64,000 nucleotides of DNA from IMG/VR virus record IMGVR_UViG_2872922060_000001, positions 22,371 through 86,370 of that record; one strand, written 5' to 3'. Source of the DNA: a virus (taxonomy: Duplodnaviria; Caudoviricetes). This document shows, in pieces, positions 1 through 64,000 of the stretch; within the stretch, counting starts at the first letter, position 1; every line of letters begins with the position of its first letter. The position numbers and the translations under genes are program-made. A model generated the notes under the pieces. That model searched no databases, was not told where the DNA came from, and worked only from the letters and a program-made list of their open reading frames with translations.

Positions 1-738
1 ACGGAGATCCGGCACCTGCCGCGTGTGTGGTGCGGAGCGTGCAAGAACTCCCGCGGTCAGGGTTGCCAGAAGCACCGCATGAGCAAGTGCGGGAAGTGCG
101 GGCAGCGGATGCCGGAGGGCGGGCACATCGACCTGGCGTACGTCGGGCATGCGGAGGCGACGAACCGGCTGCTGAACGTGGACCCGTTCTGGGACTGGGA
201 GCCTTTGACGGTCGACGAGCGGGGCCTGCCGCAGTTGGACGGCTACCGCGGTCTGTGGATCCGGCTGACGGTATGCGGGATGACTCGGCTCGGGTACGGG
301 CATGCCGGCGATAAGACGGGCGGTGACTCCGTCAAGGAGATCATCGGTGACGCGATCCGCAACGCCGGCATGCGGTTCGGCATGGCGCTGGACCTGTGGA
401 CCACTTCTGATCTGGAGATCATCGAGTCCGGCGGTGACTCTCTCGAGCAGGACGCCGTCGGTGAGCAGGAGGACAGGAAGCGTCAGGAGACGGCCCCGGC
501 GCCGGCCGGTCAGGGTGTCGACCACCTCGCGCGGCTGCGGTCGCAGGTTTCTGAGTGCTGGGACAACTCGCTGGCTTTGGCGCAGATCGTCTTGGACGCG
601 GAGAAGTGCCGGGTTGCCGACCAGGAGGTGCCGCTGAAGACGGGTGGGACCGCGACGCTCCGGGACTTGTTGAACGCCCGCATCACCGAACTCGGCCAGG
701 CCGCGCAGGGCGGCAGCACGGAGAGGAGCGCCGCCTGA
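1..738 (+). CDS. Rad52/Sak-like ssDNA annealing protein with Cys-rich insert (5' partial)
   Basis: Motifs LAYVGHAE..RLLNVDP.WDWEP, LWIRLTVCG.TR.GYG, KE.IGDAIRNAGMRFG.ALDLW; frame is open from position 1. Confidence 0.75.
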   Translation, partial: TEIRHLPRVWCGACKNSRGQGCQKHRMSKCGKCGQRMPEGGHIDLAYVGHAEATNRLLNVDPFWDWEPLTVDERGLPQLDGYRGLWIRLTVCGMTRLGYGHAGDKTGGDSVKEIIGDAIRNAGMRFGMALDLWTTSDLEIIESGGDSLEQDAVGEQEDRKRQETAPAPAGQGVDHLARLRSQVSECWDNSLALAQIVLDAEKCRVADQEVPLKTGGTATLRDLLNARITELGQAAQGGSTERSAA

Positions 739-2024
739 TGGCCGATCCCACCGAGATCGTCGACCTGTTCCGAGGGCCTGGCGGCTGGTCGGAGGGCCTG
801 CGCATGCTGGGGCTCGCCGACATCGGCCTGGAGTGGGACTCGGCTGCCGCCCGGACCGCCCACGCTGCCGGCCATCTGGGCATCCAGTGCGATGTGGCCC
901 AGTACCCCACCCGGCCGTTCGCTGGCCGCATCAAGGGCAAGATCTCGTCGCCCCCCTGCCAGCCCTGGTCCCGCGCCGGAAAGCGTGCCGGACTCGTCGA
1001 CCAGGCCCTCGTGCAGCAGGCTGTTCATGACCTCGCCCACGGCCGCGACACCCGCACCGAACTGCGGGCCGCCTGCAAGGACGACAAGTCGCTGCTCGCT
1101 GCCGAACCTATGCGCTGGATTTGCGACCTACGCCCCGAATGGATCTGTATGGAGCAGGTCCCCGACGTGCTGCCGCTGTGGAAGCAGTACACCCTGTACC
1201 TCCAGCAGTGGGGTTACAGCACGTGGGCGGGGATTCTGAACGCCGCTGACTATGGGGTGCCGCAGACCCGCAAGCGCGCCATCCTCATCGCTTCCCGCGT
1301 CCGGTCGGTCACCGCCCCGGCGCCGACCCACGCGAAGGCGCCCGAGCTCGACCTGTTCGGCGAGTGCCTTCAGCCGTGGGTGTCCATGGCCGAGGCGCTC
1401 GGCTGGACGGCGGGGCTCACGGTGAACACCCGCGGCGAGCGCAAGACCCCGGGGGGCAACGAATTCCCCGCCGACCAGCCGTCATGGGCGCTCACCGAGA
1501 AGACCCGCTCATGGGTGCTGCACACCAACCGTGACCAGCGTGCGGACGGCAGCAGGCAGACCGCCGACCCCTACGCCGGCCCGGCCCCGACCTTCACCGT
1601 TAAGTCCGGCGGCCAGTGGGTGCTGCGCAACGGAAACCAGCCGAACGCGGCGATACGGACCGTTGACGAGCCGGCGCGAACCATGGCGTTCGGTAACAAC
1701 TCGGCCCGCATCGAATGGGTCCAGCAGCGCCCGGCAACCACGGTCTGCGCCACCGACCGCATCTCCCCGCCCGGCCACCGCAACCGCGACGCGGGCGGCG
1801 AATCCCAGTTCGCCAGCCCCGACACCGTCCGCATCACCGTCGCCGAAGCCGCGGTCCTCCAGTCGTTCCGGCCGGACTACCCGTTCCAGGGCACGAAGAC
1901 GGCGAAATTTACCCAAATTGGGAACGCCGTTCCGCCCCTTCTTGCGGCAGCAGTGGTCGGGGCGGCGACCGGCTTGGACTGGCAGGCCGCCGTTCAGGGT
2001 GAGGAGGAGCGCCGTGTCGCTTGA
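738..2024 (+). CDS. C5 cytosine DNA methyltransferase
   Basis: Motif I DLFRGPGG, IV SPPCQ, VI MEQVP, VIII QTRKR, X IGNAVPP; ATG overlaps the upstream stop (TGATG). Confidence 0.92.
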   Translation: MADPTEIVDLFRGPGGWSEGLRMLGLADIGLEWDSAAARTAHAAGHLGIQCDVAQYPTRPFAGRIKGKISSPPCQPWSRAGKRAGLVDQALVQQAVHDLAHGRDTRTELRAACKDDKSLLAAEPMRWICDLRPEWICMEQVPDVLPLWKQYTLYLQQWGYSTWAGILNAADYGVPQTRKRAILIASRVRSVTAPAPTHAKAPELDLFGECLQPWVSMAEALGWTAGLTVNTRGERKTPGGNEFPADQPSWALTEKTRSWVLHTNRDQRADGSRQTADPYAGPAPTFTVKSGGQWVLRNGNQPNAAIRTVDEPARTMAFGNNSARIEWVQQRPATTVCATDRISPPGHRNRDAGGESQFASPDTVRITVAEAAVLQSFRPDYPFQGTKTAKFTQIGNAVPPLLAAAVVGAATGLDWQAAVQGEEERRVA

Positions 2025-2553
2025 ATCTCGCTTCTGGGCGAAGGTCGAAAGGCGTGAGGCAGACGCCTGCTGGGAATGGAAGGGCGCGCGTAACGAGCAC
2101 GGCTATGGCGTAATGCGGCCTGAGGGTCAGCGCTCCGGACCGACCGTGAAAGCCCACCGCGTATCCCTGACGCTGGCCAGCATCGATGTGGCCGGCCGCG
2201 TCGTGCTTCACTCCTGCGACAACCCGCCGTGCGTCAACCCCGCGCACCTGAGGGTTGGCACCCAGCGCGACAACGTGGCCGACATGCACGAGAAGGGCCG
2301 CGGCAACTGCGGCTCTGTCAACGGCCAAGCCAAGCTGACCGAAGCCGATGTCGAACTCATCCGCCTGTGGCTGGCCCTTGGCGTGTCCCAGAAGGAGCTG
2401 AGGATCTTCTACGGCATATCCGCCGGAACGATGTCGAGTCTTGCGAACGGCAAGACGTGGCGGCACGTGACCGTGCCGCCGCTGCTGGCCGCGCACGTCG
2501 TGTCCGCCGCGACCGGCATCCCGCTCCAGCAACAGACCCGTCTGGCTGCCTGA
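2014..2553 (+). CDS. HNH homing endonuclease with C-terminal HTH; tail derived from the methyltransferase end
   Basis: RFWAKV, CWEWKG, AHRVS, VLHSCDNPPCVNPAHL, GTQRDN, KLTE; RBS GAGGAG before GTG. Confidence 0.9.
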   Translation: MSLESRFWAKVERREADACWEWKGARNEHGYGVMRPEGQRSGPTVKAHRVSLTLASIDVAGRVVLHSCDNPPCVNPAHLRVGTQRDNVADMHEKGRGNCGSVNGQAKLTEADVELIRLWLALGVSQKELRIFYGISAGTMSSLANGKTWRHVTVPPLLAAHVVSAATGIPLQQQTRLAA

Positions 2554-2631
2554 GCGCTGGGGCCGTGAAAGCCCGGCTGTACCGCCGGTTCCTGTTGTTG
2601 TTCCTTCCCCCTTGTTGTGGAGGTGAGCGCT

Positions 2632-2919
2632 GTGGCGCGAGCCATGACGACCGCCGCGGTGCTCACCGCGGCGGTCGCCGTTTATGCCCTCGTGGTGCGC
2701 CGTGAACGGCGGCTGCGCCGGGAGGCGGTGTCGCAGCGGCTGATGGCCGGCTGTGTGCAGAGAGACAACACCGCCCTACGGGACCAGTTGGAGGGGTTCC
2801 GGCGGCGCCTGGCGGTGGAGATGGCCCAGCAGTCGGTGGTGGCTGCGGCGGTGGTGGTGTTGGACGACGCCTTGTCGGGGCGGTCGTCTCGTGATGCGTC
2901 TACGGAAGGAGGCCCGTGA
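2632..2919 (+). CDS. Membrane-anchored coiled-coil hypothetical protein
   Basis: GGAGG RBS, N-terminal hydrophobic helix, overlap with next gene. Confidence 0.6.
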   Translation: MARAMTTAAVLTAAVAVYALVVRRERRLRREAVSQRLMAGCVQRDNTALRDQLEGFRRRLAVEMAQQSVVAAAVVVLDDALSGRSSRDASTEGGP

Positions 2920-3743
2920 TGGATTCGATGGCTCTCAGGCAGGCGTGGGAGGAGCACCCCTACTTCCGGTATCGGGGGTGTGCTCCGGATGTGGATGAGC
3001 CGGGCCGGGCGGCGGGGGATTTGTCGCTGTCGTTGGATGCGTGGCATGGGGAGGACCGGGATGGTCCGGAGGAGCCGCGGGAGCGGGAGGCCCGGCAGGC
3101 TGCGGCGGTCGAGGTGTGCTTGTCGTGTCCGGTGATGGTGCAGTGCGATGCGTATGCGTCGTCGGTGGTGGTGGAGGGTGGTCAGGCGCGTCTGGCGGAG
3201 CCGGCGGGGATCTGGGGTGGCCGTACGGCGTTGGAGCGGCATCGGGTGTTCATCCGGCAGCGGCATGAGGTGGCGGTTCCGGCGCCTGTGCGGTTGATGA
3301 GGACGCGGCAGAAGTTGCGGGTGCTGGAGGCGCTGGCCCGGCATGTGGATGCGGAGGCTGTGGCGGCCGCGGCGGGGATGGACGTGCGGACCGCGAACTG
3401 GCAGCGGTCTCGGCTGGTGACGCAGCTGAGTCTGGACAAGCGGACCGCGACGCGTGCCGAGTTGCTGGAGGCGGCGGTGGAGCGGGGCTTGTTGGACGGG
3501 TCGTTGGTGGTGGCGGATGACGGCTCGGTGCCGGCGGTGCCGCCGCCTGCTGCGCCGCCCCGGGTCGCGTCTTCCCTGGGTGTCGTGGAGGGGTCTGGGG
3601 CTGTGGCTCCGGCCGTGTTGAAGGGCCGTGTCCGTCGGCCTCGCCGGGTGCAGGTGATACCCGGCCAGCTGGTTCTGTTCGGCGAGGGTCTCGCCGGTGT
3701 CGTTTCGTTCCCCGTTTCTGAGCCGTTGGAGGCTGCCGCATGA
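2916..3743 (+). CDS. WhiB-family regulator fused to an HTH-like domain
   Basis: C...CLSCPVMVQC, GIWGG turn. Confidence 0.8.
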   Translation: MMDSMALRQAWEEHPYFRYRGCAPDVDEPGRAAGDLSLSLDAWHGEDRDGPEEPREREARQAAAVEVCLSCPVMVQCDAYASSVVVEGGQARLAEPAGIWGGRTALERHRVFIRQRHEVAVPAPVRLMRTRQKLRVLEALARHVDAEAVAAAAGMDVRTANWQRSRLVTQLSLDKRTATRAELLEAAVERGLLDGSLVVADDGSVPAVPPPAAPPRVASSLGVVEGSGAVAPAVLKGRVRRPRRVQVIPGQLVLFGEGLAGVVSFPVSEPLEAAA

Positions 3744-4174
3744 ACCGCCCCCCTGCTACTACCCCCGCTGACGGCGCCGAGGACGGGACGGTCGTCGAGG
3801 ACGCAGCTGTCGAGACGATGATGGCGGATGCGGTGCTCACGGGCCGGAACATGGGTGCGGGCGCGTACATCGCCGGGATTCTGACGGGAGCGCAGGCGGC
3901 GACGGCACCGACCCCGCAGGCGTTGCTGAAGGACATGTGGCCGGGCGTGGATCCGGCGGTGGTGCAGGCGATCTATGAGCGGGGGGTGGAGGTGGGGTGG
4001 CGTGGCCATGCCTTGTATCAGGCGCCGCGTCTGTCTGGGGCTGAGTTGGCGGAGGCTCAGGAGCGGTTGCGGGCGGCGGGGTTCGAGGCGATGCGGGGGT
4101 TGGTGGCCCGGTCGCGTGAGCTGGCGGGGCGGCGGCTGCATCCGGCGGATGGGGAGGCGGCGGGCGGCCACTGA
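3740..4174 (+). CDS. Hypothetical protein
   Basis: ATGA overlap with upstream gene; high GC3. Confidence 0.7.
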   Translation: MNRPPATTPADGAEDGTVVEDAAVETMMADAVLTGRNMGAGAYIAGILTGAQAATAPTPQALLKDMWPGVDPAVVQAIYERGVEVGWRGHALYQAPRLSGAELAEAQERLRAAGFEAMRGLVARSRELAGRRLHPADGEAAGGH

Positions 4175-4412
4175 CGGGTGTTGGTGGTGTGACTTGTTGT
4201 ACAGACGACACGATTTGTGTGGGAGGGGACAGGTGACGAGGTCAACCGGTAGGCTGAGCCTTGCGTCAGACGTGCAGTCAGTTGCGAGGCCGCACGGAGG
4301 TCGCTCAGAAAAGTCGGAAGCCCCCGCTGCCACCGTGGTGGCGGTCCCGGTTTGCGAAGCCGGGACGCGAGGGCTGTCGACACTCACCGCGCTAACGAAT
4401 GAAGGTGCCGAC

Positions 4413-4538
4413 GTGGCAAAGCGTACCCGGGGTACTTCCCCTCATGACAGGTGGCTCCGAAGTTTCTGCGGATCCGGCGTGAAGATCACACCGCCGACGC
4501 AGCCGGGCCCTGTCCCTTCTACTCCCACAGTCGCGTGA
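4413..4538 (+). CDS. Putative leader peptide
   Basis: AAGGTG RBS, follows hairpins, GTGA overlap with next ORF. Confidence 0.35.
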   Translation: MAKRTRGTSPHDRWLRSFCGSGVKITPPTQPGPVPSTPTVA

Positions 4539-4960
4539 CGCGCCGGGCGGCCGCCATCGAGGTGGCCGACTACCACGACGAAGTCGCGCAGTTCGAGCGC
4601 ACGCGCTCTGCCGACTACCACCCCGCGAAGGCCAACGAGCCGCGCCGCGTCCTCACCCTGCGAGGCGGGGTGCTGGCCGGAGCGAACAATGGCGAGGGCC
4701 GCGGCGACTGGGCCCACCGGCCCAACGTCGCCGTCCACACCGCAGTAACCGGATCCGGCTACGCCTACGGCACGTCCGTCGCAGCGTGCAACGGATCCCT
4801 GGAGCTGGGGCACAACGCCGAACTTTCAGCTCTCGTAGTGGTCAGCACCGTGGACGACCGGCTGTTGTGTCAGCGCCCAGCATGCCGCGCCATGCGCGAT
4901 CAAGCTTCTGCGCCTGTTCCGGCGCAGACCCCACCCATTGAGGGAGATCGAGTGACGTAG
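4535..4960 (+). CDS. Hypothetical protein
   Basis: GTGA overlap; start uncertain (4451 is an alternative). Confidence 0.55.
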   Translation: MTRRAAAIEVADYHDEVAQFERTRSADYHPAKANEPRRVLTLRGGVLAGANNGEGRGDWAHRPNVAVHTAVTGSGYAYGTSVAACNGSLELGHNAELSALVVVSTVDDRLLCQRPACRAMRDQASAPVPAQTPPIEGDRVT

Positions 4961-4970
4961 CGAGTAGCTG

Positions 4971-5113
4971 AGGCGGGAGGTCCCTGGGCCCCTTGGCGGG
5001 GGCTCATCCTCTACCGCCTGGCCGCTGGTGTTGGCGCACCGTGCGCGGCCTTCGTTCCACGGCCCGGAGTTGGCGCTCCGAGCTAAGGCCCGTCTCTTCC
5101 GGTTGGCAGCCGG
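4971..5113 (+). promoter_or_regulatory. Structured repA leader with four TTGGC(G/A)-loop hairpins
   Basis: GGGCCCC-TTGGCG-GGGGCTC (4986-5005), GGTG-TTGGCG-CACC (5027-5040), CGGAG-TTGGCG-CTCCG (5065-5080), CCGG-TTGGCAG-CCGG (5099-5113). Confidence 0.7.
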
Positions 5114-5206
5114 CCGAGTCGAGCGAAGTGCTTCTTCCACCGAAGCGAACCACCCACCGAAGCGGGGGCCCTTTTGTGCCTCCGCGTTACCGGAAGCAGG
5201 TTCATA

Positions 5207-6688
5207 GTGCCTCAGCGCACCCCTTCTTGTCAGCTTGGCAACCCGGTAGCGCCCGAAACGCGAGGAATCTCCCCCCGCGCGGGCGACACCCAGCGCCCCC
5301 AGAACACCCCCGACACGCACACCCCCACCCCCACTTTCGAACACCCGACCGATTACAGTGACAGCCACGGTCGTGGCGGCAGCCTCCCGGTGATCGCAGC
5401 TAGCCAGCAATGGCTGCACGCCACGACCGGCCGCATCACCACCTGCCCCCACTCCTGGATGACCGCCGTCCACTGGGTCGACCAGCTCGCGACCAAAGGC
5501 CACTACACGCCCACCCAGAAGCACGGCCCGAAGTGGGGACCCACCACGGTCGCCATCGCGCAGGAGATCGCCGCGCTGAAGGAGTGCCGGCCGTCCGTCG
5601 ACTACCTCGCCCGCAAGCTGAAGGTGTCCGAGCGGACCGTGAAGTACCACCTGGCGATGCTCCGCGAGACCGGGCTGCTGGTGTACCGCACCAAGGGCAC
5701 CCGCCTCCGCGGCGAAGGCAACCGGGCGTCCGTCTTCGAGCGGACCATCCCCGCCGTGTTCGACGAGGACATGGGCATCCGCACGGTCGGGGAGGGTGCA
5801 ACGCGCCGGCCGGTCGGCGCCGCACCGGAGTCCCGCACCTTGCTGGGCAAGCTCGCGAAGAAGGCCGCCCGGAAGGTCCGCCGCACCCGTCGCCGCGCCC
5901 CTGCTTCGCGCGGGCAGCGTTGCACCCTAATGCAGGGGGGTACTACTGGCACTTCTACTGCGGCTGGTACTCACTCTCCCTCTGAGGCAGAGCTCGCAAG
6001 CGGGAAAGCCAAGTCCCCCACCCCGAAGTCGTCCAAGCGCGGCACCCGCACCCTGAACAAGGTCGGTCGCCGTTACCAGCTCGCCCGCCAGCTCATCGCC
6101 CAGGTGCCCTGGCTCCGCGGCGCCTCCGTCGCCCGCATCGCGTGGATCGTCCGCCACGTCGCCGACGCCGGCTGGACCGCCCTCGAAGTCCAGGCCGCCG
6201 CCGAACGCCTCGTCTGCGACAAGGAGCCGCGCCGCCCGTCCGCCGTCCTCGCGTACCGGCTCGCGTCCTGCCACCTGCTGTACACCACCCCCGAGCGGCG
6301 CCGGGTCCTGGTGGAGGACTGGCAGGACTCCCGCCGCGCCCAGCAGACCCGCCACGACGAGCACGCCTTCCAAGACCTCGGCACCGGCCCCCGCAGCGTC
6401 GCCGCCCGCCGCGCCGTGGACGAGGCGTTCGCCGCGATCCAGGCCCGCCTCGCCCCCGCCGTGGAGGAACCCGCCGACCAGGCACCGCTGATGCTCGAGG
6501 ACCTCACCAAGGACGAGATCGTCGCCCTGCGCCTGGACGCCATGCGGGACCCGGCGCTGATCCTGTCCGCGCTCGAGCTGCTCGGCGAACGCGACACCCG
6601 CCGCCTGTACACCAACCGCCTCGTCGACCAGACCCTCGCCCTCGAGACCATCCACGCCCGCCGCGACACCCTCGCCCCCGCCTTCTGA
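5207..6688 (+). CDS. Plasmid replication initiator (winged HTH)
   Basis: wHTH PSVDYLARKLKVSERTVKYHL..LRETGLL; lies near parAB and DciA, with a structured leader; start uncertain. Confidence 0.7.
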   Translation: MPQRTPSCQLGNPVAPETRGISPRAGDTQRPQNTPDTHTPTPTFEHPTDYSDSHGRGGSLPVIAASQQWLHATTGRITTCPHSWMTAVHWVDQLATKGHYTPTQKHGPKWGPTTVAIAQEIAALKECRPSVDYLARKLKVSERTVKYHLAMLRETGLLVYRTKGTRLRGEGNRASVFERTIPAVFDEDMGIRTVGEGATRRPVGAAPESRTLLGKLAKKAARKVRRTRRRAPASRGQRCTLMQGGTTGTSTAAGTHSPSEAELASGKAKSPTPKSSKRGTRTLNKVGRRYQLARQLIAQVPWLRGASVARIAWIVRHVADAGWTALEVQAAAERLVCDKEPRRPSAVLAYRLASCHLLYTTPERRRVLVEDWQDSRRAQQTRHDEHAFQDLGTGPRSVAARRAVDEAFAAIQARLAPAVEEPADQAPLMLEDLTKDEIVALRLDAMRDPALILSALELLGERDTRRLYTNRLVDQTLALETIHARRDTLAPAF

Positions 6689-6698
6689 GGAGACCGCG

Positions 6699-7031
6699 AT
6701 GCCCGAAACCCCCGGCCACGTCGACTTCCAGACCATGCCGCTCGCCAACGGCGGCACCTGGACCCGCCTGTCCCGCCTGACCGACGGCCGCGTCATGTGC
6801 TGCCTCTGCTTCGAGTACGTCACCCGTGACCAGCTCAACCCCGTTGACGGTGGCGTGGAAGACGTCTGCACGACCTGCGCTCGCAAGGAAGCCGCAGTAG
6901 CGAAACTCCCAGCGAGTGTGTGCCGAGTGACGCTGGACCCGGGCTGGGGCGGCGACATACAGGTCTGCACGCGCCCCAGAGGCCATGACGGCTACCACCG
7001 GGACGACCGCGCGATGGGAGAGCCGGCATGA
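6699..7031 (+). CDS. Zinc-ribbon hypothetical protein
   Basis: CCLC, CTTC, C..P.GH.G.H; GAGGAG RBS. Confidence 0.65.
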   Translation: MPETPGHVDFQTMPLANGGTWTRLSRLTDGRVMCCLCFEYVTRDQLNPVDGGVEDVCTTCARKEAAVAKLPASVCRVTLDPGWGGDIQVCTRPRGHDGYHRDDRAMGEPA

Positions 7032-7831
7032 CGGACACCCCGCAACTGTCCGGGAGGGACCTCGCCCGGCAGGCCCTCGCCGCCTACAAGGCCACCGCCC
7101 GCACTCAGCCCAGCACCCCCGCCAAGTCGGTCCGCAAGCGGACCGTCCGCCGCGGCCCCGGCCGCGACCCCGTCACCCTCGCCGACGCCATCACCGCCCT
7201 CGGAGCCGACCTGCCCCTCGACGCGGGCATCGCCGGCGGCAATCTCCTCGACCAGTGGCCCGCCCTCTGCCCCCAGTACGCCGACCGCGTCCATCCCGTC
7301 GCCTACGACGAACAGCGTGGCCGCCTCGACCTCCGCCCCGGCAGCCACGCCTACGCCGCCCAGCTCCAACTCCTCGGCGGACAACTCGCCAAACAGATCA
7401 ACGACAAACTCGGCCGCACCGTCGTCCGCAGCATCCGCGTCCTGCCCGTCGGCAACGTGCCCCAACACGACGCGTATACCGCGGTATACGCCGACCCCTC
7501 CGAGACGACCCAGCCGGAGGCGCCAGTGAAAACCCGGGAGACCGCCTCCGCCGGCTACCGGGCCGCCCTCGCCGCCGCACTCGCCCACAAACCGCCACGC
7601 GAACCGCAGAACCCGTACATCGCCGAAGCGATCCGCGCCCAGGACGCCGCCCTCCGCGCCAAGCGCCTGCCCGAGTCCGAAGACCGCGACGCCTACTGGG
7701 CACAACGAGACGCCGCGGAGAAAACCGGGCCCGAACCCGGCAGCATCGACGCGTCCATCGCCGCAGCGATCGCCCGCAAACGGCAAGAGCAGACCGGCAG
7801 CGAGCCCCGCCGGCTCTTCGGCGCCGCGTAG
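7028..7831 (+). CDS. DciA/DUF721-family protein with C-terminal extension
   Basis: LLDQWPAL..YADRVHPV.Y...GRL.L...SHAYAAQLQLL..QL..QIN..LG..VVRSIRV pattern. Confidence 0.75.
   Translation: MTDTPQLSGRDLARQALAAYKATARTQPSTPAKSVRKRTVRRGPGRDPVTLADAITALGADLPLDAGIAGGNLLDQWPALCPQYADRVHPVAYDEQRGRLDLRPGSHAYAAQLQLLGGQLAKQINDKLGRTVVRSIRVLPVGNVPQHDAYTAVYADPSETTQPEAPVKTRETASAGYRAALAAALAHKPPREPQNPYIAEAIRAQDAALRAKRLPESEDRDAYWAQRDAAEKTGPEPGSIDASIAAAIARKRQEQTGSEPRRLFGAA
7474..7489. repeat. parS candidate 1, GTATACCGCGGTATAC
   Basis: Perfect 16-bp palindrome, four copies around parAB. Confidence 0.8.
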
Positions 7832-7840
7832 GAGTCCGCC

Positions 7841-8272
7841 GTGCACCTCGCCCTCATCGCACTGACCGGTAGCCGTCGCTGGCCGGACGTGCCCCTACTC
7901 GAGGACACGCTGATGCTGGTCTGGCACGACGCCCTCCAGGACGGCTACACCGGCATCGAGCTCATGCACGGCTGCGCCGAAGGTGCCGACACCATCGGCG
8001 GCCAATGGGCCCGCCGCCACGGCATCCCCGTCCGGGAACGACCCGCCGACTGGCAAGGCCCCTGCGGGCCCGAGTGCCAGCCCGGCCACCGGCGCCGCAA
8101 CCGCCGCGGCCTCGACTACTGCCCCCTCGCCGGCCACCGCCGCAACCAGCAGATGGTCGACGAACGGCCAGCCCTGTTTGTGGCCGCCTCGTACCGGAGC
8201 TCCAGTGGCACCGCGGACTGTGTCCGCCGGGCTAAGGCAGCCGGGATCCCCGTGTACCAGATTCCGATCTGA
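7841..8272 (+). CDS. SLOG/DUF2493 (YspA-like) protein
   Basis: TGSR.W, HGCAEGAD, AGHRRNQQM, SSGTADC. Confidence 0.8.
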   Translation: MHLALIALTGSRRWPDVPLLEDTLMLVWHDALQDGYTGIELMHGCAEGADTIGGQWARRHGIPVRERPADWQGPCGPECQPGHRRRNRRGLDYCPLAGHRRNQQMVDERPALFVAASYRSSSGTADCVRRAKAAGIPVYQIPI

Positions 8273-8280
8273 GAAGGGCC

Positions 8281-8320
8281 TTGACTCCGCATACTCCGAC
8301 TATGCATACTCGGGGTATGC
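8281..8320 (+). promoter_or_regulatory. Promoter TTGACT-N18-CATACT with two overlapping GCATAC-N5-(G/C)TATGC palindromes; likely leaderless transcript
   Basis: -10 hexamer lies 6 nt before ATG 8317; tandem inverted repeats. Confidence 0.6.
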
Positions 8321-8721
8321 AGACGACGGAGCAGGGCATCATCAACCCGCTGAACCTCCCCCTCATCGACACCACCACCTACTCCCCCCTTCACGAGGTG
8401 CGCGACGAGGAACACCGCGACGCCATCGCCGCCGACATGCGCAAGCGCGGCTGGCACGGCGCCCCGCTGGTCGTACTGCCCGACTACCTGCTGTCCCTGA
8501 CGGGCGTACACCGACGCTCTGCCGCCGAACTGGCCGGGCTGGAGGAGATCCCCGGCGTCTCTCTGGAAGACCTCTTCGAGGCGTGCGGAACAGACCTGTG
8601 GGACGCGATCAACAGCGATGAGGAGTACATGAACGCCTCGTGCTACTACGACTACAGCCGCGTCATCGCCGACCACCTTCCCGAAGAGGTCATCGAGACC
8701 TACGGCCTGGACATGCACTGA
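8317..8721 (+). CDS. ParB/Srx-like domain protein
   Basis: PLHEV.DEEH.DAIAADM..RGW.G.PLVV, LTGVHR..AA. Confidence 0.65.
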   Translation: MQTTEQGIINPLNLPLIDTTTYSPLHEVRDEEHRDAIAADMRKRGWHGAPLVVLPDYLLSLTGVHRRSAAELAGLEEIPGVSLEDLFEACGTDLWDAINSDEEYMNASCYYDYSRVIADHLPEEVIETYGLDMH

Positions 8722-8776
8722 CCGACCCAGACCGCCTCACCCTCGACGACATCATCTGAACCCAAGGGGATCCCCG

Positions 8777-9073
8777 ATGACCACACCCACCACCGGCTAC
8801 GAGGCCGAACCGTCCGACGTTGCCGCCGAGGTCGCCTCCCACCTGGACGACATCACCGACCCGCTGGAGCGCTACCACCGGGCCACCGCCGCGCAGGCCC
8901 ACCACCAGGCGGTCGCCTCCAAGTTGCAGCAGGAGCGGGACAAGGCGCTCGCCCAGCTGAATGCGGACGGCGCCTCCTACGAGAAGCTTACGAGCCTGGT
9001 GCCGGGCATGACCCGCTCCGGGATCCAGAAAGCGGTGGAGCGCGGCCGGCGTCTGTCTCATGACCCCAGCTGA
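8777..9073 (+). CDS. Small HTH DNA-binding protein
   Basis: GASYEKLTSLVPGMTRSGIQKAV; RBS present. Confidence 0.7.
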   Translation: MTTPTTGYEAEPSDVAAEVASHLDDITDPLERYHRATAAQAHHQAVASKLQQERDKALAQLNADGASYEKLTSLVPGMTRSGIQKAVERGRRLSHDPS

Positions 9074-9698
9074 GCGGGCCGAGACGAAGCAGCTGATTGT
9101 CCACGCTCTCGCCCACGGCTCCCAGGTGCGTCAAGCCGTAGCGGCACAGGGCATCGGCTATCCGACATTCGCCCGGTGGCGGCGCTCCGACCCCGTCTTC
9201 GACGCCCAGGTCAGTGAGGCGCTACGGAACAGCGGGCGCGCCCAACATGCCGTCCGACCAACGTCCCGGTACCTGACGTCGCCGGTCGCCCGGGCAGGTA
9301 AGGCCCGGGTACTGGAGGCGCTGGTCTGGGGGGCGACTATGAACGAGGCAGCCGATGCGGCCGACGTGTCCGAGTCGACGGTCAGGGCCTGGCGGCGCGA
9401 GGACCCGGACTTCGACCGAGCTGTGTTCCGTCTATGGCGGGCTGGCCCTGAGGCAAATCGCCCTCTCCCTCTCGCCCCTGATCCTGCCTGCGCGGCGGAC
9501 GGCTGCTCCGAGACCGATCTGCACGCGCGGGGCCTGTGTGTCCGGCACTACCACCAGCAGCGGCGCACAGGACGGCTACGCCCGGCTGGCTGGGTATACG
9601 GGAGGCAGGACTGCTCGGTCGTGGGGTGCGATGAGCCGCACCGGGCACAGGGGTTTTGCGCCGCGCATTACGAGACGACGTACCGTCGCGCAACTTAA
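9060..9698 (+). CDS. Tandem HTH protein with two C-terminal Cys3His zinc fingers
   Basis: Two T...WRR.DP.FD repeats; two C....C......G.C..HY motifs. Confidence 0.7.
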   Translation: MTPAERAETKQLIVHALAHGSQVRQAVAAQGIGYPTFARWRRSDPVFDAQVSEALRNSGRAQHAVRPTSRYLTSPVARAGKARVLEALVWGATMNEAADAADVSESTVRAWRREDPDFDRAVFRLWRAGPEANRPLPLAPDPACAADGCSETDLHARGLCVRHYHQQRRTGRLRPAGWVYGRQDCSVVGCDEPHRAQGFCAAHYETTYRRAT

Positions 9699-9766
9699 GC
9701 CGGGGGAACAGCGGTCCGGATCTGGTGCACCGTGAGAGCGATCACCCCGCACGAACGGAGCCGCCC

Positions 9767-9919
9767 ATGCCCCACACCCCCGACTGGCACGCCCTCGAGG
9801 AAACCAACGAACGCGTCTGGCTCGACCAGTGGGCCCGCGGCGCCATCGACCCCCACAGCCTCCGCCCCCACCGGCCGGCGCCCGCTCCCGAGCCCGCCCT
9901 TACCGGGAGCACCCGATGA
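9767..9919 (+). CDS. Small hypothetical protein
   Basis: GGAG RBS, ATGA overlap with next ORF. Confidence 0.5.
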   Translation: MPHTPDWHALEETNERVWLDQWARGAIDPHSLRPHRPAPAPEPALTGSTR

Positions 9920-10146
9920 CCACCGCCCCTGCTCGACGCATCCCCGGCCAGCCCGTCAACGTCCACGCCCCCGCGCCCGGAGTCGGCCGGGAGACCAGCC
10001 GCGTCCCCTGCCGTCTCCCCGGCCAGGCTCGCCGAGAGTGGCCCCGCCCACCGCTCATCCACGACCACGCCCGGTTGTTCGTCGAGCCCACCTACCTCGA
10101 TGGCCAGCCCTACAGCGCGGACGATAAGGATGACACCGGGGAGTAG
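9916..10146 (+). CDS. Small hypothetical protein
   Basis: ATGA overlap, RBS. Confidence 0.5.
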   Translation: MTTAPARRIPGQPVNVHAPAPGVGRETSRVPCRLPGQARREWPRPPLIHDHARLFVEPTYLDGQPYSADDKDDTGE

Positions 10147-10188
10147 CAGGTGACCAGCCTGACGTCTGTCTGAGCCGAATCATGCGGA

Positions 10189-10212
10189 CGGCGTATACCG
10201 CGGTATACGCCG
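10189..10212. repeat. parS candidate 2 (24-bp palindrome, core 10193-10208)
   Basis: CGGCGTATACCGCGGTATACGCCG. Confidence 0.85.
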
Positions 10213-10259
10213 AGGGTCTCACCCCCGCCCCCCGCCGCCGGGAACCAGCGCCGCTGAAG

Positions 10260-10275
10260 GTATACCGCGGTATAC
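10260..10275. repeat. parS candidate 3
   Basis: GTATACCGCGGTATAC upstream of parA. Confidence 0.85.
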
Positions 10276-10388
10276 GCCCGCTGCGGTGAACCAGCAGCCC
10301 ACTCCCCGACCCCGTGTGGTCGATCTGAGAAGCTATGCCTCGTCCGAGTACCGAGCCCGCCTCGGGAAGCACACGGAAACGGAGCAGC

Positions 10389-11054
10389 ATGCCCTCCTCA
10401 GTTCTGGTCATCTCCATCGACCCACAGGGATCCACCCTCTGGTGGGCCGACCGCATCGGTGACGACCTCCCCTTCGACTTCGCCACCGCCCACGACGACC
10501 CCGACAGCCTCAGCAACCTGATCTCCCTCAAGGAATCGGGCGCGAAGGTCCACGTCGTCGCCAACCAGAAGGGCGGGGTCGGCAAGACGACGATAGTGAT
10601 GAACCTCGCCGCTACCGCCCAGGACGTCCTCAAGGCAGGCAACCAGGTACGGCACGTGTTCATCGACACCCCCGGCTCCATCGAGGACGAACGCCTCCTG
10701 ACCGCAGCCCTCGAAGTCGCCGACGACGTGATCGTGCCCCTCCCCCCGGACCCGCTCGCGTTCGACCCGACCACCCGCACCATCGAGAAGGTCATCAAGC
10801 CCCGCGGCCTCCCCTTCAAGGTCATCATCAACAACTGGGACGCCCGCGACGGCAAGACCGACATGCTCGACACCCGAGCATTCGTCACAGCGCAGGGCTG
10901 GTCCCTCGCAGAGACCGGGATCCGCCGGTACCGCATCCACACCCGCGCCCCCGCCGAAGGGAAGCTCGTCACCCACTACCCCGACAGCGGTACCACCCTC
11001 AGAGCCCGCCAGGACTTCCTCAAGCTCGCCCTCGAGCTGGGCTACGGGGGCTGA
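10389..11054 (+). CDS. parA: ParA partition ATPase with permuted motif order
   Basis: NQKGGVGKTT (deviant Walker A), IDPQGS (A'), FIDTPG (Walker B); adjacent to parB. Confidence 0.9.
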   Translation: MPSSVLVISIDPQGSTLWWADRIGDDLPFDFATAHDDPDSLSNLISLKESGAKVHVVANQKGGVGKTTIVMNLAATAQDVLKAGNQVRHVFIDTPGSIEDERLLTAALEVADDVIVPLPPDPLAFDPTTRTIEKVIKPRGLPFKVIINNWDARDGKTDMLDTRAFVTAQGWSLAETGIRRYRIHTRAPAEGKLVTHYPDSGTTLRARQDFLKLALELGYGG

Positions 11055-11056
11055 CC

Positions 11057-12082
11057 GTGGCAGGAAAGCGCGTATCCCTGGCCTCCCTCGCCGGGGCCCC
11101 TGTCGAGACCGTGCCCGGCGCCTCACGCCCCGACCTGATCCACGTCCCCCCGAGCACCGTCGCCCCTACCCCCCTCAACCCGCGGCGCGCCTTCGACGAG
11201 ACCGAGCTGGCCGAACTCGGCGAAGACATGCGAGGAGGACAGCTCCAGCCGTGCGTGGCCGTGAACAAGGCCGCCTACCTGAAGCTGTACCCCGAGCACG
11301 CCGACCAGCTGCCCGCTGGTTGCCGGTACGTCATGGCCGCCGGCGAACGCCGCTGGCGCGCCGCCGTCAAGGTCGGCCTCGAGCACCTCGACCTGCTGCT
11401 GCGGCACGACCTCACCGAATCCCGCGTCCGGTTCCTCGCCGCGGTGTTGTCGGAGAACGTGCAGCGCGCCAACTTCAATCCCATCGAGGAAGCCGACGGC
11501 CTGCGTGCCATGCTCGACCTCCACGACGGCAACCAAGCCGCGGCAGCGCGAGCCATGGGCAAGTCGAAGCAGTGGTTCAACCAGCGCATCGGCCTGCTGC
11601 GGCTGACGGATCAGATGGTGCAGCTGGTCCTCGAAGGGAAACTGACTGCGTTCCGCGAGATGCGCCGGTACGCGGCTATGCCGCCGGAGGAGCAGTATGC
11701 AGCGTGGCAGGCGGACCAAGAGCAGCCGCGTCCGCCCAAGCAGCCATCCGTCGAGTTGAACCCGGGGAAGATTGCTGGCACCGTTCAGCAGCAGCAGGCG
11801 TATACCGCGGTATACCCGCCCGCCGACACAGCCGCCGCAGCCTCACCGGCACCGGTCCCAAGCCAGCCAGAGGCCACAGCAGCAGCGGAACGCATCCCCG
11901 AATCACGGACCGCCATTCAGGCGGACACGCCAGCGGCCCAGCCATCAGCGAGACGATTCCCCTACGACGATGGCCTGTCCGCGGGACAACTCCTGATCCA
12001 TAAGATGCCGCCGGCGGAGCTGGAGAAGGTGACCGACATGCTCATTGCTCACCGGGAGAAGCAGACCGCTGGCGTCAGCTGA
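11057..12082 (+). CDS. parB: ParB CTPase-type partition protein
   Basis: NPRR.F, AGERRWRA, ENVQR..NPIEEA, HTH. Confidence 0.92.
   Translation: MAGKRVSLASLAGAPVETVPGASRPDLIHVPPSTVAPTPLNPRRAFDETELAELGEDMRGGQLQPCVAVNKAAYLKLYPEHADQLPAGCRYVMAAGERRWRAAVKVGLEHLDLLLRHDLTESRVRFLAAVLSENVQRANFNPIEEADGLRAMLDLHDGNQAAAARAMGKSKQWFNQRIGLLRLTDQMVQLVLEGKLTAFREMRRYAAMPPEEQYAAWQADQEQPRPPKQPSVELNPGKIAGTVQQQQAYTAVYPPADTAAAASPAPVPSQPEATAAAERIPESRTAIQADTPAAQPSARRFPYDDGLSAGQLLIHKMPPAELEKVTDMLIAHREKQTAGVS
11800..11815. repeat. parS candidate 4, inside parB
   Basis: GTATACCGCGGTATAC. Confidence 0.8.
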
Positions 12083-12095
12083 ACCTGCCGCGTCT

Positions 12096-12129
12096 GGCCC
12101 CGCCGTCGTTGTCTGACGATGGCGGGGCC
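12096..12129 (+). terminator. Intrinsic terminator-like hairpin after parB
   Basis: GGCCCCGCCGTCGT...ACGATGGCGGGGCC. Confidence 0.6.
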
Positions 12130-12705
12130 CCTTCGTGCGTGAGGCACTGTCGCGGTGCCCAGCAGCGGCCCCCGCGCCTGACCGAACGCAACACGGCTCT
12201 ACCCCGTGACGAGATCCACGGATAGACTCGCGTCATCTGACGGGCATGCGCTCGTGAGGTCTCAAGCCCCCACACCAGGGAACCGGGCGTTGTCGGCAAC
12301 ACCGCCCCACTCCTGATGCTGGGGGCGTCCGCATTTCCAGGGCACACACCACCGCTAGACACCAGTGAGTAACGGATCGCGCCATCTCCGTCACGGAATC
12401 AGTCACGGGCTGGTGAAAAGTCGACCCGACGTTACCCACCCAAGGAAAACGATGCCACAGTAGGCATCCCCTCAATGTGGACTGGCAGCCACCCAGGGGG
12501 CGCAGGCCCGTCACCCGACCACTGGCGGGCAGGCGGACCTTCCCACATCTGCCGGAGGAGCGGAGACGCCCCCATGCCCGCAGCGGAGCCGGCCGACCCC
12601 ACACCGCCCACGAACCCCCTCAACGCGATCGAGGGCGCGGCCGTGATCCCCATCCATGCGCGCCGCACGGGACGCGGCGCCCCCAATCACAGGGGGTGGA
12701 ACCCC

Positions 12706-12978
12706 ATGGACACTCCCACCACCCCGGACCCGTCCGACAGGTCCGGCAGCCGGTACGACGACGCCCTGGCCCTGGTCGCCGACGACATGGAAAAAGCGTT
12801 CAACGCCATCGGCCGCAGCCTCACCAACGACGAGACCGCGGCCGTGTACGCGCGCACCCTGGCCCTCGTGGCGCACACACTGCGCGGCGCCGCCGCCACC
12901 GGCATCGTCACCGAGCAGCAGCGGGAGGCGCTCGCCGAGCTGATCGACGGCATGGCGCAGGCGCCCCGGTTTGTGTAA
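12706..12978 (+). CDS. Small helical hypothetical protein
   Basis: RBS, codon bias. Confidence 0.6.
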   Translation: MDTPTTPDPSDRSGSRYDDALALVADDMEKAFNAIGRSLTNDETAAVYARTLALVAHTLRGAAATGIVTEQQREALAELIDGMAQAPRFV

Positions 12979-13223
12979 CCGCCGCGCCCCCAGGGGAGTT
13001 TGCGCATATGCCGGGGATTCGTGCCATTCGCCCGGCAGGGCTTGACACAGGTCCGCAACAGAGCGTTGATCCTTTCTGACGAAGCGTTCACCGATAGGCG
13101 CGCACATGCCATCATGAGGCGTCCGGAACACCCGGAGTAACAACTTCGGCCTCCGGCGCGCGCCCCTGCACTTTGCTGTACGGACGTCCCGCGCCCCTGG
13201 AGGCCGCACAGGGGACGGGGACA

Positions 13224-13784
13224 ATGCCCATGACAGATGGGGACAACACGAACACCACGCAGGACACCGCAGCCAAGAGGCTGCGCGATCTGCACGACTA
13301 CTACCTGAAGCACCCCGTCACCGGCCCCACGGCAAGACGCGCCCCCACCACCAGCGCCTCCGCGCCGCTCAGTCTCGCCACCCTGGACCACATCCAGTCC
13401 TCCGTCCGTGAAGTCGCGGAGCAGACTCTCGCCGCCAACCCTGACGCCGGCCGCGCTCCGTCCCGCGCGGACGCCGTCTACGACTGGTGCCGCCAGCAGA
13501 CCGAGCACGCCGACGAGATCGCCCAGCAGCGACTGGAGAGCATCGAGTACCGGCACTACCTCGAGCACGCCATCCGAGCCGGCGACACGAAAGTTGTCCG
13601 CAGGCACCGCTGCCCGAGCTGCGGGACCGCCGGCTTGCTGTGGCAGCAGGCCATGGGTCGCGCCACCTGCGTCAACCTGCACTGCGCCCGCCGCAACGGC
13701 GGACTGTCCAGGTCCTGGACGCTGGCCTACCTCGCCTACGAGCACGTCGCAGCGAACGCGTCTTTGAAGGAGTGCGCAACCTGA
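13224..13784 (+). CDS. Zinc-ribbon hypothetical protein
   Basis: CPSC..CVNLHC; TTGACA promoter-like element near 13042. Confidence 0.7.
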   Translation: MPMTDGDNTNTTQDTAAKRLRDLHDYYLKHPVTGPTARRAPTTSASAPLSLATLDHIQSSVREVAEQTLAANPDAGRAPSRADAVYDWCRQQTEHADEIAQQRLESIEYRHYLEHAIRAGDTKVVRRHRCPSCGTAGLLWQQAMGRATCVNLHCARRNGGLSRSWTLAYLAYEHVAANASLKECAT

Positions 13785-13920
13785 ACCGGGGTACGGGAGT
13801 CGTACTCAGCGCCACGGACAACTCAACACCGTTTCACCACAACCGGATTGGCACAGTCCACCCCCGTTTGTCGACCGCCGGAGCTGCGAACGATGGTCGA
13901 GTCGATCAATGGGAGGCCCC

Positions 13921-14184
13921 ATGGCCATCACCACCCTCGCCCCAGCCGACTACAGCCCCGCACCCATCGCTGACCCCGTCACGTACAAGGAAGCAGCCTT
14001 GCTGTTCATGGAAACCGGATACCCGGAGTTCCAGAGCAACCTGAAGACGGTGGTGCGCAAGCTGACGCGGTGGGGAACGCAAGACGGGCTGCGTACTGAA
14101 AGACGCGGCGGGGTCGATCACGTCTCCTTCAGTGACCTCCTGGAGGCGCACGCTCGCCGGCACCCTTCACCAGGAAGGCCCTGA
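13921..14184 (+). CDS. Small winged-HTH (excisionase/MerR-like) protein
   Basis: VTYKEAA..KLTRW...GLRTER; GGGAGG RBS. Confidence 0.6.
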   Translation: MAITTLAPADYSPAPIADPVTYKEAALLFMETGYPEFQSNLKTVVRKLTRWGTQDGLRTERRGGVDHVSFSDLLEAHARRHPSPGRP

Positions 14185-14273
14185 CCGGCTCACCGCCCGG
14201 TCCCCCGCCTACTCTTCGAGGCCCCGCCTCCCTGCACCGGGACGCGGGGCCTTCGTGTGTCCGCTCGAAAACA

Positions 14274-14315
14274 ACCGCGCTACGCATTGCGATGCAATGC
14301 ATAGCGCGGTACGGT
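14274..14315 (+). promoter_or_regulatory. Operator/promoter copy 1
   Basis: Inverted repeat ACCGCGCTACGCATTGC-GAT-GCAATGCATAGCGCGGT; TTGCGA-N17-TACGGT. Confidence 0.75.
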
Positions 14316-14386
14316 GAGTGTGTTGATAGGGAACCGCCCCACACCAGGGCCAATCCACCCCTAGCCTTCCCCTCCCTGGAGCCACC

Positions 14387-14719
14387 GTGGCCGTGATGAC
14401 GCATGCCCCCGCACGCCCCGAAGCCGACTACCGCGCCCTCCCCGGGCCCGTCCAGGACGCCTTCACCGCGCTCATGGAGCAGGCAGACACGGCTGGCACC
14501 ACCGACCACTTCCTCACCCTCATGGCCCGAGCCGCCAGCCTCATCGGCATGCCGCTCCCGCCCAGCGGTGACATACGGCGCTGCGCCTGCTCCTGCGTCT
14601 GCGGCTGCATCTTCGACGCCGAGGACCCCGGCGCGCACGTCATCGAGCACGGCGAGGGCTACAACCTCGGCCGCGTCCAGTGCCCCACCTGCGCCGACTG
14701 GCACCCCGAAACCGCCTGA
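14387..14719 (+). CDS. Cys-rich zinc-binding hypothetical protein
   Basis: CACSCVCGC..CPTC; RBS. Confidence 0.65.
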   Translation: MAVMTHAPARPEADYRALPGPVQDAFTALMEQADTAGTTDHFLTLMARAASLIGMPLPPSGDIRRCACSCVCGCIFDAEDPGAHVIEHGEGYNLGRVQCPTCADWHPETA

Positions 14720-14732
14720 AGGGAGTCTCGAC

Positions 14733-14894
14733 ATGAGCCAGCAGACCGACGCTGACACCACCGACCATCGCTTCGTAGTGCGCGAGCTCGGCCCTCGCTG
14801 CTTCGTCGTGGACGACACCATCACCGCGCTCAGCTACGACATGCGCTTCACCCGTGAGGCCGCGCAGCGAGCAGCCGACCGTCGCAACGCCTGA
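14733..14894 (+). CDS. Small hypothetical protein
   Basis: GGGAG RBS. Confidence 0.55.
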   Translation: MSQQTDADTTDHRFVVRELGPRCFVVDDTITALSYDMRFTREAAQRAADRRNA

Positions 14895-14966
14895 CCCACC
14901 GCAGACCTCCCGGCGGCGCGTGAAGCCCACACCGCGCCGCCGGGCCACCAACCCCAGGAGGACCAC

Positions 14967-15389
14967 ATGGCCACCACCGCCATGAACCTGCACGTGATGG
15001 CCGCCTACGTGAACCTCTACGGCGTCCACACCGGCGACCAGTTCGCAGCCCCCGACGACCAACTGGACATCTGCGCCATCGCCTACGTCGTCGCCGAAGA
15101 CCGCCCCGCCCCGCCCGAGTTCTACACCGACGAAATCGCCTCGATTCGCCTCATCGAGTCCAGCGCCCGCGCCATGGCCGCCATCCGCGCCATCTCCGAC
15201 ACCCTCGACAGCGACCCCTGCGAAACCGAAATCGCCCCCGGCCACACCATCCCCGACTACATCGAGCACGTCTCCAACTGGGCCGCCACCCCGCCCATCG
15301 GCGCCACCAAGCCGCCGTCCACCAGCGAAGTCATCGGCCGCATCCTCCGCGCCGCCCAGGCCCTCGGCACCCAGACCACCGCCGCCTGA
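14967..15389 (+). CDS. DUF6197-like protein
   Basis: G.HTGD.F....LDICAIAY..HVSNW..EVIG pattern; AGGAGG RBS. Confidence 0.6.
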   Translation: MATTAMNLHVMAAYVNLYGVHTGDQFAAPDDQLDICAIAYVVAEDRPAPPEFYTDEIASIRLIESSARAMAAIRAISDTLDSDPCETEIAPGHTIPDYIEHVSNWAATPPIGATKPPSTSEVIGRILRAAQALGTQTTAA

Positions 15390-15400
15390 AAGGCCCCGCC

Positions 15401-15598
15401 ATGACCATGAACTCCTACGAGGACGGCTACACCGACGGCGAACTCGCCGCCATCACCCACCTCCCCTCCCGCCGCGTCCACGCCCGCGCCGCCATGGCCG
15501 ACCAGTACGACTTCCTGTACGCGCAGGGCCTCATCGACGGCTACCTCCACGCCATCGCCGTCAACGCCGCCCTCACCGACAAGCAGCGGACCACCTGA
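15401..15598 (+). CDS. Small hypothetical protein
   Basis: Y..GY..G repeats; RBS. Confidence 0.6.
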   Translation: MTMNSYEDGYTDGELAAITHLPSRRVHARAAMADQYDFLYAQGLIDGYLHAIAVNAALTDKQRTT

Positions 15599-15673
15599 AT
15601 CCATCACCCCCCCCACGCCGAGCACCGGAGCACCACCCGACCCCAGCACACCCCCGCAGGACGGAGACCCACC

Positions 15674-16129
15674 ATGGCCGCCACCCACCAAACCGCACCC
15701 ACGCCCACAGCGGCCACCCCCACCCACAAACCCCCACTCCCCACCCGACGCCGCAACTTCGTCGGCCCCTACACCCCCGCCGAACAGGCCACCCTCCTCG
15801 CTGTCCTCGCCAGCGCCAAAGCAGCCCTCCCCGTCTCCTTCCGCGCCTGGAACGGCCCCCGAGCCCTCCTCAACGACGGCACCCTCCTCACCCACACCCC
15901 CACCGCAGCCATCACCACCCAGAACCCCACCTTCATCGCCCACATCCCCTGCTCCCACGGCGCCACCCACGCCTACCTCATCCACACCGCCCACGACCTC
16001 GCCGCCGCCCGCGCCACCACCCGCACCTGCACCACCCCCCACCGCCCACAGCAGCCCACCGAGCACGCCACCGCCGGCCCCACCACCCACGCCGACACCG
16101 ACCAGCCGAAGGAGCACCCCCAACCGTGA
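15674..16129 (+). CDS. Hypothetical protein
   Basis: RBS, GTGA overlap with exonuclease gene. Confidence 0.6.
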   Translation: MAATHQTAPTPTAATPTHKPPLPTRRRNFVGPYTPAEQATLLAVLASAKAALPVSFRAWNGPRALLNDGTLLTHTPTAAITTQNPTFIAHIPCSHGATHAYLIHTAHDLAAARATTRTCTTPHRPQQPTEHATAGPTTHADTDQPKEHPQP

Positions 16130-16755
16130 CCACCATCGCCTTCGTCGACATCGAGACCACCGGCCTCGACCCCATCCGTCACGAACCCTGGGAAATCGCC
16201 GTCATCCGCCGGGAACCGGACGGAACCGAAACCGAGCACCTGTGGCAACTCCGACCCAGCACCGCCCACCTACAGCACGCTGCCGACCCGGAAGCACTGC
16301 GCATCGGCCGCTACCACGAACGCGCCGCCGTCCCCACCGACGCCACCGCCGCAGACATGCTCGCCCCCAACGGCCCCGCCCCGCTCGCCGTCCTCGACGT
16401 GACCCGGCAGATCTTCCAAGCCCTACGCGGAACGGTCATGGTCGGCTCCAACCCAGCCTTCGACGCTGCCTTCCTGCACCGAATGCTCCAGCTCCCACAG
16501 CCGCCGTGGCACTACCGCGTCATCGACACCGCGACGCTCGCCGCCGGCTTCCGCCTCGGACAGGCCGCCAGCGGCGCCTACGGGGGAGACTTCCTGTTCC
16601 CCAGCGACTTCCCCTCCCTGCCGTTCTCCTCCCGCGCCCTGTCCCGCGCAGTCGGCGTCGAACCGCCCGGCGACGGCGTGGCACACACCGCCCTCGGAGA
16701 CGCCCGCTGGGCCCGCGACTTCTACGACGCCATCACCCACTCCAACCCCGCATGA
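16126..16755 (+). CDS. DEDDh 3'-5' exonuclease
   Basis: DIETTG, GSNPAFD, HTALGDA. Confidence 0.9.
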   Translation: MTTIAFVDIETTGLDPIRHEPWEIAVIRREPDGTETEHLWQLRPSTAHLQHAADPEALRIGRYHERAAVPTDATAADMLAPNGPAPLAVLDVTRQIFQALRGTVMVGSNPAFDAAFLHRMLQLPQPPWHYRVIDTATLAAGFRLGQAASGAYGGDFLFPSDFPSLPFSSRALSRAVGVEPPGDGVAHTALGDARWARDFYDAITHSNPA

Positions 16756-16864
16756 ACGCCTACCTCGCCGGCTGCCTCGCCATCCGCCTAGGGCACCAGC
16801 CCGGCTACGCCACCCACCTCCGCACCGGCCGCTACGGCCCCACACCCGTCCAGGAGATCCCAAC

Positions 16865-17410
16865 GTGACCCTCACCGCCCCCGACCCTGCACCGCAGGCC
16901 CTCACCCCTCCCGTCGTCATCGGCATCGACCCCAGCCTCACCGGCACCGGCATCGCCAGCAGCGACGGCTGGGTCAACGTCATCGGCTACAAGCGGCCCC
17001 GAGCCAAAGACCCCGGCATCACCCAACTGCCGCACCCCGAACGCATCCGCGCCATGCGCAAGCTCGTCCTCCAGGTCATCGAGGCATTCCACCTCCCCGA
17101 CCTTGTCGTGATGGAACTCCCCGCCGTGTCACGCAGCGGAGGAGGGGCCCACGAACGCGGCTGGTTCTGGTGGCAGCTCTACAGCGAGCTCACCCGCTAC
17201 GGAGTCCCCACTGCCCTCATGGCCCCCAACGCCCGCGCCCTCTACGCCACCGGAAAAGGCAACGCCGCCAAGGGAGCCGTCATCGACGCCGTCACCCTCA
17301 TGGCCGCCGGCCGCGACTGGCTCGGACACCCCATCACCGACCTCCCCAAGACCCACCGGGCCGCCCTCGACAAGGCGACCTGGCCAACCCTTCCCGGAGA
17401 CCCCCGATGA
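16865..17410 (+). CDS. RuvC-like Holliday junction resolvase with an apparent in-frame deletion
   Basis: IGIDPSLTGTG, VVME, ATGKGNA.K; C-terminal D..AD catalytic segment absent. Confidence 0.75.
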   Translation: MTLTAPDPAPQALTPPVVIGIDPSLTGTGIASSDGWVNVIGYKRPRAKDPGITQLPHPERIRAMRKLVLQVIEAFHLPDLVVMELPAVSRSGGGAHERGWFWWQLYSELTRYGVPTALMAPNARALYATGKGNAAKGAVIDAVTLMAAGRDWLGHPITDLPKTHRAALDKATWPTLPGDPR

Positions 17411-17856
17411 GCACCAGCACACGCCGCCCCACAACGATCGCCGCGCCCACCACCTGGATGGAATACGGGAGCTGCCGGGAAACCGACCCCAACCTGTTCT
17501 TTCCCGAAGGTCGCGGTGCCGCAATCACCATCCAGACCGCACAGGCCAAGGCGGTGTGCCGAAACTGCCCCGTCCGCTCCCTGTGCCTGGAGTGGGCGTT
17601 GGACACCGGACAGAGCACCGGCGTGTGGGGTGGCCTGTCCGAGGACGAGCGGCGTGACCTGGCTCGGGTGCCGGAGCCGTCGATGGACCGGTGCCTGAAC
17701 GCGCAGGCGTGGATCGAGGAGCAGCTGGCCGTCGGCCGGGGGCAGAGGGAGATCGCGCGGGAGCTGGGGGTGGACCCGGGCGTGCTGGGCCGGGCCATCA
17801 AGCGGTTCCGTGACGAGCAGGCCCTGGACACGGCCGCGGAGGAGGTGGCGGCATGA
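17407..17856 (+). CDS. WhiB-family regulator with C-terminal HTH
   Basis: C...DP.LFFP, C.NCPV...C, GVWGGLSE.ERR. Confidence 0.92.
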   Translation: MSTSTRRPTTIAAPTTWMEYGSCRETDPNLFFPEGRGAAITIQTAQAKAVCRNCPVRSLCLEWALDTGQSTGVWGGLSEDERRDLARVPEPSMDRCLNAQAWIEEQLAVGRGQREIARELGVDPGVLGRAIKRFRDEQALDTAAEEVAA

Positions 17857-18659
17857 GCACCCTGACCCCGAAGCAGCGCGGTGACCTCGCCGAGCAGATG
17901 CTTCCCGTCGCCGCAAACCTGGCCGTCCTCGTACACGGTGACGGCGGCCCCGATGACATCGCTGATGTCCTGGCCGGGCTGGACGAGACGCAGAAGAACG
18001 CGCTGATCGTGGTCCTGGCCGGCCTGGTCGACCCGGAGCAGCCGGTCGGGAAGGCGTTGGGCTGGCTGGACTTCAACGAGCACGGCGCGCTCACCGTCCC
18101 CTCATGGTCCGAGGATCGTTCGGTCCGTGAGCTGGCGCCCGAGCCCGCCGAGGGCCTGGCGGACGACTTCGTGGACCAGGTGGCGATGCACCGGTTCGTG
18201 CAGGGCATGCCGGTGGAGGTCACAGACGCGGAGTTCCTGGCCGCGGTCCAGCAGTGCGTGGGGATGGGGATGTCGCTCGCGGACGTCGACCATCTGCGTC
18301 GCTGGCCGCGGAGGACGACGGAGAACCGGGTGAACCGGCTGCGGAAGCAGTACCAGCGCAGCGGCCGCGAGTTCCCGTCACTGGCCCAGCCGGGGACGCG
18401 GACGTTCACGGAGGCGGAGGTGGTGGCTATCCGGGAGCGTTCAGCGGCCGGCGTGTCTGACCGGGAGATCGCCATGTCGTACGGGACGGCGCGGGAGACG
18501 ATCCGGTCGATTGTGCGTGGGCATCGGTACGCCCAGTACGGCGGCCCGATCCGGGCGCCGCGGGCTGAGAAGCCTGCGAAGGCGTCACGCGAGTACATGT
18601 GCGGCCACGCGGACGAGTCGCTGGCTGCTCGGAGTGTCGAGATGAAGGAGGTTGCTTGA
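17853..18659 (+). CDS. HTH-containing hypothetical protein
   Basis: C-terminal FTEAEV..IR..G.S.REIA..YG.....I..I; ATGA overlap. Confidence 0.7.
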
Positions 18660-19183
18660 TGGCTGGCGAGACGGTGATCACGGTGGTTGGGAACCTTGTG
18701 GACGATCCGGAGTTGCGGTTCACGGCGTCTGGTGCGGCGGTGGCGAAGTTCCGGGTGGCGTCGACGCCGCGGACGTTCAACAAGGCCAGCAACGCGTGGG
18801 AGGACGGCGAGTCGCTGTTCCTGACGTGCTCGGTGTGGCGGCAGGCCGCGGAGAACGTCGCCGAGTCCCTTCAGCGCGGCATGCGGGTCATCGTGCAGGG
18901 CCGGCTGAAGCAGCGGTCGTACGAGGACAAGCAGGGCGTGAAGCGGACGGTGTTCGAGCTGGAGGTCGACGAGATTGGGCCCAGCCTGCGGAACGCGACG
19001 GCGAAGGTGACGAAGGCGGGCGCGAGTGGTGGGGGCCGGGAGGCGTACCAGCAGGCGCGGCAGGCGTCGTCGCGGGAGGGGATGGAGGATCCGTGGACGT
19101 CGGGTACGCCGGCTTCGGGTGGTCAGGGCGCGGGGAGTTGGGGCGCGGGTTCGGGTGGCCATTCGGACGAGCCTCCGTTTTGA
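18659..19183 (+). CDS. ssb: Single-stranded DNA-binding protein
   Basis: [21 protein letters not shown]-terminal DEPPF. Confidence 0.95.
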
Positions 19184-19254
19184 GCTGAGTGGTGCTGCGG
19201 GAGGGGTCTGGTCTTCGGATCGGGCCCCTTTCGCATGCCTGGGGCCAATCCAAT

Positions 19255-19295
19255 CCGCCCTATGCATTGCATTGCCATGCATAGGGCGGTACGGT
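19255..19295 (+). promoter_or_regulatory. Operator/promoter copy 2
   Basis: CCGCCCTATGCAT-N9-ATGCATAGGGCGG; TTGCAT-N17-TACGGT. Confidence 0.75.
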
Positions 19296-19526
19296 GGAGA
19301 CATCCAAGCCCACCCTCCAGCCCACAGAGGCCCCTCATGCCGACCTGCGACTGCGGCGCCACCCCCGAGGAACTGCGCGCCGGTATCCATGGCCAGCCCT
19401 GCACCAGCCGCGACGACGCCCCCGATGACCCCTCCGACCACTACAACCAGTAGCCCGGTCCTCGGCCCGAGGGAACCGCTCTGCCGCGCGTGCCCTAGCG
19501 CGGTCCGCTGCCCCACCCCCGACTGA

Positions 19527-19838
19527 GTGGGGCAGCCCTATCTCCACCACCTGGGCATCACGGAGCCAAGCATGCTGAACGTCCCGATCCCACAAGACCT
19601 GTGCCCCGTGCACCGCCAGCACTTCCGGGACTGGCGCGACAACCACTACAACCCACGCAACCCGACAGAGTGGCCGGGCGGAGGGTTTCTCCTCGACAGC
19701 CGGACCAGCCATGAGGAGCGGGAGCGGGACTGGGACCGGAAGAACCTCCAGCAGATGGAGCTGATAGCTGGAATCTGCCGGTCCGGTCGATCTCCGCAGT
19801 GCGACTCTGCGCCCCCGCTGTTGAAGGACACGGCGTGA
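19527..19838 (+). CDS. Hypothetical protein
   Basis: ORF and codon bias. Confidence 0.55.
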   Translation: MGQPYLHHLGITEPSMLNVPIPQDLCPVHRQHFRDWRDNHYNPRNPTEWPGGGFLLDSRTSHEERERDWDRKNLQQMELIAGICRSGRSPQCDSAPPLLKDTA

Positions 19839-19948
19839 CGCACCACCCCGTGACCACAGGCCGGCCGGACCTTGGCGCCTGGCTGTGTGGCACTGCCGCC
19901 ACCGGCCCCACCCCACCCCCATGCCCGCACACCCACCGAGGAGACCCG

Positions 19949-20248
19949 ATGACCCAGCCCACCATCTACCGCATCGAGTTCGGCAAGGTCGGCGAGACCT
20001 ACCCCGTCCCGTCGATCACGCTCGAGCACACCGACCCGAACCAGTTCGCCCGTGCGGTCGCCGCGCACGCGATCCCGTACCTGACGCCGGTGCTCACCGC
20101 GCTCGGGAGGCCGGAGCTCGCGGACTGCTTCTTCCGCGTCGACCCGAACGACCCGACCTACGGCGACTTCCTGTGGGTCGACCTGATCGGCAACAAGGGC
20201 GCGCAATTCTGCCCCGCCCGGATTACAGCCGTCGCCCCCGCCCCGTGA
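19949..20248 (+). CDS. Hypothetical protein
   Basis: GAGGAG RBS. Confidence 0.65.
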   Translation: MTQPTIYRIEFGKVGETYPVPSITLEHTDPNQFARAVAAHAIPYLTPVLTALGRPELADCFFRVDPNDPTYGDFLWVDLIGNKGAQFCPARITAVAPAP

Positions 20249-20328
20249 CCACGAGCGGCCCGGGGCGTGCCCAGTAACACGCCCCGGGCCTGCCCCGACC
20301 CTACCCAGCCCGCCCCCCTGGAGACCCC

Positions 20329-20697
20329 ATGACCATGCACGTCGAAGCCATCCTCAACATCCCCCTCGACAACGGCCGCACCATGCCCACCCGCATGGGC
20401 ATCGCCGCCGAACCCACCACCACCGATGGCCTCGTCGTTTTCCCGAAGCTGCTCGACCTCTTCGACTACGACGACAGCGTCTGGCACGTCACCCACGCCC
20501 CGACCGGCCGCTACCTGCCCATCGACTTCCCCACCGAAGAGCAGGCCGCCGGTTTCGCCGGCGCTATCGGGGGTCTTGCCGACTGGGCCAGTCTCGCGCC
20601 GGTCGTCGATGTGCCCGCTCTGGTTGCGGTGGCGTCGGAGTATGACGGCGCTGTTCACCAGCGTGTTCTCGACGCTCTCGGCCGCCGTGCCGTCTGA
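20329..20697 (+). CDS. Hypothetical protein (W.VTH.PTG motif)
   Basis: GGAG RBS. Confidence 0.65.
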   Translation: MTMHVEAILNIPLDNGRTMPTRMGIAAEPTTTDGLVVFPKLLDLFDYDDSVWHVTHAPTGRYLPIDFPTEEQAAGFAGAIGGLADWASLAPVVDVPALVAVASEYDGAVHQRVLDALGRRAV

Positions 20698-20743
20698 CCG
20701 CCTACTCGGCTGCCTTGCCTCGGGTAGCCAGGAAAGGACCACG

Positions 20744-21472
20744 ATGACCGACCAGACCACCGCCGACCTCCTCGTGGCTGACGCCCGCCGCGCCGTTCAC
20801 GAATCGCTGGCCTTCCTCGCCGCTCCCGAAGCCGACCGAGTGCGGTCCCTGATCGCCGACCTGGAGACCGCCGTTGAGGCGCGGACTGCGATCCGCTTCA
20901 GCGACCAGCCGGCCCCGCAGCCGCCCGCCGACCTGGCCGCGCTCCGCGACCGCATCGCCGCCGCTCTCGCTGAGGCCGACGGCTGGGTGTGGATCGACGA
21001 CGAGGCCAAGGGACGCAGCTCGATGTGGCGAAGCTTCCAGCACCGTGCCGATGCGGTGTTGGCCGTGCTGCCCGCGACCACCGACCGGGCCACCGTCCTC
21101 CGCGAAGCCGCCGACCGTATCGACCGCGAGGACCTCCCGCAGGACGACGTCGACATGTTCGACAACGGCGCGCGCTGGGCCACCAAGCTTTTGCGCCGCA
21201 TGGCCGACGAGGCGCAGCCCGCCGGGCACCAGCCGCGCCGTGGTGACCAGTTCGAGACGTGGCTGAAGGCGCAGCGGGACGACTACGCCTCGGACCGCGC
21301 CAACGACCACACGATGTACGACGCTCTCGACGACCTGCTGCTCCTGTACCGGCTGCACGCCGACACCGGCACGCCGCTTGGCGAGCACGTCTGCGAGGGC
21401 CGCGTTGCCGGGGACTGCGAGTGCCTGGAGCAGCCCGCCGCCGGGGCGTGGCAGGACGGGGCGGACCGATGA
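20744..21472 (+). CDS. Mosaic phage hypothetical protein
   Basis: AAGGA RBS; short repeated helical modules. Confidence 0.65.
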   Translation: MTDQTTADLLVADARRAVHESLAFLAAPEADRVRSLIADLETAVEARTAIRFSDQPAPQPPADLAALRDRIAAALAEADGWVWIDDEAKGRSSMWRSFQHRADAVLAVLPATTDRATVLREAADRIDREDLPQDDVDMFDNGARWATKLLRRMADEAQPAGHQPRRGDQFETWLKAQRDDYASDRANDHTMYDALDDLLLLYRLHADTGTPLGEHVCEGRVAGDCECLEQPAAGAWQDGADR

Positions 21473-21693
21473 CCGCCACCCAGATCGGCGTCGAGGTGTC
21501 CTGCGACGGACCCGACGAGCAGACCGACTGCCCCGAGAGCGCCGCAGTCCGCGCCAGCTTCGATTCGAGGACCGCCCGCCAGGTCCGTGCCGACGGCCGC
21601 GCCCAGGGCTGGACCACCCGACGCGCGCCCGGCCGGCTCTGGGACATGTGCCCGCGCTGCACCGCCGAGCGGCAGGACGGGGCGCAGCCGTGA
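21469..21693 (+). CDS. Small zinc-binding protein
   Basis: SCDG..C, GW...D.CP.C; overlaps both neighbours. Confidence 0.65.
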   Translation: MTATQIGVEVSCDGPDEQTDCPESAAVRASFDSRTARQVRADGRAQGWTTRRAPGRLWDMCPRCTAERQDGAQP

Positions 21694-22202
21694 CGACCGC
21701 CGCACGACCGGGCCCGACCACCCACACCGGTGGCGGGCCCGCCCCATCCCCCGACTGGGACGACCTGCTCCGCGACATCGGGGACCGTATCCGTGCCGAA
21801 CGCCAAGCACGGCGCTGGTCCCAGGAACAGCTCGCCACCCGCGCCGGTATGGATCGGCACACCGTGCGCAAAATCGAAGACGGCATCGGCAGCCTCCGCG
21901 CCTTCACCCAAGCCTGCTGGGGACTCCAGGTCGACATGGCATACCTGCTGTCCGCCCAGTGGAAGATGCCAGAGCCGCGCCCGCGCCCGTTGACGCCGCG
22001 GCAGGCGGAGGTGCTGCGGGTAGTGGCTGATGGCCGGCCGTTGGCTGTGGCCGCGAAAGCACTGGGGATGACGCCGGAGGGCCTGGCGTCGGTCTTAACG
22101 GGGCTGTATCGGCGTCTCGGGGTGGCGGGGGTACCCCGAGATCGGCGGCGCCGCGAGGCCGTGAGAGTGGCTGCCGCTCACGGCTTGATCGACGCAGCGT
22201 GA
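21690..22202 (+). CDS. XRE-HTH plus LuxR-HTH double regulator (contains a TTA codon)
   Basis: WSQEQLA.RAG.DR.TV.KIE.G; LTPRQAEVL..VADG...A..LG; TTA at 22095. Confidence 0.85.
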   Translation: MTTAARPGPTTHTGGGPAPSPDWDDLLRDIGDRIRAERQARRWSQEQLATRAGMDRHTVRKIEDGIGSLRAFTQACWGLQVDMAYLLSAQWKMPEPRPRPLTPRQAEVLRVVADGRPLAVAAKALGMTPEGLASVLTGLYRRLGVAGVPRDRRRREAVRVAAAHGLIDAA

Positions 22203-22300
22203 CCAAGAGTGCTGTGAAGTGTCTCGGTTTCCGGGGCCGAGACCCGTACCCGCAAAAGTAGAACCGCGCGATTCGTAACCCACCGTGACTGGGAGCGTTG

Positions 22301-22543
22301 ATGTCCCGCATACCCTCACTCCTCACCCAGGCCGTCCTGCTCGTCGGCATAGCCTGCGGCACCGCCTGGGCGTGGCTCGCCCTCACCACCAGCCGTGTCC
22401 TGTCCCCGGGCGCGGTCATCGTGTGCACGTGCATCGCCCTCGCGCTCGCACTGGCCGTAGAGGCCGTAGCGGGGCGTGTACGCCGTGGCCGGCGCCGCCG
22501 CCCCCACGCCCGACCCCACGCCACCGGAAAGGCACTCCGATGA
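22301..22543 (+). CDS. Small two-TM membrane protein
   Basis: Two hydrophobic segments; GGGAG RBS. Confidence 0.55.
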   Translation: MSRIPSLLTQAVLLVGIACGTAWAWLALTTSRVLSPGAVIVCTCIALALALAVEAVAGRVRRGRRRRPHARPHATGKALR

Positions 22544-22839
22544 GCTTCGCGCTCCTCATCAGCAGCAACTTCATCGTCTGGCCCGCTTTGCTGGCCGCGA
22601 TGTTCGGACGCATCACCAGGACACAGTCCAGCGGCATCGTCGCGATCGGCTGCATCCCTTCCATCGTGGCGTTCGTCCTGGATGGGACGACGAGCAGCGC
22701 GTCTGTCTTTGCCGCGCTGGGCGCTATCAACGCCTGGATCTGGTGGCAGGGCGGTGGCGGTGACGGCACGCGACGTCGGCTGAAGTCGTGGGGACGCCGG
22801 TTCCAGGGCGTCCGCCGTACCGCCCCCTCCCACACCTGA
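22540..22839 (+). CDS. Small multi-TM membrane protein
   Basis: Three hydrophobic segments, basic tail, ATGA overlap. Confidence 0.6.
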   Translation: MSFALLISSNFIVWPALLAAMFGRITRTQSSGIVAIGCIPSIVAFVLDGTTSSASVFAALGAINAWIWWQGGGGDGTRRRLKSWGRRFQGVRRTAPSHT

Positions 22840-22867
22840 CCCCCGAACGAGACAGAGAGGACCCCGC

Positions 22868-23311
22868 ATGACCGACCGCCCCGCCCTCGAGGACCTGGAC
22901 GCCACACCTGACGACGGCCCGTGGTGCTGCAACGGCAACATGGAGGACTGCGCCCTGTGCACCGACCCGAACCCGCCATACCCGTGGATCTGCCCCGGGC
23001 ATCCGCGGACCGCGGCGAATGAGCGGATCGTGGGGGAAGCGACCCAATCGACTCAAGTTGAGCAGCACAGCTACGCCGCGGACGCTATTGCTGCGGAGTG
23101 GCACCGCCGGAACCAGCGACTCGAAGAACTGACCCAGAGCAACGGGCCGGAGGTGCAGGTGGTTCTCGTGGAGCACCTGCGTGGCGAGCTGATCGGGCTG
23201 CGTGGGGCGCTGGGGCTGGTACTGGGGGGTCAGGTGCAGGACGGCACCGCGGACTTTTTGGGATGGGCCTACTGCCAGGAGTGGAGCCGCCGGCAGGGGG
23301 TGCAGGCGTGA
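22868..23311 (+). CDS. Hypothetical protein with Cys-rich N-terminus
   Basis: WCC....DC.LC...C.GH; RBS. Confidence 0.6.
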   Translation: MTDRPALEDLDATPDDGPWCCNGNMEDCALCTDPNPPYPWICPGHPRTAANERIVGEATQSTQVEQHSYAADAIAAEWHRRNQRLEELTQSNGPEVQVVLVEHLRGELIGLRGALGLVLGGQVQDGTADFLGWAYCQEWSRRQGVQA

Positions 23312-23958
23312 GCGCGGGCGGGTCGGCGGCGCGTGAGGCTGCACGGCTCCGCGCGAGCGCCCGCAGGGGCCTGTGGCGGCGCCTCCTCGCCTGGCTGGGC
23401 CTCGACCGGCAGACCGCCCACCGGGAGGCTGTAGCGGCCCGCTGGGACCTCGGCGCCGCAGCCGAAGCCAACACCGCGCGGATGCTCGCCCCGCTCGAGA
23501 CGGCCGGCTGGCACGTGCTCCACGACCGGGGCTTACCCGGCTCGAGGGCGAACCTCGACCACGTGCTGATCTCCCCCTGCGGTACCGCGGTGGTCGTCCT
23601 GGACACGAAACGCTGGCACGCCCAACGCCCCACCACTCTGATCCGGGGCCGGGTGTGCTGCGGGGTGGAGGACCGGCACGGGCAGATAGAAGCCGTCGCC
23701 CGGTACGCGGCCCGTGTCGCCCAGGTCCTCGGAATGCCGACCGGGTCGGTGTGGCCACTACTCGTGGTGCACGGGTCCCCGATCTCTGGTGGCCGGCTTG
23801 AGGCGCGGGCGCCCGCGTGGCCGGGCCCGGTGTACGTCCTCGGCCCGGACTGGCTGGTGCCGACGCTCGCCCAGGCGCCGGCCGGACAGAACCCGCAGCG
23901 CGCCGCCCAGCTAGCGGCCCGGGTCGCTGCTGCTCTCCCGCCCTACCCCAGCGTCTGA
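23308..23958 (+). CDS. NERD-domain PD-(D/E)xK nuclease-like protein (contains a TTA codon)
   Basis: GW.VLHD..LPG..ANLDH.LI.P.G..V.LDTK; TTA at 23533. Confidence 0.85.
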   Translation: MSAGGSAAREAARLRASARRGLWRRLLAWLGLDRQTAHREAVAARWDLGAAAEANTARMLAPLETAGWHVLHDRGLPGSRANLDHVLISPCGTAVVVLDTKRWHAQRPTTLIRGRVCCGVEDRHGQIEAVARYAARVAQVLGMPTGSVWPLLVVHGSPISGGRLEARAPAWPGPVYVLGPDWLVPTLAQAPAGQNPQRAAQLAARVAAALPPYPSV

Positions 23959-23984
23959 ACCCGCTTCGAGCCTGGAGGACAACC

Positions 23985-24293
23985 GTGCATCTCAACCCGG
24001 ACAGCGACGACTACCCCACCCCGTTCCGTGAGTGGATCACTGAGCAGGCGCACAAGGCCGGCATGGACGACCCCGCCGGCTTCGCCAGCCACTGGGCGCC
24101 CCACAACCGGTTCGACGGTCTCTCCGACGGTGATGCGGACTCGCTGGCGTGCTTGCTGGGGGTGGGCTTCGAGGAGGTGCGTGCCGCGCACAAGGCGGAC
24201 ATTACTGTGTGGATCCGTGACCGGGAGGTGGCGGAGCATCCTGACCTGGTGGTTTTGGACGCGGTGCTGGACGGGATCGCTCGGGGCGCCTGA
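23985..24293 (+). CDS. Hypothetical protein
   Basis: GGAGG RBS. Confidence 0.6.
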   Translation: MHLNPDSDDYPTPFREWITEQAHKAGMDDPAGFASHWAPHNRFDGLSDGDADSLACLLGVGFEEVRAAHKADITVWIRDREVAEHPDLVVLDAVLDGIARGA

Positions 24294-24313
24294 TCCCGGG
24301 GTGGGTGTGGTGG

Positions 24314-24356
24314 CAGCCCGTCGTCTGGCTGGAGGGCCAGGTGGCGGGCTGTTTTT
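24314..24356 (+). terminator. Intrinsic terminator
   Basis: CAGCCCG...CGGGCTG hairpin followed by TTTTT. Confidence 0.65.
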
Positions 24357-24378
24357 CTGTGCCCGTAATATCGAACGT

Positions 24379-24717
24379 ATGTCCGGTCTGCCGCTTGATG
24401 CACGTCTCGCTAAGCTCCGCGCCTTGGAGGAATGGCTGGACTGGCAGCTGAACAACACGCGGCAGAAGATCCGCACCCTTGAAGCGCAGAGGGACCGGGA
24501 ACAGCAGCAGGCGCAGCGGGCGTGGGCGGAGTCCCGGTGGAAGCTGGAGCCGGCCCGGGACCGGCGGACTGTCCTGCACCGGGGCGGGTGCGGGATCTGG
24601 AAGGGCGGGCACGGCTACCTGGATCGGCAGGAAGTCCTGCTCGCGCTGGAGGACGAGACGCTGGCCGTGGAGATGTGCGGGGTGTGCAACCCGGAGCCGG
24701 GGCTGCGGCAGGCCTAG
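24379..24717 (+). CDS. DUF6233-like zinc-binding protein, probably leaderless, with an SOS-like box at the start
   Basis: Coiled coil, LH.GGC, C.VC.PE; TAATAT then TCGAAC-N4-GTCCGG. Confidence 0.7.
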   Translation: MSGLPLDARLAKLRALEEWLDWQLNNTRQKIRTLEAQRDREQQQAQRAWAESRWKLEPARDRRTVLHRGGCGIWKGGHGYLDRQEVLLALEDETLAVEMCGVCNPEPGLRQA

Positions 24718-25610
24718 GCGCTGCGCCGCGGTTTCCGGGCCGTATTCTTCGCCGCGGCCTTACGCGCGGGTGCCTTCTTCGCGGTCCGCTTCGGCATCTC
24801 GTGGACCTCGGCCCGCCCGTCGTCACCGCGGGCCTCCCGGGCCTTGGCGACGGACGCGTTAAGTGCGGCCATCAGGTCGACGAGCTGGCCGGTCTCCGCG
24901 GCGGGCTCCGGTACGGCCGGCGGTTCGCGGTTCTCACGCTTCGCTTTGATCATCTCGGCTACGGCTTCCGTGTACGTGTCGCGGAAGTCCGGGCCCGTGA
25001 GCTCCTCCACGGTCATGGTGTCCATGAGGGCCAGGGCGCCTTCGATCTCCTCTTCGGACACGTCGACCGGGGGCGGGGTGAGGGACGCCGGGTCGCGGAT
25101 CTCGTCCGGCCAGCGCATGGCGTGGAGGACGATCGCGTCGTCCCGGACGCGCAGCAGGCCGAGCCGTTCGCGGCCGGACCAGGCGTAGCGGGCGACAGCG
25201 ACACGCTCCGACCGGGCGAGGGCCTGCCGGAGCAGCTTGTACGGCTTGGCGGCGACCTGCCCGTCCGGCTGGAGGTAGTAGCCCTCGGCGATGCGGATGG
25301 GGTCGACGGACTCGAGCGGGATGAACGCGACGATCTCGATGGCTTTCGCGGTCGGCAGCGGCAGGTCGCGGAGTTCCTGGTCGGTGACCGGGACGACGAC
25401 ATCGCGGGCGATCTCGTAGCCCTTGCCGATCTCCGATGGGGAGACTTCGCGGTCTTCGAGCTCGCAGATTTTGCGGGTGCGGACGCGGCCCATGTCGGGC
25501 AGGTGGACGCGGTGGAAGTGGATCGAGTGGTCCTCGGTCGCTGAGACGACGTGAATCGGCACGGTGACCAGGCCGAATGAGATGGCGCCGGACCAGATGG
25601 ATCGGGGCAT
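24714..25610 (-). CDS. ku: Ku DNA end-binding protein (NHEJ)
   Basis: RSIWSGAISFGLV.VPI, I.KGYE, YYLQP, F.D.Y, VDLMAAL..S, basic tail. Confidence 0.95.
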   Translation of the reverse strand: MPRSIWSGAISFGLVTVPIHVVSATEDHSIHFHRVHLPDMGRVRTRKICELEDREVSPSEIGKGYEIARDVVVPVTDQELRDLPLPTAKAIEIVAFIPLESVDPIRIAEGYYLQPDGQVAAKPYKLLRQALARSERVAVARYAWSGRERLGLLRVRDDAIVLHAMRWPDEIRDPASLTPPPVDVSEEEIEGALALMDTMTVEELTGPDFRDTYTEAVAEMIKAKRENREPPAVPEPAAETGQLVDLMAALNASVAKAREARGDDGRAEVHEMPKRTAKKAPARKAAAKNTARKPRRSA

Positions 25611-25675
25611 GGCGAACCTCCGCGTGCGGCCCCGAGCACGTCCAGCCTACGAGCGGGCCGGGTAGTGTGCACGTG

Positions 25676-25712
25676 ACGGTGCCCCGCCTGCTTACCTCAG
25701 GCGGGGCACCGT
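25676..25712. terminator. Perfect inverted repeat (terminator-like)
   Basis: ACGGTGCCCCGCCTG-N7-CAGGCGGGGCACCGT. Confidence 0.6.
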
Positions 25713-25859
25713 TCTGTGTCTGATGGCCTCATTTCTCGTCGGCGGCGAAGTGGTCTTCGGGGACGCAGCCACCGCCGGGGTGGAAGGGGCAGTAGTCGTC
25801 GGGGACGTCTACGTGCTCGAAGTCCTCGTACTCGTCGTCGTCGCTCATGGTCGGTGTCC

Positions 25860-26114
25860 TCACTTCTCGGTGGCGTGGTCGGTGGCTTGTGCGGCTCGGA
25901 TCTCGTCGGCGGTGACCGTCTCGAAGTGCCACCACCGTCCGCCCTCCCACTGCTCAACCTTGGCGGACTCGGCGGGGCTGTCGGCGCCCAGGCTGGCGCG
26001 GATGAAGGCGTAGGTCTTCGCCTCGCTGGTGAACGAGGACGTTGTCTCCACCTCAGGACCCGTGACGGTCACGCGCCACGGCTTCGACGGCTTCTTCACG
26101 GACATGGTCGGCAT
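25860..26114 (-). CDS. Small hypothetical protein
   Basis: AAGGAG RBS. Confidence 0.6.
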   Translation of the reverse strand: MPTMSVKKPSKPWRVTVTGPEVETTSSFTSEAKTYAFIRASLGADSPAESAKVEQWEGGRWWHFETVTADEIRAAQATDHATEK

Positions 26115-26165
26115 CCTTTCTCCTTGGGACCCCGTCCGGGTGGTCCGGGCGGGGTGTGGAACGGG

Positions 26166-26999
26166 TCAGGCGTTGCCTTGTGCTGTGAACTTCCCGCTCT
26201 CGCTGCGCGGGGCACCATGGCGTCCCTTTCCCGGACGAGCCGAGTGCGCCGCCTGCACCTGGTCGGCCGCGTACAGGCTCTCGCCGCCGCGCCCCGGCGC
26301 CCGGCCCACCGCGTGCAGTCCCCAGCGGGACAGCTGCTTGCGGGCGCTGCCGGTCGCGGACTCTCCCTCGTAGCCGAGGTGTTCGGCGACCCGGCTGATC
26401 GGCCAACGCTCGTAGTCCCGGGTGGCGTAAGCGTCGAGGTCATCGACGTGCCACAGCGGCATCCGGCCGTTGAGGGCATAGTGGCGCGGCTGCGGTGCGT
26501 TGCCGGCTTTCTGGAGGAGGATCCACGCGTCGTTACTGACGACGATGCCGTGCTCTCCCAGGTAGCGCAGGGACTGGTCCCGGGTCAGGCACCGGTCCTC
26601 GCGCGCCGCGTCTGCTGACGGCACCCGCTCGTCGAGGGGTTCCATGCGGCTGCGCGCGCCGGCGATCGGCCAGGCGTCGTGGGGCATCTGGCGGGCGTTG
26701 TACTCCAGCCACTCCTCCGGCGTCGTCTCGGCGTCTCGCGGGAGTGGCTCCAGGTTGGTCATGAAGCGCAGGTCGGGCTCGGCGCCGATCCGGTCGGCTT
26801 CGGGGCCGGTGCCGTACATGTACTGGTGGTTCGGGCGGTCGCCTTTGGTCCGTCCGGTGTCGCACAGTACGCCGAGCGGCTGCTGCCCGAAGGACATGTG
26901 GATGGCCTCTGCCAGTGCGCGGGCCTTCGGAGTGAGAGTGTCGAGATCGACCTCAGCGGGCGCGGACGCCCTGCGGATCTTGAGCTTGACGGTGGTCAT
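26166..26999 (-). CDS. Protein with two C-terminal AlpA/MerR-like HTH domains
   Basis: AP.P....GR.PLW...D.D; W....VAEHLG......ARKQLSRWG. Confidence 0.65.
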   Translation of the reverse strand: MTTVKLKIRRASAPAEVDLDTLTPKARALAEAIHMSFGQQPLGVLCDTGRTKGDRPNHQYMYGTGPEADRIGAEPDLRFMTNLEPLPRDAETTPEEWLEYNARQMPHDAWPIAGARSRMEPLDERVPSADAAREDRCLTRDQSLRYLGEHGIVVSNDAWILLQKAGNAPQPRHYALNGRMPLWHVDDLDAYATRDYERWPISRVAEHLGYEGESATGSARKQLSRWGLHAVGRAPGRGGESLYAADQVQAAHSARPGKGRHGAPRSESGKFTAQGNA

Positions 27000-27028
27000 C
27001 GGCGCGTCCTTGGGTGAGGGCGGGAGGG

Positions 27029-27562
27029 TCACATGTAGCGGGGGTTGAAGTACTCGTTGTCGCGGGCGTCGGCGGCGGCGTCCAGGGCGTCCTCGCGCTC
27101 CCACATCTCTTCGAGAGCCGCGTAGAAGGCGGGGGCCTCGTCGGCGAGGCGCTGGGTGTTGATGTGGTAGACGGCCTGGTCACCGTCGGTGTAGGCGAGT
27201 CCGAGGGTTTCCAGGGTGCGTCCGTAGTCGCCCCAGGTCTCCTGGGTCAGGCCGAGGTAGATCTTGTCTTGGCGGTAGGGGTCGTTGGTGGGGGTGACGG
27301 GGGTGCCGTTCTTGAAGGCGGCTTCGAGGGCGGTTGCCTCTCCGCGGATTCCGAAGGAGCCGTCCTTCATCTGGACGATGGTGCCGGTGGTGGTCATGGC
27401 CTTGGCCTTCCTGGCGCCGATGGCGATGCGGGCGGCGAGGGAGACGCTGTCGATGACCCACCGGCCGGCCTGCTTGGCGGCGGTGATGACTCCGCGGCGG
27501 CACCAGGTGCGGATGGTGGCGACGGTGACGTTGGCCTGGATGGCGGCTGCGGTGGTGTTCAT
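27029..27562 (-). CDS. N-terminal MerR/excisionase-like HTH protein
   Basis: MNTT.AA.QA.VTV.TIRTWCRRG.I.A.K.AGRW.ID. Confidence 0.75.
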   Translation of the reverse strand: MNTTAAAIQANVTVATIRTWCRRGVITAAKQAGRWVIDSVSLAARIAIGARKAKAMTTTGTIVQMKDGSFGIRGEATALEAAFKNGTPVTPTNDPYRQDKIYLGLTQETWGDYGRTLETLGLAYTDGDQAVYHINTQRLADEAPAFYAALEEMWEREDALDAAADARDNEYFNPRYM

Positions 27563-27588
27563 CGTGGGTTCCCTCCCTGGCGATGACT

Positions 27589-27620
27589 CCATAATGCCTC
27601 ACGATGAGGCGTTATGGCAA
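27589..27620 (-). promoter_or_regulatory. Promoter with palindromic operator
   Basis: CCATAATGCCTCA-CGA-TGAGGCGTTATGG; minus-strand TTGCCA -35. Confidence 0.55.
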
Positions 27621-27682
27621 GGGGGTTTACCCGTCTCTATCCAGAAGATCCGTTTGTCAGTGCCACCAGCGAAGATGCCCCC

Positions 27683-27868
27683 ATGACGATCACCATGCAG
27701 AGCTACGCCTTCACCTGGACCGACCCGGAGGGCACACCCCGCGCGTCGGCTGTCGCCTACGACAAGGCCAGCGCGGACCGGCGGGAAAGGGAACTCGAGG
27801 CCACGGGCGCCACCAGCATCAGACGGGTGCCTGTGGCGCCCGGGGAACTGCCGGAAGTGGAGGGCTGA
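27683..27868 (+). CDS. Small hypothetical protein
   Basis: Codon bias; divergent from 27562. Confidence 0.5.
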   Translation: MTITMQSYAFTWTDPEGTPRASAVAYDKASADRRERELEATGATSIRRVPVAPGELPEVEG

Positions 27869-28058
27869 CGCGCGTCCGCCCCGCCACGACGGGGGATGCG
27901 CGGACGGGGCGGACGGCTGGACGCTCGCCCGGCTATCAGCCGGCGACCTCCCGGGTGCCACGGTTTCCCGATGGCAGACGAGCGAGCACTACGCCCAGCA
28001 TGGCACGTTGCACTGACAACGGTCCCCAGGGAGTGCGAGAAGCGGTGGCCGGGGCAGG

Positions 28059-28322
28059 TTACGGGCCTTCCTCACGCCGCCGGGCAAGGGCCCACACGGC
28101 CAGCGGCCACGGCACCAGCCCGATCAGGTACACGAGTACGTGGCAGGCCGCGCACCGCAGCGGATACTCCCGCATGAGGGTTGCCATCTCGGGGTCGGTG
28201 CGCGCCACGTTCTGATAGTGCTGGCGGACGCTGCCGAGGGTGATGTCCAGTTCGGCAAGGACGACGATCCCGGTGATGAGGTACAGGCTGGTGAGGACGA
28301 AGACGGTGTCTTGCACGGTCAC
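28059..28322 (-). CDS. Small membrane protein
   Basis: Two hydrophobic segments; overlap with upstream gene. Confidence 0.55.
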   Translation of the reverse strand: MTVQDTVFVLTSLYLITGIVVLAELDITLGSVRQHYQNVARTDPEMATLMREYPLRCAACHVLVYLIGLVPWPLAVWALARRREEGP

Positions 28323-28537
28323 GGCCTCTCCCAGTCCCCGGTGTCGTTCGCCCCCTCCGCAACGTCGGCCTTGTGCTCGTCGATGGTGCGTTGCGTGTCC
28401 TGGTCGGCCACGATCCGCTGGAAACCGCAGGAGCAGAACACGGCCGTGGCGCCGGTTTGCTCACTGATCACCCAGTTGTTGTCGTCCACGTACTCGGTCG
28501 TGTCGCGCTCCCACGACATCTCATGCTGCACGGTCAC
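28319..28537 (-). CDS. Small zinc-binding protein
   Basis: CSCG...H; GTGA overlaps. Confidence 0.55.
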   Translation of the reverse strand: MTVQHEMSWERDTTEYVDDNNWVISEQTGATAVFCSCGFQRIVADQDTQRTIDEHKADVAEGANDTGDWERP

Positions 28538-28992
28538 GGGTTCACCTCGTTTTCGATGATGCGGATGGTAGGGCATGGCCAGGGGACGAGGTACTGGTAG
28601 CCGTCGCCGCCGTCCTGGCTGCACGTGCCGCAATGGTTGGAGTCAGGGAAGCCGGAGCCGTCCGGTTGGGGTTTATGCAGGGCCCGGATCTTGCCGATGA
28701 CGTCCAGGAGCTGCTGGCGGGTGGGCTTGCGGTACGGCTCCCACCAGTCCGGCGGGTCGACGAGGAGCGGCGTGGAGCGGCGTTCGATGGCAGCCTTCTC
28801 GCCACGTTCGTCGAGGTGCCGATGCCCGTCCGCGGTGAGGTGGAATGCCTCGTAGTGGATGTGAACGGTTCCGTCAGGGTGCGGGGCGAGGTACAGGTCG
28901 GCGTCGAGGGGGACGTCTTTGGGGCGGATGTTGTTGGCGGTGAGCCACGCGCAGAGTTCCTCGCGGCGGGCCTCGGCCGGGGCGCCGGCCAT
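28534..28992 (-). CDS. Hypothetical protein
   Basis: C-terminal LH.P..C..C..WPC.T module. Confidence 0.6.
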   Translation of the reverse strand: MAGAPAEARREELCAWLTANNIRPKDVPLDADLYLAPHPDGTVHIHYEAFHLTADGHRHLDERGEKAAIERRSTPLLVDPPDWWEPYRKPTRQQLLDVIGKIRALHKPQPDGSGFPDSNHCGTCSQDGGDGYQYLVPWPCPTIRIIENEVNP

Positions 28993-29300
28993 CAGGCACC
29001 GTCCTCTGTGGGCTGGAGGGCGACGTGCGGGTAGGCGCGTACGTGGGCCACGTCCTCGTTGGGGACGCTCTTGCCTCCGAGGGGCCTGGCCGGTGTTTCG
29101 GCCCAGCCAGCGTGGACGCTGGGGAAGACGACGAGCTGGGCGCCTGATTCGATGCACAGGTCGTTGGCGCCGATGATGCGAATTCGGCCTTGGCGGAGGC
29201 AGATGGGATCGTGGCTGATGAAGGCTACGGTGTCGCCTTCGGTGAGGGGGCGGCCGCTGTAGTCGACGGCCTGGGGCTGGGGCGTGTCGCTGGTGGGCAT
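28992..29300 (-). CDS. Hypothetical protein (SH3/KOW-like)
   Basis: D..GR.L..GDTVA. Confidence 0.55.
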   Translation of the reverse strand: MPTSDTPQPQAVDYSGRPLTEGDTVAFISHDPICLRQGRIRIIGANDLCIESGAQLVVFPSVHAGWAETPARPLGGKSVPNEDVAHVRAYPHVALQPTEDGA

Positions 29301-29390
29301 GACTCTACGGTCCCGCGAATTCACGGGCGTCGTTCCCCTGGTTCTGTGCGCGGCCCGGCAGCGTGGGGGGGGAGGGCTGCCGGGTCCGGG

Positions 29391-30440
29391 TCAGCTGGCC
29401 CAGGTGCCGTGCAGCGCCGACGTGGTGAAGCCGGGCCCGTACGCCACCATCAGCACACCGGCGCCATCAGCCGGGGCCTGGTCGTGAGTGCGCTCCAGTA
29501 CCCGCAGCACAGCGGGCCCGCCAAGATTGCCTTCCTCCGCGAGCGTGTCCAGGGAGTGCCGGGCGTCGTCCTCGGTCAGGCCGAGAGCGGTCGCGGTGTC
29601 GAGGATGATCGGGCGGGACCCGGGGTGGATGACGGGGACGGTGACGGGCCGGCCGCCGAGCCAGTCGACGACGGCGGGCATCGCAGCACGGGCGCCGCCC
29701 GAGGATTTCTTCGTGGAGTCGAAGTGGAGGCCGTCGGGGTCGATGCGGCCCCAGTAGTAGTCGAGGGAGTCGGGGAGGACGTACTCGTAGAGGTCGCCGG
29801 GGCCGTGGATGGTGAGGCCGGGTCCGGTGGGGTGGGTGGACACGATGGTGGCGGCCGCGGAGTCCCCGAAGAGGGCTTTGTAGATCATGTGCTCGATGCC
29901 TGTATCGCCGTGCTGGTAGCTGGTGGAGAGGACTTCGGCGGCGACGACGAGGATGCGGCCTCCGGGGCGGAGGAGGGCTTGTTCGGTGGCGCGGATGAGG
30001 GCGTGGGCGCCGCCTGCGCAGGCTGCGGAGGTGAGGGCGGTGCGGTGGACGGCGGGGTTGAGGCCGAGCCGGCCCACGAGGTGCACGTCCAAGTTGGGAA
30101 CGGACCAGCCGGTGGCGTGGGTGGTGACGATGCCGGTGATGTCCGCGGGTGTCAGGCCGTGCTGGGTGAGGGCGGTGCGTGCGGCTTCCTCGGCCAGGTT
30201 CAGGGCGTCGTTGAACGCTTGTTGGGTGCGGGCGTGGACGTCGGCGGTGCCGGTGATGGTGTCCGCGGTGAGGGGCTGCGTGAAGTACCGGGACTGGACG
30301 CCGCAGTTGTTGATGACGCGGAGGATCGCGCCGAGCCGCGGGTGGTCGGGGTGGTGGGCGGCGATGTCGTCGGCTATCTCGCTGGTTGTGATCTTGTGCG
30401 GGGCGAGGACGGTGACGGGGCGGGCGACATGGACGGGCAC
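29391..30440 (-). CDS. Type III polyketide synthase (RppA/Gcs/VioA-like)
   Basis: Catalytic Cys (AACAGG), His (IHPG), Asn (GNLGG); LFGD and GPGFT motifs; GTG start after a GGGGAA RBS. Confidence 0.93.
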   Translation of the reverse strand: MPVHVARPVTVLAPHKITTSEIADDIAAHHPDHPRLGAILRVINNCGVQSRYFTQPLTADTITGTADVHARTQQAFNDALNLAEEAARTALTQHGLTPADITGIVTTHATGWSVPNLDVHLVGRLGLNPAVHRTALTSAACAGGAHALIRATEQALLRPGGRILVVAAEVLSTSYQHGDTGIEHMIYKALFGDSAAATIVSTHPTGPGLTIHGPGDLYEYVLPDSLDYYWGRIDPDGLHFDSTKKSSGGARAAMPAVVDWLGGRPVTVPVIHPGSRPIILDTATALGLTEDDARHSLDTLAEEGNLGGPAVLRVLERTHDQAPADGAGVLMVAYGPGFTTSALHGTWAS

Positions 30441-30574
30441 GGGCTTCCCCCTGGGGTGTGCTGACCTGGTAGGGGCCAAGGTACGGCGCAGTTGGCGTGA
30501 TTGTTTCCCCTGCCGTTCGGTTTCTGCTCGCGCAGCGACCGAAATGCCGGGACAAACCCAGACCCAAGGGGTGT

Positions 30575-31399
30575 CTACTGGGCTTGGAGCATGGTTCGGC
30601 GTGTGGTGGTGCGGCGGGGGCCCGGCCGAAAAATGAGGATCATGAATCGTGATCCGGGGGCGGCCATGGGCTGCGCCACGCACATCGTGACCCAGCCGTC
30701 CCCTTCGGTGGCGTGCCGGATGGGCCGCTCGTCGCCGTCGGGGTGAATGCTCGCGCCGCCGGCTTCGTACAGGGGCCGGGATATGGGGTCGGCGAGGACG
30801 TCGTGCTCGATGTCGCGGAGGACGGTGTCGTCGGGGCGCTGTGCGAGGGCGGCGCGGAGCTGGGGCATGACGAACGGTGCCCAGGCGGTCGCCCAGTCGG
30901 TGAGCTGGTTCCGTCCGTCGAGGAGCATCCACCGCATGGTGTTGGCGGGTGCGCGGCCGCCGTGGAACAGGGTGTGGAACTGCGGGTTGCAGGCGAGGAC
31001 GTTCCAGGAGGCGTCGGTGACGTACGCCATGTGGGTCATGCCGTTGACGGCGTCCTGCCAGGCGCCGGGTACCTGGTCGCCGGAGGTGTCGTACAGGGGG
31101 CCGGGCGGGTCTTCGCCGCGGGCGTACCGGCACAGGGCCATCCATTCCTGTTCGTTGAACTGGAGCAGGGTCGCGATGTCGCGGAGGAGGTCGGCCGGCG
31201 GGTTGGGGTAGGTGCCTGATTCGAGGCGGTGGCAGGTGCCGCGGGCCCGGTTGATGAGCTCGTCGACCTGGTGCTGGGACAGGCCGGGGGCGCGGCGTCC
31301 TTGCCGGTTGGGCCGGGTGAGGCCGTGTGCTTCGGGGGCTATGCGGGCGCGGGCGTCTTTGAGGAGCTTTTTCAGTGCGGGCTTGTCTGGTTTGTTCAC
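30575..31399 (-). CDS. XRE/MmyB-family regulator (HTH plus PAS-like ligand-binding domain)
   Basis: L...RARI.P..HG....GRRAPGLSQ, RLESG, AYVTD..WNVLACN, N.MRW. Confidence 0.9.
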   Translation of the reverse strand: MNKPDKPALKKLLKDARARIAPEAHGLTRPNRQGRRAPGLSQHQVDELINRARGTCHRLESGTYPNPPADLLRDIATLLQFNEQEWMALCRYARGEDPPGPLYDTSGDQVPGAWQDAVNGMTHMAYVTDASWNVLACNPQFHTLFHGGRAPANTMRWMLLDGRNQLTDWATAWAPFVMPQLRAALAQRPDDTVLRDIEHDVLADPISRPLYEAGGASIHPDGDERPIRHATEGDGWVTMCVAQPMAAPGSRFMILIFRPGPRRTTTRRTMLQAQ

Positions 31400-31815
31400 T
31401 GGTGTGTTCGTCCCCCGGGGTTGCTGACTGCTCGGCAAGTGTAATTAGTGGGATGGTTTTTAATCCAAAAAATCTTCCGTAGAAAAGAGGTGGGTGTGTG
31501 ATGCATGCTCAGTTCTGCGTGGCGCTGGCCTGCCAGGTTGTTGCTGGTGACCGCGTGGATACACTCGCCGGTAACCTTTGGCCAAAGATTGTTGGGCCGG
31601 TTTGTGAAGGGTTGCAGGCGGGTCCCGGGAACTCCCGGTGGCTTTAGGCTGGTTCGGGCGCCGTTTCCCTTCGGGGAATCGCAGCGCGGCACCCGATCCC
31701 GACCACGAAGTCTTCACGGGGTGTTTCCGGACGGTGCCCGGTCACGGCCGGTGCCCTACCGCCCCACTCCAGGGGCCTCGGCACCGGCCGCCGGCACGCC
31801 CAGGGCCTGTCACGA

Positions 31816-32304
31816 CTAGGACTGCCTAGTTGCGTTGGACGGCTGCACGCCCTTGAGCACAGCCAGCTCCCGCTGCGCCTCGACCAGCCGAGCCAGGTAC
31901 TCCGCGGCCTGCGTCTTCCAGTCCGGTGCCGCGCCAGCCCGAATCCTGCCGGTCATGAACCGGTCCCAGCCCTCCAGCGCGTACTCCAGATCCCGGATAC
32001 GGGCACGGAGCCCGTCGGGATCGCGGCCCTGCCGGAGTTCGGCGACCTCGGCCTCAAGGCGCCGTACGTCGGCGGCTGTGCGGGCCTTCTGCCGTTCCCG
32101 GCCCTTCTCGTAGCCCCGCATGAACGCGGCCTTGCGTTCCTCGCGGGGGCACTCCTCGATCCAGGGCAGGAGAGCAGCGGCCGCGTCCCGGTGTTCCTGG
32201 GCGCGTTCGGGGTTTTCCTGCTCGAGCTCGGCGATGCCCCGGTAGTCATACTCGCGGGATAGCTGGTCGGCGAGGCGCTGCTCGCGGGTGAGGTCTTCAG
32301 GCAC
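31816..32304 (-). CDS. Coiled-coil hypothetical protein
   Basis: Heptad-rich; start inferred. Confidence 0.55.
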   Translation of the reverse strand: MPEDLTREQRLADQLSREYDYRGIAELEQENPERAQEHRDAAAALLPWIEECPREERKAAFMRGYEKGRERQKARTAADVRRLEAEVAELRQGRDPDGLRARIRDLEYALEGWDRFMTGRIRAGAAPDWKTQAAEYLARLVEAQRELAVLKGVQPSNATRQS

Positions 32305-32518
32305 GACGGTCCTCAAGGTGTTGGTGGGCGTCGCGGTGCTCGCCGCAGGTCTGCCCGAACAGGTCGGCCCGGCAGTGCAGGCCGGGCCCTTCGAACGTGT
32401 GGTGGCCGATCGTGGCCACGCTGAACGCCGCCTGCTGGCCGGCGAGCGGCGCCGGCGTCGGCTGAGCGAGGAGAGCTTCCACGCGCTCAAGACGGCGAAT
32501 GATCTCCCGTTTCGACAC
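32297..32518 (-). CDS. Small hypothetical protein
   Basis: H.F..C..CG..R..H motif. Confidence 0.5.
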   Translation of the reverse strand: MSKREIIRRLERVEALLAQPTPAPLAGQQAAFSVATIGHHTFEGPGLHCRADLFGQTCGEHRDAHQHLEDRRA

Positions 32519-32526
32519 GAACCGCC

Positions 32527-33345
32527 TCACGCGTCCTCCAGGTCTACGCCACCGACGAGTACGCGAAGCCGAGAGTGCCGGGACGGGCGGGCCGCCATCT
32601 CGTCCACCGAGGGCCAGTCGTCCGCGCAGATCCCGTACTTCGGCGGCTGCCATCGGGGCCGGTAGTGCCGGTAGACCTTCTCCCAATCCGCCTTGAAGTA
32701 GCAGGGCAGCAGACCACCCGTGTTCGGGATGGGCTCCGGAGCCTGCTCGTTCTGTGCGCGGACCTGCTCGGCGACGCGGTCGGCGTGATCCTTGTGCCGC
32801 TTGCAGAACCAGCGCGCGGTGATCCACCCGGTCCGGGGGTCCTTCTCGAGGACACGGTGGTGGGATTGGGCACCGCACACGCCGTCTTCGGTGCGCCAGT
32901 CACGGGGCGGGGTATAACCGGGCGTGACGTGCACGAATGTGGGCGGCAGCTTGTGCAGGCGGGTCGGCTCGGGCAGCCCGGCCTGGGCGCGGGGCTTGTA
33001 GGCCCTGGGGCGGTACGGGCGAAGGCGAGGGCCTTCGCAGGAGGGCGCTCCGGACGGGTACCAGTCGCCGGCTTCCCGGGGCGGCTTGTAGCGGGGCGCG
33101 TCGTCGGCGATGAGCCGGTCGTAGCGGGCCTTGCCGTGATCGACACCCAGCTTCCGGCGGGCGACCTTCAACGGGCTGACGCCGTCCTCACGCTTGGCGA
33201 GGTCGACGGCGTAGCCGATGGCGAGGAGGAGTTCCCGGGTCTCGTGGCCGACGCGGGGGTCTTCGTAGACGGCAGCGACGAACTCGGGGAACGTCCGCTT
33301 GGGGCGCTGTTCCTGTGCGGGGGCCGGTACGGAGCGGAGCATCAT
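32527..33345 (-). CDS. Hypothetical protein
   Basis: GGAGG RBS, ATGA overlap. Confidence 0.65.
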   Translation of the reverse strand: MMLRSVPAPAQEQRPKRTFPEFVAAVYEDPRVGHETRELLLAIGYAVDLAKREDGVSPLKVARRKLGVDHGKARYDRLIADDAPRYKPPREAGDWYPSGAPSCEGPRLRPYRPRAYKPRAQAGLPEPTRLHKLPPTFVHVTPGYTPPRDWRTEDGVCGAQSHHRVLEKDPRTGWITARWFCKRHKDHADRVAEQVRAQNEQAPEPIPNTGGLLPCYFKADWEKVYRHYRPRWQPPKYGICADDWPSVDEMAARPSRHSRLRVLVGGVDLEDA

Positions 33346-33668
33346 GCCTCCTCGTCGACTCGGTGGTCTGGGACCCGGGGCTCGTTGATGCGGCGGACTG
33401 TGACGGCGGGGCTGCGGGGCGGGGGCGGGTCGTTGCGGTGCTTCCACGCGTCCCAGTCCTGCCGCGGGTGGGCGAGGCACCAGGCCAGGTTCTCGGCGGC
33501 CAGCACGGCCCAGATCGCCCACCAGCGGGCACGGTGGCGGCGGATGGACTGGTCGTACTTCGCCCAGTTCGCCCAGTCGGAGACGCGCCGTGCGGGCCTG
33601 TAACGGCCGAGGGCGTAGCCGGCGGTGACCAGGCCCAGGGCCGCGGCCGCGGCGGCCAGAGGGGTCAC
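33342..33668 (-). CDS. Membrane-anchored hypothetical protein
   Basis: N-terminal hydrophobic helix; overlaps. Confidence 0.6.
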   Translation of the reverse strand: MTPLAAAAAALGLVTAGYALGRYRPARRVSDWANWAKYDQSIRRHRARWWAIWAVLAAENLAWCLAHPRQDWDAWKHRNDPPPPRSPAVTVRRINEPRVPDHRVDEEA

Positions 33669-34093
33669 GACACCGTCTCCAAGCTGATCTGCCGCTGGAC
33701 GGCGGCGAGGACGCTTTCGGGGACGGTCCACAGGCCGAGCTGCCCGCGGACTCCGAGAACGGGTTCTGGCAGCAGACGGACGCTTCCGATCTCCCAATGC
33801 CACGAGTCAGGGAATCCCCATGGGCGGCAGCAGCCGGTGTCCTCGTGGCAGCCGACCACGTCGAAGACGGCGATGATCGCCTTGCGGTAGAGGGGCCAGT
33901 CGGTCATGCCGTCGGTCAGTGCGCGCGGTACTTGGCTGCTGGGGCGCGGGGTGCGGTCGTCGGCGGCGCCGGCGTGGAGGCAGAGGGTGGTTCCGAGCTG
34001 GTTGGCGGGGATGCGGCGGGGACGGTTCTCGATGCGCTTCGGGCCGTGGGCGATGGCGGCGGCCCACGGCTGTCGGACGGTCAGGGCTCTCAC
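33665..34093 (-). CDS. ASCH-domain protein
   Basis: ALTVRQPWA.AI..G.K.IENR, HAG, RGQLGLW. Confidence 0.88.
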   Translation of the reverse strand: MRALTVRQPWAAAIAHGPKRIENRPRRIPANQLGTTLCLHAGAADDRTPRPSSQVPRALTDGMTDWPLYRKAIIAVFDVVGCHEDTGCCRPWGFPDSWHWEIGSVRLLPEPVLGVRGQLGLWTVPESVLAAVQRQISLETVS

Positions 34094-34662
34094 GGGCTGG
34101 TCCTCTCGCAGGTGGGATGTTGGTGGGCAGCCGTACCCATGGCGTGCGGGTAGTCGTAGGCGCCGGGGATCGGCTGCCACGTCTCCCCATGGGCCCCGCA
34201 GGTCTTGCACCGCCATCGTTCACCGCCGTCGACCTGCTCCAGGCCGAACCGGGCATAGAAGGCGTCCAGCTCCGTCTTGCGTTCCTGGTAGATGGTGGTG
34301 CGCCGCTTGTAGTCCCTGTAGACGTTGCCCCGGTAGCGGGGGTCGTCGATCGTCTCGTTCCAGCCCGGCTGGTAGTCGGGGTGGTCGCGGAAGAGGCGGG
34401 CGAGGCCGCACATGGTGGTGCAGGGGACGCCGGCGGTGGCGGTGCAGGTGACGCAGGCTGCGGCGGAGCGGCCGCGGGCGTCGATCCAGATGTTGTGCTG
34501 GTTGGCGATGAGGTAGAGGGAGTCGATGCGGTTCAGTTCGGTGTCGCGGGTCTCGCCTGGCGGGAGCTGTTCGGCAGTCTGCTGGGCTTCGGCGAGGCGG
34601 GCGTACACGAAGTCCTCGCAGCGGAACTCCCACCGCCACGCCGGATCGTCTGGGCCGGTCAC
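34090..34662 (-). CDS. DUF6221-like protein
   Basis: F..ARL.E, PC.T...LA..F.DHPDY..W. Confidence 0.55.
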   Translation of the reverse strand: MTGPDDPAWRWEFRCEDFVYARLAEAQQTAEQLPPGETRDTELNRIDSLYLIANQHNIWIDARGRSAAACVTCTATAGVPCTTMCGLARLFRDHPDYQPGWNETIDDPRYRGNVYRDYKRRTTIYQERKTELDAFYARFGLEQVDGGERWRCKTCGAHGETWQPIPGAYDYPHAMGTAAHQHPTCERTSP

Positions 34663-35051
34663 TGAGTGTCCCCTTCGGGGTCGTCTGCGCAGCCACAGCG
34701 GACTCCGCCGCTATGCCGGGGCGGGTCCGCAGGGACAGCGCGAAGGTTCGGGCAGCCGTCCGGGAAGGTGGGGCAGCGCTCGATGGTGGCGACGGCCGGG
34801 TATAGGTCGGGGAAGGCGAAGCAGGCGTTGACGATGTCGGCGAGGATGGCGGCGTTCAGCGGGATCTGTTCGCCTTGCGGGTGCATGCTGCCGCGGACGT
34901 AGCCCATAACGGCGGCGTCCTGGAAGAGTGCGCGTTCGCGGTCAGTGAGGCTGTTGAGGAAGGCGTGGACTCTGTCGGCTCGGGCTGCCTGCCGCTTGGC
35001 GAAGTACTCGTTCAAGGCGGCGTCTACCTGGCTCTCGCGGTAGTCGGTCAC
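34659..35051 (-). CDS. Hypothetical protein
   Basis: GTGA overlaps; codon bias. Confidence 0.6.
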   Translation of the reverse strand: MTDYRESQVDAALNEYFAKRQAARADRVHAFLNSLTDRERALFQDAAVMGYVRGSMHPQGEQIPLNAAILADIVNACFAFPDLYPAVATIERCPTFPDGCPNLRAVPADPPRHSGGVRCGCADDPEGDTQ

Positions 35052-35401
35052 AGGCGGGTCCTCTCGGAGGTGTCGGTGGCGGCGAGGATGGCCTTGCAGG
35101 TGTTCAGGTCTTCGTCGGCTTGGGTGAGCAGCTCTCCGCCACCGGCCCAGATCCGGGTGCGCGGCTCGTTTTCCGCGAAGACGACGAGGCCGTGTTCGAC
35201 GTGGAAGGTGCGGCCGTTGACGCGGCAGGTCTCGGCTTCGCTCCAGTCGCGGGTGCACAGCCATACGCCGTGGGCGGTCCAGTACTCGGGGCAGGGCGTT
35301 GTCCAGATGGGTTCGCCGTTGTCGAAGGTGGCGGTGTAGAGGAAGACGGGGCGGATCTGTTGGCAATGCTGGCAGCGACCGACCCTGGGAAGCGGGTCCA
35401 T
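35048..35401 (-). CDS. Hypothetical zinc-ribbon protein
   Basis: CQHC; TGATG overlap. Confidence 0.55.
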   Translation of the reverse strand: MDPLPRVGRCQHCQQIRPVFLYTATFDNGEPIWTTPCPEYWTAHGVWLCTRDWSEAETCRVNGRTFHVEHGLVVFAENEPRTRIWAGGGELLTQADEDLNTCKAILAATDTSERTRL

Positions 35402-35820
35402 CACGCCTCCAGGGCAGCCGGGTCGCCGTCGGGCTCGCCGGGGTCGACTTCGGGGTGGGTAAAGCGGACCGGCTTGCCCAGGGAGCGGGCGTAGGCGATC
35501 TCCGCGCGGGTGGAGTCGCCGATGTAATCGCCGACGACCAGGACTTCGTCCGCGAGGCGGATCTTCGCGCGGTGCAGGTCGTCCAGGCGGGCCTTGAGAA
35601 CTTCGGCGTCGGCGGGGTCGGCCCACAGGGGGTGGGGCTCCTTCATGTTGCAGCCGGGCTTTACGACGATGTGGCCGTTGGCGGTCTCGATGCGGTCGAT
35701 TTCGGCCATGAGGTTCATGAAGCGGGTGGAGCCGCAGATGGCGACGATGCGGGGGATGCCGAGGCGGTTCTTGGCGTCGGCGAGTTGCTCTTCGGGGGTG
35801 AGGAGCTGGGGGTAGGTCAC
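35401..35820 (-). CDS. Nucleoside 2-deoxyribosyltransferase-like Rossmann-fold protein
   Basis: ICGSTRF, LH..KI.LADEV.V..YIG.ST..EI.YA...GKPV. Confidence 0.7.
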   Translation of the reverse strand: MTYPQLLTPEEQLADAKNRLGIPRIVAICGSTRFMNLMAEIDRIETANGHIVVKPGCNMKEPHPLWADPADAEVLKARLDDLHRAKIRLADEVLVVGDYIGDSTRAEIAYARSLGKPVRFTHPEVDPGEPDGDPAALEA

Positions 35821-35950
35821 GGGTTCTCCTGGTCGAGGTGACGGGGGTTGGCCGTGGGGCGCTTCCCGGAGATTGCCTGTGGTAGACCAGCCTGCCGCTG
35901 TTTGGGCAGGGGGTTCCCTGTGGCGGTGGGGAGGAGGGTTCAACCAGGCC

Positions 35951-35986
35951 ACTGTACCGCGCTATGCATGGCACAGCAATGCGTAG
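35951..35986 (-). promoter_or_regulatory. Operator/promoter copy 3
   Basis: Minus strand CTACGCATTGCTGTGCCATGCATAGCGCGGTACAGT; TTGCTG-N17-TACAGT. Confidence 0.75.
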
Positions 35987-36438
35987 TGGGTGGGGTTGTT
36001 CAGGCGGCGCCGACCTCACCCCGCCACAAGACGCCCCGTGAGACGCATGACCGCAGATGAGGCGCCCTGCCAGCCAACAGCGCCCGTGCGCCCCCCAAGC
36101 CCTCTGCCCCACCGGCCAGGCGCCGCGCACCGTCGAAACCATGGGCGCTACGAGGCAAGCACTGTGCGCGGGACGCGGGGACGGCAGCGACTGCCCGAAC
36201 GGGGAAGTCCTGACGGTCGAGGACGGAGCTGCGGAGGTCCGGTGCGAGGAGTGCCGGCACTACTGGGAGCTGGACGAGACGGAGCCGGGCCGCCGCCCAG
36301 TCGTGGATGACGGGCTGACCCGGCCACTGGGGGATCCACGCGAAGCCGGCCACGGGACCGCGGCATAGAACGGTGGCGTGAAGGACAGCACCAGCCCGCC
36401 CCGCCGTGGACGCCCGCCGACTAGCGCAGGACGGGGTG

Positions 36439-36891
36439 CTACAGCACGGCGGCGAGGACGCCGGCCAGGGCGAGCGCGGTGATCCCGGCGCGGGTGCAGT
36501 CCACCGCGGCCCGGACCCGGCTGTACTTGCGGCGGGCCAGGGCGGCGAGAGCGCGTACCTCGTCCGGTCCCGGGCCGGCCGCCAGAGCGGCGGCCAACTC
36601 GTCGTGGGTCATCTCGGGCCACCGGGGCCAGCCGGGGCCGTGCAGGTTCGGTCGTACGGCGGTGAGGAGGATCAGTGTGGCGGTGAGGAGGAGGGCGGTG
36701 CCTAACCCGCCGGTCACGGTCACGGCGGCGGGGGGTCGGGTGTTGGCGGTGAGGGTGATGATGCCGGCGAGGCTGGTGCCGGTGAGGGCGAGGAGGAGGC
36801 TGGCTTTGGTGTCGCAGCGGGCGATGTGAGCGGTGAGGTCTTTCACGTGGTCGTGGCAGCGGTGGTCGGTTTCGGCCGGGGTGGTGGTCAT
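36439..36891 (-). CDS. Pycsar-effector-like (DUF5706-type) membrane protein
   Basis: IARCDTKASLLL, three TMs, AVRP.L, LA.RKY..VR.A. Confidence 0.75.
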   Translation of the reverse strand: MTTTPAETDHRCHDHVKDLTAHIARCDTKASLLLALTGTSLAGIITLTANTRPPAAVTVTGGLGTALLLTATLILLTAVRPNLHGPGWPRWPEMTHDELAAALAAGPGPDEVRALAALARRKYSRVRAAVDCTRAGITALALAGVLAAVL

Positions 36892-36978
36892 GAGCTGGTC
36901 CGTTCTATGTCGGGTGCTGGCATGGAAAAGCCCGGCCACAGTGGGGTCGCGGCCGGGCTCTGAGCGCGGAAGGCGTGG

Positions 36979-37158
36979 TCAGTCGCCGTAGTCCTCGGGC
37001 AGGCCATGGCGGCGCAGCCACTCGCCCTCGTAGTCGCTACGGCCGACGGCTTCGAAGGTGGCACGGGCGTCGTTGACCTCGTCGTCGGTCATCTGCGTGG
37101 AGGTCTTGTTCGCCCAGGTCTTGCCGGTGAGGTCGGGCCAGCGGTCGGCGGAGCCCAT
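36979..37158 (-). CDS. Small hypothetical protein (59 aa, not in ORF track)
   Basis: GAAAGG RBS; MGSADRWPDL... Confidence 0.55.
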   Translation of the reverse strand: MGSADRWPDLTGKTWANKTSTQMTDDEVNDARATFEAVGRSDYEGEWLRRHGLPEDYGD

Positions 37159-37211
37159 AGCGGTGCCCCTTTCGGTTGAGTGCCTGCTGGATGGGGTGTG
37201 GGTCTGGGCGG

Positions 37212-37523
37212 TCAGTCGCCGACCATCGTGCGGTACTCGTCGGTCATGTCCCGGACCACCTCGAGCACGACGGCCGCGCGGAGCAGGAGCCCCTCCCGGG
37301 TGTCGCCCTCGGTGTTGGCGGCCTCGGAGAGGAGCGTGCCCGCGGTCTGGAGGTCGTCGTGGCCGTTGATGCCGGCCTGGTGGAAGTTGTCGACGGCGTA
37401 GTCCAGGTGGTGGAGGAACTCGGTGAGGTTGGTGGCGGGGGTGGGGTTCTCGGCGACGTAGGCGAGGTTGTCGGCGTGCTGGGCGATGAGGCTGTCGACG
37501 GTGACCGTGGCGGTGGCGGTCAT
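37212..37523 (-). CDS. Hypothetical helical protein
   Basis: GAAAGGA RBS. Confidence 0.65.
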   Translation of the reverse strand: MTATATVTVDSLIAQHADNLAYVAENPTPATNLTEFLHHLDYAVDNFHQAGINGHDDLQTAGTLLSEAANTEGDTREGLLLRAAVVLEVVRDMTDEYRTMVGD

Positions 37524-37537
37524 GCGGGTCCTTTCGG

Positions 37538-37672
37538 CTACTTCAGCTGATGGAGGGCGGCGAGGATGCCCAGTGCGGTGAGGACGGCGTTGGCGCCGGC
37601 TGGTTCGAGTACGGCGAAGACGGCGAGGAGGGGCAGGAGGACATAGAAACGGGTCAGATCGTGGCCGGGCAT
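37538..37672 (-). CDS. Small hydrophobic peptide (44 aa)
   Basis: GGAG RBS; first ORF after promoter copy 4. Confidence 0.5.
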   Translation of the reverse strand: MPGHDLTRFYVLLPLLAVFAVLEPAGANAVLTALGILAALHQLK

Positions 37673-37780
37673 GGGCTGTTGGGCTCCGTTCGGGTCGGGG
37701 ATGATAGGCCGGCCCGGCCACGGTTGGGTGTGAGGGGGCACCGGTCGTTCTGGGTGTTCGGGCGGTGCCCCCGGGACATC

Positions 37781-37816
37781 AACGTACCCCATTAGACATG
37801 GCACTGCAATGCATAG
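37781..37816 (-). promoter_or_regulatory. Operator/promoter copy 4
   Basis: Minus strand CTATGCATTGCAGTGCCATGTCTAATGGGGTACGTT; TTGCAG-N17-TACGTT. Confidence 0.7.
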
Positions 37817-37918
37817 GCGGGGATTGGTGGCGCCCCCATGCCGACCGTTCCCCGCGGCGCCCCCAGGCCCGAGAAGCCAGAGGCGCCGCGCGACAGGATG
37901 GGCGCAGCAAGCGACGTG

Positions 37919-38713
37919 TCAGAGATCCTCGTGAGGCGGAAGATCCCTGGCTGGCTTGAGACCATCCGGCATCGGCTTCGGCAGCAGCGTCCACAAGGCT
38001 CGACCTCGTTTCCCCCACTGCATGTCTGCCATCCCAGTCTTCTGGAGTGCGCCGAGGCCCTTGGTCACTGAGGTCTTCGGCAATCGAGACCGTGCAGACA
38101 GGTCATCCCCGTGGAACGGAACGTGCAGTCCGAACAACTCGATCCCCAGTCCGTAGACTGCGCCACAAGACCGCGCAGCCTCCCCCGCGGGAGAGGACCG
38201 GTCCAGGACAAGCCAGTGGGGGCTTGCATGTGTAAGGACTCGTGGTTCGACCTTCCACAGGGCGCTAGTGACTGCGGACCGTGAGAGGCCGTAGCGGCTC
38301 GCCAGGTGATGCGCTGAGGGAAGTGCTGTCGCAGGCGGGAAGACTCCAGCTTCGATGTCATCCCTGACCATCCGTAGCGCCTCCGCCACGTACGCCTGGT
38401 CCTGGGTGCGGCGATCCTCGTTATCGATCTTGTTCTTGGGATTGCTGCGGTCGTACCGAGGGCCCTCTGTCTCGATGGCATGCAATTCCGCGATGCCGGC
38501 TTCGGTGCGGTTCGCGAACCAAGTCACTTCCTTCCTGGCTACTTCGTGCCACCACGGCTTTTCGCCTGCGTGGCTTCGCCAGCGTGACTTCGGGTCGCTC
38601 GTGATGCCGACGTACAGCAGCTCGCCAGCAGCGCCGTAGAAGCGGTACACCGCGGTGCAACCGGGAGCAGGCTGGCTTGGAAGGGGTCCTGTCGCTTCAG
38701 TCTCCTCGTTCAC
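37919..38713 (-). CDS. GIY-YIG nuclease fused to GntR-like wHTH and a further HTH
   Basis: AVYRFY...G.LLYVGIT..P..R, E..AI; F.P...LPS...LA.RYG.SR..V. Confidence 0.8.
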   Translation of the reverse strand: MNEETEATGPLPSQPAPGCTAVYRFYGAAGELLYVGITSDPKSRWRSHAGEKPWWHEVARKEVTWFANRTEAGIAELHAIETEGPRYDRSNPKNKIDNEDRRTQDQAYVAEALRMVRDDIEAGVFPPATALPSAHHLASRYGLSRSAVTSALWKVEPRVLTHASPHWLVLDRSSPAGEAARSCGAVYGLGIELFGLHVPFHGDDLSARSRLPKTSVTKGLGALQKTGMADMQWGKRGRALWTLLPKPMPDGLKPARDLPPHEDL

Positions 38714-39705
38714 GCGGTTACGTCCTCTCGGCAGTCAATGCACAGGGCGTCCTCGGTGGAGTTTCGCAGCGGCCTGTGACACTCCGGGCACTTCGCCTTC
38801 TGCCGTCGAGGAGCGGCCTGCTCGGCCGTACGCGGACTTGGCAGCAGTGGAGCATCAGGAAGGTTGTCCGGGTCCAGGCGATGCCGGTAGACGGCAGCCA
38901 GGGACTTCGCAGAGTCCGTCTCCTCGGTCAGCTGCACTCGCAGCTTGTTCTCGGTCCAGCCTGCCGCCAGAGCCTCACCAACTCGCTGAATGAGGTGGTT
39001 CCTCTGCCGAGGGCCGGGAAGCCGCCCCCGATACGGAAGGCTGTCCACGAAGGCGACCGCCGCGGGGTTCTGCTCTTCCTTCTGCTGCGGAGCATCCCCA
39101 CCCCCTCCTCCCTCCTCATGGCCCTTGCTCGAAACCGGGACAGCAGCTTCTTCGCGCGCGGGGGAGGAGGAGGTACTTCCCCCTGGTTCTTTAACCCCGT
39201 AGGGGTTAACTCCCGCCTCACCGGCAGCCGGTCCACCGGGACCCGGTCGGCCGAAGTCCGGTCCACCGAAGTCCGGCGGAGCGGGATTCGGTCCGACCTG
39301 CGAAAACTCCGATTCGGTTGAGGTGGCCGGTACGACAGCAAGACGCGTACGGTTGACCGCCTTCGCCTTGCTCCATGGCTTGGGCAGGGTGGCTGGCAGT
39401 GACGCAGGATCCTGCGGTTCCTCGTAGATCGTCGTCTTGGTGACGAACCGCCCCCGGTCGCCCTGGATGCGTGTCCGTACGAGGTACCGCTCTTTCTCCA
39501 ACTCGTTCATGTAGCCGGCGATGGCGCTCCGGCCTTCGGGGTTGTCAGCGGCCAGAGATCGAATGTCGACCTTTGCGCCAGGCGGCAGGCTGAGCAGGTA
39601 CTCAGCCAGCCCGCGGGCGCCGAAAGAGAGCCGGTTGTTTTGAGCGAGGGCGTTGTCGATGATGACGAAGCCGCGCTGCTTCTTTGGACCACGCTCGATG
39701 TTCAC
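38710..39705 (-). CDS. Phage replisome-organiser / second Rep-like HTH protein
   Basis: F.IIDN.L.Q..RLSF.ARGL..YLLSLP, ELEK.RYL.R; internal DNA repeats; C-terminal CPEC..C..C. Confidence 0.75.
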   Translation of the reverse strand: MNIERGPKKQRGFVIIDNALAQNNRLSFGARGLAEYLLSLPPGAKVDIRSLAADNPEGRSAIAGYMNELEKERYLVRTRIQGDRGRFVTKTTIYEEPQDPASLPATLPKPWSKAKAVNRTRLAVVPATSTESEFSQVGPNPAPPDFGGPDFGRPGPGGPAAGEAGVNPYGVKEPGGSTSSSPAREEAAVPVSSKGHEEGGGGGDAPQQKEEQNPAAVAFVDSLPYRGRLPGPRQRNHLIQRVGEALAAGWTENKLRVQLTEETDSAKSLAAVYRHRLDPDNLPDAPLLPSPRTAEQAAPRRQKAKCPECHRPLRNSTEDALCIDCREDVTA

Positions 39706-39779
39706 GCCGCCACCTCCGCGGTGCGGAGGAGCTTGCGGGGGCTACTTGCCGTGGTGCGGCTTGGTGCGGGTACCCTCAC
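39702..39779 (-). CDS. Putative 25-aa leader peptide coupled to the Rep-like gene
   Basis: GTGA overlap; follows three hairpins. Confidence 0.4.
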   Translation of the reverse strand: MRVPAPSRTTASSPRKLLRTAEVAA

Positions 39780-39943
39780 TTGTGGAGGCCCTTCTTATCG
39801 GGTGGGACTCGAAGATCCAGCGGGTTGCAGCCCGCTGGTTGCGCTCGAACGGCCGGCCTGAGGTAGCTGCGAACCTCCTCTGGGCTGGCCGTTCTGCGTA
39901 TCCGGGTGCTGGGGCTGCGATCCCAGTACCGGTAAAGCGGTGC

Positions 39944-40249
39944 TCACTGGGCTGACGCGGGGTCGCGCGGTCGTCTAGCCGGGCCTCGCCCAGTGGGCGG
40001 GTACTTCTCGAGGTAGTCGAGCAGCACCTTCGTGCGCATCATGCGGGTCTTCCCGGCGATCAGATATGGCTCCTGGTCGGGGCCATCGCCGAACGGCCAC
40101 CGCTGTTCTGCGGGCACCTTCTTGTTGCTTCTGGCGATGGCCATGTGTCGAAGACCGCGGGGCGTCATGCTTCCGGCGATGCCGCGGTTGACGATCAGCG
40201 CGGCGGCATCGGCGAACGAAATGTAATCGGGTGCTTGACGCTCAGTCAT
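39944..40249 (-). CDS. Small wHTH (excisionase/Cro-like) protein
   Basis: ISF.DAA.L.V..GI...MT..GLR..A...WP. Confidence 0.65.
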   Translation of the reverse strand: MTERQAPDYISFADAAALIVNRGIAGSMTPRGLRHMAIARSNKKVPAEQRWPFGDGPDQEPYLIAGKTRMMRTKVLLDYLEKYPPTGRGPARRPRDPASAQ

Positions 40250-40399
40250 CGACGCACCCCATAGCGACTACTTCCGCTGAACGGCAGTAGAGTCTTCATT
40301 GGATCTCCTAGCGGGGATTCCCCACCGACGAAGATTTCGCAGGTCAGCGTCGTGTGGGGCGGCCGGCCGTGCCACTGGTGCGGTCGGCCGTACTACGTT

Positions 40400-41131
40400 T
40401 TACTCCTGAGGCCGGAGTGAAGTGGTCCAACGAAGGATCGTGGAACCCTCAGCGACCTTGACAGCCACCTCGACAACGCGGCCATCCTCCAGCGTCACAG
40501 TACGGACTACCTGTGTCACGACGACCTCGCTGGCGGTCAGCCCCAGCGCTTCCTTCTCGGTCGTCGTGGCGAGCCGGCTCGTCACCTCCTCCAGCACCTG
40601 GTCCTGGGCAAGGCCCAGCCGTGAAGCCGCGAGCTCCCGCGAAGCGCCGGTAGACACCGGCTCCGTCAGCTCGGGAGTCACCGCGATGACGTAGGCCGGG
40701 TAGTAGCTGCTGCTCAGGTGGATCGGGAGCCCATTCCGGCTGACTACCCTGCGGCGCACCTGAACGGGCGTCCCAGGGGGAACGTCAAGCCGCGACGCCA
40801 CCAGCTCGTCGGCACCGGTCGTGCCGACTTCCAAGATGCGCGAGCTCTCACCGCTATCGAGCGCGCTACCAGTCGCGCCGTGCAGCGCGACTCGTGTGGC
40901 GATGTTGTTGCTGACGGGACCGGCGACGACTGTCGTCTTTCCGGGGCGCGTGAGCGTCAAGCCCTCCATCTTCAGCATCCGGAAGGCGCGGTGTGCAGTC
41001 GTGTGCGCCACGCCAAACTGCTCGCTGACTGCCTTGTAGCTTGGCATGTCGTCGCCGGGCCTCAGCGTCCCGTCGCGAATCTGCCGCCGGAAGTGCTCAG
41101 CGATCTCCGTGTATCCGGTGGTCTCGGGCAT
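40400..41131 (-). CDS. GntR-family (HutC/UTRA) repressor, KorSA/TraR-like
   Basis: Y.EIA.HFR.QI.DG.L.PGD.MPS wHTH plus UTRA domain; divergent from transfer operon. Confidence 0.9.
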   Translation of the reverse strand: MPETTGYTEIAEHFRRQIRDGTLRPGDDMPSYKAVSEQFGVAHTTAHRAFRMLKMEGLTLTRPGKTTVVAGPVSNNIATRVALHGATGSALDSGESSRILEVGTTGADELVASRLDVPPGTPVQVRRRVVSRNGLPIHLSSSYYPAYVIAVTPELTEPVSTGASRELAASRLGLAQDQVLEEVTSRLATTTEKEALGLTASEVVVTQVVRTVTLEDGRVVEVAVKVAEGSTILRWTTSLRPQE

Positions 41132-41217
41132 GGTCGACCTCCTCTCTCTGTCATTTGGCTGCACCCCTCATCGCGTGCAGCGGTACACCCCTGAGGGTAA
41201 TCCAAGAAAACATGTTG

Positions 41218-41249
41218 CGCTACTAGTAGCGAAGCGAGTCGAAACTAGT
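41218..41249. promoter_or_regulatory. Probable GntR operator in the divergent promoter
   Basis: Palindrome CGCTACTAGTAGCG and a second ACTAGT. Confidence 0.55.
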
Positions 41250-41382
41250 CTATGTTGGGGTTGTCGGGAACGACGGCGGCCCCAGAAACGCCGAACGGCC
41301 CGGGTGTGTCACCACCCGGGCCGCTCAGGGGCCCCGAAGGACCCGACAGATCGCTACCCGCCTTAACCAGGAGCGAACTGCC

Positions 41383-41817
41383 ATGCGAAACCGTATCGGA
41401 CTCGCGCCCAGCACCACGCCAGCAACAAGCAGTGTCGTCGCACACAGCACCGGCACCATCGCCACCCCGGCGTCCGGCCCCGTCATCCCGATGCCCGGCC
41501 GGCTCACCGTCTCCTACTACGACCTGACCCTCCACACGGGGGCCGACCCGGCGCTCGACGAGGTCCCCGACGGGTCCGTCGTCTACGCGATCGGCACGAT
41601 CACCGCTGTCTCTCAGTTCGACGGTGGCCGCATCATGATGGCCATCGCCGACGAGGACGGGCACAGCGCGTACGTCCTTCTCACCCCGGGTGTTTTCCGC
41701 GCGGCCAGGATGGCGCTCTACTCCGGGGTCAGGGTGATCGTCCGCGGGTCCGTGTTCCGTACGGGTAGCGGGCCGGCCATGATTCACGGCCACGGCGTGC
41801 ATGTGAGGGCCGCGTGA
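41383..41817 (+). CDS. OB-fold nucleic-acid-binding protein
   Basis: AIGTIT.V...I.DEDG....L.P..F....L..G..V.VRG.V. Confidence 0.6.
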   Translation: MRNRIGLAPSTTPATSSVVAHSTGTIATPASGPVIPMPGRLTVSYYDLTLHTGADPALDEVPDGSVVYAIGTITAVSQFDGGRIMMAIADEDGHSAYVLLTPGVFRAARMALYSGVRVIVRGSVFRTGSGPAMIHGHGVHVRAA

Positions 41818-42068
41818 TGGCGACCTATCTTTCCCAGTCTGACGAGGCCCTGCGCCGTGTCACGGCAAAGCCCGCCCTGAACGTTTCGCGGGCCGCTGCC
41901 CGGTACCGGATCACCTCGGCGCTGATCGCGGACATGGCGAGGGTCATGAGCACGCGGGACCTCACCGACGTCGAGCGGGCCGACCTGGAGCACGTGCAGG
42001 CCGTGAACTGCGAGTCCCGGGCCGTCCTCACCGCCGCTGGCCGGCTTGACCTGATCGGCGGTGCGTGA
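41814..42068 (+). CDS. Hypothetical protein
   Basis: GTGA overlaps. Confidence 0.6.
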   Translation: MMATYLSQSDEALRRVTAKPALNVSRAAARYRITSALIADMARVMSTRDLTDVERADLEHVQAVNCESRAVLTAAGRLDLIGGA

Positions 42069-42481
42069 TGGACGACCGGGACCGTGCCATCGAGCACCTC
42101 GCCGAAGCCATCTACCTCTTCGCCTGCATCCGCGACACCGGCGACACCCCGACCGTGCCCGTGCAGATCGGTGAGCACCAGATCACCGTCACGCCGAAGA
42201 CCGCCGAGGCCCTCGCCGACATCGTCGACTCGACGATCACCCGGTCGGCCGTGGGCCAGCCCGCCACGGCGGCGCCGGTACGGGAGCAGTGCGGCACGGG
42301 GGAGTGGTCCGCCGCGGCGGTCGCCCAGAACGACCCCGCCCTGTACGCCGACATCACCGACCTGTTCGACGAGATCAGCCCCGAGACCTACTTGGACGAC
42401 GTGTTCGGCTCCCCGGACCCGGAAAAGGCCCTCGCCGCGTACGAGCAGATGGTCACCGGCGAGTGGGACGGCGAACTCTGA
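42065..42481 (+). CDS. Hypothetical protein
   Basis: Overlaps; codon bias. Confidence 0.65.
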   Translation: MMDDRDRAIEHLAEAIYLFACIRDTGDTPTVPVQIGEHQITVTPKTAEALADIVDSTITRSAVGQPATAAPVREQCGTGEWSAAAVAQNDPALYADITDLFDEISPETYLDDVFGSPDPEKALAAYEQMVTGEWDGEL

Positions 42482-42879
42482 TGGCCGGCCCGTTCCCCAG
42501 CACCGACGGCAACGCCGTGCCCGCCCTGGACGACACCGAACTCGGCGGCCTCCTCGACGACCTGGACGGCATCCACGCCGGGATCGACCTCATCCGCGAC
42601 GGAATCCGCCTCATCGCCCTGGAACGCCTCACCCCCGAGCAGACCCAGCTCCTCACGGTCACCCTCGCCGGTTCCCCCGACGGAACCGACGTCCTCGGCC
42701 TCATCGCCCAGGCGGTCGCCCGCCTCACCGACCCCGACACCAACCCCGCACTTCGGACGCTGCCCTTCGACCGGCAGAAGACCTGCCAGCAGGCCGGCGA
42801 GCACCTCGTCTTTGACCTGGCCGACCCCAATCTCCGCGACCACGCCTCCCGTGCGTCCGCGGCCATCCACACCGACTGA
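42481..42879 (+). CDS. Hypothetical protein
   Basis: TGATG overlap. Confidence 0.65.
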   Translation: MAGPFPSTDGNAVPALDDTELGGLLDDLDGIHAGIDLIRDGIRLIALERLTPEQTQLLTVTLAGSPDGTDVLGLIAQAVARLTDPDTNPALRTLPFDRQKTCQQAGEHLVFDLADPNLRDHASRASAAIHTD

Positions 42880-42893
42880 AAGGACCCACCACC

Positions 42894-43103
42894 ATGGCCC
42901 GCTTCCAGATCGTCACCACCGACGACCAGGCCCACACCGAAGGCGAGCCCAGCTTCGCCTTCCAGAGCCTCGGCCACGACTCCGTCCGCCTCACCACCTA
43001 CGACCACGACGGCGACTACGTCGTCCTCCGCTACGAGCACGGCCTGGAGCTGAGCATCCCGGAGCACCGCATCAAGCACATCGCCACCACCCCCGCCGCC
43101 TGA
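42894..43103 (+). CDS. Small hypothetical protein
   Basis: AAGGA RBS. Confidence 0.6.
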   Translation: MARFQIVTTDDQAHTEGEPSFAFQSLGHDSVRLTTYDHDGDYVVLRYEHGLELSIPEHRIKHIATTPAA

Positions 43104-43256
43104 CCACCCCCGACCAGGGCCCGGCCACCGATCCCCCGCGGGGGCCGGGCCCCACACCCCTCCGGTCCTGCCGGAGGCCGCACCACCACCGCCCCCGGGT
43201 GGTGCGGCCCCCAGCACGACCAGCCGCCAACTGACCAAACATCGAAAGGCACCGTC

Positions 43257-43559
43257 ATGACCACCCAGACCACCGCTTGGCCCGAGGGCGTCATCATCCG
43301 CTACCTGACCGTCGCCGGGTCCGCGCTCGGGCGCGACGACCTCACCGTCGACATCCGCCACGACACCCTCTACCTCTCCGACACCAGGCCGAACGTCACC
43401 GTCGCCCGGTGCGCGGGATGCGACAACTACCGCACCGAGGAGTGGAAGCAGCACGCCCACCGCGTCAGCAACGGCAGCAGCGAGGCCGACGACGAGGCCC
43501 GCGAGTGGGCCCAGGCCCATGCGGAGACGTGCCGCGCCATCCCTCGCTCCACCGCCTGA
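43257..43559 (+). CDS. Zinc-binding protein of plasmid transfer regions
   Basis: RYLT..G, C.GC, WAQ.HAE.CRA.P. Confidence 0.7.
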   Translation: MTTQTTAWPEGVIIRYLTVAGSALGRDDLTVDIRHDTLYLSDTRPNVTVARCAGCDNYRTEEWKQHAHRVSNGSSEADDEAREWAQAHAETCRAIPRSTA

Positions 43560-43619
43560 CCACTCATCCCAATCCCACTGACCCTAGAGGTCCACCCCAA
43601 GCCTCGCGAGAGGACCACC

Positions 43620-43883
43620 GTGAACAAGCAGCGCATCAAGACCAACACCATTAAGACCGCCGCCAGCGTCACCTACTACGGCGGCACCCTCGGCGCCGGC
43701 GTCGCCTTCTACGAGCTGATGAACCAGCCCAGCGCCCTCGGCATCGTGACCGTCCTCGTCGTCACCCTCACCGTCGAAGGCATCCTGCGGACCCTCATCG
43801 ACGAGATCCTCGACGCCCTCACGCCCTCCCAGCCCACCACCGCGGCCAGCACCCTCGCCAAGACCGAGGGGAGCGCCCGATGA
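43620..43883 (+). CDS. Two-TM membrane protein (Spd-like)
   Basis: Two hydrophobic helices; RBS. Confidence 0.65.
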   Translation: MNKQRIKTNTIKTAASVTYYGGTLGAGVAFYELMNQPSALGIVTVLVVTLTVEGILRTLIDEILDALTPSQPTTAASTLAKTEGSAR

Positions 43884-44039
43884 CCGGCATCGAGTTCCGC
43901 GAGGCCCACGGCGACCCCGCCAACTGGGACGACGACGAGTACGAGGCGTACTTCGCCATCACCGCCGACCAGACCCCCACCCCCGACAGCCATCACCTCG
44001 CCGCCTAACCCCCAGCCACCACCGCACAGGAGGACACGG

Positions 44040-44498
44040 ATGAGTACCGCCATCATCGCCGTACTGGGAACCCTCGCAGGGTCCCTCCTGACCGGCACGC
44101 TCCAGCACTACAGCCAGCGCGCCGTCCTCCGTGCCGAAGCCGCAAGCACCCGCAAGCGGGAAAGCCTGGCCGCTGTCGCGGACCTGGTCGCCGCACTCGC
44201 TGACCACCGCCGCGCCATGTGGGTCCGTGAAGACCTGCGCCTGAAGGGCGCCGACTGGTCGGAGGCCCGGGCCGAGAGCCACCGCACCCGCTCCGCCCTC
44301 ACCGCCCCACTCCTCCGCGTCCAGCTTCTCCTGCCCGAGGTTGCTGCCGAAGCACGGGCCGCCGCGAGCGCCACTTACGCACTGCGCGGCGCCTCGGAAT
44401 CGGGCGAGACCGGACTCGCAGCCCGCAGGGACCACGCCATCCACGCCACCGACGAACTCGTCACCGCCGCCGGCCGCCACCTGGCCACCGCCGCCTGA
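44040..44498 (+). CDS. KilB-like plasmid protein
   Basis: IIAVLGTLAG.LL.G.LQH anchor, HRRAMW.RE; context. Confidence 0.6.
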   Translation: MSTAIIAVLGTLAGSLLTGTLQHYSQRAVLRAEAASTRKRESLAAVADLVAALADHRRAMWVREDLRLKGADWSEARAESHRTRSALTAPLLRVQLLLPEVAAEARAAASATYALRGASESGETGLAARRDHAIHATDELVTAAGRHLATAA

Positions 44499-44522
44499 CC
44501 ACCAGAAAGGACACCGCCCACC

Positions 44523-45650
44523 GTGACCACCGTTCAGACCCCCACCGAGCAGGCGCCCCCACGCAAACTGTCCGCCGGACAGATCTCGGTCCTCGCGGTG
44601 GCCACCATCATCATGGCCGCCGTCGGCATCGCAGGAGCCATCGGCACCTACGCCAACGCCAACGCCGAACTCAAGCGCTCCGAAACCGCCCTCGGCATCG
44701 TCGCCGCCGGCGAAGGCGCCACCCTCGTCGCCGCCCTCGTCATGATCGGCGTCACCATGCTCGGCCAGGCCGCCCCCTTCATCGCCCGAGCCGCCCTTTG
44801 GGTCCTCCCCGCAGCCGCCGCCGTCATGGGCCTCGCCATCGCCCCCACCCCGCGCGAAGCCGTCATCTACGCCCTCACCCCCCTCGCCATGACCGCCTCC
44901 GCCGAAGGCATCAGCTTCCTCGCCCGCCGCATCGTCGTACACCGCACCGGCACCGACACCGAAGCCCAGCGCCGCAACGCCGAGATCATGCGGCAGATCG
45001 CCTTCCACGCGGCTCAGGCCGAACGCCACCCCGACAAGAAGGTCCGCCAGACGTCGGCTCTCACCGCGTGGAAGCTCATGCGCCGCATCGGAGACGGCGA
45101 CACCCAGCTCGGCTCAGGGCTCATCGCCGTCCAGCGAGAGCGGCTCACCGACGGAGCCAACACGGCTCTCCTGTCCATGCTCACCGGCACCCGTGAGCCC
45201 GCCCCGTCTCACCCCGCCCCCCTCGCCATCGAACCCGCTGAGACGACCCCTGAGCCGACCGGGAGCACTGTGATCCTGAGCCACACCAACGGATCCACCA
45301 GCCCGGCTCACACCCCGAACCTCCCCGACACCCGGCCGATCATCCAGCCCTCTGACCAGTTCATTCGCCGTGAGCCCGTCTTGAGCCCGGCTGAGCCCGC
45401 TTTCTCCAAGACCACCCAGACGGCCACCGAGTCGATCCCTGAGCCGGACACCGACGAGCCGGACGAGAAGGCTCACGAAGCCGACGAGAAGGAGCAGCAG
45501 ATCATCACGCTGGCTCACCGGCTCAAGTCCGGTGAGCGGCTCACCAAGACCACCGCGGCTCAGATCCTCGGAGTGAGCCCGGCTACCGCCGGACGACGGC
45601 TCAAGGATGCACGGGACCGCGTCAACGACGGGACGGGGATGTACCTGTGA
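44523..45650 (+). CDS. SpdB/DUF2637-like membrane protein with C-terminal HTH
   Basis: About four TMs, Pro/Thr linker, LTKTTAAQILGVSPATAGRRL. Confidence 0.75.
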   Translation: MTTVQTPTEQAPPRKLSAGQISVLAVATIIMAAVGIAGAIGTYANANAELKRSETALGIVAAGEGATLVAALVMIGVTMLGQAAPFIARAALWVLPAAAAVMGLAIAPTPREAVIYALTPLAMTASAEGISFLARRIVVHRTGTDTEAQRRNAEIMRQIAFHAAQAERHPDKKVRQTSALTAWKLMRRIGDGDTQLGSGLIAVQRERLTDGANTALLSMLTGTREPAPSHPAPLAIEPAETTPEPTGSTVILSHTNGSTSPAHTPNLPDTRPIIQPSDQFIRREPVLSPAEPAFSKTTQTATESIPEPDTDEPDEKAHEADEKEQQIITLAHRLKSGERLTKTTAAQILGVSPATAGRRLKDARDRVNDGTGMYL

Positions 45651-45653
45651 GCC
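45011..45653. repeat. Cluster of about 20 TGAGCC/GGCTCA hexamers
   Basis: Manual count on both strands within the 3' half of the SpdB-like gene. Confidence 0.75.
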
Positions 45654-46165
45654 GCCACCAGACGATCAGCGAGCCGCGGGTGGCCACCCCGTCCGCGGCG
45701 CCCACCCGCGCGCCTCAGCCCACCACTCGGCGGCCGGCCCCGGACCCCCTCCCGGTACCGCCCGCCGCCCCCGACCGCCCCTCCCGACTCCACCAGCTCA
45801 TCCCCCGCAGCGCCCGCAACCTCATGGCCGCCTGGGGCTGGTGGCAGAACCCCACCCCCCTCCCGCCGTCCGCGCACCTCGACCAGACCCTCGCCGTCCT
45901 CGAACGCTACGGCTGGTGCCGGTCCCTGGACTTCAGCCCGACCGGCCGCATGTGCATCCGTGGCGCCCAGACCTTCCTCGAGTACACCGGCCACGTCACC
46001 CCCCACGCTCGCGCAAGGGCCGTCCACTACATGCAGCACTCCCTCTGGGCCGACGGCATCAACATGCCGTTCTACGCCTGGAACGACCTCCCCACCCGCA
46101 CATTCCCCCAGGTCCAGACCCTCATCACCGTGTCCGCAGCCACCGCCCGAAAGAACGGAGAATAA
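45647..46165 (+). CDS. DUF6197-like protein
   Basis: LE.YGWC.....G.MCI.GA...WND. Confidence 0.65.
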   Translation: MSRHQTISEPRVATPSAAPTRAPQPTTRRPAPDPLPVPPAAPDRPSRLHQLIPRSARNLMAAWGWWQNPTPLPPSAHLDQTLAVLERYGWCRSLDFSPTGRMCIRGAQTFLEYTGHVTPHARARAVHYMQHSLWADGINMPFYAWNDLPTRTFPQVQTLITVSAATARKNGE

Positions 46166-46169
46166 AGCA

Positions 46170-46772
46170 ATGTCCCCCGATGAATTCGCCAGGGAATTCG
46201 AGCCCGAATTCATTCCCGCCCAGTCCGGTTACATTCCCGCCGCTGGCCCGTACGGACACCCCGTCCAGCCCGTCCAGCCCGGCCTGACCAAGCGCGGAAA
46301 GGCCGCCCTGGCGATCGGTGCGACTGTCATCGTCGGCGGTGGATTCCTTGCCTGGCAGAACCACGCGGAACAGGCCGCAGCGAACGAGATCCGCGCGCAG
46401 GAACTCGCCGTCCGGCAGCAGCAGATCGAACTGGAAAAGATGAAGGAACTCAACAAGGCCAACGTCGTCCAGCAGAAGACGCAGGAAACCCTGGACGCCG
46501 AGCGGCAGAAGCAGATCGACGCCTGCGTCAAGACGAACAAGGACCTGGTCGGCAAGCAGCTCGGCATCACCTACAGCCGCGTCCTGGACGACTGCCAGGC
46601 CCGGTTCGGCACCGTCAACGACGCCACCAGCGCGGGCATGCAGGAGGCCGCGTCCACCTCCGACTCGGGCGACGGCGGGATCTCCCCGACTGTGCTCCTC
46701 GCCATCGCGGCCGGCGGCTCGCTGATCGTCGGAGTAGCCGCGAACCGCGGCCGGAAGACCAACGCAGCGTAA
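46170..46772 (+). CDS. Membrane protein with two TMs flanking a coiled coil
   Basis: Hydrophobic ends, Gln/Glu-rich coil, Cys pair. Confidence 0.7.
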   Translation: MSPDEFAREFEPEFIPAQSGYIPAAGPYGHPVQPVQPGLTKRGKAALAIGATVIVGGGFLAWQNHAEQAAANEIRAQELAVRQQQIELEKMKELNKANVVQQKTQETLDAERQKQIDACVKTNKDLVGKQLGITYSRVLDDCQARFGTVNDATSAGMQEAASTSDSGDGGISPTVLLAIAAGGSLIVGVAANRGRKTNAA

Positions 46773-46781
46773 CCAGCCAGG

Positions 46782-46879
46782 TTCATTCCTCACTCATTCA
46801 CAGCCCCCGGAAGCCACGCTCAGCCCTCACATGAGGCGCCCAGAGCGGGGCTTCCCGGCGGGAGTGAATGAGGAATGAA
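46782..46879. other. Long imperfect stem-loop between spd and tra genes
   Basis: TTCATTCCTCA..TTCAC / GTGAATGAGGAATGAA, CCGGAAGCC / GGCTTCCCGG, CCTCA / TGAGG. Confidence 0.65.
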
Positions 46880-46899
46880 GCTACCGAGAGTGAGGATAG

Positions 46900-48684
46900 A
46901 TGGCGACGGATACGGTCCCCGCAGCGGTCCCCGGCCCCCCTGACCCGCCCGGTCACACCGCCGGCACCAACCAGGAAAGCAAGGGATTCCTGGCCGCCAT
47001 GATGGCCCCCGTGGAGCCCGCACGCCCCACCTTCGACCTCGCCCGCGCCGCCGGCGACGCCACCCAGGCCGCCAGCCCGGACGGGCCGGTCGACCGGTCC
47101 GCCCCCGGAGTGTCATCCGCGTCGTTCCGGGACACCGCCGAGCAGGCCACCAAAGGCGCAGACCCCGCCGGAGCCCGCCACAAGCGCAGCGTCTGGAAGG
47201 AAATTTTGCTGGCTGCCGCTACTCGCTTGGCGAAAGGCGGCGGCGCCGCCAATAAGCGGCTCGATCTGGCGAAGGCGCGCGCCCAGGCCCACCAGGTGAA
47301 GGAAACCCGGACCACCACTGTGACGAAGTCCGGTGGAATTCCGGTCCGTAACAGCGGTGGATCCGGTGTGGGCTCGGACAAGGGGACAGGTAAATCGGGC
47401 GGGAACTCCTCGAGGAAGGGGCCCGTCAATTCTTCGGGCAGCCCGTCCAATGGTGCCGGCCGGAGTGGTTCTGGCAGCTCCGGGGGATCCGGTGGCGGCC
47501 GCGGACCCGGTGGGGGATCGGGCAGCAGCGCCTCCGGGGCGAGCGGACGGAGCGGCAAGGACACCGGCTCGTCCGGCAAGGACTCCTCAGGGGCACACCG
47601 TGGCCGCAGTGGCGCCGGTAGCAGTGGCCAGCTCGGCGCCGGCGGGGGCGCCGCCGGCGGCGAGAAGAACAAGAAGACCGTGACCCCGACCACGATCGGC
47701 AAGGACGGAGGTAAGCAGTCCCCTGCCGGATCCGGAGGAGGTGCCGAGAAGCCCGGCGCGGCAGGAAAGCACGGCAAGGACGGCTCCACCCGCACCACCG
47801 GCACAGGAACAGGCGGTACCAACTCGGGCAGCCGACCCGACCTGACCAAGCAACCCAACGACGGCAACGCAAAGAGCAGGGGCGGTGACGGGGACCGGCC
47901 CCGTAGCCAGCACCACGACAAGACCGGCACCAAGCCCACCGGCCAGCAGCAACCCGCGGCAGCCCAGAAGACACCGCTACAGAAATCCCGGGAGATCGGC
48001 CACGGCGACGGCACCAAGGCCCGCCGCATCGTCGACCACGTCAAGGCGTACACCGACGGCACCCGCGACGGCTGGCACGACGAGAAGACGAACAACGCCA
48101 AAGAGCACCAGCGTCTGGACAAGGCGCACACCGCTCACCAGCCGAAGGCGCACCGGCCCACGGCCCGCATCATCACCGAGAAGGGAGACGACGGAGTGAC
48201 CACCGACGTCAAGCCGCTCACCGTCAACACCATCGACGCCAACACCCTGACCCTGGGAACCGAAGGCGCCCGCACCACCGTCGGCCGGCGCGAGCTGAGG
48301 AACTTCAAGCAGTACGAACGCAAGCTCGAAGCGAAGGAAACCGTTCTCCAGAAGATCGCCGAAGCGTGCGCCCGACTGGCGACGGAAGCCGAGGACGAGG
48401 CCAAGGACTGCCAGCAGCTCGTGGAACAGGCCAAGAGCGTCAAGGGCGGCGAGAAGCTCGTCGGCACGCTGACCAAGCTCGCCGAAGCCGCGAAGAACCA
48501 GGCCACCGAAGCCGCCACCCTCGCCCAGCGGGCCCGCAAGGCAGCGGAGATGTGCAAGACCGTCCTCACCAACATCCAGACCCGGTACGCGCCGCTGTAC
48601 AAGGCCGTCGTCGACAGCGACGAGACGAAACCCGCAGAGCTGCGCTTCTACAACGACAAGGGCACCTACGCCCCCGCCGCCTGA
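46900..48684 (+). CDS. Transfer accessory protein: Gly/Ser-rich linker plus C-terminal helical hairpin
   Basis: Position upstream of FtsK gene; composition. Confidence 0.7.
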   Translation: MATDTVPAAVPGPPDPPGHTAGTNQESKGFLAAMMAPVEPARPTFDLARAAGDATQAASPDGPVDRSAPGVSSASFRDTAEQATKGADPAGARHKRSVWKEILLAAATRLAKGGGAANKRLDLAKARAQAHQVKETRTTTVTKSGGIPVRNSGGSGVGSDKGTGKSGGNSSRKGPVNSSGSPSNGAGRSGSGSSGGSGGGRGPGGGSGSSASGASGRSGKDTGSSGKDSSGAHRGRSGAGSSGQLGAGGGAAGGEKNKKTVTPTTIGKDGGKQSPAGSGGGAEKPGAAGKHGKDGSTRTTGTGTGGTNSGSRPDLTKQPNDGNAKSRGGDGDRPRSQHHDKTGTKPTGQQQPAAAQKTPLQKSREIGHGDGTKARRIVDHVKAYTDGTRDGWHDEKTNNAKEHQRLDKAHTAHQPKAHRPTARIITEKGDDGVTTDVKPLTVNTIDANTLTLGTEGARTTVGRRELRNFKQYERKLEAKETVLQKIAEACARLATEAEDEAKDCQQLVEQAKSVKGGEKLVGTLTKLAEAAKNQATEAATLAQRARKAAEMCKTVLTNIQTRYAPLYKAVVDSDETKPAELRFYNDKGTYAPAA

Positions 48685-48706
48685 CCCACCCCTTACGGAG
48701 ACCCTG

Positions 48707-49090
48707 ATGTCCACAGAGCTGACGTTCAAAGCCCTCGCCCATGCCGTGCAGAGCAAGGAGAAGAAGCTGGCCCGCCACGCGGAAGGCGTGAAGCGCGCCG
48801 CGGACAACATCGCCCAGCACGCTGACGACACCGCCCGTGACGCCGACGCCCTGGGCGCCAAGTCCGTCGATCGGGACTCCATCTCCGAATGCCAGGAACT
48901 CGCCCGCATCATCCGCGGCGTCTCGGATGGCGCCACCGCCTACGCCGCGAAGGCCGCCGACACCGCGAAGACCGCCAAGGCCGCCAGCGACCAGGCCCGC
49001 ACCACCCACGGAGGCTTCCAGGAAGCCTTCGACCGCTCCAACATCACCGACCTCGAGAACGTCTCCCGCGACTGGTTCGAGCAGGAATAA
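48707..49090 (+). CDS. Small alpha-helical transfer accessory protein
   Basis: Ala-rich helical hairpin; RBS; context. Confidence 0.7.
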   Translation: MSTELTFKALAHAVQSKEKKLARHAEGVKRAADNIAQHADDTARDADALGAKSVDRDSISECQELARIIRGVSDGATAYAAKAADTAKTAKAASDQARTTHGGFQEAFDRSNITDLENVSRDWFEQE

Positions 49091-49155
49091 CCCCACCGCT
49101 GCCCGGTCCCAGTCGCCCGGGCCCGACCTCATCACCCTGAAGGAGCACCGCACCC

Positions 49156-51480
49156 GTGACCACGAACACCCACTCCGCGCCACGCACCGACACGGCGGAA
49201 CGCTTCGCGGCCATCGGCCAATGCGTGCTCCCCGTCGCCACCGGCGCCCTCGCCCCCCTGCTCGACCCCAACGCCACCGCCGCAGCAGGCGCCGCCTACC
49301 TCACCGGCGCGACCTTCATCGGCGCCGCCTACATGGACCGCCTCGGCACCTGGGCGAACGACCTGCCGGGCATGGACATCGTCCGAGCCCACCGCGACAC
49401 CCTCGGCATCTCCACCATCACCACCGGCATGGCCCTCGGCATCGGCGCCTTCGGCGGACCCGCAGCCACCGACGCCCTCATGGCCGGCGCCCTCCAGCCC
49501 ACCACCGTGCCCGGCATCCTCTCCCTCGGCTGGTGGGCCGCCGTCGCTCTCATCCCGCTGAAGCTGCGCCGCGTCCTCGGCCGTAAGCGCCCCACCGCCT
49601 CCATTCCCGGCGCCGCCCCCACCAACCAGACCACGCCCGGCCCGGTCACCCTCGCCGACAAGATCCTCGCCGCGTGGGACGCGCACATCTCCAGCCCCGA
49701 CGGCGGAACCCACCGCCACCAGGTCCTCACTGACGTCACCGTCTACACCGACCGGTGGACGGGACGGATCCTCGCTCCCGCAGGAGCCGGCGTCACCGTC
49801 ACCAAGGAAGCGATCTCCTCCGTCTACAAGGTCAACGCCGGCTGGATCAGCCTCGAGCACGGCGACCACGCCGGAGAAGCCCACGTCACCGTCTCCTACA
49901 ACGCTCCCGCCGAACTCGACCCCAGCACCCTCCAGGGCGCCTGGAAGAAACGCGTCGCCTGCACCGGCGGCACCATGCCCAAAACCCACCTCGAGAACGT
50001 CACAGACGACCCCAACACCGGCGGCCAGGCCGCCTGGGTCGTCGCCGACGACGACATGAAGGGAGCCCTGAAGGCCCCCAACCTGATCGACCTCGCCGGG
50101 GACCTCCGCAAGTCCCCCCTGCTGATCTCCTACGAACCCAACCCCAACAACGTCCGCAAAGCGATCATCCGCGTCATGGACTCCAACCCCCTCGAAACCG
50201 GACACGACTTCCAGGGCCTGGACTCGATGAAGGCGTCCGCAGGCGGATGGTTCCCCATCGGGAAGATCATCTCCGGGCACCCGGCGCGCTTCCAGATGTT
50301 CGACCCCCAACTCGGAGCCCTCCACCTCGTCATCGCAGGCACCACCGGCAGCGGCAAAGGCGGAGCCGTCCAGATCATCTCCCTCGGCTACCACGCCAAC
50401 GGCGCCGCCATCATCTACGCCGACCCCAAAGGCGCCTCCAACCCCGCCATCCCCAAGATGGCCGCCTACTCCGGACTCCAGCGCTACGGCGCCCTCGGCG
50501 CACTCCGCCTCTCCTACCACGTCCTCCAGCACCGCGTAGAAGAGGCCGCCAAGCACGACCTGAAGAACTTCCAGCCCTCCAAGATGCGCCCCTGGTGCCC
50601 CACCATCCTCGACGAAGCCCCCCAGCTCCTCGGCCCCAAAGTTCCCAACCGCGCCGAAGCCGTCCACATCGTCAAGTCCGGAGCCTCCCTGGGCCGATCC
50701 CTCGGCATGCCCCTGGTCCTCGTCACCCAGACCGTCAACCTCGACCAGATGGGCGGCGAACAAGCCATCCGCGCCAACCTCCTCGCCGGCGGCGCCTGGC
50801 TGATCCTCCGCACCGACTCCGACCAGGTCAACCTCGGCGACCTCCCCGCCGGCTTCGAAGGCATCGACCCCTCCCAGATCCCCGCGGTCTGGCCCACCGA
50901 CGACGACTCCCTCATCTACGACCCCGACATCCCCGAGAACGACCCCCGCCGCACCTTCGGCCTGGGCTACCTCGCCGCCCCCGGCGGCCGCGCCGGCATG
51001 ATGCGCATCGACACCCTCGAGGACGCCACCCCCCACATCCGACCCGAACTCGTCGCAGCCCCCGAAGACGTCCCCTGGTGGGGCGACCAAGACGTCATGG
51101 AGGAACTCGCCAACACCCCCCTGCCCGGCTTCGACGAGAAGGGCGACGGCAGCGACGACGATGACCGCGCCAGCGGCCCGGTCATCGCGCCCGGCATCGA
51201 CCTCCAGAAGAAGGAACCCACCGCCGAAGAGAAAATCCTCACTGCACTCCGCGACGAAGCGGACCCCCTCCACCTCGACTACTTGGCCGGCGCCGCCGAC
51301 ATCGACCCCGAAGACTTCGAGACGACCTACGTGGACCGTGCGGCGCTCCTCGCCACGACCGGGCTGAAGGAGGGAACGTTCGCCAACGCCCTCAGCAAGC
51401 TGGAGACAGCCGGGAAGATTCACCGCGTGGCCGAAGGAAGGTCCGTCCGGGTCGGCCTGGGCCCCGACCCGGGGGAGTAG
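49156..51480 (+). CDS. FtsK/SpoIIIE-family conjugative DNA translocase (Streptomyces TraB type)
   Basis: N-terminal TMs, Walker A AGTTGSGK, Walker B ILDE, GRSLG..LV.VTQ, C-terminal wHTH. Confidence 0.88.
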   Translation: MTTNTHSAPRTDTAERFAAIGQCVLPVATGALAPLLDPNATAAAGAAYLTGATFIGAAYMDRLGTWANDLPGMDIVRAHRDTLGISTITTGMALGIGAFGGPAATDALMAGALQPTTVPGILSLGWWAAVALIPLKLRRVLGRKRPTASIPGAAPTNQTTPGPVTLADKILAAWDAHISSPDGGTHRHQVLTDVTVYTDRWTGRILAPAGAGVTVTKEAISSVYKVNAGWISLEHGDHAGEAHVTVSYNAPAELDPSTLQGAWKKRVACTGGTMPKTHLENVTDDPNTGGQAAWVVADDDMKGALKAPNLIDLAGDLRKSPLLISYEPNPNNVRKAIIRVMDSNPLETGHDFQGLDSMKASAGGWFPIGKIISGHPARFQMFDPQLGALHLVIAGTTGSGKGGAVQIISLGYHANGAAIIYADPKGASNPAIPKMAAYSGLQRYGALGALRLSYHVLQHRVEEAAKHDLKNFQPSKMRPWCPTILDEAPQLLGPKVPNRAEAVHIVKSGASLGRSLGMPLVLVTQTVNLDQMGGEQAIRANLLAGGAWLILRTDSDQVNLGDLPAGFEGIDPSQIPAVWPTDDDSLIYDPDIPENDPRRTFGLGYLAAPGGRAGMMRIDTLEDATPHIRPELVAAPEDVPWWGDQDVMEELANTPLPGFDEKGDGSDDDDRASGPVIAPGIDLQKKEPTAEEKILTALRDEADPLHLDYLAGAADIDPEDFETTYVDRAALLATTGLKEGTFANALSKLETAGKIHRVAEGRSVRVGLGPDPGE

Positions 51481-51711
51481 CCACCAGGGGAAGGCGCCTC
51501 AGACAAACGCCCGAATCTACGGCAGCATCATCCGTGTCGGCTCAGCCCCGGTGTCCCCGCGCCCAACTGGGCCGACACCCCACGCATATATCTCACCCCC
51601 TGGGAAACAGCACCCCCAGACCCGCTCGGCCCCACCAACCCCCAGTGGGGGGACCGAGCACCAGACGGCCCCGCAGCGCCTTCCCCCAGCGCTACGGGGC
51701 CGTCCCCATGC

Positions 51712-51942
51712 TCAGCCGTAATAGTCGTCCGTGTACTCCGGGCCCCCAGGCTCAGACTCACACCCCTCATACCGCTCCGGCGCCCCATGCGTCAGCACCA
51801 GCCCATACGACTGCGGCACAAAGCCACACCCCTTGTCCGTCCACCGGCCAGCCGCCACCGTCCACACAATCAGCAACACCAACACACCAACGATCTTCTG
51901 CGTGCGGGACGGCCTCCACCCACGCCTCTCGGTTTCGCTCAT
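51712..51942 (-). CDS. Small single-TM protein
   Basis: IVGVLVLLIVWTVAAG; start inferred. Confidence 0.45.
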   Translation of the reverse strand: MSETERRGWRPSRTQKIVGVLVLLIVWTVAAGRWTDKGCGFVPQSYGLVLTHGAPERYEGCESEPGGPEYTDDYYG

Positions 51943-52012
51943 GCCGCGCACCATGACACCCCACGGCCACCAGGGGGAACACAACAGCGAAAATCGGCGA
52001 TCATCCGTAACA

Positions 52013-52026
52013 AGGCGCGGGGCCTG
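52013..52026 (+). promoter_or_regulatory. Late-gene motif AGGCGCGGGGCCTG copy 1
   Basis: Identical 14-mer before terS, portal and scaffold genes. Confidence 0.7.
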
Positions 52027-52063
52027 ACAACCACACAAACAACCGAGCGGGAGCCCCACCGCC

Positions 52064-52597
52064 ATGGGATGGTCAAAACTCAAGCAGGACGAAGTCGCCG
52101 TCCGCCGCACCGCGCTGCTGAAGCTGCGCCGCGAAGGCGTCCGCTACGACGACCCGCGCATCGAAGCCCTCGGCTACGCCAGCCCCAACGCCGCCCGCCG
52201 CGACCTCACCCGCGCCCTCGAAGCCCACCGCGACGAAGAAGCCGCCGAAGTCAGCATCTACCGCCAGCAGGAGAACGAACGTCTCGACGCCCTCCTCGAA
52301 GCCGCCTGGCCCCGCGCGACACAGCCGTCCCCGGTCTTCGACAAGGAGGGCAACATCGTCGGCGAGGAACTCGACATGCGGGCCATCGACACTGTCCTGC
52401 GGCTCATGGACCGCCGTGCCAAGCTCAACGGCCTCGACATGCCGGCCAAGACCGAAGTCACCGGCGCCAACGGCGGACCCCTCCAGATGAGCCAGGCCGG
52501 TGACGCCGAACTCGAAGCCATCATGAACGCCGGGCCGGACCCCGCCCCGAACCTTGAGGGCGCCCCCGGCGAACAGCCCGGCGACGGCAGTGGCTGA
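52064..52597 (+). CDS. Terminase small subunit
   Basis: HTH, RRAKLNGLD.P.K.EVTG.NGGP; precedes TerL. Confidence 0.85.
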   Translation: MGWSKLKQDEVAVRRTALLKLRREGVRYDDPRIEALGYASPNAARRDLTRALEAHRDEEAAEVSIYRQQENERLDALLEAAWPRATQPSPVFDKEGNIVGEELDMRAIDTVLRLMDRRAKLNGLDMPAKTEVTGANGGPLQMSQAGDAELEAIMNAGPDPAPNLEGAPGEQPGDGSG

Positions 52598-54116
52598 CGG
52601 CATCCTCGCCCGCTACCGGGCCCTACCCGCCGCCGAGCGCCGCAACATCATCCGTCACGCCTCCGACGACCTCCGCGCCCAGCTCGCCACGCTCGAAGCC
52701 GAAATGGCGATGGACCGATCCCCAGGAGCGCTCGCCGCCGTCCTTACTCACGGGAAGGAAATGCAGGCCCGGCACCTGGACATCATCGACCGCATCTACC
52801 AGCGCATCGCCGCCGGGGAACGCATCCGCGCCATGGTCACCATGCCCCCGCGCGCGGGAAAGTCCCGCCGCACCTCCCGCTGGGGCCCCACTTGGTACCT
52901 GCGCCGTCAGCCCGACCACCGGTTCATGCTCGCCTCCTACGCCGCCCACCTAGCCGACGACCACGGCCGGTGGATACGCAACACGATCACCGAGCACGCC
53001 CCCACGCTCGGCATTCGCCTCAAATACGGGTCACAGGCAGCCAACCGGTTCGACATCGACGGCCACGAGGGCGGCATGGTCACCGCAGGTGTTGGAGGCC
53101 CGCTGACCGGTCGCGGCGCGCACGTTGCCTGCGTGGACGACCCATTCAAAGGCTCCGAGGATGCCGGCAGCCCCACACAACGCGAGCGGGTCTGGGACTG
53201 GTGGCAGTCAGTTCTTCTCACCCGGCTCGAACCTCAAGGGTCCGTCCTCCTCGTGAACACCCGCTGGGACGACGACGACCTCTCTGGCCGACTCCTCAGG
53301 GAAGAACCCGACGACTGGATCGTCATCGACCTCCCCGCCATCGCTCTGTCAGCCGACGACCCCCTTGGACGGAAGCCAGGAGAAGCCCTCTGGCCCGAGC
53401 GGTACAACGCAGACGACTACGCGCGCATCCGGAAATCCGTAGGTGAACGTGTCTGGTGGGCTCTCTACCAGCAGCAGCCCAGACCTCTCGAAGGCGGCGT
53501 CTGGCAGTGGGCTTGGATCACAGGAAACCGCATCAGCCCCGCTGCATTCCGCGGTGTCAACCTCACACGGACCCTGATCGCCATTGACCCCTCCGGTGGG
53601 GCGGGCACAGCCAACGACGAAACCGGCATCATGGCGGCAGCCAGAGACGAGGCAGGAGAGCTGTACCTCTTCGCTGATCACTCTGGCCGGCACGGCGCCA
53701 ACAGCTGGGGACGCGAGGCATGCCTGCTGGCACTCGACAGCGATGCAGACGCCTTCGTTGTTGAGACGAACTTCGGTGGCGACATGACCAGGCAAGTACT
53801 CACCCAGGCGTGGCAGGAGCTGCAACGCGCAGGCAGCATCACAAACCAGCCCATGCCACGGATCATCGAAGTGAACGCCAAGCAGGGCAAACGGCTGCGG
53901 GCAGAGCCGATCGCTCAGCTCTATGAGCAGGGCAGAGTCCACCATGTGGGTGAGTTCGACACTCTGGAACGCCAGATGGTCACTTGGGTGCCAGGCATGG
54001 ACTCCCCAGACCGCATGGATGCTGCTGTGCACGCGCTGACAGAGCTGGCAGACCCGACACAGGCCGGCTTGGGCAGCCAGCAGTACACCGACCAGCGCCT
54101 CAGAGGACGACGCTGA
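52590..54116 (+). CDS. Terminase large subunit
   Basis: MPPRAGKS, TGRGAH...DDP, NTRW..DD, AIDP, VETN.GG, DRMDA. Confidence 0.95.
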   Translation: MADGILARYRALPAAERRNIIRHASDDLRAQLATLEAEMAMDRSPGALAAVLTHGKEMQARHLDIIDRIYQRIAAGERIRAMVTMPPRAGKSRRTSRWGPTWYLRRQPDHRFMLASYAAHLADDHGRWIRNTITEHAPTLGIRLKYGSQAANRFDIDGHEGGMVTAGVGGPLTGRGAHVACVDDPFKGSEDAGSPTQRERVWDWWQSVLLTRLEPQGSVLLVNTRWDDDDLSGRLLREEPDDWIVIDLPAIALSADDPLGRKPGEALWPERYNADDYARIRKSVGERVWWALYQQQPRPLEGGVWQWAWITGNRISPAAFRGVNLTRTLIAIDPSGGAGTANDETGIMAAARDEAGELYLFADHSGRHGANSWGREACLLALDSDADAFVVETNFGGDMTRQVLTQAWQELQRAGSITNQPMPRIIEVNAKQGKRLRAEPIAQLYEQGRVHHVGEFDTLERQMVTWVPGMDSPDRMDAAVHALTELADPTQAGLGSQQYTDQRLRGRR

Positions 54117-54401
54117 CCAGCGCTAACGTCTGCTCCAAGATGGCTGTGGTTAGAGACGACAGGCCACTACAACAGCGATCGTAGGTAGCGACAGAGGCTT
54201 CTCTGGGCAGTCCAAAAGACGGGATCGTATGCCTCGTGGATTATTAATCCACGGGGATGGAAGGTACATTGGCAGGCGGCTAGAGCAGTGCGGAAAGTAG
54301 TGCACTGGCCGCACAACGAAACAGGACCGCCCCAACCTGGCTGGTCGGGAACGGCCCTGTCTCTTCACAAGTGGGCTGTCGGACCAGGAGCTACGGCTTC
54401 G

Positions 54402-54479
54402 TCATCCCTGGAGTAGCAGCTCCAGGAGAGCGACGACGAAGCACCAGAAGCTCCAGTCCGGCTGTCCGTTTTCGTCCAT
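54402..54479 (-). CDS. 25-aa hydrophobic peptide MDENGQPDWSFWCFVVALLELLLQG
   Basis: GAGGTG RBS, TAGACT -10 near 54593-54598, downstream hairpin. Confidence 0.5.
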   Translation of the reverse strand: MDENGQPDWSFWCFVVALLELLLQG

Positions 54480-54809
54480 TCGTCACCTCATCTGCGGCTC
54501 CTGCGACTTTTGGCCTGGCGAGCCGCACCCTCCGGGCCTAGGCGCCGGAGGGCACATGCAGTGACGGGTCGGTAACGAACACCCGCTGGAAGTCTAAGGC
54601 GTCCCGGGTAGTCCTCCGGACCACCCCCGTGGACAAACCTTCACAACTCCGGCCTATCGGGGGCTAGATGATCACGAAGAGCCACCTTTCGCCACCCCAT
54701 CGGGTGGTCTGACGGTCGAACACACCCCCGCTCACCCCGCCGTTCCGGTGAACCGAACGAGCCCGGCCAGGGGGGAAGCCCCTCCTCCCGCGGCCCTACC
54801 CTGATCACA

Positions 54810-54823
54810 AGGCGCGGGGCCTG
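54810..54823 (+). promoter_or_regulatory. Late-gene motif copy 2
   Basis: AGGCGCGGGGCCTG just after a TACCCT -10-like hexamer. Confidence 0.7.
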
Positions 54824-54845
54824 GAGCGGAGTGGAGAGGGATGCC

Positions 54846-56738
54846 GTGGGCTGGCTGTCCGGCGCCAAGCAAGTCGTCATCGACGCCTGGTCGTGGCTGA
54901 ACTACAAGCCGATCTACGCCAACGACCGCGGCATCCCCTACCGGCGGGCCTTCCCCGAAGCCAAGGCCACCTGGGTCCCCGCCGCGGACGAGCGGCGCCT
55001 CGCCGCGTACAAGCTCCTCGCCGCCTACGACCACAACCAGGCCGCCGAGCTCGCCGAGGTCCGCGACGGCCCCGAAGCCCGCGAGAGGCGTGAGTTCGGC
55101 GACCCCAGCATGTTCGTCGACACGATCCTCGCCCACGTCCTCGGCCGTGAGCAGCACATCACCGTCCCCGGCGCCGAGAACACCGGCACCACCGGCAGTC
55201 AGGGGGAGTCGGCGGCCGCGATGGCGGAGCGGGTGCAGACCCTGCTGCGGGACTGGGCCGACACCGAGCTGCTGCCCATGCGGATCCAGCAGAGCGAACG
55301 TAAGGCAGTCCTCCTGGGTGACGGCGTGTACCGGCTGGCTTGGGACCCCACCAAGCGCCGCGTCACCGTCCGCTCCGTCGACCCGGGCTTCTACTTCCCC
55401 GTCCTGGAGGAGGACGACGGCGGCGAGTTCCCGAGCCGTGTCCACTTCGCGTGGGAGCTCGCCGAGGACACCCGCCGCGGCCTGAAGGCCCGCATCCGCC
55501 GCATCACCTACGAACTCGCCCCCATCGGCGCCCCCACCTCACCCAGCACCGACACCGACGGCCGGCCCGTGCGCGTGCCGGTCACCGTCGAAGGGCCCGA
55601 AGGCGAGCCGATACCCGTCATCGGCCAGGGCGACACCGTCGACCCGGACACCGGCACGATCACCCGCCTCTACCCGTGGTCCGACACCCCCAGCCCGGTC
55701 ACCTGCTACCTCACCGACGCCACCTGGAACCTCGACGACCTCAAGGGGGACTACGACGTCGACTCCCTGCCGATGGCGAAGGCGTCCTACGCGGTCCGCT
55801 CCGACGGTGAGGTACTGGACCGGCTCGACCTGCTGATCGACTTCCTGCCGGTGATCCACGTCCCGAACACCGTCCCGGACGCCGAGGAGCACTGGGGCCA
55901 GTCCTCCCTGGCGAAGGTGCTGCAAGTCTTCGACGAGCTCGCATCATCGGACACGGACTCCTCCCGCGCCTCCGCCACCACCGGCCTGCCCATGCTCGCC
56001 GTGTCCGGCGTCACCGACTCCCGCTCCCAGATGGCCGTCGAACCCGGCGCCGTGTGGAAGCTCGGCGACACCGGCAAGCTCACCGCGGTCGACACCTCCC
56101 CGGCGCTGCGGGAACTCCGCGAGCACGTCCACGACCTCGCCGACCGCGCGGCGACCGTCGCCCGTCTCCCCGCCGTCGCGCTCGGCACCCTCGACCCGAC
56201 GAAGGCACCCTCCGGATACGCCCTCGAAGTGTCCTTGGGCCCGCTGGACTCCCTCATCGGCAGCATGCGCCTGGCCCGCGACCACAAGTACGCCCTGCTG
56301 CTGAAGATGGTGCAGCGACTCCACCTGGCCGGGCAGCACCCCGACTGGGTCGGCATCACCGTCCAGCCCGCCAAGCTCGTCTTCGGCCCGTACAAGCCGA
56401 CCGACCGCAACGGCATCCTCACCATGGTCACCCTCGGCGTGGAGAAGGGCGTCCTGTCCAAGGAGACCGCCATCCGCATGCTCATCGAGGCCGGCTTCCC
56501 CATCGAGGACGCCGAGGACGAACTCCGCCGGATCGACGCCCGCAGCTTCGATGACGCCCGCGCACTGGCCGACGCGCTCGGCAACGTCGAGGAGGTCGCC
56601 GCGTTCCTCGGCCGGAAAGCCCCCGACGAACCCGAGACGCCTCCTGTGCGACTCCCGCCCACCGAGGACGACGATCCCGAGGACGACGAAGAAGCGCCCG
56701 GACAGGAGCCGCGGGGGAGCAGGGGGAACACGGCGTGA
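54846..56738 (+). CDS. Portal protein
   Basis: LGDGV..L.WD, LPVIHVPN....WGQS, PSG.AL; position after terminase. Confidence 0.88.
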   Translation: MGWLSGAKQVVIDAWSWLNYKPIYANDRGIPYRRAFPEAKATWVPAADERRLAAYKLLAAYDHNQAAELAEVRDGPEARERREFGDPSMFVDTILAHVLGREQHITVPGAENTGTTGSQGESAAAMAERVQTLLRDWADTELLPMRIQQSERKAVLLGDGVYRLAWDPTKRRVTVRSVDPGFYFPVLEEDDGGEFPSRVHFAWELAEDTRRGLKARIRRITYELAPIGAPTSPSTDTDGRPVRVPVTVEGPEGEPIPVIGQGDTVDPDTGTITRLYPWSDTPSPVTCYLTDATWNLDDLKGDYDVDSLPMAKASYAVRSDGEVLDRLDLLIDFLPVIHVPNTVPDAEEHWGQSSLAKVLQVFDELASSDTDSSRASATTGLPMLAVSGVTDSRSQMAVEPGAVWKLGDTGKLTAVDTSPALRELREHVHDLADRAATVARLPAVALGTLDPTKAPSGYALEVSLGPLDSLIGSMRLARDHKYALLLKMVQRLHLAGQHPDWVGITVQPAKLVFGPYKPTDRNGILTMVTLGVEKGVLSKETAIRMLIEAGFPIEDAEDELRRIDARSFDDARALADALGNVEEVAAFLGRKAPDEPETPPVRLPPTEDDDPEDDEEAPGQEPRGSRGNTA

Positions 56739-56760
56739 GAAATGTGCTGCACTTGGATCT

Positions 56761-56774
56761 AGGCGCGGGGCCTG
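56761..56774 (+). promoter_or_regulatory. Late-gene motif copy 3
   Basis: AGGCGCGGGGCCTG before scaffold RBS. Confidence 0.7.
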
Positions 56775-56800
56775 AACTGTCCATGGGAGGACTGTCTGTA

Positions 56801-57574
56801 ATGCGTGCCCCCGCGCAGCACCGCCGCCCCGGTCTCAACGCCGCCCACGGCTGGGCCCATCCCTACACGGGCATCGAGGCCCTGGCCACGTTCTACAACG
56901 ACGGCGGCGACCCGCCCACCCCCGCGGACATCCCCCCGAAGCGCACCACCACCACCGCGGGAGACCCGGACACGGTCGTCATGCCGCAGGAGAAGTTCAC
57001 GCAGAACATGACCGAACAGAGGCGCCGCGGCCGGCACGCCGCCTACCGGGAGATAGCCGAAGCCGCCGGCATCGACTTCGACGTCGACACCTTCGACCCG
57101 AAGGCGTTCGCCGCGCAGTTCAAGGAAGCGCAGGCCGCACGGCAGGCCCTTCTCACCGAAGAGCAGCGCCGCGCCGAGGAGCTCGCGCAGAAGGAGCAGG
57201 CTCTCGCCGCGCGGGAGCAGGCAGCCGCCCAGCGCGAAGCCGAAGCCGCCCGCCTCGCCCGCGACGTGAAGATCCGTGCCGCTCTCGTCCGGCTCGGCGC
57301 CACCGGCGACGACCTCGACGACGCCGCCGCCCTCATGCGCATCGGTGACGACGCCGACGACGACGCCATCACCCAGGCCGCCGAAGCTCTCAAGGCCCGC
57401 CGCGGCGAACTCTTCGGCGCCACCCCCGCGCCGGCCCCGTCGCCGCTTCCCCCCGCGCCCGGCGGCGCCCCCGCGGGCGGCGGCACCCCCCGCCCGGCCC
57501 CCAGCAAGGACGACGCCAAGGCCAGGGCCCGCGAGCTGGCCGTGAAGATGGGCTACGCCAAGCCCGCCGCCTGA
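56801..57574 (+). CDS. Capsid scaffolding protein
   Basis: Ala/Glu coiled coil, Pro/Gly tail; position before head genes. Confidence 0.75.
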   Translation: MRAPAQHRRPGLNAAHGWAHPYTGIEALATFYNDGGDPPTPADIPPKRTTTTAGDPDTVVMPQEKFTQNMTEQRRRGRHAAYREIAEAAGIDFDVDTFDPKAFAAQFKEAQAARQALLTEEQRRAEELAQKEQALAAREQAAAQREAEAARLARDVKIRAALVRLGATGDDLDDAAALMRIGDDADDDAITQAAEALKARRGELFGATPAPAPSPLPPAPGGAPAGGGTPRPAPSKDDAKARARELAVKMGYAKPAA

Positions 57575-57682
57575 CCACAGGCGACCGAAGACCGAGGGAC
57601 CACGCCTCTCCTCCCGTGGACGACACCCACCCGGTGTCCGCCCCCCCAGTAGTACATCCTCATTCCACGGGAGGAGACCGGC

Positions 57683-58102
57683 ATGGACATCCAGCCGCTC
57701 ACCACGCAGGAAACCGTCACCGCGGACCGTCGCTGGCTGATGTCGACGTTCGGCACCGAGACCAACAAGACCATCACCCTCGACACCAGCACCTTCACCG
57801 AGCACACCCACTGGCTGCCGACCAACCGGCACGTCAACCAGCGCGTCCTGAAGTCCGGCCTGCCCCTCGGCCGGATCACCGCCTCCGGGCTGTACGGCAT
57901 CTACGACTCCGCCGCCACCGACGGCCGCGAGGTCTTCGCCGGCCTCCTCGAGACGGAGACCGCCTACAACCCCACCTCGACGAAGGTCGGCGCCGCGCTC
58001 CGCATCATCGGCGACATCGACGCCTCCAAGCTCCCCGTCGCGTTCACGCCGCCCGCCGCCGCGAACCGCACCGACTCCCTCCACTTCTCCAACCTGGCCT
58101 GA
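57683..58102 (+). CDS. Head decoration protein
   Basis: LKSG.PLG.IT.SG.YG.Y...A.DG....AG.L. Confidence 0.8.
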   Translation: MDIQPLTTQETVTADRRWLMSTFGTETNKTITLDTSTFTEHTHWLPTNRHVNQRVLKSGLPLGRITASGLYGIYDSAATDGREVFAGLLETETAYNPTSTKVGAALRIIGDIDASKLPVAFTPPAAANRTDSLHFSNLA

Positions 58103-58119
58103 GAAGGGACTGACAGACC

Positions 58120-59172
58120 ATGATGCTCGAGGCCCTGCTCAGGGACATCACCCCGACCGAGATCATCGCGTTCGCCCGCGCCGTGCAGACGCCCGCGGAC
58201 TACGCCCTCACCCTGAACGTCATGCCGGAACGGCAGATCCAGGGCGTGAAGTTCCGCACCCGCCGCACGTCCCGCCGGGTCAACGCCGCGAAGTACCGCG
58301 CGTACGACGCGCAGACCCCCGTCGCGTCCCGCGAGGTCAAGCGCATCGAGACCGAGGGCATGCTGCCCCCGCTCGGCCAGAAGTACCTCGTCGGCGAACT
58401 CGAGACGATCCTCCTCGCGGCCCGCCGCGGCGCCGACGCCTCCGAACTCGTCGAGGCGCTCTACGACGACGTGGCCGCCCACGTCCTGTCCATCCGGTCC
58501 CGCCTGGAGCTGGCCGCCGGCGACCTCCTGACCGACGGCAAGTTCACCCTGGCCAACGAGAACGGCCTCACCGTCGAGTACGACGCCCAGGTCCCCGCGG
58601 CCAACATGCCGACCGCCGCCGTGCCGTGGACGGACCCGACCGCGGACGCCATCGCCGACGAACTCGCCTGGCTGGAGACGCTGCGCGCCTCCGGTGCACC
58701 GATGCCGGAGAAGGTCGTCACCTCCTACAAGGCCCGCGCGCTCCTCGCCGCGAACAACGCCTACCGCGCCGCCTACTACGGGTCGGTGAACCCCTCCAAC
58801 ACGCCGACCGCCACGCTGGCCCCCAACGAGGTCGACACCGTCCGCGCCCGCTACAACCTGCCGCCCATCGAAATCTACGACGTGCAGATCCCCAAGGACG
58901 ACGGCACCATGGCCCGCCCGATCCCCGAGGACCGGTGGGTGATGGTCCCGCCGAACCGGCAGCAGTGGGGCGAAACCCAGTTCGGCATCACCGCCGAATC
59001 CATCGAGCTGACGACCGGCGACAACCCGGCCATCGAGCTCGCGGAAGCGCCCGGGATCATCGTCACCCACGGCTGGAAGGACGACCCGGTCCAGGTCTAC
59101 ACCAAGGGCTCGGCCGTGGCGATGCCGGTCCTGTACGTGCCGGACATCCACATCACCGCGAAGGTGTTCTGA
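58120..59172 (+). CDS. Major capsid protein (lambda gpE-like, HK97 fold)
   Basis: 350 aa; AA.YRA.D, LPP, RLE, W.DPTA....D, DP.......A.AMP. Confidence 0.9.
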   Translation: MMLEALLRDITPTEIIAFARAVQTPADYALTLNVMPERQIQGVKFRTRRTSRRVNAAKYRAYDAQTPVASREVKRIETEGMLPPLGQKYLVGELETILLAARRGADASELVEALYDDVAAHVLSIRSRLELAAGDLLTDGKFTLANENGLTVEYDAQVPAANMPTAAVPWTDPTADAIADELAWLETLRASGAPMPEKVVTSYKARALLAANNAYRAAYYGSVNPSNTPTATLAPNEVDTVRARYNLPPIEIYDVQIPKDDGTMARPIPEDRWVMVPPNRQQWGETQFGITAESIELTTGDNPAIELAEAPGIIVTHGWKDDPVQVYTKGSAVAMPVLYVPDIHITAKVF

Positions 59173-59174
59173 TC

Positions 59175-59462
59175 ATGGCCAAGCTCGCAGCCACCGTCCA
59201 CGTGAAGGACCCGCGCACGCACCAGATGGTGCAGCTCGACGCCGGCACCGAACCGGAGCCCGAGCTGGCCGCGCTGGTCACCAACCCCGACGCCTGGGAA
59301 GGCGGCAAGGTCCCCGCCACGGCCAAGAAGACCGCCGACACCACCTCCACGTCCACCGACGACGGAGACGACGGCGGCGACAAGCCGGCCGCGCGTAAGA
59401 CCGCGGCCCGTAAGCCGGCTCGGGGCCGGAACGCCGCTGACGAGGGCACCAGCGGCGACTAG
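59175..59462 (+). CDS. Small head-associated protein
   Basis: P....AALVTNP.AW, basic tail; position. Confidence 0.65.
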   Translation: MAKLAATVHVKDPRTHQMVQLDAGTEPEPELAALVTNPDAWEGGKVPATAKKTADTTSTSTDDGDDGGDKPAARKTAARKPARGRNAADEGTSGD

Positions 59463-59561
59463 CGGAGTGCGGGCCCGCCCCACGTGGTGGGGGCGCCACC
59501 CCGGCGGGCCCGCACCCGCATCCCCTGCCCTCACCAACCCAGCCCTGAGAGGACACCCGCC

Positions 59562-59903
59562 ATGGCACTCACCCCCGCGGTCCAGGCATGGCTCCTCTCC
59601 GTGCTCGGCACCAACACCAACATCACCGACCTCGAAACCCGCTACACCCGCCTCGGCTCCGCCCGCGCCGTCGCCCTGGAAGTCCTCCGCCAACGCCTCG
59701 CCGACCTGCGCGCACAGCCCTCCACCATCAACGTCTCCACCGTCGTCGGCATCTCCTACGTGGAGAACATCAAGTCCTACGAGCGGCAGATCGAAGCGCT
59801 CGAGAACGGCGAGAACCCGGCCCCCGACGACCCCACCAGCCCGGATGGCGACAGCCTGGGCGGCATTGGCCTGCTCTACCTGAGGGAAAGGCCCCGCCGA
59901 TGA
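59562..59903 (+). CDS. Head-tail adaptor (putative)
   Basis: Size and position. Confidence 0.6.
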   Translation: MALTPAVQAWLLSVLGTNTNITDLETRYTRLGSARAVALEVLRQRLADLRAQPSTINVSTVVGISYVENIKSYERQIEALENGENPAPDDPTSPDGDSLGGIGLLYLRERPRR

Positions 59904-60745
59904 CCACCCCCGTCCGGCGCCGCGCCCGCACCCTCCGCCAGCGCATCCTCGGCTACATAACCGGCGCCGTCGACCGGCTCCGAGCAGCGTGGAGCATCCT
60001 CGCCACCGCCCAGACCCGGCTCCTCAACGCCCTCACCGACATCCGGCCGGGCCGCTCCGCCGGTACCGGTACCCGGCTGCGCGCCGCGCTCGCCGCGTTC
60101 AACACCAGCCTCGGTGCCTTCGCCCGGACCGCCGGTGCGTTTGCTGAACGCTGGGCCAGCAGCGACCTGCCCCTGATCTACCGGGAAGGCGCCTGGACGA
60201 TGCTCGACAACGCCGCCCGGCCCAACCGCCTGTTCCAGTGGACCGACCGCCACCGCGGCGCCGTCACCAGCTTGTCCGCGCAGTACTACGCCGACCTCAC
60301 CGCCCGCATCACCGAGGCCCTGCGCCGGGCCCGTGCCTTTCTTCGCGCCGTACAAGACGCCGCCCGCGATGCCCTTTCCGTCCGCATCGACGCCGCTGCG
60401 CTGCGCCGCGACCACCCGCTGGACACCGTCATCTACGCCAACAACGCCCGGCACCCCGTCGAAGCGTGGGCCCGCGCCGCCATTACCTGGCAGGCCGTCA
60501 CCACCGCCAACACCGCCGCCGCCCGCACCGCGCTGGACGAGCTGGGCACCGATTGGGTGGAGGTCCGAGACGGGCCTGACTGCGGTTGGACCAGCCACGA
60601 CGACCCTGACCGCGCCAACCGGACGCTGCGCACCGTGCAGGACGCCCTCGCCTACCCCTCAGCACACCCCCACTGCATCCGGGAGTTCCTGCCCCGCCTC
60701 GACCTGATCGGCCGAGCTGAAATCCGCTCTGGAGCGCTGCTGTGA
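59900..60745 (+). CDS. Minor capsid / head morphogenesis (MuF-like) protein
   Basis: V.DG.DC, HPHC.R.F.P. Confidence 0.7.
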   Translation: MTTPVRRRARTLRQRILGYITGAVDRLRAAWSILATAQTRLLNALTDIRPGRSAGTGTRLRAALAAFNTSLGAFARTAGAFAERWASSDLPLIYREGAWTMLDNAARPNRLFQWTDRHRGAVTSLSAQYYADLTARITEALRRARAFLRAVQDAARDALSVRIDAAALRRDHPLDTVIYANNARHPVEAWARAAITWQAVTTANTAAARTALDELGTDWVEVRDGPDCGWTSHDDPDRANRTLRTVQDALAYPSAHPHCIREFLPRLDLIGRAEIRSGALL

Positions 60746-61125
60746 CCGAGACCCCAGCCGAGCCGCAGGCGCACGGCGTCCGCATCGACGCCCAGCCCGG
60801 CCATGCCACCATCACCATCGACGGCACCCCCCTGCCTGTCGGCACCGTCACCGGGTACACGCTCCAGCACGACATCGTCGGGGGTCTCCCCCTCGTCGTC
60901 CTGCACACCCGACAGTCCGAGGCAGTGGCCTTCGAGGGGCTCGCGCGGGTCGCCGTGGGTATCGCTGAAGGCCCCGCCGACATCGTGGCCGGCTTCCTCG
61001 CCCAGATCGACCCGGCCGAGCTGGAGAACGCCGCTCTGAACCGGGACGACCTCGGCACCGACAAATACGACCTGACCCGGGCCATGCTCCGGCAGCTCAC
61101 CGACTGGGCGCGAGGGCAGCAGTAA
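60742..61125 (+). CDS. Hypothetical protein
   Basis: Overlaps within the structural operon. Confidence 0.65.
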   Translation: MTETPAEPQAHGVRIDAQPGHATITIDGTPLPVGTVTGYTLQHDIVGGLPLVVLHTRQSEAVAFEGLARVAVGIAEGPADIVAGFLAQIDPAELENAALNRDDLGTDKYDLTRAMLRQLTDWARGQQ

Positions 61126-61583
61126 TGGCCGGCCTTGACAACGCGCTCGCCGGAGTCGTCACCTGGATCCAGGCCAACCTCATGGTGGACACCGTCCGTA
61201 TCGTCCGCCCCGCAACCGGCGACCCAGTCCTCAACCCAGACACGGGCCGGCTCGAGTACCCCGAGCCCGCACTGGTCTACGAGGGGATCGGCGCCGTCAT
61301 CGCTGCCGGTGCGCCAGGCGGAATCAGCTCCCTGCCGTCCGCCATCCTCCCCTGGGCGGAGGAGACGATGTCCCCTGCCCGCCTGCTCACCCCCCTCACG
61401 GCGCCGATCCCGGCCCGGGACGATCTGGTGACCGTCGTCGCTGTCCACAACCCCGCCAATGCGGCACTCATCGGACGGTCCTGGTTCTGCCAGGACCCCG
61501 GCCGGGCCTCCACCGTGGAAGTCGTCCGCATCACCCCCATGGACATGAAGCAGGCGCCCCGCACCCAGGGGAGTACACCGTGA
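61125..61583 (+). CDS. Head closure/stopper protein (DUF6093-like)
   Basis: M.DTVRI.R.....NP.TG......VYEG. Confidence 0.7.
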   Translation: MAGLDNALAGVVTWIQANLMVDTVRIVRPATGDPVLNPDTGRLEYPEPALVYEGIGAVIAAGAPGGISSLPSAILPWAEETMSPARLLTPLTAPIPARDDLVTVVAVHNPANAALIGRSWFCQDPGRASTVEVVRITPMDMKQAPRTQGSTP

Positions 61584-61969
61584 ACCTGGACGACCTCGCC
61601 GGCCGACTCGAGCGCGCCGCCGACCAGATCGGCCCGGTCACGGAGCGCCGGATCCGGGCCGTGGGCGCCGCCGGCGTCGCCCGGATCCGGCAGAACGCGT
61701 CCGGCCGGCCCGGGCCGAACGTCATCACCGGCCAGTACCGCGCCTCGTGGCGAGCCGTTGCTGAGCGGATCCCTCACGGCGCCGAGTGCACCATCGGCAC
61801 GAACGCGCCGCAGGGACGGCGCCTCGAGTTCGGCTTCTGGGACATGACCGACAGCATCGGCCGGCACTTCTTCCAGCCTCCCTTCCCGCACGTCCAGCCA
61901 GCCCTCGGCTTCATCGAGGACACGCTGCACGAGCAGATGCGCGCCGCCGTGAGGGAGCTGTTCGAATGA
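61580..61969 (+). CDS. HK97 gp10-like tail completion protein
   Basis: TG.YR.SW, GTN.P...RLEFG, P.PH..PA. Confidence 0.8.
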   Translation: MNLDDLAGRLERAADQIGPVTERRIRAVGAAGVARIRQNASGRPGPNVITGQYRASWRAVAERIPHGAECTIGTNAPQGRRLEFGFWDMTDSIGRHFFQPPFPHVQPALGFIEDTLHEQMRAAVRELFE

Positions 61970-62430
61970 TCCAGAAACGACTGGTCACGAACTGGGTGAA
62001 GGCCACCCTCAGCGCCGCCTCCGGCATGCCGGTGGGGGAAAGCCGCGCGCCCACGTCGGGAGCCGCGCCGCCCTACTACCTGCTGTACTCCGTCGACACG
62101 CGAGTGTCCGGCGCTCCTTTTTCCGACCTCAGCGAGGACGGCTCGTTCGTCTACCAGATCACGTCCGTGTCCGGCCCGGACCCGAACGTGCCACAGTCCA
62201 CCGCCGACCTCGACCAACTCGAGTGGATGGCTGACAAAGCGCGTTCCACGTTCCTCGGCCGGGACCGGGCTACTGGCCTGTGGCTGCACCCGCTCACCGT
62301 GCCTGGGCTGTTCTGCATGACCCGGTCCTTGGACGTGGAGTGGGGCGCCCAGCCGGGGGGAACGTCGGAGCAGGAAGCCGCGATAATGACCTATGTGCAG
62401 CGGTTCAGGTTCAACCTGACCCCTGCCTGA
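61966..62430 (+). CDS. Tail terminator protein
   Basis: PPY..LY, YQIT.V; position before tail tube gene. Confidence 0.7.
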   Translation: MIQKRLVTNWVKATLSAASGMPVGESRAPTSGAAPPYYLLYSVDTRVSGAPFSDLSEDGSFVYQITSVSGPDPNVPQSTADLDQLEWMADKARSTFLGRDRATGLWLHPLTVPGLFCMTRSLDVEWGAQPGGTSEQEAAIMTYVQRFRFNLTPA

Positions 62431-62552
62431 GCCCCTGAGGGCTCGTGCACAACCGCACCGCGGCGGGCCCCGCGGACGCCACCACCAGGTGGCCGCCACA
62501 CCAAGCCGTGTAGCAGGGGCCCCCTCTTGGCCCCTATCCGCGAGGGGCCACC

Positions 62553-63023
62553 ATGAGGTTCAACCGCAAGGGCACCACCCGTATCTACTACGTCCCGACG
62601 ATCGCCGCGACCACACTGATCCCCACCACAGCGGAGATCGACGCCGGTACGGACTACACCGCGCAGATCAACGCGATCGACGGCTGGTCGCTGGAGAACA
62701 CCCCGATCGAAACCCCGGACATGGCGTCCACCTTCGTGAGCAAGATCGGCGGTGACGACTCCGCAGCCGACTCCAGCCTCACCTTCTACGAGGACTCCAC
62801 CACCGACACCATCGAGACGGACCTCGCCAAGGGCACGTCCGGCTACATCGTCATCTTCTCCAAGGGGAAGACGCCCGGCGCGAAGGGCATGGACGTCTAT
62901 CCGGTCACCGTGGTCAGCAACAGCAAGGCGTACACCACGGACAACGAGGCCGCGAAGATCACCGTCCAGTTCACGATCACGCAGCGGCCCGTCTTCAACC
63001 AGACCGTGCCCACCGCCGCCTAA
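62553..63023 (+). CDS. Major tail (tube) protein
   Basis: PTIA....PT.AE..AG.D, beta-rich; position. Confidence 0.85.
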   Translation: MRFNRKGTTRIYYVPTIAATTLIPTTAEIDAGTDYTAQINAIDGWSLENTPIETPDMASTFVSKIGGDDSAADSSLTFYEDSTTDTIETDLAKGTSGYIVIFSKGKTPGAKGMDVYPVTVVSNSKAYTTDNEAAKITVQFTITQRPVFNQTVPTAA

Positions 63024-63119
63024 CCCCGGCCGCCACCCCACCAGCCCCCGGCCGGGCCCGTGACGTACACGGGAAGGGCGCCACGGCGCCCGGCCGGGCC
63101 TTCCCGAAGGACACCCGCC

Positions 63120-63641
63120 ATGACCACCTGGGACGCCCTCGCCAAGCGCCTCGACCGCGTGAAGAAGCCGGTCCGCACCTTCGCGCTGTGCGACGACCCC
63201 GACATCCGCGACCGATACGTCACCGCCAAGCGCGAAGCCGAAAGGGCCGACACCTACCTGCAATCCCTCTCCCCGGACGCCGACCCCCAGGCCCGCGCCC
63301 TGGTCGAAAAGCAGGCCAAGGATGCCCACGCGGAACTCGCCGAGGCGAAGGAGGCGTACGAGGCCCACACCGTCACCCTGCGCTTCCAGGCCCTGGAACA
63401 GCAGCAACTCGAGACCCTTCTCGCCGAGCACCCGCCGACCGAGCAGGACGAAGCCGACGGCGCCGAGTTCAACAGCGCCACCTTCATGCCCGCGCTGATC
63501 GCCGCCGCGTCCCTGGACGGCATGCCCGTCGAGGCCGCCGACCGCTACCTGAAGACCTGGACACCGGCTGACGCACGCGCCCTGTGGCACGCGGCCTGGT
63601 CCGTGCAGCACACCCAGCGGACCGACCTGGGAAAAGGCTGA
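63120..63641 (+). CDS. Tail assembly chaperone (gpG)
   Basis: Follows tail tube gene; ends at slippery site. Confidence 0.8.
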   Translation: MTTWDALAKRLDRVKKPVRTFALCDDPDIRDRYVTAKREAERADTYLQSLSPDADPQARALVEKQAKDAHAELAEAKEAYEAHTVTLRFQALEQQQLETLLAEHPPTEQDEADGAEFNSATFMPALIAAASLDGMPVEAADRYLKTWTPADARALWHAAWSVQHTQRTDLGKG

Positions 63642-64000
63642 TCGACGATGCCGTCTTCCGCGCCGAGATGGAGCTGTGCCACAAGTGGGGCATCCCCCAC
63701 TCGCAGTTCCGCGGGCACGGCGACGGCACCTGGACCAGCCTCGACCGTCGCAAAGCCCTCGCCTACGCCCACTACCTCAAGCAGGTCTGCCCCTCGTGCG
63801 GCACCCGCGCCGAGGAATGGGACGAGGCACTCGGGGGCGACGAGGACGCCTACCGGGCCGTCACCCACCGCTGCATCGGATGCCAGCTCATCGCCGACAA
63901 GCAGAAGACCGTCCCCGACGGCGACGAAGGGCACGGCGTGAAAGTCCTGCTGATCCCGGCCAGCGTGCACGCCGCGCTGCAATTCCAGCACACCCATTGA
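63629..64000 (+). CDS. Tail assembly chaperone gpGT extension via -1 frameshift at GGGAAAA
   Basis: G GGA AAA at 63629-63635; the -1 frame is open to 64000. Confidence 0.8.
   Translation, partial: GKRLIDDAVFRAEMELCHKWGIPHSQFRGHGDGTWTSLDRRKALAYAHYLKQVCPSCGTRAEEWDEALGGDEDAYRAVTHRCIGCQLIADKQKTVPDGDEGHGVKVLLIPASVHAALQFQHTH

Follow-up and report, generated by a model that had tools for sequence, protein, structure and literature searches.

Background

Enterobacterial phage-plasmids such as P1 and N15 are temperate tailed phages that are kept as low-copy plasmids with their own partition system, and they are not known to carry a conjugation system. The reference for pZL12/phage ZL12 is NC_013420 (GQ919031), a circular sequence of 90,435 bp (Zhong et al. 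2010, J Bacteriol 192:3747). The accessible part of the account of pSLE1 from Streptomyces leeuwenhoekii gives its ParA, ParB and type III polyketide synthase (PKS) as 62%, 41% and 59% identical to those of pZL12, and mentions two putative integrases with the suggestion that they might allow chromosomal insertion (PMC4487206). For conjugation the paradigm is TraB; in the accessible text on this system, TraB of pSVH1 is a protein of 772 aa, and the same proteins serve both transfer and intramycelial spreading (PMC4447253).

We analysed a window of 64,000 nucleotides at the end of a contig that measures 86,370 bp and has 69.2% G+C (G000:C2, hereafter C2). C2 is very probably a pZL12-lineage plasmid-phage, circular and kept outside the chromosome, with plasmid, mating, virion and mode-choice parts, the reading that best explains the locus as a whole. 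The features are collected in Table 1.

Table 1. Features of C2 by window position (prefix C2: contig coordinates)
Feature	Position	Strand	Basis or remark
Tyrosine recombinase	C2:17147-18223		Phage_integrase, 55 bits; upstream of window
Second tyrosine recombinase	C2:18689-19552		19 bits, weak; upstream of window
Second, weaker WhiB-family regulator	2916-3743		Pfam Whib 29.4 bits
Candidate replication initiator, 432 aa	5390..6688	+	winged-helix domain, long helical C-terminal part
DciA-like (DUF721) protein	7028..7831	+	Pfam DciA 34.7 bits, cut-off 24; 47.5% identical to pZL12.18c
parS-like 16-bp palindrome, copy 1	7474..7489		exact-copy search
parS-like palindrome, copy 2	10193..10208		upstream of parA
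parS-like palindrome, copy 3	10260..10275		upstream of parA
ParA partition ATPase	10389..11054	+	61.5% identical to pZL12 ParA
ParB	11057..12082	+	TIGR00180 77 bits, cut-off 58; 41% identical to pZL12 ParB
parS-like palindrome, copy 4	11800..11815		inside parB
17-bp palindromic operator candidate	14284..14300		1 mismatch
RuvC-like Holliday-junction resolvase	16865..17410	+	phrog_159, E 2e-31; 64% identical to pZL12-4
WhiB-family regulator	17407..17856	+	Pfam Whib 91.7 bits
Single-strand DNA-binding protein	18656..19183	+	Pfam SSB 104.9 bits
17-bp operator candidate	19264..19280		1 mismatch
Ku homologue, cargo	24714..25610	-	Pfam Ku 143 bits; no pZL12 counterpart
Type III PKS (PhlD/RppA-like), conserved cargo	29391..30479	-	59% identical to pZL12-100
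MmyB-like regulator beside PKS	30575..31438	-	Pfam HTH_31 + MLTR_LBD; 60% identical to pZL12-99
17-bp operator candidate	35966..35982		2 mismatches
17-bp operator candidate	37796..37812		2 mismatches; head of minus-strand cargo block
GntR/UTRA (HutC-type) regulator	40400..41164	-	Pfam GntR 51 bits, UTRA 54 bits; 78.8% identical to pZL12.80
Transfer operon, ~15 same-strand genes, ~10 kb	41383..51480	+	GC3 gene calls
375-aa membrane protein, 3 predicted TM segments	44523..45650	+	TM scan; phrog_16651, E 5e-55
Array of 20 TGAGCC(G/C) words, both orientations	45011..45654		clt-like cis-site candidate
DUF6197 protein in transfer operon	45647-46165	+	domain match
594-aa transfer-operon protein	46900..48684	+	gene adjoining translocase kept in G161, G369, G020
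FtsK-fold dsDNA translocase, 774 aa	49156..51480	+	last gene of transfer operon
Hairpin, 16-nt arms, 94% complementary	51664..51704		terminator-like on both strands
Small convergent ORF, 76 aa	51712..51942	-	one hydrophobic segment; between the two operons
Small-terminase-position (TerS-like) protein	52064..52597	+	phrog_645, E 1.7e-27; 62% identical to pZL12.68c
Large terminase TerL	52554..54116	+	Pfam Terminase_6N + 6C; 62% identical to pZL12.67c
Portal	54831..56738	+	phrog_64; 67% identical to pZL12.66c
Scaffold	56783-57574	+	phrog_2303
Head decoration protein	57683-58102	+	phrog_3583
Major capsid protein	58120..59172	+	Pfam Phage_cap_E 96 bits
Head-tail connector and completion genes	59175..62430	+	phrog_5, phrog_37388, phrog_13779; collinear with pZL12
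Major tail protein	62553..63023	+	phrog_2491, E 4e-39
Two genes in tail-assembly-chaperone position	63060..64000	+	phrog_19248, phrog_19456

Topology and distribution

The earlier note had described one replicon and named pZL12 as the comparison, which proved apt: in a protein comparison, 46 distinct C2 genes kept the pZL12 gene order. The final gene of C2 (86038-86370) and its opening gene (17-4243, both in C2 coordinates) adjoin in circular pZL12; the last bases of the contig are a stop codon, and an RBS with an ATG opens it. Since the collinearity with circular pZL12 includes the end-to-start junction of C2 itself, C2 is taken as one circular replicon. Searches found neither a C2 copy nor an att-like repeat in the chromosome, neither a C2 copy nor a long exact repeat in C1 and C3, and no tRNA genes usable as att sites, in agreement with an extrachromosomal element.

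The reported absence of an integrase holds inside the window; the replicon carries two tyrosine-recombinase genes, located 2.8-5.2 kb ahead of the first base of the window. The Xer-like enzyme encoded just before the window probably serves multimer resolution and not integration of the element. Chromosomal insertion via integrases, as suggested for pSLE1, was unsupported for C2, with no chromosomal copy or att-like repeat. With its two recombinases C2 might integrate occasionally, and more distant capsid relatives reside in chromosomes (G041, G202 and G131).

The capsid was found on 34 PLSDB plasmids, 32 of which measure 84.8-94.1 kb, and in 34 of 400 sampled Streptomyces species, contrary to the suggestion that the class is rare. 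Plasmid-phages of the pZL12 type, a kind known since pZL12, are common in Streptomyces, and C2 is a further member of this already known kind.

Replication and partition

The gene that had been called RepA encodes a winged-helix protein, which would reach 504 aa if the upstream TTG at 5174 were the start. Its six PHROG matches were all to replication-initiation families and weak (E 7e-6 to 8e-4). Pfam gave HTH matches only, with RP-C below threshold, and the name RepA was not confirmed. A fold search returned generic wHTH matches only. The protein is 26% identical to pZL12.20c and belongs to a family confined to plasmids and found on 118 of them; many of its 632 homologues lie on 86-94 kb contigs. 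These weak domain matches suggest a winged-helix initiator, which together with the DciA-like protein, possibly a helicase-loading factor, would start theta replication. The DciA-like gene was also considered as ParA and rejected, since Pfam assigns DciA.

Of the proposed ParABS system we found ParA (72 bits against NCBIfam ParA_partition, under the equivalog cut-off of 180), ParB and four exact copies of the parS-like palindrome GTATACCGCGGTATAC in the window, where 0.07 were expected by chance. No copies were present in C1 and C3, and pZL12 bears a compensatory variant, GTTTACCGCGGTAAAC, at two matching places, inside parB and upstream of parA. ParA and ParB would partition the plasmid via the four sites.

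Transfer operon

The GntR/UTRA gene is divergent from the transfer operon, sitting where TraR/Kor sits, and its product would hold down the 10-kb operon as a repressor. Hydrophobic segments occur in four of the operon's products. The translocase is TraB-like in its length and in its domain order of N-terminal helices, P-loop motor and C-terminal winged helix, and its Walker A motif (GxTGSGKGG) and D486-E487 are invariant across 24 homologues. Its AlphaFold model (pLDDT 72.7) gave the FtsK motor domain as best Foldseek match (E 8.8e-10), with further matches to TcpA (4.5e-9) and EccC, and its PHROG is the FtsK/SpoIIIE-like phrog_1358. The protein misses the curated thresholds (NCBIfam plasmid_TraB, NF041214, 25 vs 800 bits; Pfam FtsK, 16 vs 24), and a genome-wide PF01580 search at E<=0.001 did not reach it. 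No transfer-operon protein matched a KilB or Spd family in Pfam, NCBIfam or PHROG, so that of the GntR/KilB/Spd/FtsK module claimed earlier we retained the regulator and the FtsK-fold translocase and dropped the KilB and Spd names.

The 375-aa membrane protein sits where a spread protein sits; it has a weak C-terminal HTH (Sigma70_r4, 16 bits, sub-threshold) and does not resemble the DUF2637 protein that plasmid NZ_CP107973 encodes at the equivalent position. The 594-aa protein matched no Pfam, NCBIfam or PHROG family, and an atlas search gave only unnamed actinomycete clusters. No relaxase of PF03432 or PF08751 was found on C2, and MOB-suite types all 34 capsid-bearing PLSDB plasmids as non-mobilizable. 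On the TraB paradigm, the operon would function in mating: a hexameric FtsK-fold pump anchored in the membrane would transport double-stranded plasmid DNA to a neighbouring hypha without need of a relaxase, and the membrane and small proteins encoded upstream would distribute this DNA within the recipient mycelium.

The TGAGCC array holds 20 of the 49 such words on C2, 16 of them in one 500-bp bin (mean 0.28), and they occupy all three codon phases. Analogous positions in relatives have arrays of GCCGAAGC (NZ_CP107973) and CGAGACC (G107), and no shared clustered word was found. A dense array inside the transfer operon is a new detail here, and it is the likeliest cis site for transfer. Because the predicted recognition helix of the translocase is almost identical in NZ_CP107973 despite the different array word, the array may not be the site of the translocase itself.

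This lack of co-variation, the distance of the translocase from characterised TraB proteins and the placement of the membrane protein in a PHROG (a protein family known from phage genomes) would also suit an operon that serves spreading or segregation across hyphal cross-walls within one mycelium and not interstrain mating. We regard this as quite improbable, since the same translocase (62-65% identity) is carried by many ordinary Streptomyces plasmids of 62-320 kb without the capsid and also occurs without the capsid in eight sampled genomes. The positionally equivalent pZL12 locus is cited as a conjugal transfer locus in the accessible literature. Moreover, the TraB-paradigm proteins, in the accessible text, do both jobs (PMC4447253), so mating and intramycelial roles are not exclusive. 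Mating is retained as the preferred function.

Junction and virion module

Between the end of the translocase gene (51480) and the first base of the TerS-like gene (52064) lie 583 bp, near the 600 bp estimated before, and the hairpin falls between the transfer and virion operons. An FtsK-like gene adjoins the packaging genes also in pZL12, G161, G369, G020 and NZ_CP107973, and by this recurrence the junction is not accidental. The earlier note had asked whether C2 might be a composite artefact, through misassembly near 51.5-52 kb or through insertion of an AICE or plasmid next to a prophage. Such an origin could be read from the organisation of the two blocks as separate transcription units with the hairpin and the convergent ORF between them, from the 78.7% identity of 51667-51902 to part of linear plasmid C3 (C3:91490-91722), and from the swapping of both modules as cassettes among relatives. 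However, the junction is present in circular pZL12 as well as the four independent relatives, megablast matches to plasmid CP108843 span it (44557 to 63996), G+C is even over it (0.67-0.69), and neither block is flanked by a recombinase, att repeat, tRNA or IS. The 236 bp common with C3 comprise the small gene and terminator and not an assembly seam. We consider an artefact highly improbable and treat the two blocks as parts of one plasmid-phage.

The terminase-to-tail genes were confirmed as a complete module for packaging, head, tail and lysis that continues across the contig junction. The operon resumes at C2:17-11396 with tape measure, Dit, minor tail proteins, fibre and endolysin, of which the first two and the last were assigned by PHROGs. 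As the note had held, the virion, partition, GntR and translocase genes appear intact, all being full length against their homologues. The virion genes, starting behind the hairpin and small convergent gene, would form a separate transcription unit giving terminase, portal, capsid, siphovirus tail and endolysin, and by analogy with pZL12, C2 would produce particles. The pZL12 paper is said to describe a headful packaging mechanism. Packaging of C2 is probably headful, from which the narrow size range of 32 of the 34 capsid-bearing plasmids would follow.

It is unlikely that the virion module is a relic and C2 a conjugative plasmid of plasmid-phage descent, with particles absent or defective/transducing. 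All tested structural and lysis genes are full length and 35-67% identical to their pZL12 counterparts, and the narrow size range of the capsid plasmids, compared with 62-494 kb for capsid-less plasmids with the same translocase, is as expected if the capsid still limits genome size. A relic would be in keeping with the GC3 of TerL (0.78), which is below that of its neighbours, with a 714-bp stretch without a called gene between TerL and the portal, and with the Ku, PKS and PycTM cargo, which marks an element selected for more than lysis. The type III PKS is on 24 of the 34 capsid-bearing PLSDB plasmids. We favour a working virion module; the gene content of C2 and the precedent of pZL12 and pFP4 suggest that it could spread by three routes, vertical, conjugal and virion.

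Candidate mode switch

We infer that C2 has a switch between these modes. The gene of a WYL-domain protein, in which no DNA-binding domain was detected, is divergent from a long early operon. A 17-bp palindrome (consensus GCATTGCA-N-TGCAATGC) has six sites on C2 with at most two mismatches, compared with a mean of 0.125 in 200 C2 simulations, and three sites in the 7.9-Mb chromosome, each with three mismatches. All six fall outside confidently called genes. Dispersed at the WYL divergent region and ahead of later gene blocks, they may form with the WYL protein a repressor/operator regulon that would choose the mode. This candidate lifestyle switch may be counted as a new detail here.

Comparison with known systems

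C2 is like pZL12 in size class, circular topology, gene order and the FtsK-like gene adjoining the packaging genes, with related palindromes for parS and in the divergent regulator region. Protein identities are 61.5% for ParA, 41% for ParB, 78.8% for GntR, 62% for TerL, 67% for the portal, 54% for the capsid and 59% for the type III PKS. The comparison fails for the three large transfer proteins of C2 (375, 594 and 774 aa), for which BLAST gave no match to pZL12.73c, 72c and 71c (398, 766 and 725 aa). The recombinases are unrelated to pZL12-36, and Ku, ThyX, dCTP deaminase and PycTM of C2 are lacking in pZL12. Unlike pZL12/phage ZL12, C2 is known from its genes alone.

pSLE1 has a reported size identical to that of C2 and the same ParA, ParB and PKS identities to pZL12; its description, in the accessible part, mentions conjugation genes only for the linear plasmid of the strain and makes no mention of parS, a repeat array or an operator set (PMC4487206). 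The TraB/clt/TraR/Spd system, for example of pSVH1, parallels C2 by its accessible description: its small and membrane proteins are encoded in an operon that diverges from the gene of a GntR-type repressor and closes with an FtsK-like translocase. This translocase is ~770 aa long and combines a membrane part, a motor and a C-terminal part for DNA recognition; the system also has an array of short-word repeats, and it has no relaxase (PMC4447253). C2 differs in its marginal sequence similarity (NF041214, 25 bits against a cut-off of 800), its operon of ~10 kb and ~15 genes without a Spd/KilB family match, and an array whose words face either way within a coding region and vary independently of the recognition helix.

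The translocase nearest to that of C2 (78% identity) is on the Streptomyces europaeiscabiei plasmid NZ_CP107973 (92,766 bp, circular), which shares the GntR-tra layout, the size class and a tra operon abutting a virion module. In contrast to C2, its virion module has a PBSX-family terminase and a P22-type coat with inverted packaging genes, its membrane protein is an unrelated DUF2637 protein, and its array word is GCCGAAGC. C2 resembles P1 and N15 in having tailed-phage genes on a plasmid with its own partition system, and differs from them by an added dsDNA transfer module with a single motor, of the sort typically found in mycelial actinomycetes.

Topology of the replicon and collinearity with pZL12

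The window is the last 64 kb of C2, an 86,370-bp contig of 69.2% G+C from a genome that also has a 7.90-Mb chromosome (C1, 72.8% G+C) and a 132-kb linear plasmid (C3). A plain listing of ORFs was uninformative at the G+C content of C2 (284 ORFs of at least 100 aa), so we called genes by third-position G+C (103 on C2) and used relaxed thresholds to fill in the gaps. The 120 queries from C2 were compared by tblastn with pZL12 (NC_013420), a circular 90,435-bp Streptomyces plasmid-phage, yielding 48 hits that represent 46 distinct genes in conserved order. The final gene of C2 (contig positions 86038-86370) matched pZL12 44303-44007, and the first gene of C2 (17-4243), which encodes the tape measure protein, matched the pZL12 gene that directly adjoins this segment. 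The genes at the end and the start of C2 are therefore neighbors in pZL12, indicating that C2 closes on itself, with a junction formed by a 16-bp intergenic spacer that contains an RBS. With a topology taken from synteny, C2 would be a circular extrachromosomal replicon of the 85-94 kb class.

Blastn searches of C1 and C3 revealed neither a second copy of C2 nor a long exact repeat; the matches were paralogous genes (thyX, dcd, ssb, ku and a methylase), short weak matches and one 394-bp segment of C2 that is 94% identical in the chromosome. No tRNA gene and no Rfam family was found in the window or in the part of C2 outside it. The earlier note had proposed a single replicon, and this was borne out by the collinearity with pZL12 across the contig ends and by the absence of a chromosomal copy. 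We rejected the alternative that an AICE lies beside a prophage, given that no att repeat, integrated copy or tRNA was found and that the gene order of pZL12 is kept. Overall, what the note had observed was confirmed in part, and its interpretation was partly supported.

The statement that the element has no integrase is true of the window only, as the replicon carries two tyrosine recombinase genes just upstream of it (see the table). The best curated matches of both products are Xer-type and fall below the cut-off (XerC model, 69 bits). The gene with the clear domain has counterparts, at 93% and 90% identity, on two plasmids of the family whose capsids are just 63-65% identical, and its homologues are otherwise scattered over unrelated plasmids, which is the pattern of an exchangeable cassette. 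The best matches between C2 and the chromosome near the recombinases, 33 bp at 94% and 121 bp at 74%, are not convincing as att. Because there is neither an att site nor an integrated copy, the recombinases more likely serve to resolve multimers.

Coordinates of features on C2 (positions with the prefix C2 refer to the contig, all others to the window)
Feature	Position	Strand	Basis or remark
Phage_integrase gene	C2:17147-18223		Just upstream of window; clear domain, 55 bits
Second Phage_integrase-like gene	C2:18689-19552		Just upstream of window; weak, 19 bits
WYL-domain gene	C2:21004-21405 (likelier start)		Pfam WYL, 41 bits; 58% identical to pZL12-31
Gene divergent from WYL gene	C2:21550-22125
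Candidate Rep gene	5390-6688
DciA-like gene	7028-7831		Pfam
YAcAr/SLOG protein gene	7841-8272		Pfam
ParA	10389-11054		pZL12 comparison and NCBIfam
ParB	11057-12082		pZL12 comparison and NCBIfam
Ku homologue	24714-25610	minus	52% identical to chromosomal C1:2961124-2961915; absent from pZL12
Type III PKS (PhlD-like) and adjacent MmyB-like regulator	29391-31438	minus	Pair conserved in pZL12
PycTM (Pycsar effector) domain protein	36439-36939	minus	Pfam, 43 bits; PADLOC PycTM
GntR+UTRA regulator	40400-41164	minus	Pfam; 78.8% identical to pZL12.80
375-aa membrane protein gene	44523-45650
594-aa protein gene	46900-48684
Translocase gene (774 aa)	49156-51480
Hairpin	51664-51704		16-nt arms; after translocase stop
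Small convergent ORF	51712-51942		One hydrophobic segment

Maintenance genes and candidate parS

Of the ParABS system in the earlier note, ParA and ParB are present at 10389-12082, not at 7-8 kb, and ParA as a reading of the gene at 7028-7831 was rejected since that gene is DciA-like. The 16-bp palindrome GTATACCGCGGTATAC occurs in exactly four copies in the window, of which two lie just upstream of parA, one in parB and one in the DciA-like gene, compared to a chance expectation of 0.07 and to zero copies in C1 and C3. A doubly changed, still palindromic version, GTTTACCGCGGTAAAC, is carried by pZL12 inside parB and upstream of parA. The comparative support from the pZL12 variant makes GTATACCGCGGTATAC a good candidate for parS.

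The product proposed as RepA is 26% identical to pZL12.20c. Six of six PHROG matches were to replication-initiator families (E 7e-6 to 8e-4), which agrees with the proposal; the matches are weak and cover the winged helix only, Pfam detected helix-turn-helix domains only, and RP-C remained sub-threshold. In the AlphaFold model (pLDDT 69.6), Foldseek recovered only winged helices of the Fur/MarR/ArsR type, at E >= 0.09, while a profile search against PDB returned nothing and an atlas search returned only ‘helix-turn-helix’ clusters. The family of this protein was found solely on plasmids, 118 in number and all from actinomycetes, and is a hallmark of 86-94-kb contigs. We infer that a replication initiator is the likeliest identity of the product. 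The repeats beside the gene are two-copy only and not convincing as iterons.

Two further regions were noted. The gene at 9060-9698 (plus strand) sits between the DciA-like gene and parA, distant from the packaging genes; its product contains two HTH domains, and one of them reaches an Sf6 small-terminase-like model (27.6 bits, cut-off 27). The region at 37.8-40.4 kb is gene-poor and of low G+C, with no convincing ORF. It includes a non-coding stretch of about 210 nt (39713-39926) that is 71% identical to L023:9938-10148, upstream of the GntR gene of NZ_CP107973, the circular 92,766-bp Streptomyces europaeiscabiei plasmid with the closest translocase; the remainder of the 2.6-kb region had no match among the relatives compared. 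This region may be an origin or a regulatory region.

Transfer module

The GntR/UTRA gene is divergent from about 15 plus-strand genes that end at 51480, providing an adjacent putative repressor of the GntR type in the TraR/Kor position. The translocase scored below threshold against Pfam FtsK (16 bits, cut-off 24) and is not a curated member of the NCBIfam plasmid_TraB family NF041214 (25.2 bits, cut-off 800); phmmer and profile searches against PDB returned nothing significant (FtsK, E 0.5). The GxTGSGKGG sequence (Walker A) and a D-E pair (Walker B) are invariant among 24 homologues. The best Foldseek match of the translocase model (pLDDT 72.7) was the FtsK motor 6t8o (E 8.8e-10), followed by the FtsK-like coupling protein TcpA (4.5e-9) and EccC, indicating by fold an FtsK/SpoIIIE-type P-loop motor domain. 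The N-terminus has two weak hydrophobic segments. At the C-terminus, the model shows helices followed by a hairpin (728-768), and DprA_WH scored 18 bits against a cut-off of 22.9. As modeled, the N-terminal helices and the C-terminal helix-helix-hairpin domain would complete a TraB-like layout. The TraB of pSVH1 is reported at 772 aa (excerpts of PMC4447253), compared to 774 aa for the C2 translocase.

The names KilB and Spd could not be retained, as no protein of the operon matched Spd, KilB or DUF2637 in Pfam, NCBIfam or PHROG. The 375-aa membrane protein has three hydrophobic segments and a sub-threshold C-terminal HTH, and it is unrelated to the DUF2637 membrane protein of NZ_CP107973. A gene for a DUF6197 protein is also located upstream of the translocase. 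The 594-aa protein belongs to no known family in Pfam, NCBIfam or PHROG, and an atlas search gave unnamed clusters only. A TraA-like cluster scored 0.75, too low to be taken as a lead.

The three large transfer genes produced no tblastn hit at 1e-5 and no blastp match better than E 0.01 against pZL12.71c-73c. The transfer genes of C2 thus show no BLAST similarity to those of pZL12, although their position is analogous and the sizes and order of the three genes correspond. The GenBank record of pZL12 uses no repA or tra gene names. In searches for two relaxase families, PF03432 had no hit in the genome and PF08751 had hits on C1 and C3 only, none on C2; Pfam scans of about 70 C2 proteins detected no T4SS family. 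On the chromosome, C1:4052430-4066890 contains several short ORFs with FtsK_SpoIIIE domains (426-576 aa) and a GntR gene product 33% identical to that of C2, and this region is probably one or more resident AICEs.

The TGAGCC array

A k-mer scan placed 20 of the 49 TGAGCC words of C2 within 45011-45654; the densest 500-bp bin has 16, compared to a mean of 0.28. Nine of the words are in plus and 11 in minus orientation, and each of the three codon phases of the 375-aa gene is represented; the array is therefore a DNA signal and not a peptide repeat. It is real, and it is a candidate clt-like cis site; in TraB systems, clt consists of repeated 8-bp words to which the C-terminus of the translocase binds. 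An equally dense array, built from GCCGAAGC, occupies the same place on NZ_CP107973, the 3’ part of the membrane-protein gene, and the membrane proteins whose genes hold the two arrays are unrelated. In G107, another Streptomyces genome, a CGAGACC array lies near a pZL12.71c-type translocase. Between C2 and NZ_CP107973, the translocases share 78% identity, and a single residue distinguishes the predicted recognition helices; such near-identical helices, found with different array words, argue against a simple pairing of translocase and word.

A search for words that cluster on C2 as well as on NZ_CP107973 yielded only CGGCAAGG, with four copies in homologous genes. It was rejected as a shared clt word because coding conservation can explain copies inside homologous genes. 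The four copies lie within 500 bp of the 594-aa gene (47553-48050, and L023:18406-18900 on NZ_CP107973) and could reflect either repetition in the conserved peptide or a DNA site common to both plasmids.

Junction with the virion module

The claim that terminase-to-tail genes follow the translocase was upheld by Pfam, PHROG and homology to pZL12. The order is TerS-position gene, TerL, portal, scaffold, decoration protein, capsid, connectors, major tail protein and two chaperone-position genes; the module resumes at the start of C2 with tape measure, Dit, minor tail proteins, fibre and endolysin. The transfer and virion operons are separate transcription units on one replicon. A translocase also adjoins packaging genes in pZL12, in plasmid-size contigs of three other Streptomyces genomes (G161, G369 and G020) and in NZ_CP107973, whose virion module belongs to another type, with a PBSX terminase and a P22-type coat. 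We rejected a misassembly at this junction because the adjacency recurs in pZL12 and its relatives, and the comparison indicates that the junction is not accidental. The DNA of the small ORF and hairpin behind the translocase (51667-51902) is 78.7% identical to G000:C3:91490-91722 on the linear plasmid of the same strain.

Abundance, size and modularity of the family

Of the 34 PLSDB plasmids matched by the capsid, 33 are from Streptomyces or Kitasatospora (47-79% identity), and all but two of the 34 have sizes of 84,833-94,072 bp. This narrow size band fits a limit imposed by the capsid; pZL12 is said to package its DNA by a headful-like mechanism. All 34 were typed as non-mobilizable by MOB-suite, an outcome of TraB-type transfer without a relaxase. 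As a result, their number will be underestimated in surveys of plasmid mobility and of phage-plasmids. The translocase matched 77 plasmids; the 60 matches listed include at least 18 of the 34 capsid plasmids and, among these listed matches, copies 62-65% identical on capsid-less plasmids of 62-320 kb.

Full-length capsid homologues (at least 49% identity) were present in 34 of 400 other sampled Streptomyces species, about one in twelve, and the translocase (at least 47% identity) in 15. Both occurred in five, on the same contig in four (G020, G139, G161 and G369); the assembly of the fifth, G026, is fragmented. G020 is a mosaic of both types, with a C2-type translocase and a pZL12.73c-type membrane protein. 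In three genomes (G041, G202 and G131), capsid homologues 69-71% identical are located in elements on the chromosome or on large contigs; these elements have another terminase (about 32% identical) and lack the translocase. Given this distribution of capsid and translocase across plasmids and species, the family retains its layout and size, and transfer and virion cassettes are exchanged at one common junction. In two of the chromosomal elements (L005-L014; G041:C1:4.18-4.28 Mb and G202:C1:3.62-3.72 Mb; capsid 69% identical), 31-35 kb separate the head genes from the connector and tail genes.

Cargo genes

The plasmid Ku could help to shield the ends of linear DNA after injection or to join them again. 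PADLOC, applied to ten cargo proteins, matched the PycTM protein alone, and no pyrimidine cyclase was found among the neighbors; the protein may be an orphan or degenerate defence effector. The type III PKS is carried by 24 of the 34 plasmids with the capsid. Its homologue on some other plasmids adjoins an autoregulator receptor of the ScbR family.

C2 also carries genes for ThyX and dCTP deaminase, outside the window. Their DNA is 87% and 74% identical to the chromosomal copies, and the 394-bp segment shared with the chromosome lies at C1:44684-45077, near the chromosome end; the parts of C2 concerned are C2:12986-14597 and C2:15538-15931. At the level of sequence, this points to recent exchange between a chromosome arm and the plasmid.

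A candidate switch

The WYL gene is divergent from a long early operon that runs into the window and encodes a methylase, WhiB, Rep, the DciA-like protein, ParAB, a RuvC-like protein, SSB and NERD. Two sites lie in the divergent region of about 150 bp: the 17-bp palindrome GCATTGCA-T-TGCAATGC in perfect form and another copy that carries two mismatches. Four further copies, at 14284, 19264, 35966 and 37796, have no more than two mismatches each, and none of them is inside a gene called with confidence. These six sites on C2 compare with three on the 7.9-Mb chromosome, all at three mismatches, and with a mean of 0.125 in 200 simulated sequences; a related palindrome is present in the equivalent divergent region of pZL12. 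The six palindromes look like a candidate repressor regulon that would head the early blocks and the minus-strand cargo block. For the product of the gene opposite the WYL gene in this region, Pfam, PHROG and PDB gave no match, and an impression of ribbon-helix-helix motifs in it was dropped for want of a supporting match.

We consider a broader proposal very unlikely as a whole. It holds that the pZL12-like elements form a large lineage of phage-plasmids that conjugate and are limited in size by the capsid, in which the choice between maintenance, mating and lysis would be set by the WYL protein or its divergent partner acting on the 17-bp palindromes, and that the regulon would be tuned by a small molecule from their own type III PKS, sensed by the adjacent MmyB-like regulator. 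If true, a phage-plasmid would carry a chemical communication system.

Comparison with known plasmid-phages

The value of the analysis lies in the family picture and the candidate cis sites. The family is a natural system for studying how one replicon balances three transmission routes, and the putative parS, the TGAGCC array and the 17-bp palindromes are concrete experimental handles. A limited literature search, which included excerpts of the review PMC12282955, returned no family-level description of pZL12-like elements, which is not proof of absence.

C2 shares with the pZL12-type plasmid-phages ParA/ParB and a full siphovirus operon for packaging, head, tail and lysis, which is a homologue of the one in pZL12. 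It is possibly a plasmid that has already been described: pSLE1 is circular, measures 86,370 bp and is syntenic with pZL12. It carries phage genes, ParAB and two putative integrases, and its published identity values equal those measured for C2; the excerpted text mentions no conjugation genes for that plasmid (excerpts of PMC4487206). Plasmid-phages are described, with reference to pFP4, as conjugating as episomes and producing infective particles (excerpts of PMC4170104). With pZL12 and pFP4, mating-capable plasmid-phages were already on record for Streptomyces, and C2 opens no new category; the comparison adds scale, with 34 plasmids and about one in twelve sampled species, and structure.

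Follow-up and report, generated by a model that had tools for sequence, protein, structure and literature searches.

A ParA-family protein of a pZL12-like Streptomyces phage-plasmid with its P-loop unit in the middle of the chain

The window analysed here, a stretch of 64,000 nucleotides, covers bases 22371 to 86370 of an 86,370-bp contig, one of three in an 8.12-Mb genome. It carries phage genes, a large terminase (52554-54116) and a portal protein (54831-56738), and also encodes a DNA methyltransferase and a replication-initiator-like protein. At positions 10389-11054 on the plus strand lies parA, which encodes a protein of 221 amino acids followed by a stop codon (P0003 in the following). 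In the list of open reading frames the frame spans 10335-11054 on the same strand, with an upstream ATG at 10335. In the homologue alignment, however, the homologues begin at the methionine of 10389 and none of them uses the ATG at 10335, and a GGAG is located 7-10 nt upstream of the 10389 ATG. Therefore, the gene is taken to be 10389-11054, which is the reading frame given in a preliminary description of this DNA. The first in-frame ATG, GTG or TTG after 10389 is at 10596, 3′ of the P-loop codons, so that a product beginning with the P-loop cannot be made from a standard start codon. A scan of 9900-12400 for sigma-70 promoters and terminators returned 0 sites, a result that says little for a high-GC actinomycete.

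P0003 consists of three modules in the order B-A-C, all on the plus strand. Module B (aa 1-51; 10389-10541) begins with MPSS, continues with VLVISIDPQGSTLWWADRIGDDLPFDF, the A′/switch-I type strand, and is made up of that strand (VLVISIDPQ, with the Asp11 codon at 10419-10421), a helix with WW, a PFDF strand and another helix. The A′/switch-I segment of canonical ParA comes after the P-loop helix. Module A (aa 52-86; 10542-10646), the relocated unit, is AKVHVVANQKGGVGKTT plus a helix; it contains strand beta1, the deviant Walker A motif KGGVGKTT (10569-10592) and helix alpha1. Module C (aa 87-221; 10647-11051) opens with HVFIDTPGS and includes the Walker B strand HVFIDTPG (Asp93 codon at 10665-10667), the remaining ParA core and the basic motif RRYxxHTRA. 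The motifs thus follow each other as VLVISIDPQGS..WW (aa 5-19), KVHVVANQKGGVGKTT (aa 53-68) and HVFIDTPG (aa 89-96), exactly the order of A′, P-loop and Walker B noted in the preliminary description.

The neighbouring parB gene (11057-12082, plus strand, 341 aa), described earlier as intact, proved to be so. It starts with GTG 2 nt past the parA stop codon, and its product matches Pfam ParB_N (5.5e-10) and HTH_ParB (2.3e-9) as well as TIGR00180 (77 bits, with a cut-off of 58). The N-terminal motif of this product is AGKRVSLASLAG; a motif of the (K/R)RxSLASL type is present at the ParB N-terminus in both B-A-C and A-B-C loci. A parB gene lies directly downstream of parA in 56 of 58 B-A-C loci (in the remaining 2 there is no room for one) and in 70 of 80 A-B-C loci, where 7 had no room and 3 had room but no match.

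A 16-bp parS-like palindrome, GTATACCGCGGTATAC, occurs in four exact copies in the window, with 0 expected. Two copies are upstream of parA, at 10193-10208 (within a 20-bp palindrome at 10191-10210) and at 10260-10275. The third is inside the 3′ half of parB (11800-11815), and the fourth is at 7474-7489, downstream of the replication-initiator-like ORF at 5174-6688. Other B-A-C loci have palindromes of a similar general form, for example GGTTTACCGCGGTAAACC in pZL12 and also ATTTTCCGCGGAAAAT and CTTTACGGCCGTAAAG, at these same two places, ~130-270 bp upstream and ~1.3-1.9 kb downstream of the parA start. The palindrome sequence co-varies, differing between lineages at conserved positions, as expected if these were parS sites setting partition specificity. 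The gene is part of a parS-parA-parB locus, carried by an 86-kb phage-plasmid of Streptomyces that resembles pZL12.

Profile matches place P0003 among the ParA proteins, with one irregularity. Its scores exceed the gathering thresholds of Pfam AAA_31 (PF13614; 37.0 bits, threshold 27) and CbiA (PF01656; 30.9 bits, threshold 25.4). The NCBIfam model NF041546, ParA_partition, was matched with 72.3 bits in 3 separate stretches, below its equivalog cut-off of 180, because a colinear model cannot add up pieces that are out of order. When the three pieces were scanned separately, aa 1-51 matched model positions 30-60 (E 0.016), aa 52-86 matched positions 3-26 (E 1.4e-7) and aa 87-221 matched positions 79-192 (E 2.9e-8). 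The model is therefore matched out of order, as had been anticipated for profiles of this kind. The protein has the deviant Walker A KGGxGK[ST] with its signature lysine (NQKGGVGKTT, aa 59-68), the A′ aspartate (D11 in SIDPQ) and the Walker B aspartate (D93 in FIDTPG). Instead of the linear order Walker A, A′, Walker B, it shows A′, Walker A, Walker B. The nucleotide-binding fold of ParA/MinD proteins was found for modules A and C by superposition on ParF, and the adjoining parB (ParB_N plus HTH) together with the repeated palindromic parS-like sites corresponds to a type I parABS locus. P0003 is a member of the ParA/MinD (deviant Walker A, SIMIBI) superfamily, closest to the small ParF-like ParAs by homology and fold. 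Since it agrees with that class in motifs, fold, Pfam matches and parB-parS setting and departs from it in motif order and in the NF041546 score, it is no ordinary member.

The unusual order is conserved. A word-indexed protein search found 933 proteins at E <= 0.001, and the best 120 of these 933 were examined. They are 58-100% identical to P0003, mostly 218-224 aa long and mostly from Streptomyces; the other hosts are Kitasatospora, Actinomadura, Actinocorallia, Actinoallomurus, Yinghuangia and one labelled Leifsonia. Many of them are carried by contigs of ~82-97 kb. By motif positions, and again with HMMs of the three modules derived from alignment A2, all of these 120 best homologues have the order B-A-C. 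The A′ motif is DPQ or DAQ in 119 of them and DSQ in 1. Invariant across the 120 sequences are D11, Q13, W19 and P28-F29 in module B, K61, G62, G63, G65, K66, T67 and T68 in module A, and D93, R179, R180, Y181, H184 and R186 in module C. Homologues of the same order had been proposed as the thing to look for, and these, together with 58 B-A-C loci in DNA from genomes, viral contigs and metagenomes, support the earlier reading of P0003 as a P-loop ATPase with a natural, non-circular permutation of its fold.

The loci themselves were classified in several collections. A sample of 401 genomes from the window's family gave 77 with a match at E <= 1e-20, and 31 places were full-length; 30 of these 31 were classified (all but the one in G272), and all 30 are B-A-C. 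The next-best 20 of the other 59 places in these genomes are all canonical A-B-C. The 13 IMG/VR loci, on viral contigs of 61-93 kb, comprise 9 B-A-C and 4 A-B-C, and the 80 loci from JGI metagenomes comprise 56 A-B-C, 17 B-A-C and 7 cut by contig ends. A scan of genome contigs with the A2 profile was dominated by the generic QKGGVGKT: 1 of its 80 loci (L002) was full-length, at 60% identity, and the remaining 79 were short or low-identity matches.

Substitution patterns point in the same direction. For 496 pairs among 32 B-A-C genes, simple pairwise Nei-Gojobori estimates, made here on GC-rich genomes, gave a median dN/dS of 0.19 for module B, 0.30 for module A and 0.20 for module C. These values suggest purifying selection on every module, the N-terminal segment being apparently as constrained as the rest of ParA. 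Together with the lack of an in-frame start before the P-loop strand, the value for module B speaks against the possibility, raised in the preliminary description, that translation begins only at that strand.

Outside this group of close homologues, P0003 has relatives with other orders. When 50%-identity representatives were searched exhaustively, 505 matched at E <= 0.001, and the best 150 of the 505 were classed by module HMMs. Among these 150, 92 are A-B-C, 15 are A-C with a module B too diverged for the module HMM, 3 are B-A-C, 3 are B-A fragments and 4 are B-C-A. There are also one C-A fragment, whose full-length cluster mate P0273 is B-C-A, one A-B-B-C protein with an insertion within B, and 31 other fragments. 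The B-C-A chain begins with the A′ strand, reaches the ordinary C-terminal end (...LALELGYG) and, after ~10 residues, continues with RIHVIANQKGGVGKTT and a helix. Thus, the same P-loop unit of ~35 aa is N-terminal (A-B-C), in the middle (B-A-C) or C-terminal (B-C-A) within one well-supported clade. By module order, B-C-A is a true circular permutation of A-B-C, and B-A-C is no rotation of it.

The modules themselves are clearly homologous across the three orders. In P0126 (A-B-C), modules B, A and C are 55%, 62% and 54% identical to those of P0003, and in P0124 (B-C-A) they are 52%, 76% and 63% identical. Over the eight relatives compared the range is 41-76%, and for module B against its counterpart in relatives of canonical order it is 41-59%. 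Since each module is 41-76% identical to its counterparts, the pattern is not one of chance.

A phylogenetic tree was built from module C alone. It had 109 rows (90 A-B-C, 14 B-A-C and 5 B-C-A), with fragments and rows of fewer than 105 model positions omitted and 12 of the 120 proteins of the first search included. All 14 B-A-C and all 5 B-C-A proteins, together with 31 A-B-C proteins, fall into one 50-row clade (SH-aLRT 99), and the remaining 59 rows are A-B-C without exception. Because the permuted forms are confined to one clade, A-B-C is taken as the ancestral order. The best trees require 6-7 changes of order, at poor resolution inside the 50-row clade, and so may allow repeated independent relocations. 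In AU tests on 58 rows, namely the 50-row clade and 8 chosen outgroup rows, a single origin was not rejected for B-A-C (p 0.47) or for B-C-A (p 0.29). On this basis, relocation events number from 2 to about 7.

All B-C-A proteins are from metagenome or Logan assemblies; they fall into five 90%-identity clusters, each on 1-3 contigs, of which the longest are 48 and 59 kb. When DNA loci of this order were sought, P0124 gave 13 loci and P0125 gave 0 loci in IMG/VR, none of them B-C-A, and none of the 80 loci found with P0124 in metagenome contigs was B-C-A (0 of 93 with the IMG/VR loci). A second A or B module, as would be expected of an intermediate, was found by module HMMs and motifs in none of 270 proteins; the length of a B-A-B-C intermediate would fall inside the range of homologue lengths searched. 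Likewise, by module HMMs, the six-frame translations of 52 loci contained no further A or B module as a scar of duplication.

The structure of P0003 was predicted with AlphaFold2, without templates and from a 120-row alignment, giving a model with a mean pLDDT of 93.2 and a pTM of 0.91. In residues 1-50, with pLDDT values of 89-95, DSSP assigns two strands (5-9 and 30-33) and two helices (15-26 and 38-49). They are followed by a strand at 53-57, the P-loop, a helix at 66-81 and the Walker B strand at 89-93. The N-terminal segment is thus predicted as an ordered part of the domain, and the concern that it might not pack into the core is not borne out by the model. Foldseek gave as top matches ParF/TP228 ParA, Synechocystis ParA (3cwq), Soj, MipZ and MinD. 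With VIA-align, residues 52-219 superimpose on residues 1-203 of ParF (4dzz_A) with Z 18.4 and an rmsd of 1.9 Å over 158 aligned residues, and Soj, MinD and NifH-like proteins are matched with Z 14-16. Because VIA-align is sequential, it skips module B and places A and C on ParF. In the model, therefore, modules A and C lie in the predicted canonical arrangement.

For module B, the B-C-A sibling P0124 is informative. It was modelled by AlphaFold from an alignment of 45 natural sequences left unaltered (pLDDT 93.4, pTM 0.91), with values of 83-93 for the C-terminal strand, P-loop and helix. Its residues 4-191, that is modules B and C, superimpose on ParF 28-206 (Z 18.0, rmsd 2.6 Å, 174 aligned), so that in this model module B is predicted to occupy the canonical slot relative to C. 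From the confidence of the P0003 model, the homology and the sibling model, we infer that module B of the B-A-C protein would lie in the canonical slot as well. The comparison of structure and topology suggested in the preliminary description thus yielded a confident model and a direct superposition for A and C, and an indirect placement for B.

Alternative explanations have to be considered at this point. One could suppose that the order arose as an error of assembly or sequencing in the window. We regard this as having next to no probability: B-A-C is the order in all 120 of the best homologous protein clusters and in 58 loci of independent assemblies, and both junctions are bridged by metagenome contigs ~95-97% identical to the window. 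The contigs covering 10260-10588 include the B/A junction (10541/10542), and those covering 10564-11250 include the A/C junction (10646/10647). The only break in contig coverage is within the P-loop coding stretch at 10557-10593; the words there are common to many ParA genes, which drives the summed depth up to 1,400-5,200. An assembly rearrangement, mentioned as a possible cause when the order was first noted, is not what these contigs indicate. In a search of read runs, no run contained at least half of the sampled words (the best shares, 0.30-0.32, were in metagenomes), and no RNA run was among those containing them. It is also very improbable that the first 51 residues are an unrelated extension and that the A′ segment was merely lost, without any permutation. 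By itself the segment does match the ParA profile only weakly (E 0.016). However, it is 41-59% identical, column for column, to the A′ segment of canonical relatives in the same clade, its match at profile positions 30-60 falls exactly into the gap between the other two matches, and the homologous segment in the B-C-A sibling model takes the place of ParF from residue 28 onward.

Two further readings accept the permutation and question its consequences. In a three-dimensional domain swap, module B would fill the vacant beta2/switch-I slot of a partner molecule, giving an obligate intertwined dimer with altered regulation. The short linker between B and A and the fact that residues 1-51 are left unplaced by the sequential structural alignment would suit such an arrangement, yet the monomer model of P0003 puts residues 1-50 confidently into a single compact domain, and in the B-C-A sibling model module B folds in cis, on ParF 28-206. 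We therefore consider the swap unlikely. No likelier, in our opinion, is a ParA relative that has degenerated or kept only a regulatory role (as repressor or adaptor of the par operon, for example) and has lost its ATPase activity as the permutation disturbed the active site. The low ParA_partition equivalog score (72 against 180 bits) would be consistent with it. Against this stand the nucleotide-binding and catalytic residues, invariant in 120 sequences, the purifying selection suggested for every module, the fit of the A and C core to ParF at an rmsd of 1.9 Å, and the canonical ParA-stimulating motif retained at the N-terminus of ParB.

Comparison with known systems may show what is particular about P0003. 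The small ParAs without an N-terminal DNA-binding domain, ParF of TP228 (4dzz, 4e03, 4e07, 4e09, 5u1g) and Synechocystis ParA (3cwq), resemble it in fold, size, deviant Walker A, A′ aspartate and Walker B aspartate, and 3cwq is its best sequence match among solved structures (E 1.1e-10). In contrast, ParF has the order A-B-C, so that only modules A and C align sequentially with P0003, at 23-24% identity. The partners differ too: ParG, the partner of ParF, is a ribbon-helix-helix protein, whereas P0003 is paired with an HTH ParB that has a ParB_N domain. Much closer are the A-B-C ParAs of the same clade (P0126, P0127 and P0128), whose modules are 41-67% identical to those of P0003 and which are also found on 61-92-kb IMG/VR viral contigs (L142-L145); unlike in P0003, their P-loop unit is N-terminal. 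The B-C-A siblings (P0124, P0125, P0142, P0187 and P0273/P0158) belong to the same clade as well, with modules 43-76% identical to those of P0003, but in them the P-loop unit is joined behind the C-terminal helix via a linker of ~10 residues. To our knowledge, all other ParA/MinD proteins carry the P-loop unit at the N-terminus.

pZL12.17c (GQ919031), the ParA of pZL12, a plasmid-phage from Streptomyces, is also B-A-C and is 61.5% identical to P0003 over the full length. pZL12 is a ~90-kb circular phage-plasmid with the same parA-parB layout, and the locus in the window does not differ from it in kind. The GQ919031 record labels pZL12.17c plainly as ParA. The ParA of similar plasmids such as pSLE1 belongs with it.

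Natural permutations of P-loop NTPases that keep the three-dimensional active site are known from the circularly permuted GTPases YjeQ/RsgA, YlqF/YawG and YqeH. These are TRAFAC GTPases, whereas P0003 belongs to the SIMIBI ParA/MinD proteins. Moreover, the permutations of the GTPases are circular and fixed in old families; in the ParA clade, by contrast, there is a segment swap, and three orders co-exist at 50-60% identity. Non-circular permutations are reported in other folds, for example in an HK97-like capsid protein.

Taken together, P0003 is probably a working partition ATPase of a pZL12-like phage-plasmid, a small ParF-like ParA whose fold is threaded in another order. Its chain runs from the A′/switch-I strand and helical hairpin (B) through beta1, the P-loop and alpha1 (A) to the Walker B strand and the core (C). 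Each beta-alpha unit of the parallel sheet would start and finish on the face opposite the nucleotide. Since the units would enter and leave away from the nucleotide, short linkers could re-join them while the catalytic residues stay where they are. In B-A-C, helix alpha1 would run into the adjacent Walker B strand rather than crossing to beta2, and beta1 would take its connection from where module B ends, or, in B-C-A, from the C-terminal helix. The protein would then function like a canonical ParA: ATP binding would close a sandwich dimer by way of K61, the signature lysine, and the ATP-bound dimer would bind nucleoid DNA. ParB on the 16-bp parS palindromes would trigger ATP hydrolysis through its N-terminal (K/R)RxSLASL peptide, and the ParA gradient that results may position and segregate the copies of the prophage-plasmid.

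As to its origin, a canonical A-B-C ancestor may be assumed, in a clade that also gave rise to the circular permutants. For B-A-C, the favoured route would be a partial tandem duplication to A-B-A-B-C, loss of the first A to give B-A-B-C, and then loss of the inner B; the B-A-B-C intermediate would still hold an intact A-B-C. B-C-A could have come from a tandem fusion of the whole gene, trimmed at both ends. Such a scheme of duplication and loss is a conjecture. It seems somewhat more probable than its opposite that the beta1/P-loop/alpha1 unit is a relocatable cassette and that a single young ParA clade has fixed it at the start, in the middle and at the end of the chain. On the same reading, which we favour by a little, the middle version is a natural non-circular segment swap that has spread in phage-plasmids and large plasmids of Streptomycetaceae under purifying selection.

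Natural domain permutations are usually circular and old. The rarity of the present case would lie in three connectivities of one P-loop ATPase among close relatives, a non-circular swap among them, with the catalytic residues all conserved. No description of a permuted ParA was found in the full-text literature, most subscription journals lying outside the search; as far as that literature goes, this would be the first non-circular relocation known in the ParA/MinD class. The permuted orders may also bear on the idea, put forward in PMC7758060, that the P-loop NTPase fold grew out of a beta, P-loop, alpha fragment. Since colinear profiles under-score permuted ParAs, partition genes of Streptomyces phage-plasmids may be mis-scored or mis-clustered, and the phage-plasmid family of the window is common in Streptomyces. 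If the relocation is real, the clade would offer a natural series for the effect of chain connectivity on folding, dimerisation and ParB-stimulated hydrolysis, in other words a natural experiment on how far the connectivity of a P-loop NTPase may shift without loss of function.

The window contains four 16-bp parS-like palindromes, at 7474-7489, 10193-10208, 10260-10275 and 11800-11815. Across the loci whose ParA has the permuted order B-A-C, with the A′/switch-I segment ahead of the P-loop unit and the Walker B core (the window, L001, L002 and L084-L112), such palindromes keep their positions, 5′ of parA and within the 3′ half of parB. Their letters differ by lineage: GTATACCGCGGTATAC in the window, GGTTTACCGCGGTAAACC in the Streptomyces plasmid-phage pZL12, and ATTTTCCGCGGAAAAT, CTTTACGGCCGTAAAG and GTTTTCCATGGAAAAC in other B-A-C loci. 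This combination of fixed positions and lineage-specific letters looks like diversified centromere specificity, that is, incompatibility groups. Three air-metagenome runs from a single study show a close relative with 274 other letters where the window has the 48 bases separating the two palindromes 5′ of parA (10211-10260). Therefore, the region holding the parA promoter and parS is variable.

A different kind of observation concerns the stretch encoding the P-loop (10557-10593), which is word-for-word common to very many metagenome ParA genes. The summed contig depth there is 1,400-5,200, versus 6-13 alongside, and the metagenome contigs of the close relative all end within it. This stretch is a hazard for assembling such parA genes.

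The replicon of the window resembles pZL12 in that it likewise joins plasmid maintenance genes to phage head-packaging genes. On the plus strand it encodes a DNA methyltransferase (555-2024), a replication-initiator-like protein (5174-6688; a weak match, E about 5e-6), the large terminase (52554-54116) and the portal (54831-56738). The ORF directly 5′ of the par locus (9060-9698, also plus strand) has PHROG matches to an HNH endonuclease (aa 143-209) and to a terminase small subunit (aa 8-122), and lies about 43 kb from the large terminase.

Sibling ParA proteins of the canonical order A-B-C, not B-A-C, are found on IMG/VR viral contigs of similar size (L142-L145, 61-92 kb). B-A-C parA genes also occur hundreds of kb inside large contigs of sampled family genomes (genome:contig:position G161:C2:653784, G133:C2:684929, G022:C2:1426394 and G182:C1:333924). 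Thus, the permuted ParA is not limited to phage-plasmids of about 90 kb, and large plasmids or integrated copies may use it as well.

Follow-up and report, generated by a model that had tools for sequence, protein, structure and literature searches.

A 2.4-kb stretch of the (-) strand, at about 29354-31791 of the window (the whole 64,000-nucleotide stretch of DNA that was analysed), is very probably a self-contained violapyrone-type cassette, carried as host-level cargo by a pZL12-like phage-plasmid. It holds a vioB-type regulator gene followed by the gene of a vioA-type type III polyketide synthase (PKS), both genes on the (-) strand and 134 nt apart. Judged by sequence, the pair is a diverged, full-length orthologue of vioA/vioB, neither a new system nor a mere analogue. 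Gene identity, orthology, limits and distribution come from the present analysis, and product class and repression from published work; ligand, operators and benefit are inferred. In the order of transcription the features are:

31744-31791 (-), strong hairpin at the 5' edge, 12-bp outer and 5-bp inner stem (fold, conservation, limit of homology)
31400-31743 (-), non-coding leader with the regulator's promoter region (conserved blocks in 16/16 cassettes)
30575-31399 (-), vioB-type regulator, XRE helix-turn-helix and PAS-like MmyB-type ligand domain, 274 aa from GTG at 31399 (Pfam, orthology, fold)
30441-30574 (-), intergenic region with promoter-like elements for the PKS (conservation in the closest cassettes)
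29391-30440 (-), vioA-type type III PKS, 349 aa from GTG at 30440 (Pfam, triad, orthology)
29354-29384 (-), terminator-like hairpin at the 3' cassette edge, 9-bp G+C stem (fold, just past the PKS stop)

The carrier element

The window lies on an 86,370-bp contig of 69.2% GC, in a genome that also includes a 7.9-Mb contig of 72.8% GC. Phage genes in the window encode a terminase (52554-54116), a portal, a scaffold and a major head protein, and plasmid genes encode ParA, ParB and a Rep-like protein, which bears out the phage-plasmid setting proposed in the first-pass annotation. Thirty-three plasmids of 85-152 kb encode major head proteins that share 47-79% identity with the one found here. By its gene content, the carrier is a pZL12-like Streptomyces phage-plasmid on a separate contig. 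Its background GC within the window is 64-73% in 1-kb windows, and no Rfam family reached its gathering threshold anywhere in the window.

pZL12 (GQ919031) carries the pair as pZL12.99 and pZL12.100, in the same place on the same family of elements, with 59% identity for the PKS and 59-60% for the regulator. A type III PKS on an 86.4-kb pZL12-like plasmid, whose neighbours give no sign of a gene cluster, was described in PMC4487206. In the parts available, both this paper and the pZL12 record stop at gene annotation: they assign no function, do not connect the genes with vioAB and do not name the regulator as a partner.

The polyketide synthase and its regulator

An intact type III PKS had been proposed from the letters of the sequence, and both profile and structure comparisons agree with this. 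Chal_sti_synt_N scored 83.1 bits (cut-off 27) and ACP_syn_III_C 27.4 bits (cut-off 26.6), with Chal_sti_synt_C at 21.8 bits, under its cut-off of 27. The nearest solved relative is 1U0M (E 7.9e-36, PKS residues 6-348 aligned); 3V7I, which we take to be the germicidin synthase Gcs, gave a weaker match (E 7e-32). Cys141 (SAACAGG), His272 (IHPGS) and Asn305 (EGNLGG) each fall under a column where the same residue is conserved in 1U0M, 3V7I and 4JAO, presumably the catalytic residues in 1U0M. Its sequence thus presents the enzyme as intact, with a Cys-His-Asn triad and chalcone-synthase-like domains. A listed open reading frame of 584 aa extends the PKS upstream in the same frame, across the intergenic DNA and into the regulator gene, which is read in another frame. 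No NCBIfam equivalog was found for the PKS; since the top match, DpgA, scored 85.7 bits, far under its cut-off of 425, the enzyme is not DpgA. Many of its relatives bear the RefSeq name PhlD, for which no model was matched in the NCBIfam scan.

The regulator may also start at a TTG at 31438, which would give a 287-aa protein, and the residue numbers below refer to that form. Two Pfam domains stand above their cut-offs: HTH_31 at residues 45-99 (30.9 bits, cut-off 27) and MLTR_LBD at residues 127-278 (48.8 bits, cut-off 26.3, E 1.1e-12), the latter covering profile positions 5-162 of 168. The co-oriented XRE regulator with a PAS-like MmyB domain that had been recognised upstream of the PKS is therefore retained. 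A phmmer search of the regulator against the PDB returned no match at E<=0.01, so that a fold search was necessary to find a solved relative. With the AlphaFold model (pLDDT 87.4) as query, the first two Foldseek matches were chains B and A of 3PXP (E 5.7e-10 and 9e-10), aligned over 279 and 277 columns respectively at TM 0.43-0.46; the matches after these were single PAS domains at E>=1.7e-3. 3PXP, the MltR structure (Pfam PF17765), shares with the regulator the XRE helix-turn-helix and the PAS-like ligand domain, at 18% identity. Going by the model, the regulator is of the MmyB-like (MLTR) type with a fold like that of 3PXP. Many aromatic residues of the ligand domain are invariant in an alignment of 15 homologues, which fits a predicted ligand pocket. 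3PXP was solved holding myristic acid, a fatty acid (PMC3406030).

Limits and non-coding parts of the cassette

Conservation ends on both sides of the pair. Nucleotide homology with a non-phage contig of 395 kb (G187) and with plasmid L001 begins at 31795-31801, and homology to other cassettes stops at 29391-29400; with non-phage loci it spans 31795 to 29400 only. The hairpin at the 5' edge (-46.7 kcal/mol, z -2.2) folds in 16/16 aligned cassettes, at -15 to -48 kcal/mol, and one compensatory change, C:G to U:A, was observed in cassette L013. It is probably a terminator or an insulator against read-through from upstream phage-plasmid genes. At the 3' edge, the 101-nt stretch around the terminator-like hairpin does not differ significantly from shuffled sequences (z -0.77).

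Between the 5' hairpin and the regulator lies a leader of about 350-400 nt that is common to plasmid and chromosomal cassettes, conserved in blocks in 16/16 of them and, by nhmmer, present as a single copy in the genome. It includes the AT-rich region that had been reported ahead of the pair, which we place at 31400-31549 with a GC content of 48-51% in 100-nt windows. Immediately ahead of the regulator ribosome binding site, an imperfect dyad, CTTGCC-N6-GTCAGC, is found at 31425-31439. Because RNAalifold gave almost no consensus structure for 16 leaders (-6.5 kcal/mol, 8 pairs), the idea of a riboswitch-like leader was abandoned, and the boundary hairpin is the sole structured piece. A small open reading frame in the leader was likewise rejected, as tblastx finds matches in every one of the six frames, stops included.

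Two elements in the intergenic region are candidate operators, to judge from their symmetry and conservation. The first is an imperfect inverted repeat, ACGGCAG-N20-GCGCCGTAC, at 30481-30516, the right arm of which enters a -10-like TACCTT; the second is a dyad, CTTGGC-N9-GGTCAGC, at 30460-30480, which overlaps the PKS leader. These elements are kept in the closest cassettes (WIN, L001, L002, L005 and L006) and partly in L003 and L007. A scan of 29000-32400 for sigma-70 consensus promoters, which is blind to the diversity of Streptomyces promoters, gave no match.

Kinship with vioA/vioB

The first-pass annotation had likened the pair to the plasmid-borne vioA/vioB, and the relation proved closer than likeness. 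VioA and VioB were compared through proxies from pCQ3 and pCQ4, which are 95% identical to them (PMC4924298). The PKS is 63% identical to WP_012840496 of pCQ3 over 350 aa with one gap, and the regulator 66% identical to WP_015060958 of pCQ4 over 270 aa. In the tree, the PKS falls within a starred clade of 12 rows (99/97) that also holds the pCQ3, pCQ4 and pZL12 copies.

In Streptomyces somaliensis SCSIO ZH66, the violapyrone cluster consists of two genes on a circular plasmid of about 85 kb; deletion of vioB raised violapyrone B about eightfold, identifying VioB as a negative regulator, and deletion of flanking open reading frames had no effect (PMC4924298). The present locus resembles it in its two co-oriented genes with the regulator first, in a plasmid of about 85 kb and in having no tailoring genes. 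It differs in that its copy is diverged, and product and repression are established solely for the S. somaliensis copy; an identity of 63-66% leaves room for another chain length, another extender unit or even another product. VioA has been grouped with Cpz6, DpyA and Gcs, with Cpz6 as its closest relative, and further vioAB loci were reported in 21 more genomes, most of them on plasmids (PMC5898002). The present plasmid may already figure among those 21 loci or in the antiSMASH table of PMC10023795. Gcs and Cpz6 share enzyme family and product class with the present PKS (PMC5898002); in contrast to it, neither is reported, in the text available, to stand beside an MmyB-type regulator, Cpz6 lying in a large cluster and Gcs on the chromosome.

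Since the words phage, pZL12 and MmyB do not occur in the searched text of PMC4924298 or PMC5898002, the vioAB papers are, within that text, silent on the carrier being a phage-plasmid and on the MmyB-type domain of VioB. Our literature search found no paper joining MmyB-like regulators to a type III polyketide, and no link between violapyrones and phage in titles or the beginnings of abstracts; in the portion of PMC13730376 that was seen, "phage" stands in the reference list only. Papers on vioAB and papers on pZL12-type phage-plasmids treat the same genes without citing each other.

Distribution and mobility

A survey of phage-plasmids for the conserved pair had been suggested with the first description of the locus. 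In PLSDB, the PKS (E<=1e-45) is present on 25/33 Streptomyces and Kitasatospora plasmids with this capsid type, and in 25/25 of these the regulator lies upstream of it on the same strand within 1 kb; the pair is absent from the other 8/33. This cross-tabulation covers all 57 PKS matches at E<=1e-45; the regulator matches are the best 60 of 63, and those of a wider PKS search the best 40 of 139. Of the genes at 24714-35404, four related plasmids keep the pair alone in their matching 25-30-kb regions, and in pSAM1, a relative without the pair, backbone order is kept and a different gene occupies the spot. Retention on 25/33 plasmids within so mosaic a region exceeds what would be expected of casual cargo, a hint that the element itself may profit.

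The pair is also found free of such elements. It is adjacent in 28 of 400 sampled species genomes, just 4/28 of which also have the capsid type. (The 47/400 tally for this sample includes G130, which is flagged as unpublished; our other claims are independent of that tally.) At 10/10 chromosomal or large-contig loci, only the pair, of 112 predicted plasmid proteins, matches within 20 kb on each side. The tree of the PKS requires at least three to four switches between plasmid and chromosomal contexts. Sporadic cargo found mainly on chromosomes had been named as an outcome that would count against a role for the pair in the phage; in species-representative genomes most copies do lie outside phage-plasmids, but on the phage-plasmids themselves the pair is not sporadic, being kept at one spot by most members of the family. 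As part of the same overall account, the cassette is probably accessory cargo with a fixed spot on phage-plasmids, which has moved several times to or from chromosomes.

In every context examined, the cassette consists of two genes only. This agrees with the earlier remark that tailoring and export genes are lacking nearby: the open reading frames flanking the pair (26166-27032, 31816-32301 and 32527-33345) have no Pfam match, and the gene at 24714-25610 encodes a Ku homologue. VioB-type regulators without a PKS were found at 11 loci, nested inside the vioB clade. Because such copies persist, a VioB-type regulator appears able to function apart from the synthase.

Proposed function and alternatives

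The cassette would read, in order, as a boundary hairpin, a conserved regulatory leader, a vioB-type repressor, an intergenic promoter, a vioA-type PKS and a terminator, inserted at the convergence point past the DUF6233 gene. Beta-keto acids as starters and methyl- or ethyl-malonyl-CoA as extenders have been described (PMC5898002); by homology to VioA, the present synthase is expected to join beta-ketoacyl starters from fatty-acid metabolism to the same extenders, and its predicted products are 4-hydroxy-6-alkyl-alpha-pyrones, that is, violapyrones (presulficidins). The regulator, if it acts as its orthologue does, would hold down the synthase promoter, and its PAS-like MmyB-type pocket probably takes a lipid-like ligand that lifts repression. 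MmyB itself is an activator. VioB differs from it in being a repressor (PMC4924298). The payoff would most likely fall to the host cell, as an antibacterial or otherwise bioactive pyrone, and not to control of the phage life cycle.

Germicidin acts on spore germination. It is conceivable, if unlikely, that the cassette makes a germicidin-like pyrone that inhibits the producer's own spore germination or hyphal growth and with which the carrier manipulates the development of its host or of neighbours, the alternative offered in the first-pass annotation. VioA groups with Gcs, its products are structurally close to germicidins (PMC5898002), and the S. somaliensis cluster is indirectly under the developmental regulator WblA (PMC4924298). 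Nevertheless, the PKS is closer to 1U0M (E 7.9e-36) than to 3V7I (7e-32), the sequence is silent on the point, and the passages of PMC4924298 and PMC5898002 at hand contain no germination assay of violapyrones.

Quite unlikely is the circuit favoured in the first-pass annotation, in which the pyrone is a diffusible signal and the MmyB-type regulator its receptor, together steering lysis, plasmid state or transfer in the manner of arbitrium. With AimP/AimR the pair shares only its general layout, in which a temperate element places a signal-making gene next to a ligand-binding regulator; it differs in being non-peptide, in having no link to lysis or lysogeny that we could find and in not being restricted to phages. 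In Photorhabdus, alpha-pyrones signal through a PAS-type LuxR solo. Synthase and ligand-domain regulator do occur together on a phage-plasmid, at one spot in mosaic surroundings on 25/33 relatives; the 11 solo VioB-type loci are reminiscent of LuxR solos, and the solved MmyB-like protein 3PXP binds a fatty acid (PMC3406030). Against this, 8/33 related plasmids do without the pair, the capsid type accompanies it in so few species genomes (4/28 of those with the pair, 400 sampled), and it behaves as a free-standing host module, not as a phage component: it stands free of other plasmid genes at 10/10 chromosomal or large-contig loci and changed context at least three to four times. The boundary hairpins suggest insulation from phage transcription, and the one experimental result published is repression of violapyrone output by VioB: the vioB deletion altered pyrone yield, with no phage phenotype reported in the passages available (PMC4924298).

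Nor are the dyads of the cassette promoters commoner than chance on the 86-kb contig, for operator patterns that were guessed from these dyads and their conservation only. TTGAC-N5-8-GTCAA and ACGGCA-N18-26-TGCCGT each had no match on the contig, TGAC-N6-10-GTCA had 7 against 6.5 expected, and the loosest cassette-specific patterns found the two cassette sites and 2 others against about 2 expected from base frequencies. As the extra matches are near chance expectation, these guessed patterns give no sign of additional regulator sites on the plasmid.

A role of the pyrone (presulficidin) in carrying sulfate for a pathway with a sulfotransferase, as with Cpz6 in caprazamycin biosynthesis, is hardly credible: violapyrones and presulficidins are identical compounds (PMC4924298) and VioA is closest to Cpz6 (PMC5898002), but the cassette has two genes in all contexts examined, and no sulfotransferase-like gene lies beside it in the window or is conserved there at the 10 chromosomal loci.

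A broader and doubtful conjecture makes violapyrone-type pyrones signals of Streptomyces at large, with VioB-type receptors. pZL12-like phage-plasmids, 25/33 of which keep the cassette, might then sense the density of carriers or condition their neighbours, the solos at 11 loci might eavesdrop as LuxR solos do, and the leader might be a control hub that brings this input together with host developmental regulators. If the MmyB-type domain did read the pyrone as a signal, this would be a non-peptide communication system on a temperate element of antibiotic producers.

As a self-contained violapyrone-type cassette of probable host-level benefit, the locus repeats a two-gene pyrone cassette already in print and by itself changes little. 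What it adds is a cassette with defined limits and a conserved leader, which most members of one phage-plasmid family retain and which also stands free in chromosomes.

A palindromic motif elsewhere in the window, TATGCATTGC, had been put forward as a set of operators. The motif is real and enriched, with 7 matches at <=1 mismatch against 0.72 expected. Operators of the vioB-type regulator are ruled out, with zero copies in the cassette; all copies lie at:

14281-14303, TATGCATTGC site
19261-19283, TATGCATTGC site
35963-35985, TATGCATTGC site
37806-37815, TATGCATTGC site

None is inside or adjoining the pair, and the palindromes look like operators of some other regulator on the element.

Regulator and type III PKS of the cassette

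The two genes under study are encoded on the same strand, with a spacer of 134 nt between regulator and PKS:

30575-31399 (-): regulator, 274 aa, with an XRE helix-turn-helix (HTH_31, 30.9 bits) and an MLTR_LBD domain (48.8 bits, E 1.1e-12)
29391-30440 (-): type III PKS, 349 aa (Chal_sti_synt_N, 83 bits)

The 584-aa ORF in the mechanical ORF list is the PKS frame extended upstream, overlapping the regulator gene. PKS residues 6-348 align with 1U0M (E 7.9e-36), and Cys141, His272 and Asn305 occupy the conserved Cys/His/Asn columns of that alignment. G+C falls to 48-51% at 31400-31549, compared with 64-73% across the window at the 1-kb scale. Profiles, alignment and G+C content confirm the features that the first-pass annotation had observed, i.e. 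a type III PKS, an XRE/MmyB regulator and an AT-rich upstream stretch. A fold search with an AlphaFold model of the regulator, built from 15 homologues (pLDDT 87.4), placed the solved MmyB-like regulator 3PXP at ranks 1 and 2 over its full length (E 5.7e-10 and 9e-10); single PAS domains came next, with E values of at least 1.7e-3. Since 3PXP, the best fold match, was solved with bound myristic acid (PMC3406030, in the part consulted), the model makes a lipid-like ligand plausible.

The locus as a diverged vioB/vioA cassette

According to the consulted part of PMC4924298, the S. somaliensis vio cluster comprises vioA (type III PKS, 350 aa) and vioB (XRE regulator, 272 aa), is carried by a circular plasmid of ~85 kb and produces violapyrones, which are alkyl-alpha-pyrones. 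There, deletion of vioB raised violapyrone B about eightfold, deletion of the flanking ORFs had no effect, and, per Table 1, VioA matches pCQ3 WP_012840496 and VioB matches pCQ4 WP_015060958, each at 95% identity. Our locus shares the regulator and type III PKS, on a contig of similar size (86,370 bp). The window PKS is 63% identical to WP_012840496, with one gap in 350 residues, and the regulator is 66% identical to WP_015060958 across 270 residues. In an IQ-TREE phylogeny of 32 copies, the PKS falls in a starred 12-row clade (99/97) with those of pCQ3, pCQ4 and pZL12. Contiguity of the pair is not universal: in pCQ4 (NC_019307), two small hypothetical ORFs (3234-3889) separate the vioB homologue from the vioA homologue. 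Taken together, the locus is a diverged violapyrone cassette of the vioB/vioA type that a pZL12-like phage-plasmid carries as cargo.

The genes, their pairing, the product class and the plasmid association are already in print, as PMC4924298 and excerpts of three further papers cover them. VioA was grouped next to Cpz6, DpyA and Gcs, with beta-keto acid starters and methyl- or ethyl-malonyl-CoA, and vioAB loci were known from 21 further genomes, 'most' on plasmids (PMC5898002); a type III PKS was present on an 86.4-kb pZL12-like plasmid (PMC4487206); and, in actinobacterial prophages, type III PKS clusters were seen on plasmids only (PMC10023795). A connection between vioAB and phage-plasmids was absent from the literature text searched. 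The present analysis may extend this by defining the cassette limits and the hairpin-bearing conserved leader, counting the pair on plasmids (25 of 33), describing the solo regulators and showing, by a tree, repeated moves between contexts.

The carrier replicon

The window (G000:C2:22371-86370) belongs to an 86,370-bp contig of 69.2% G+C, accompanied by a 7.9-Mb contig of 72.8% G+C. Besides an FtsK/SpoIIIE-like protein and a GntR regulator, it encodes:

5174-6688: Rep-like protein
10389-11054: ParA
11057-12082: ParB
24714-25610 (-): Ku homologue (Pfam Ku, E 1.3e-41), ~4 kb from the cassette
52554-54116: large terminase
54831-56738: portal
56801-57574: scaffold
58120-59172: major head protein

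The major head protein is 47-79% identical to those of 33 Streptomyces/Kitasatospora plasmids of 85-152 kb, and the sole phage record with the PKS in the phage collection is the plasmid-phage pZL12. Because head genes share the window with partition and Rep genes, the head protein matches these 33 plasmids and pZL12 is the only phage record with the PKS, 'phage-plasmid' is a fair label for this replicon.

Distribution on plasmids

At E<=1e-45 the PKS matched 57 PLSDB records, all listed, and at E<=1e-20 the regulator matched 63 (60 among the matches listed). The first-pass annotation had suggested surveying phage-plasmids for a conserved pair. The PKS was present in 25 of the 33 plasmids of this capsid type (PLSDB, E<=1e-45), and in each of these the co-oriented regulator lies upstream, the aligned parts being 96 to 961 nt apart; conservation did not extend to the other eight, CP054917, CP012383, CP108822, CP108843, CP134214, CP075614, CP107756 and CP109172. 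The pair-less plasmid pSAM1 (NZ_CP012383) retains the backbone order of methylase, HTH protein, DUF721, ParAB, SSB, LuxR, nuclease-related and DUF6233, and has a 255-aa hypothetical gene in place of the pair at the convergence point after DUF6233 (region 24154-25690). As another gene sits there on the same backbone, this point looks like a cargo site. Of the window genes at 24714-35404, four relatives share only the pair in their corresponding regions. Given this, the replacement gene in pSAM1 and the retention in 25/33 plasmids, the pair is an often-retained resident of a cargo site within a mosaic region.

Two other Streptomyces plasmids, NZ_CP109342 and NZ_CP108641, have a different synthase-receptor pairing: more distantly related type III PKSs, 43% identical, that overlap an ScbR-family autoregulator receptor annotation.

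Distribution in genomes and movement between contexts

A search of 400 further species-representative genomes from the genus gave a PKS match (E<=1e-40) in 50 and a regulator match in 47 (a tally that includes the unpublished G130); coordinate comparison showed an adjacent co-oriented pair in 28. This capsid type occurs in only four of the 28 (G026, G139, G203, G369), two of which have capsid gene and pair on one 90-100-kb contig. Complete chromosomes carry the pair as follows:

G315: at 248 kb of 7.39 Mb
G165: at 247 kb of 7.88 Mb
G174: at 421 kb of 7.87 Mb
G080: at 5.20 Mb of 7.57 Mb

When 112 predicted C2 proteins were compared by tblastn with ten such large-contig loci, only regulator and PKS matched within 20 kb on either side, in all ten; these neighbourhoods are mutually different, except for four that are syntenic. 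On the PKS tree the phage-plasmid label changes four times, at least three of these forced by starred branches, and copies from G315 (chromosome) and G187 (395-kb contig) nest among those of phage-plasmids. Judged from the tree, the cassette has moved repeatedly between contexts.

Cassette limits and non-coding elements

Nucleotide homology to G187 and to a plasmid (L001) spans 31795-31801 to 29391-29400. Because it stops at both edges, the unit is about 2.4 kb long, with some 400 nt ahead of the regulator gene included. This leader (31400-31791) is single-copy within the genome and kept in blocks in 16/16 aligned cassettes, from plasmids and chromosomes alike; it showed no protein-coding signal and no consensus RNA fold other than the hairpin at its 5' edge, which folds in 16/16 loci with one compensatory change. 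The elements are:

31744-31791: strong hairpin at the leader 5' edge, -46.7 kcal/mol
directly before the regulator RBS: dyad, TTGAC-N6-GTCAA in the best copies, CTTGCC-N6-GTCAGC in the window
regulator-PKS spacer: inverted repeat ACGGCAG...CTGCCGTAC, its right arm running into a -10-like TACCTT
spacer, after these: second dyad, TTGACC...GGTCA
directly 3' of the PKS stop codon: G+C hairpin

From their conservation, we infer that the dyads and repeat are candidate regulator operators at both promoters and the edge hairpins putative insulating terminators.

Solo regulators and the signalling question

VioB-type regulators without a PKS occur at 11 loci (L050-L059 and L049, e.g. G342:C1:6927232-6928050 and G391:C1:6835524-6836336), with 56-62% identity to the window's regulator; eight of these genomes had no PKS match genome-wide at E<=1e-40. 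The genes next to them encode GNAT acetyltransferases, MFS transporters, a helicase or an unknown protein. By FastTree, six of these 11 regulators fall within the vioB clade. Two loci retain the conserved leader and have a GNAT gene in the PKS position. They may be decay products, or regulators responding to something not made next door.

Pyrones serve as signals in Photorhabdus. By analogy, pyrone and MmyB-type regulator might form a signalling circuit of the phage-plasmid, the arbitrium-like proposal of the first-pass annotation, and the layout of synthase plus ligand-binding-domain regulator, the high retention on phage-plasmids and the solo regulators would all suit it. We nevertheless consider such a circuit improbable: most sampled pair-bearing genomes have the cassette without phage genes, 8/33 related plasmids manage without it, its promoter dyads do not recur above chance on the 86-kb contig, and the boundary hairpins suggest transcriptional autonomy. 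The TATGCATTGC palindromes, earlier tied to the pair, also argue against it, as none lies within the vio cassette and all are elsewhere. They follow TAyGCATkGC-N3-GCmATGCrTA, with seven half-site matches against 0.72 expected, and form three full sites (14281-14303, 19261-19283, 35963-35985) and one half-site (37806-37815). Most are intergenic by the ORF table, and they are likely operators of some phage-plasmid regulator.
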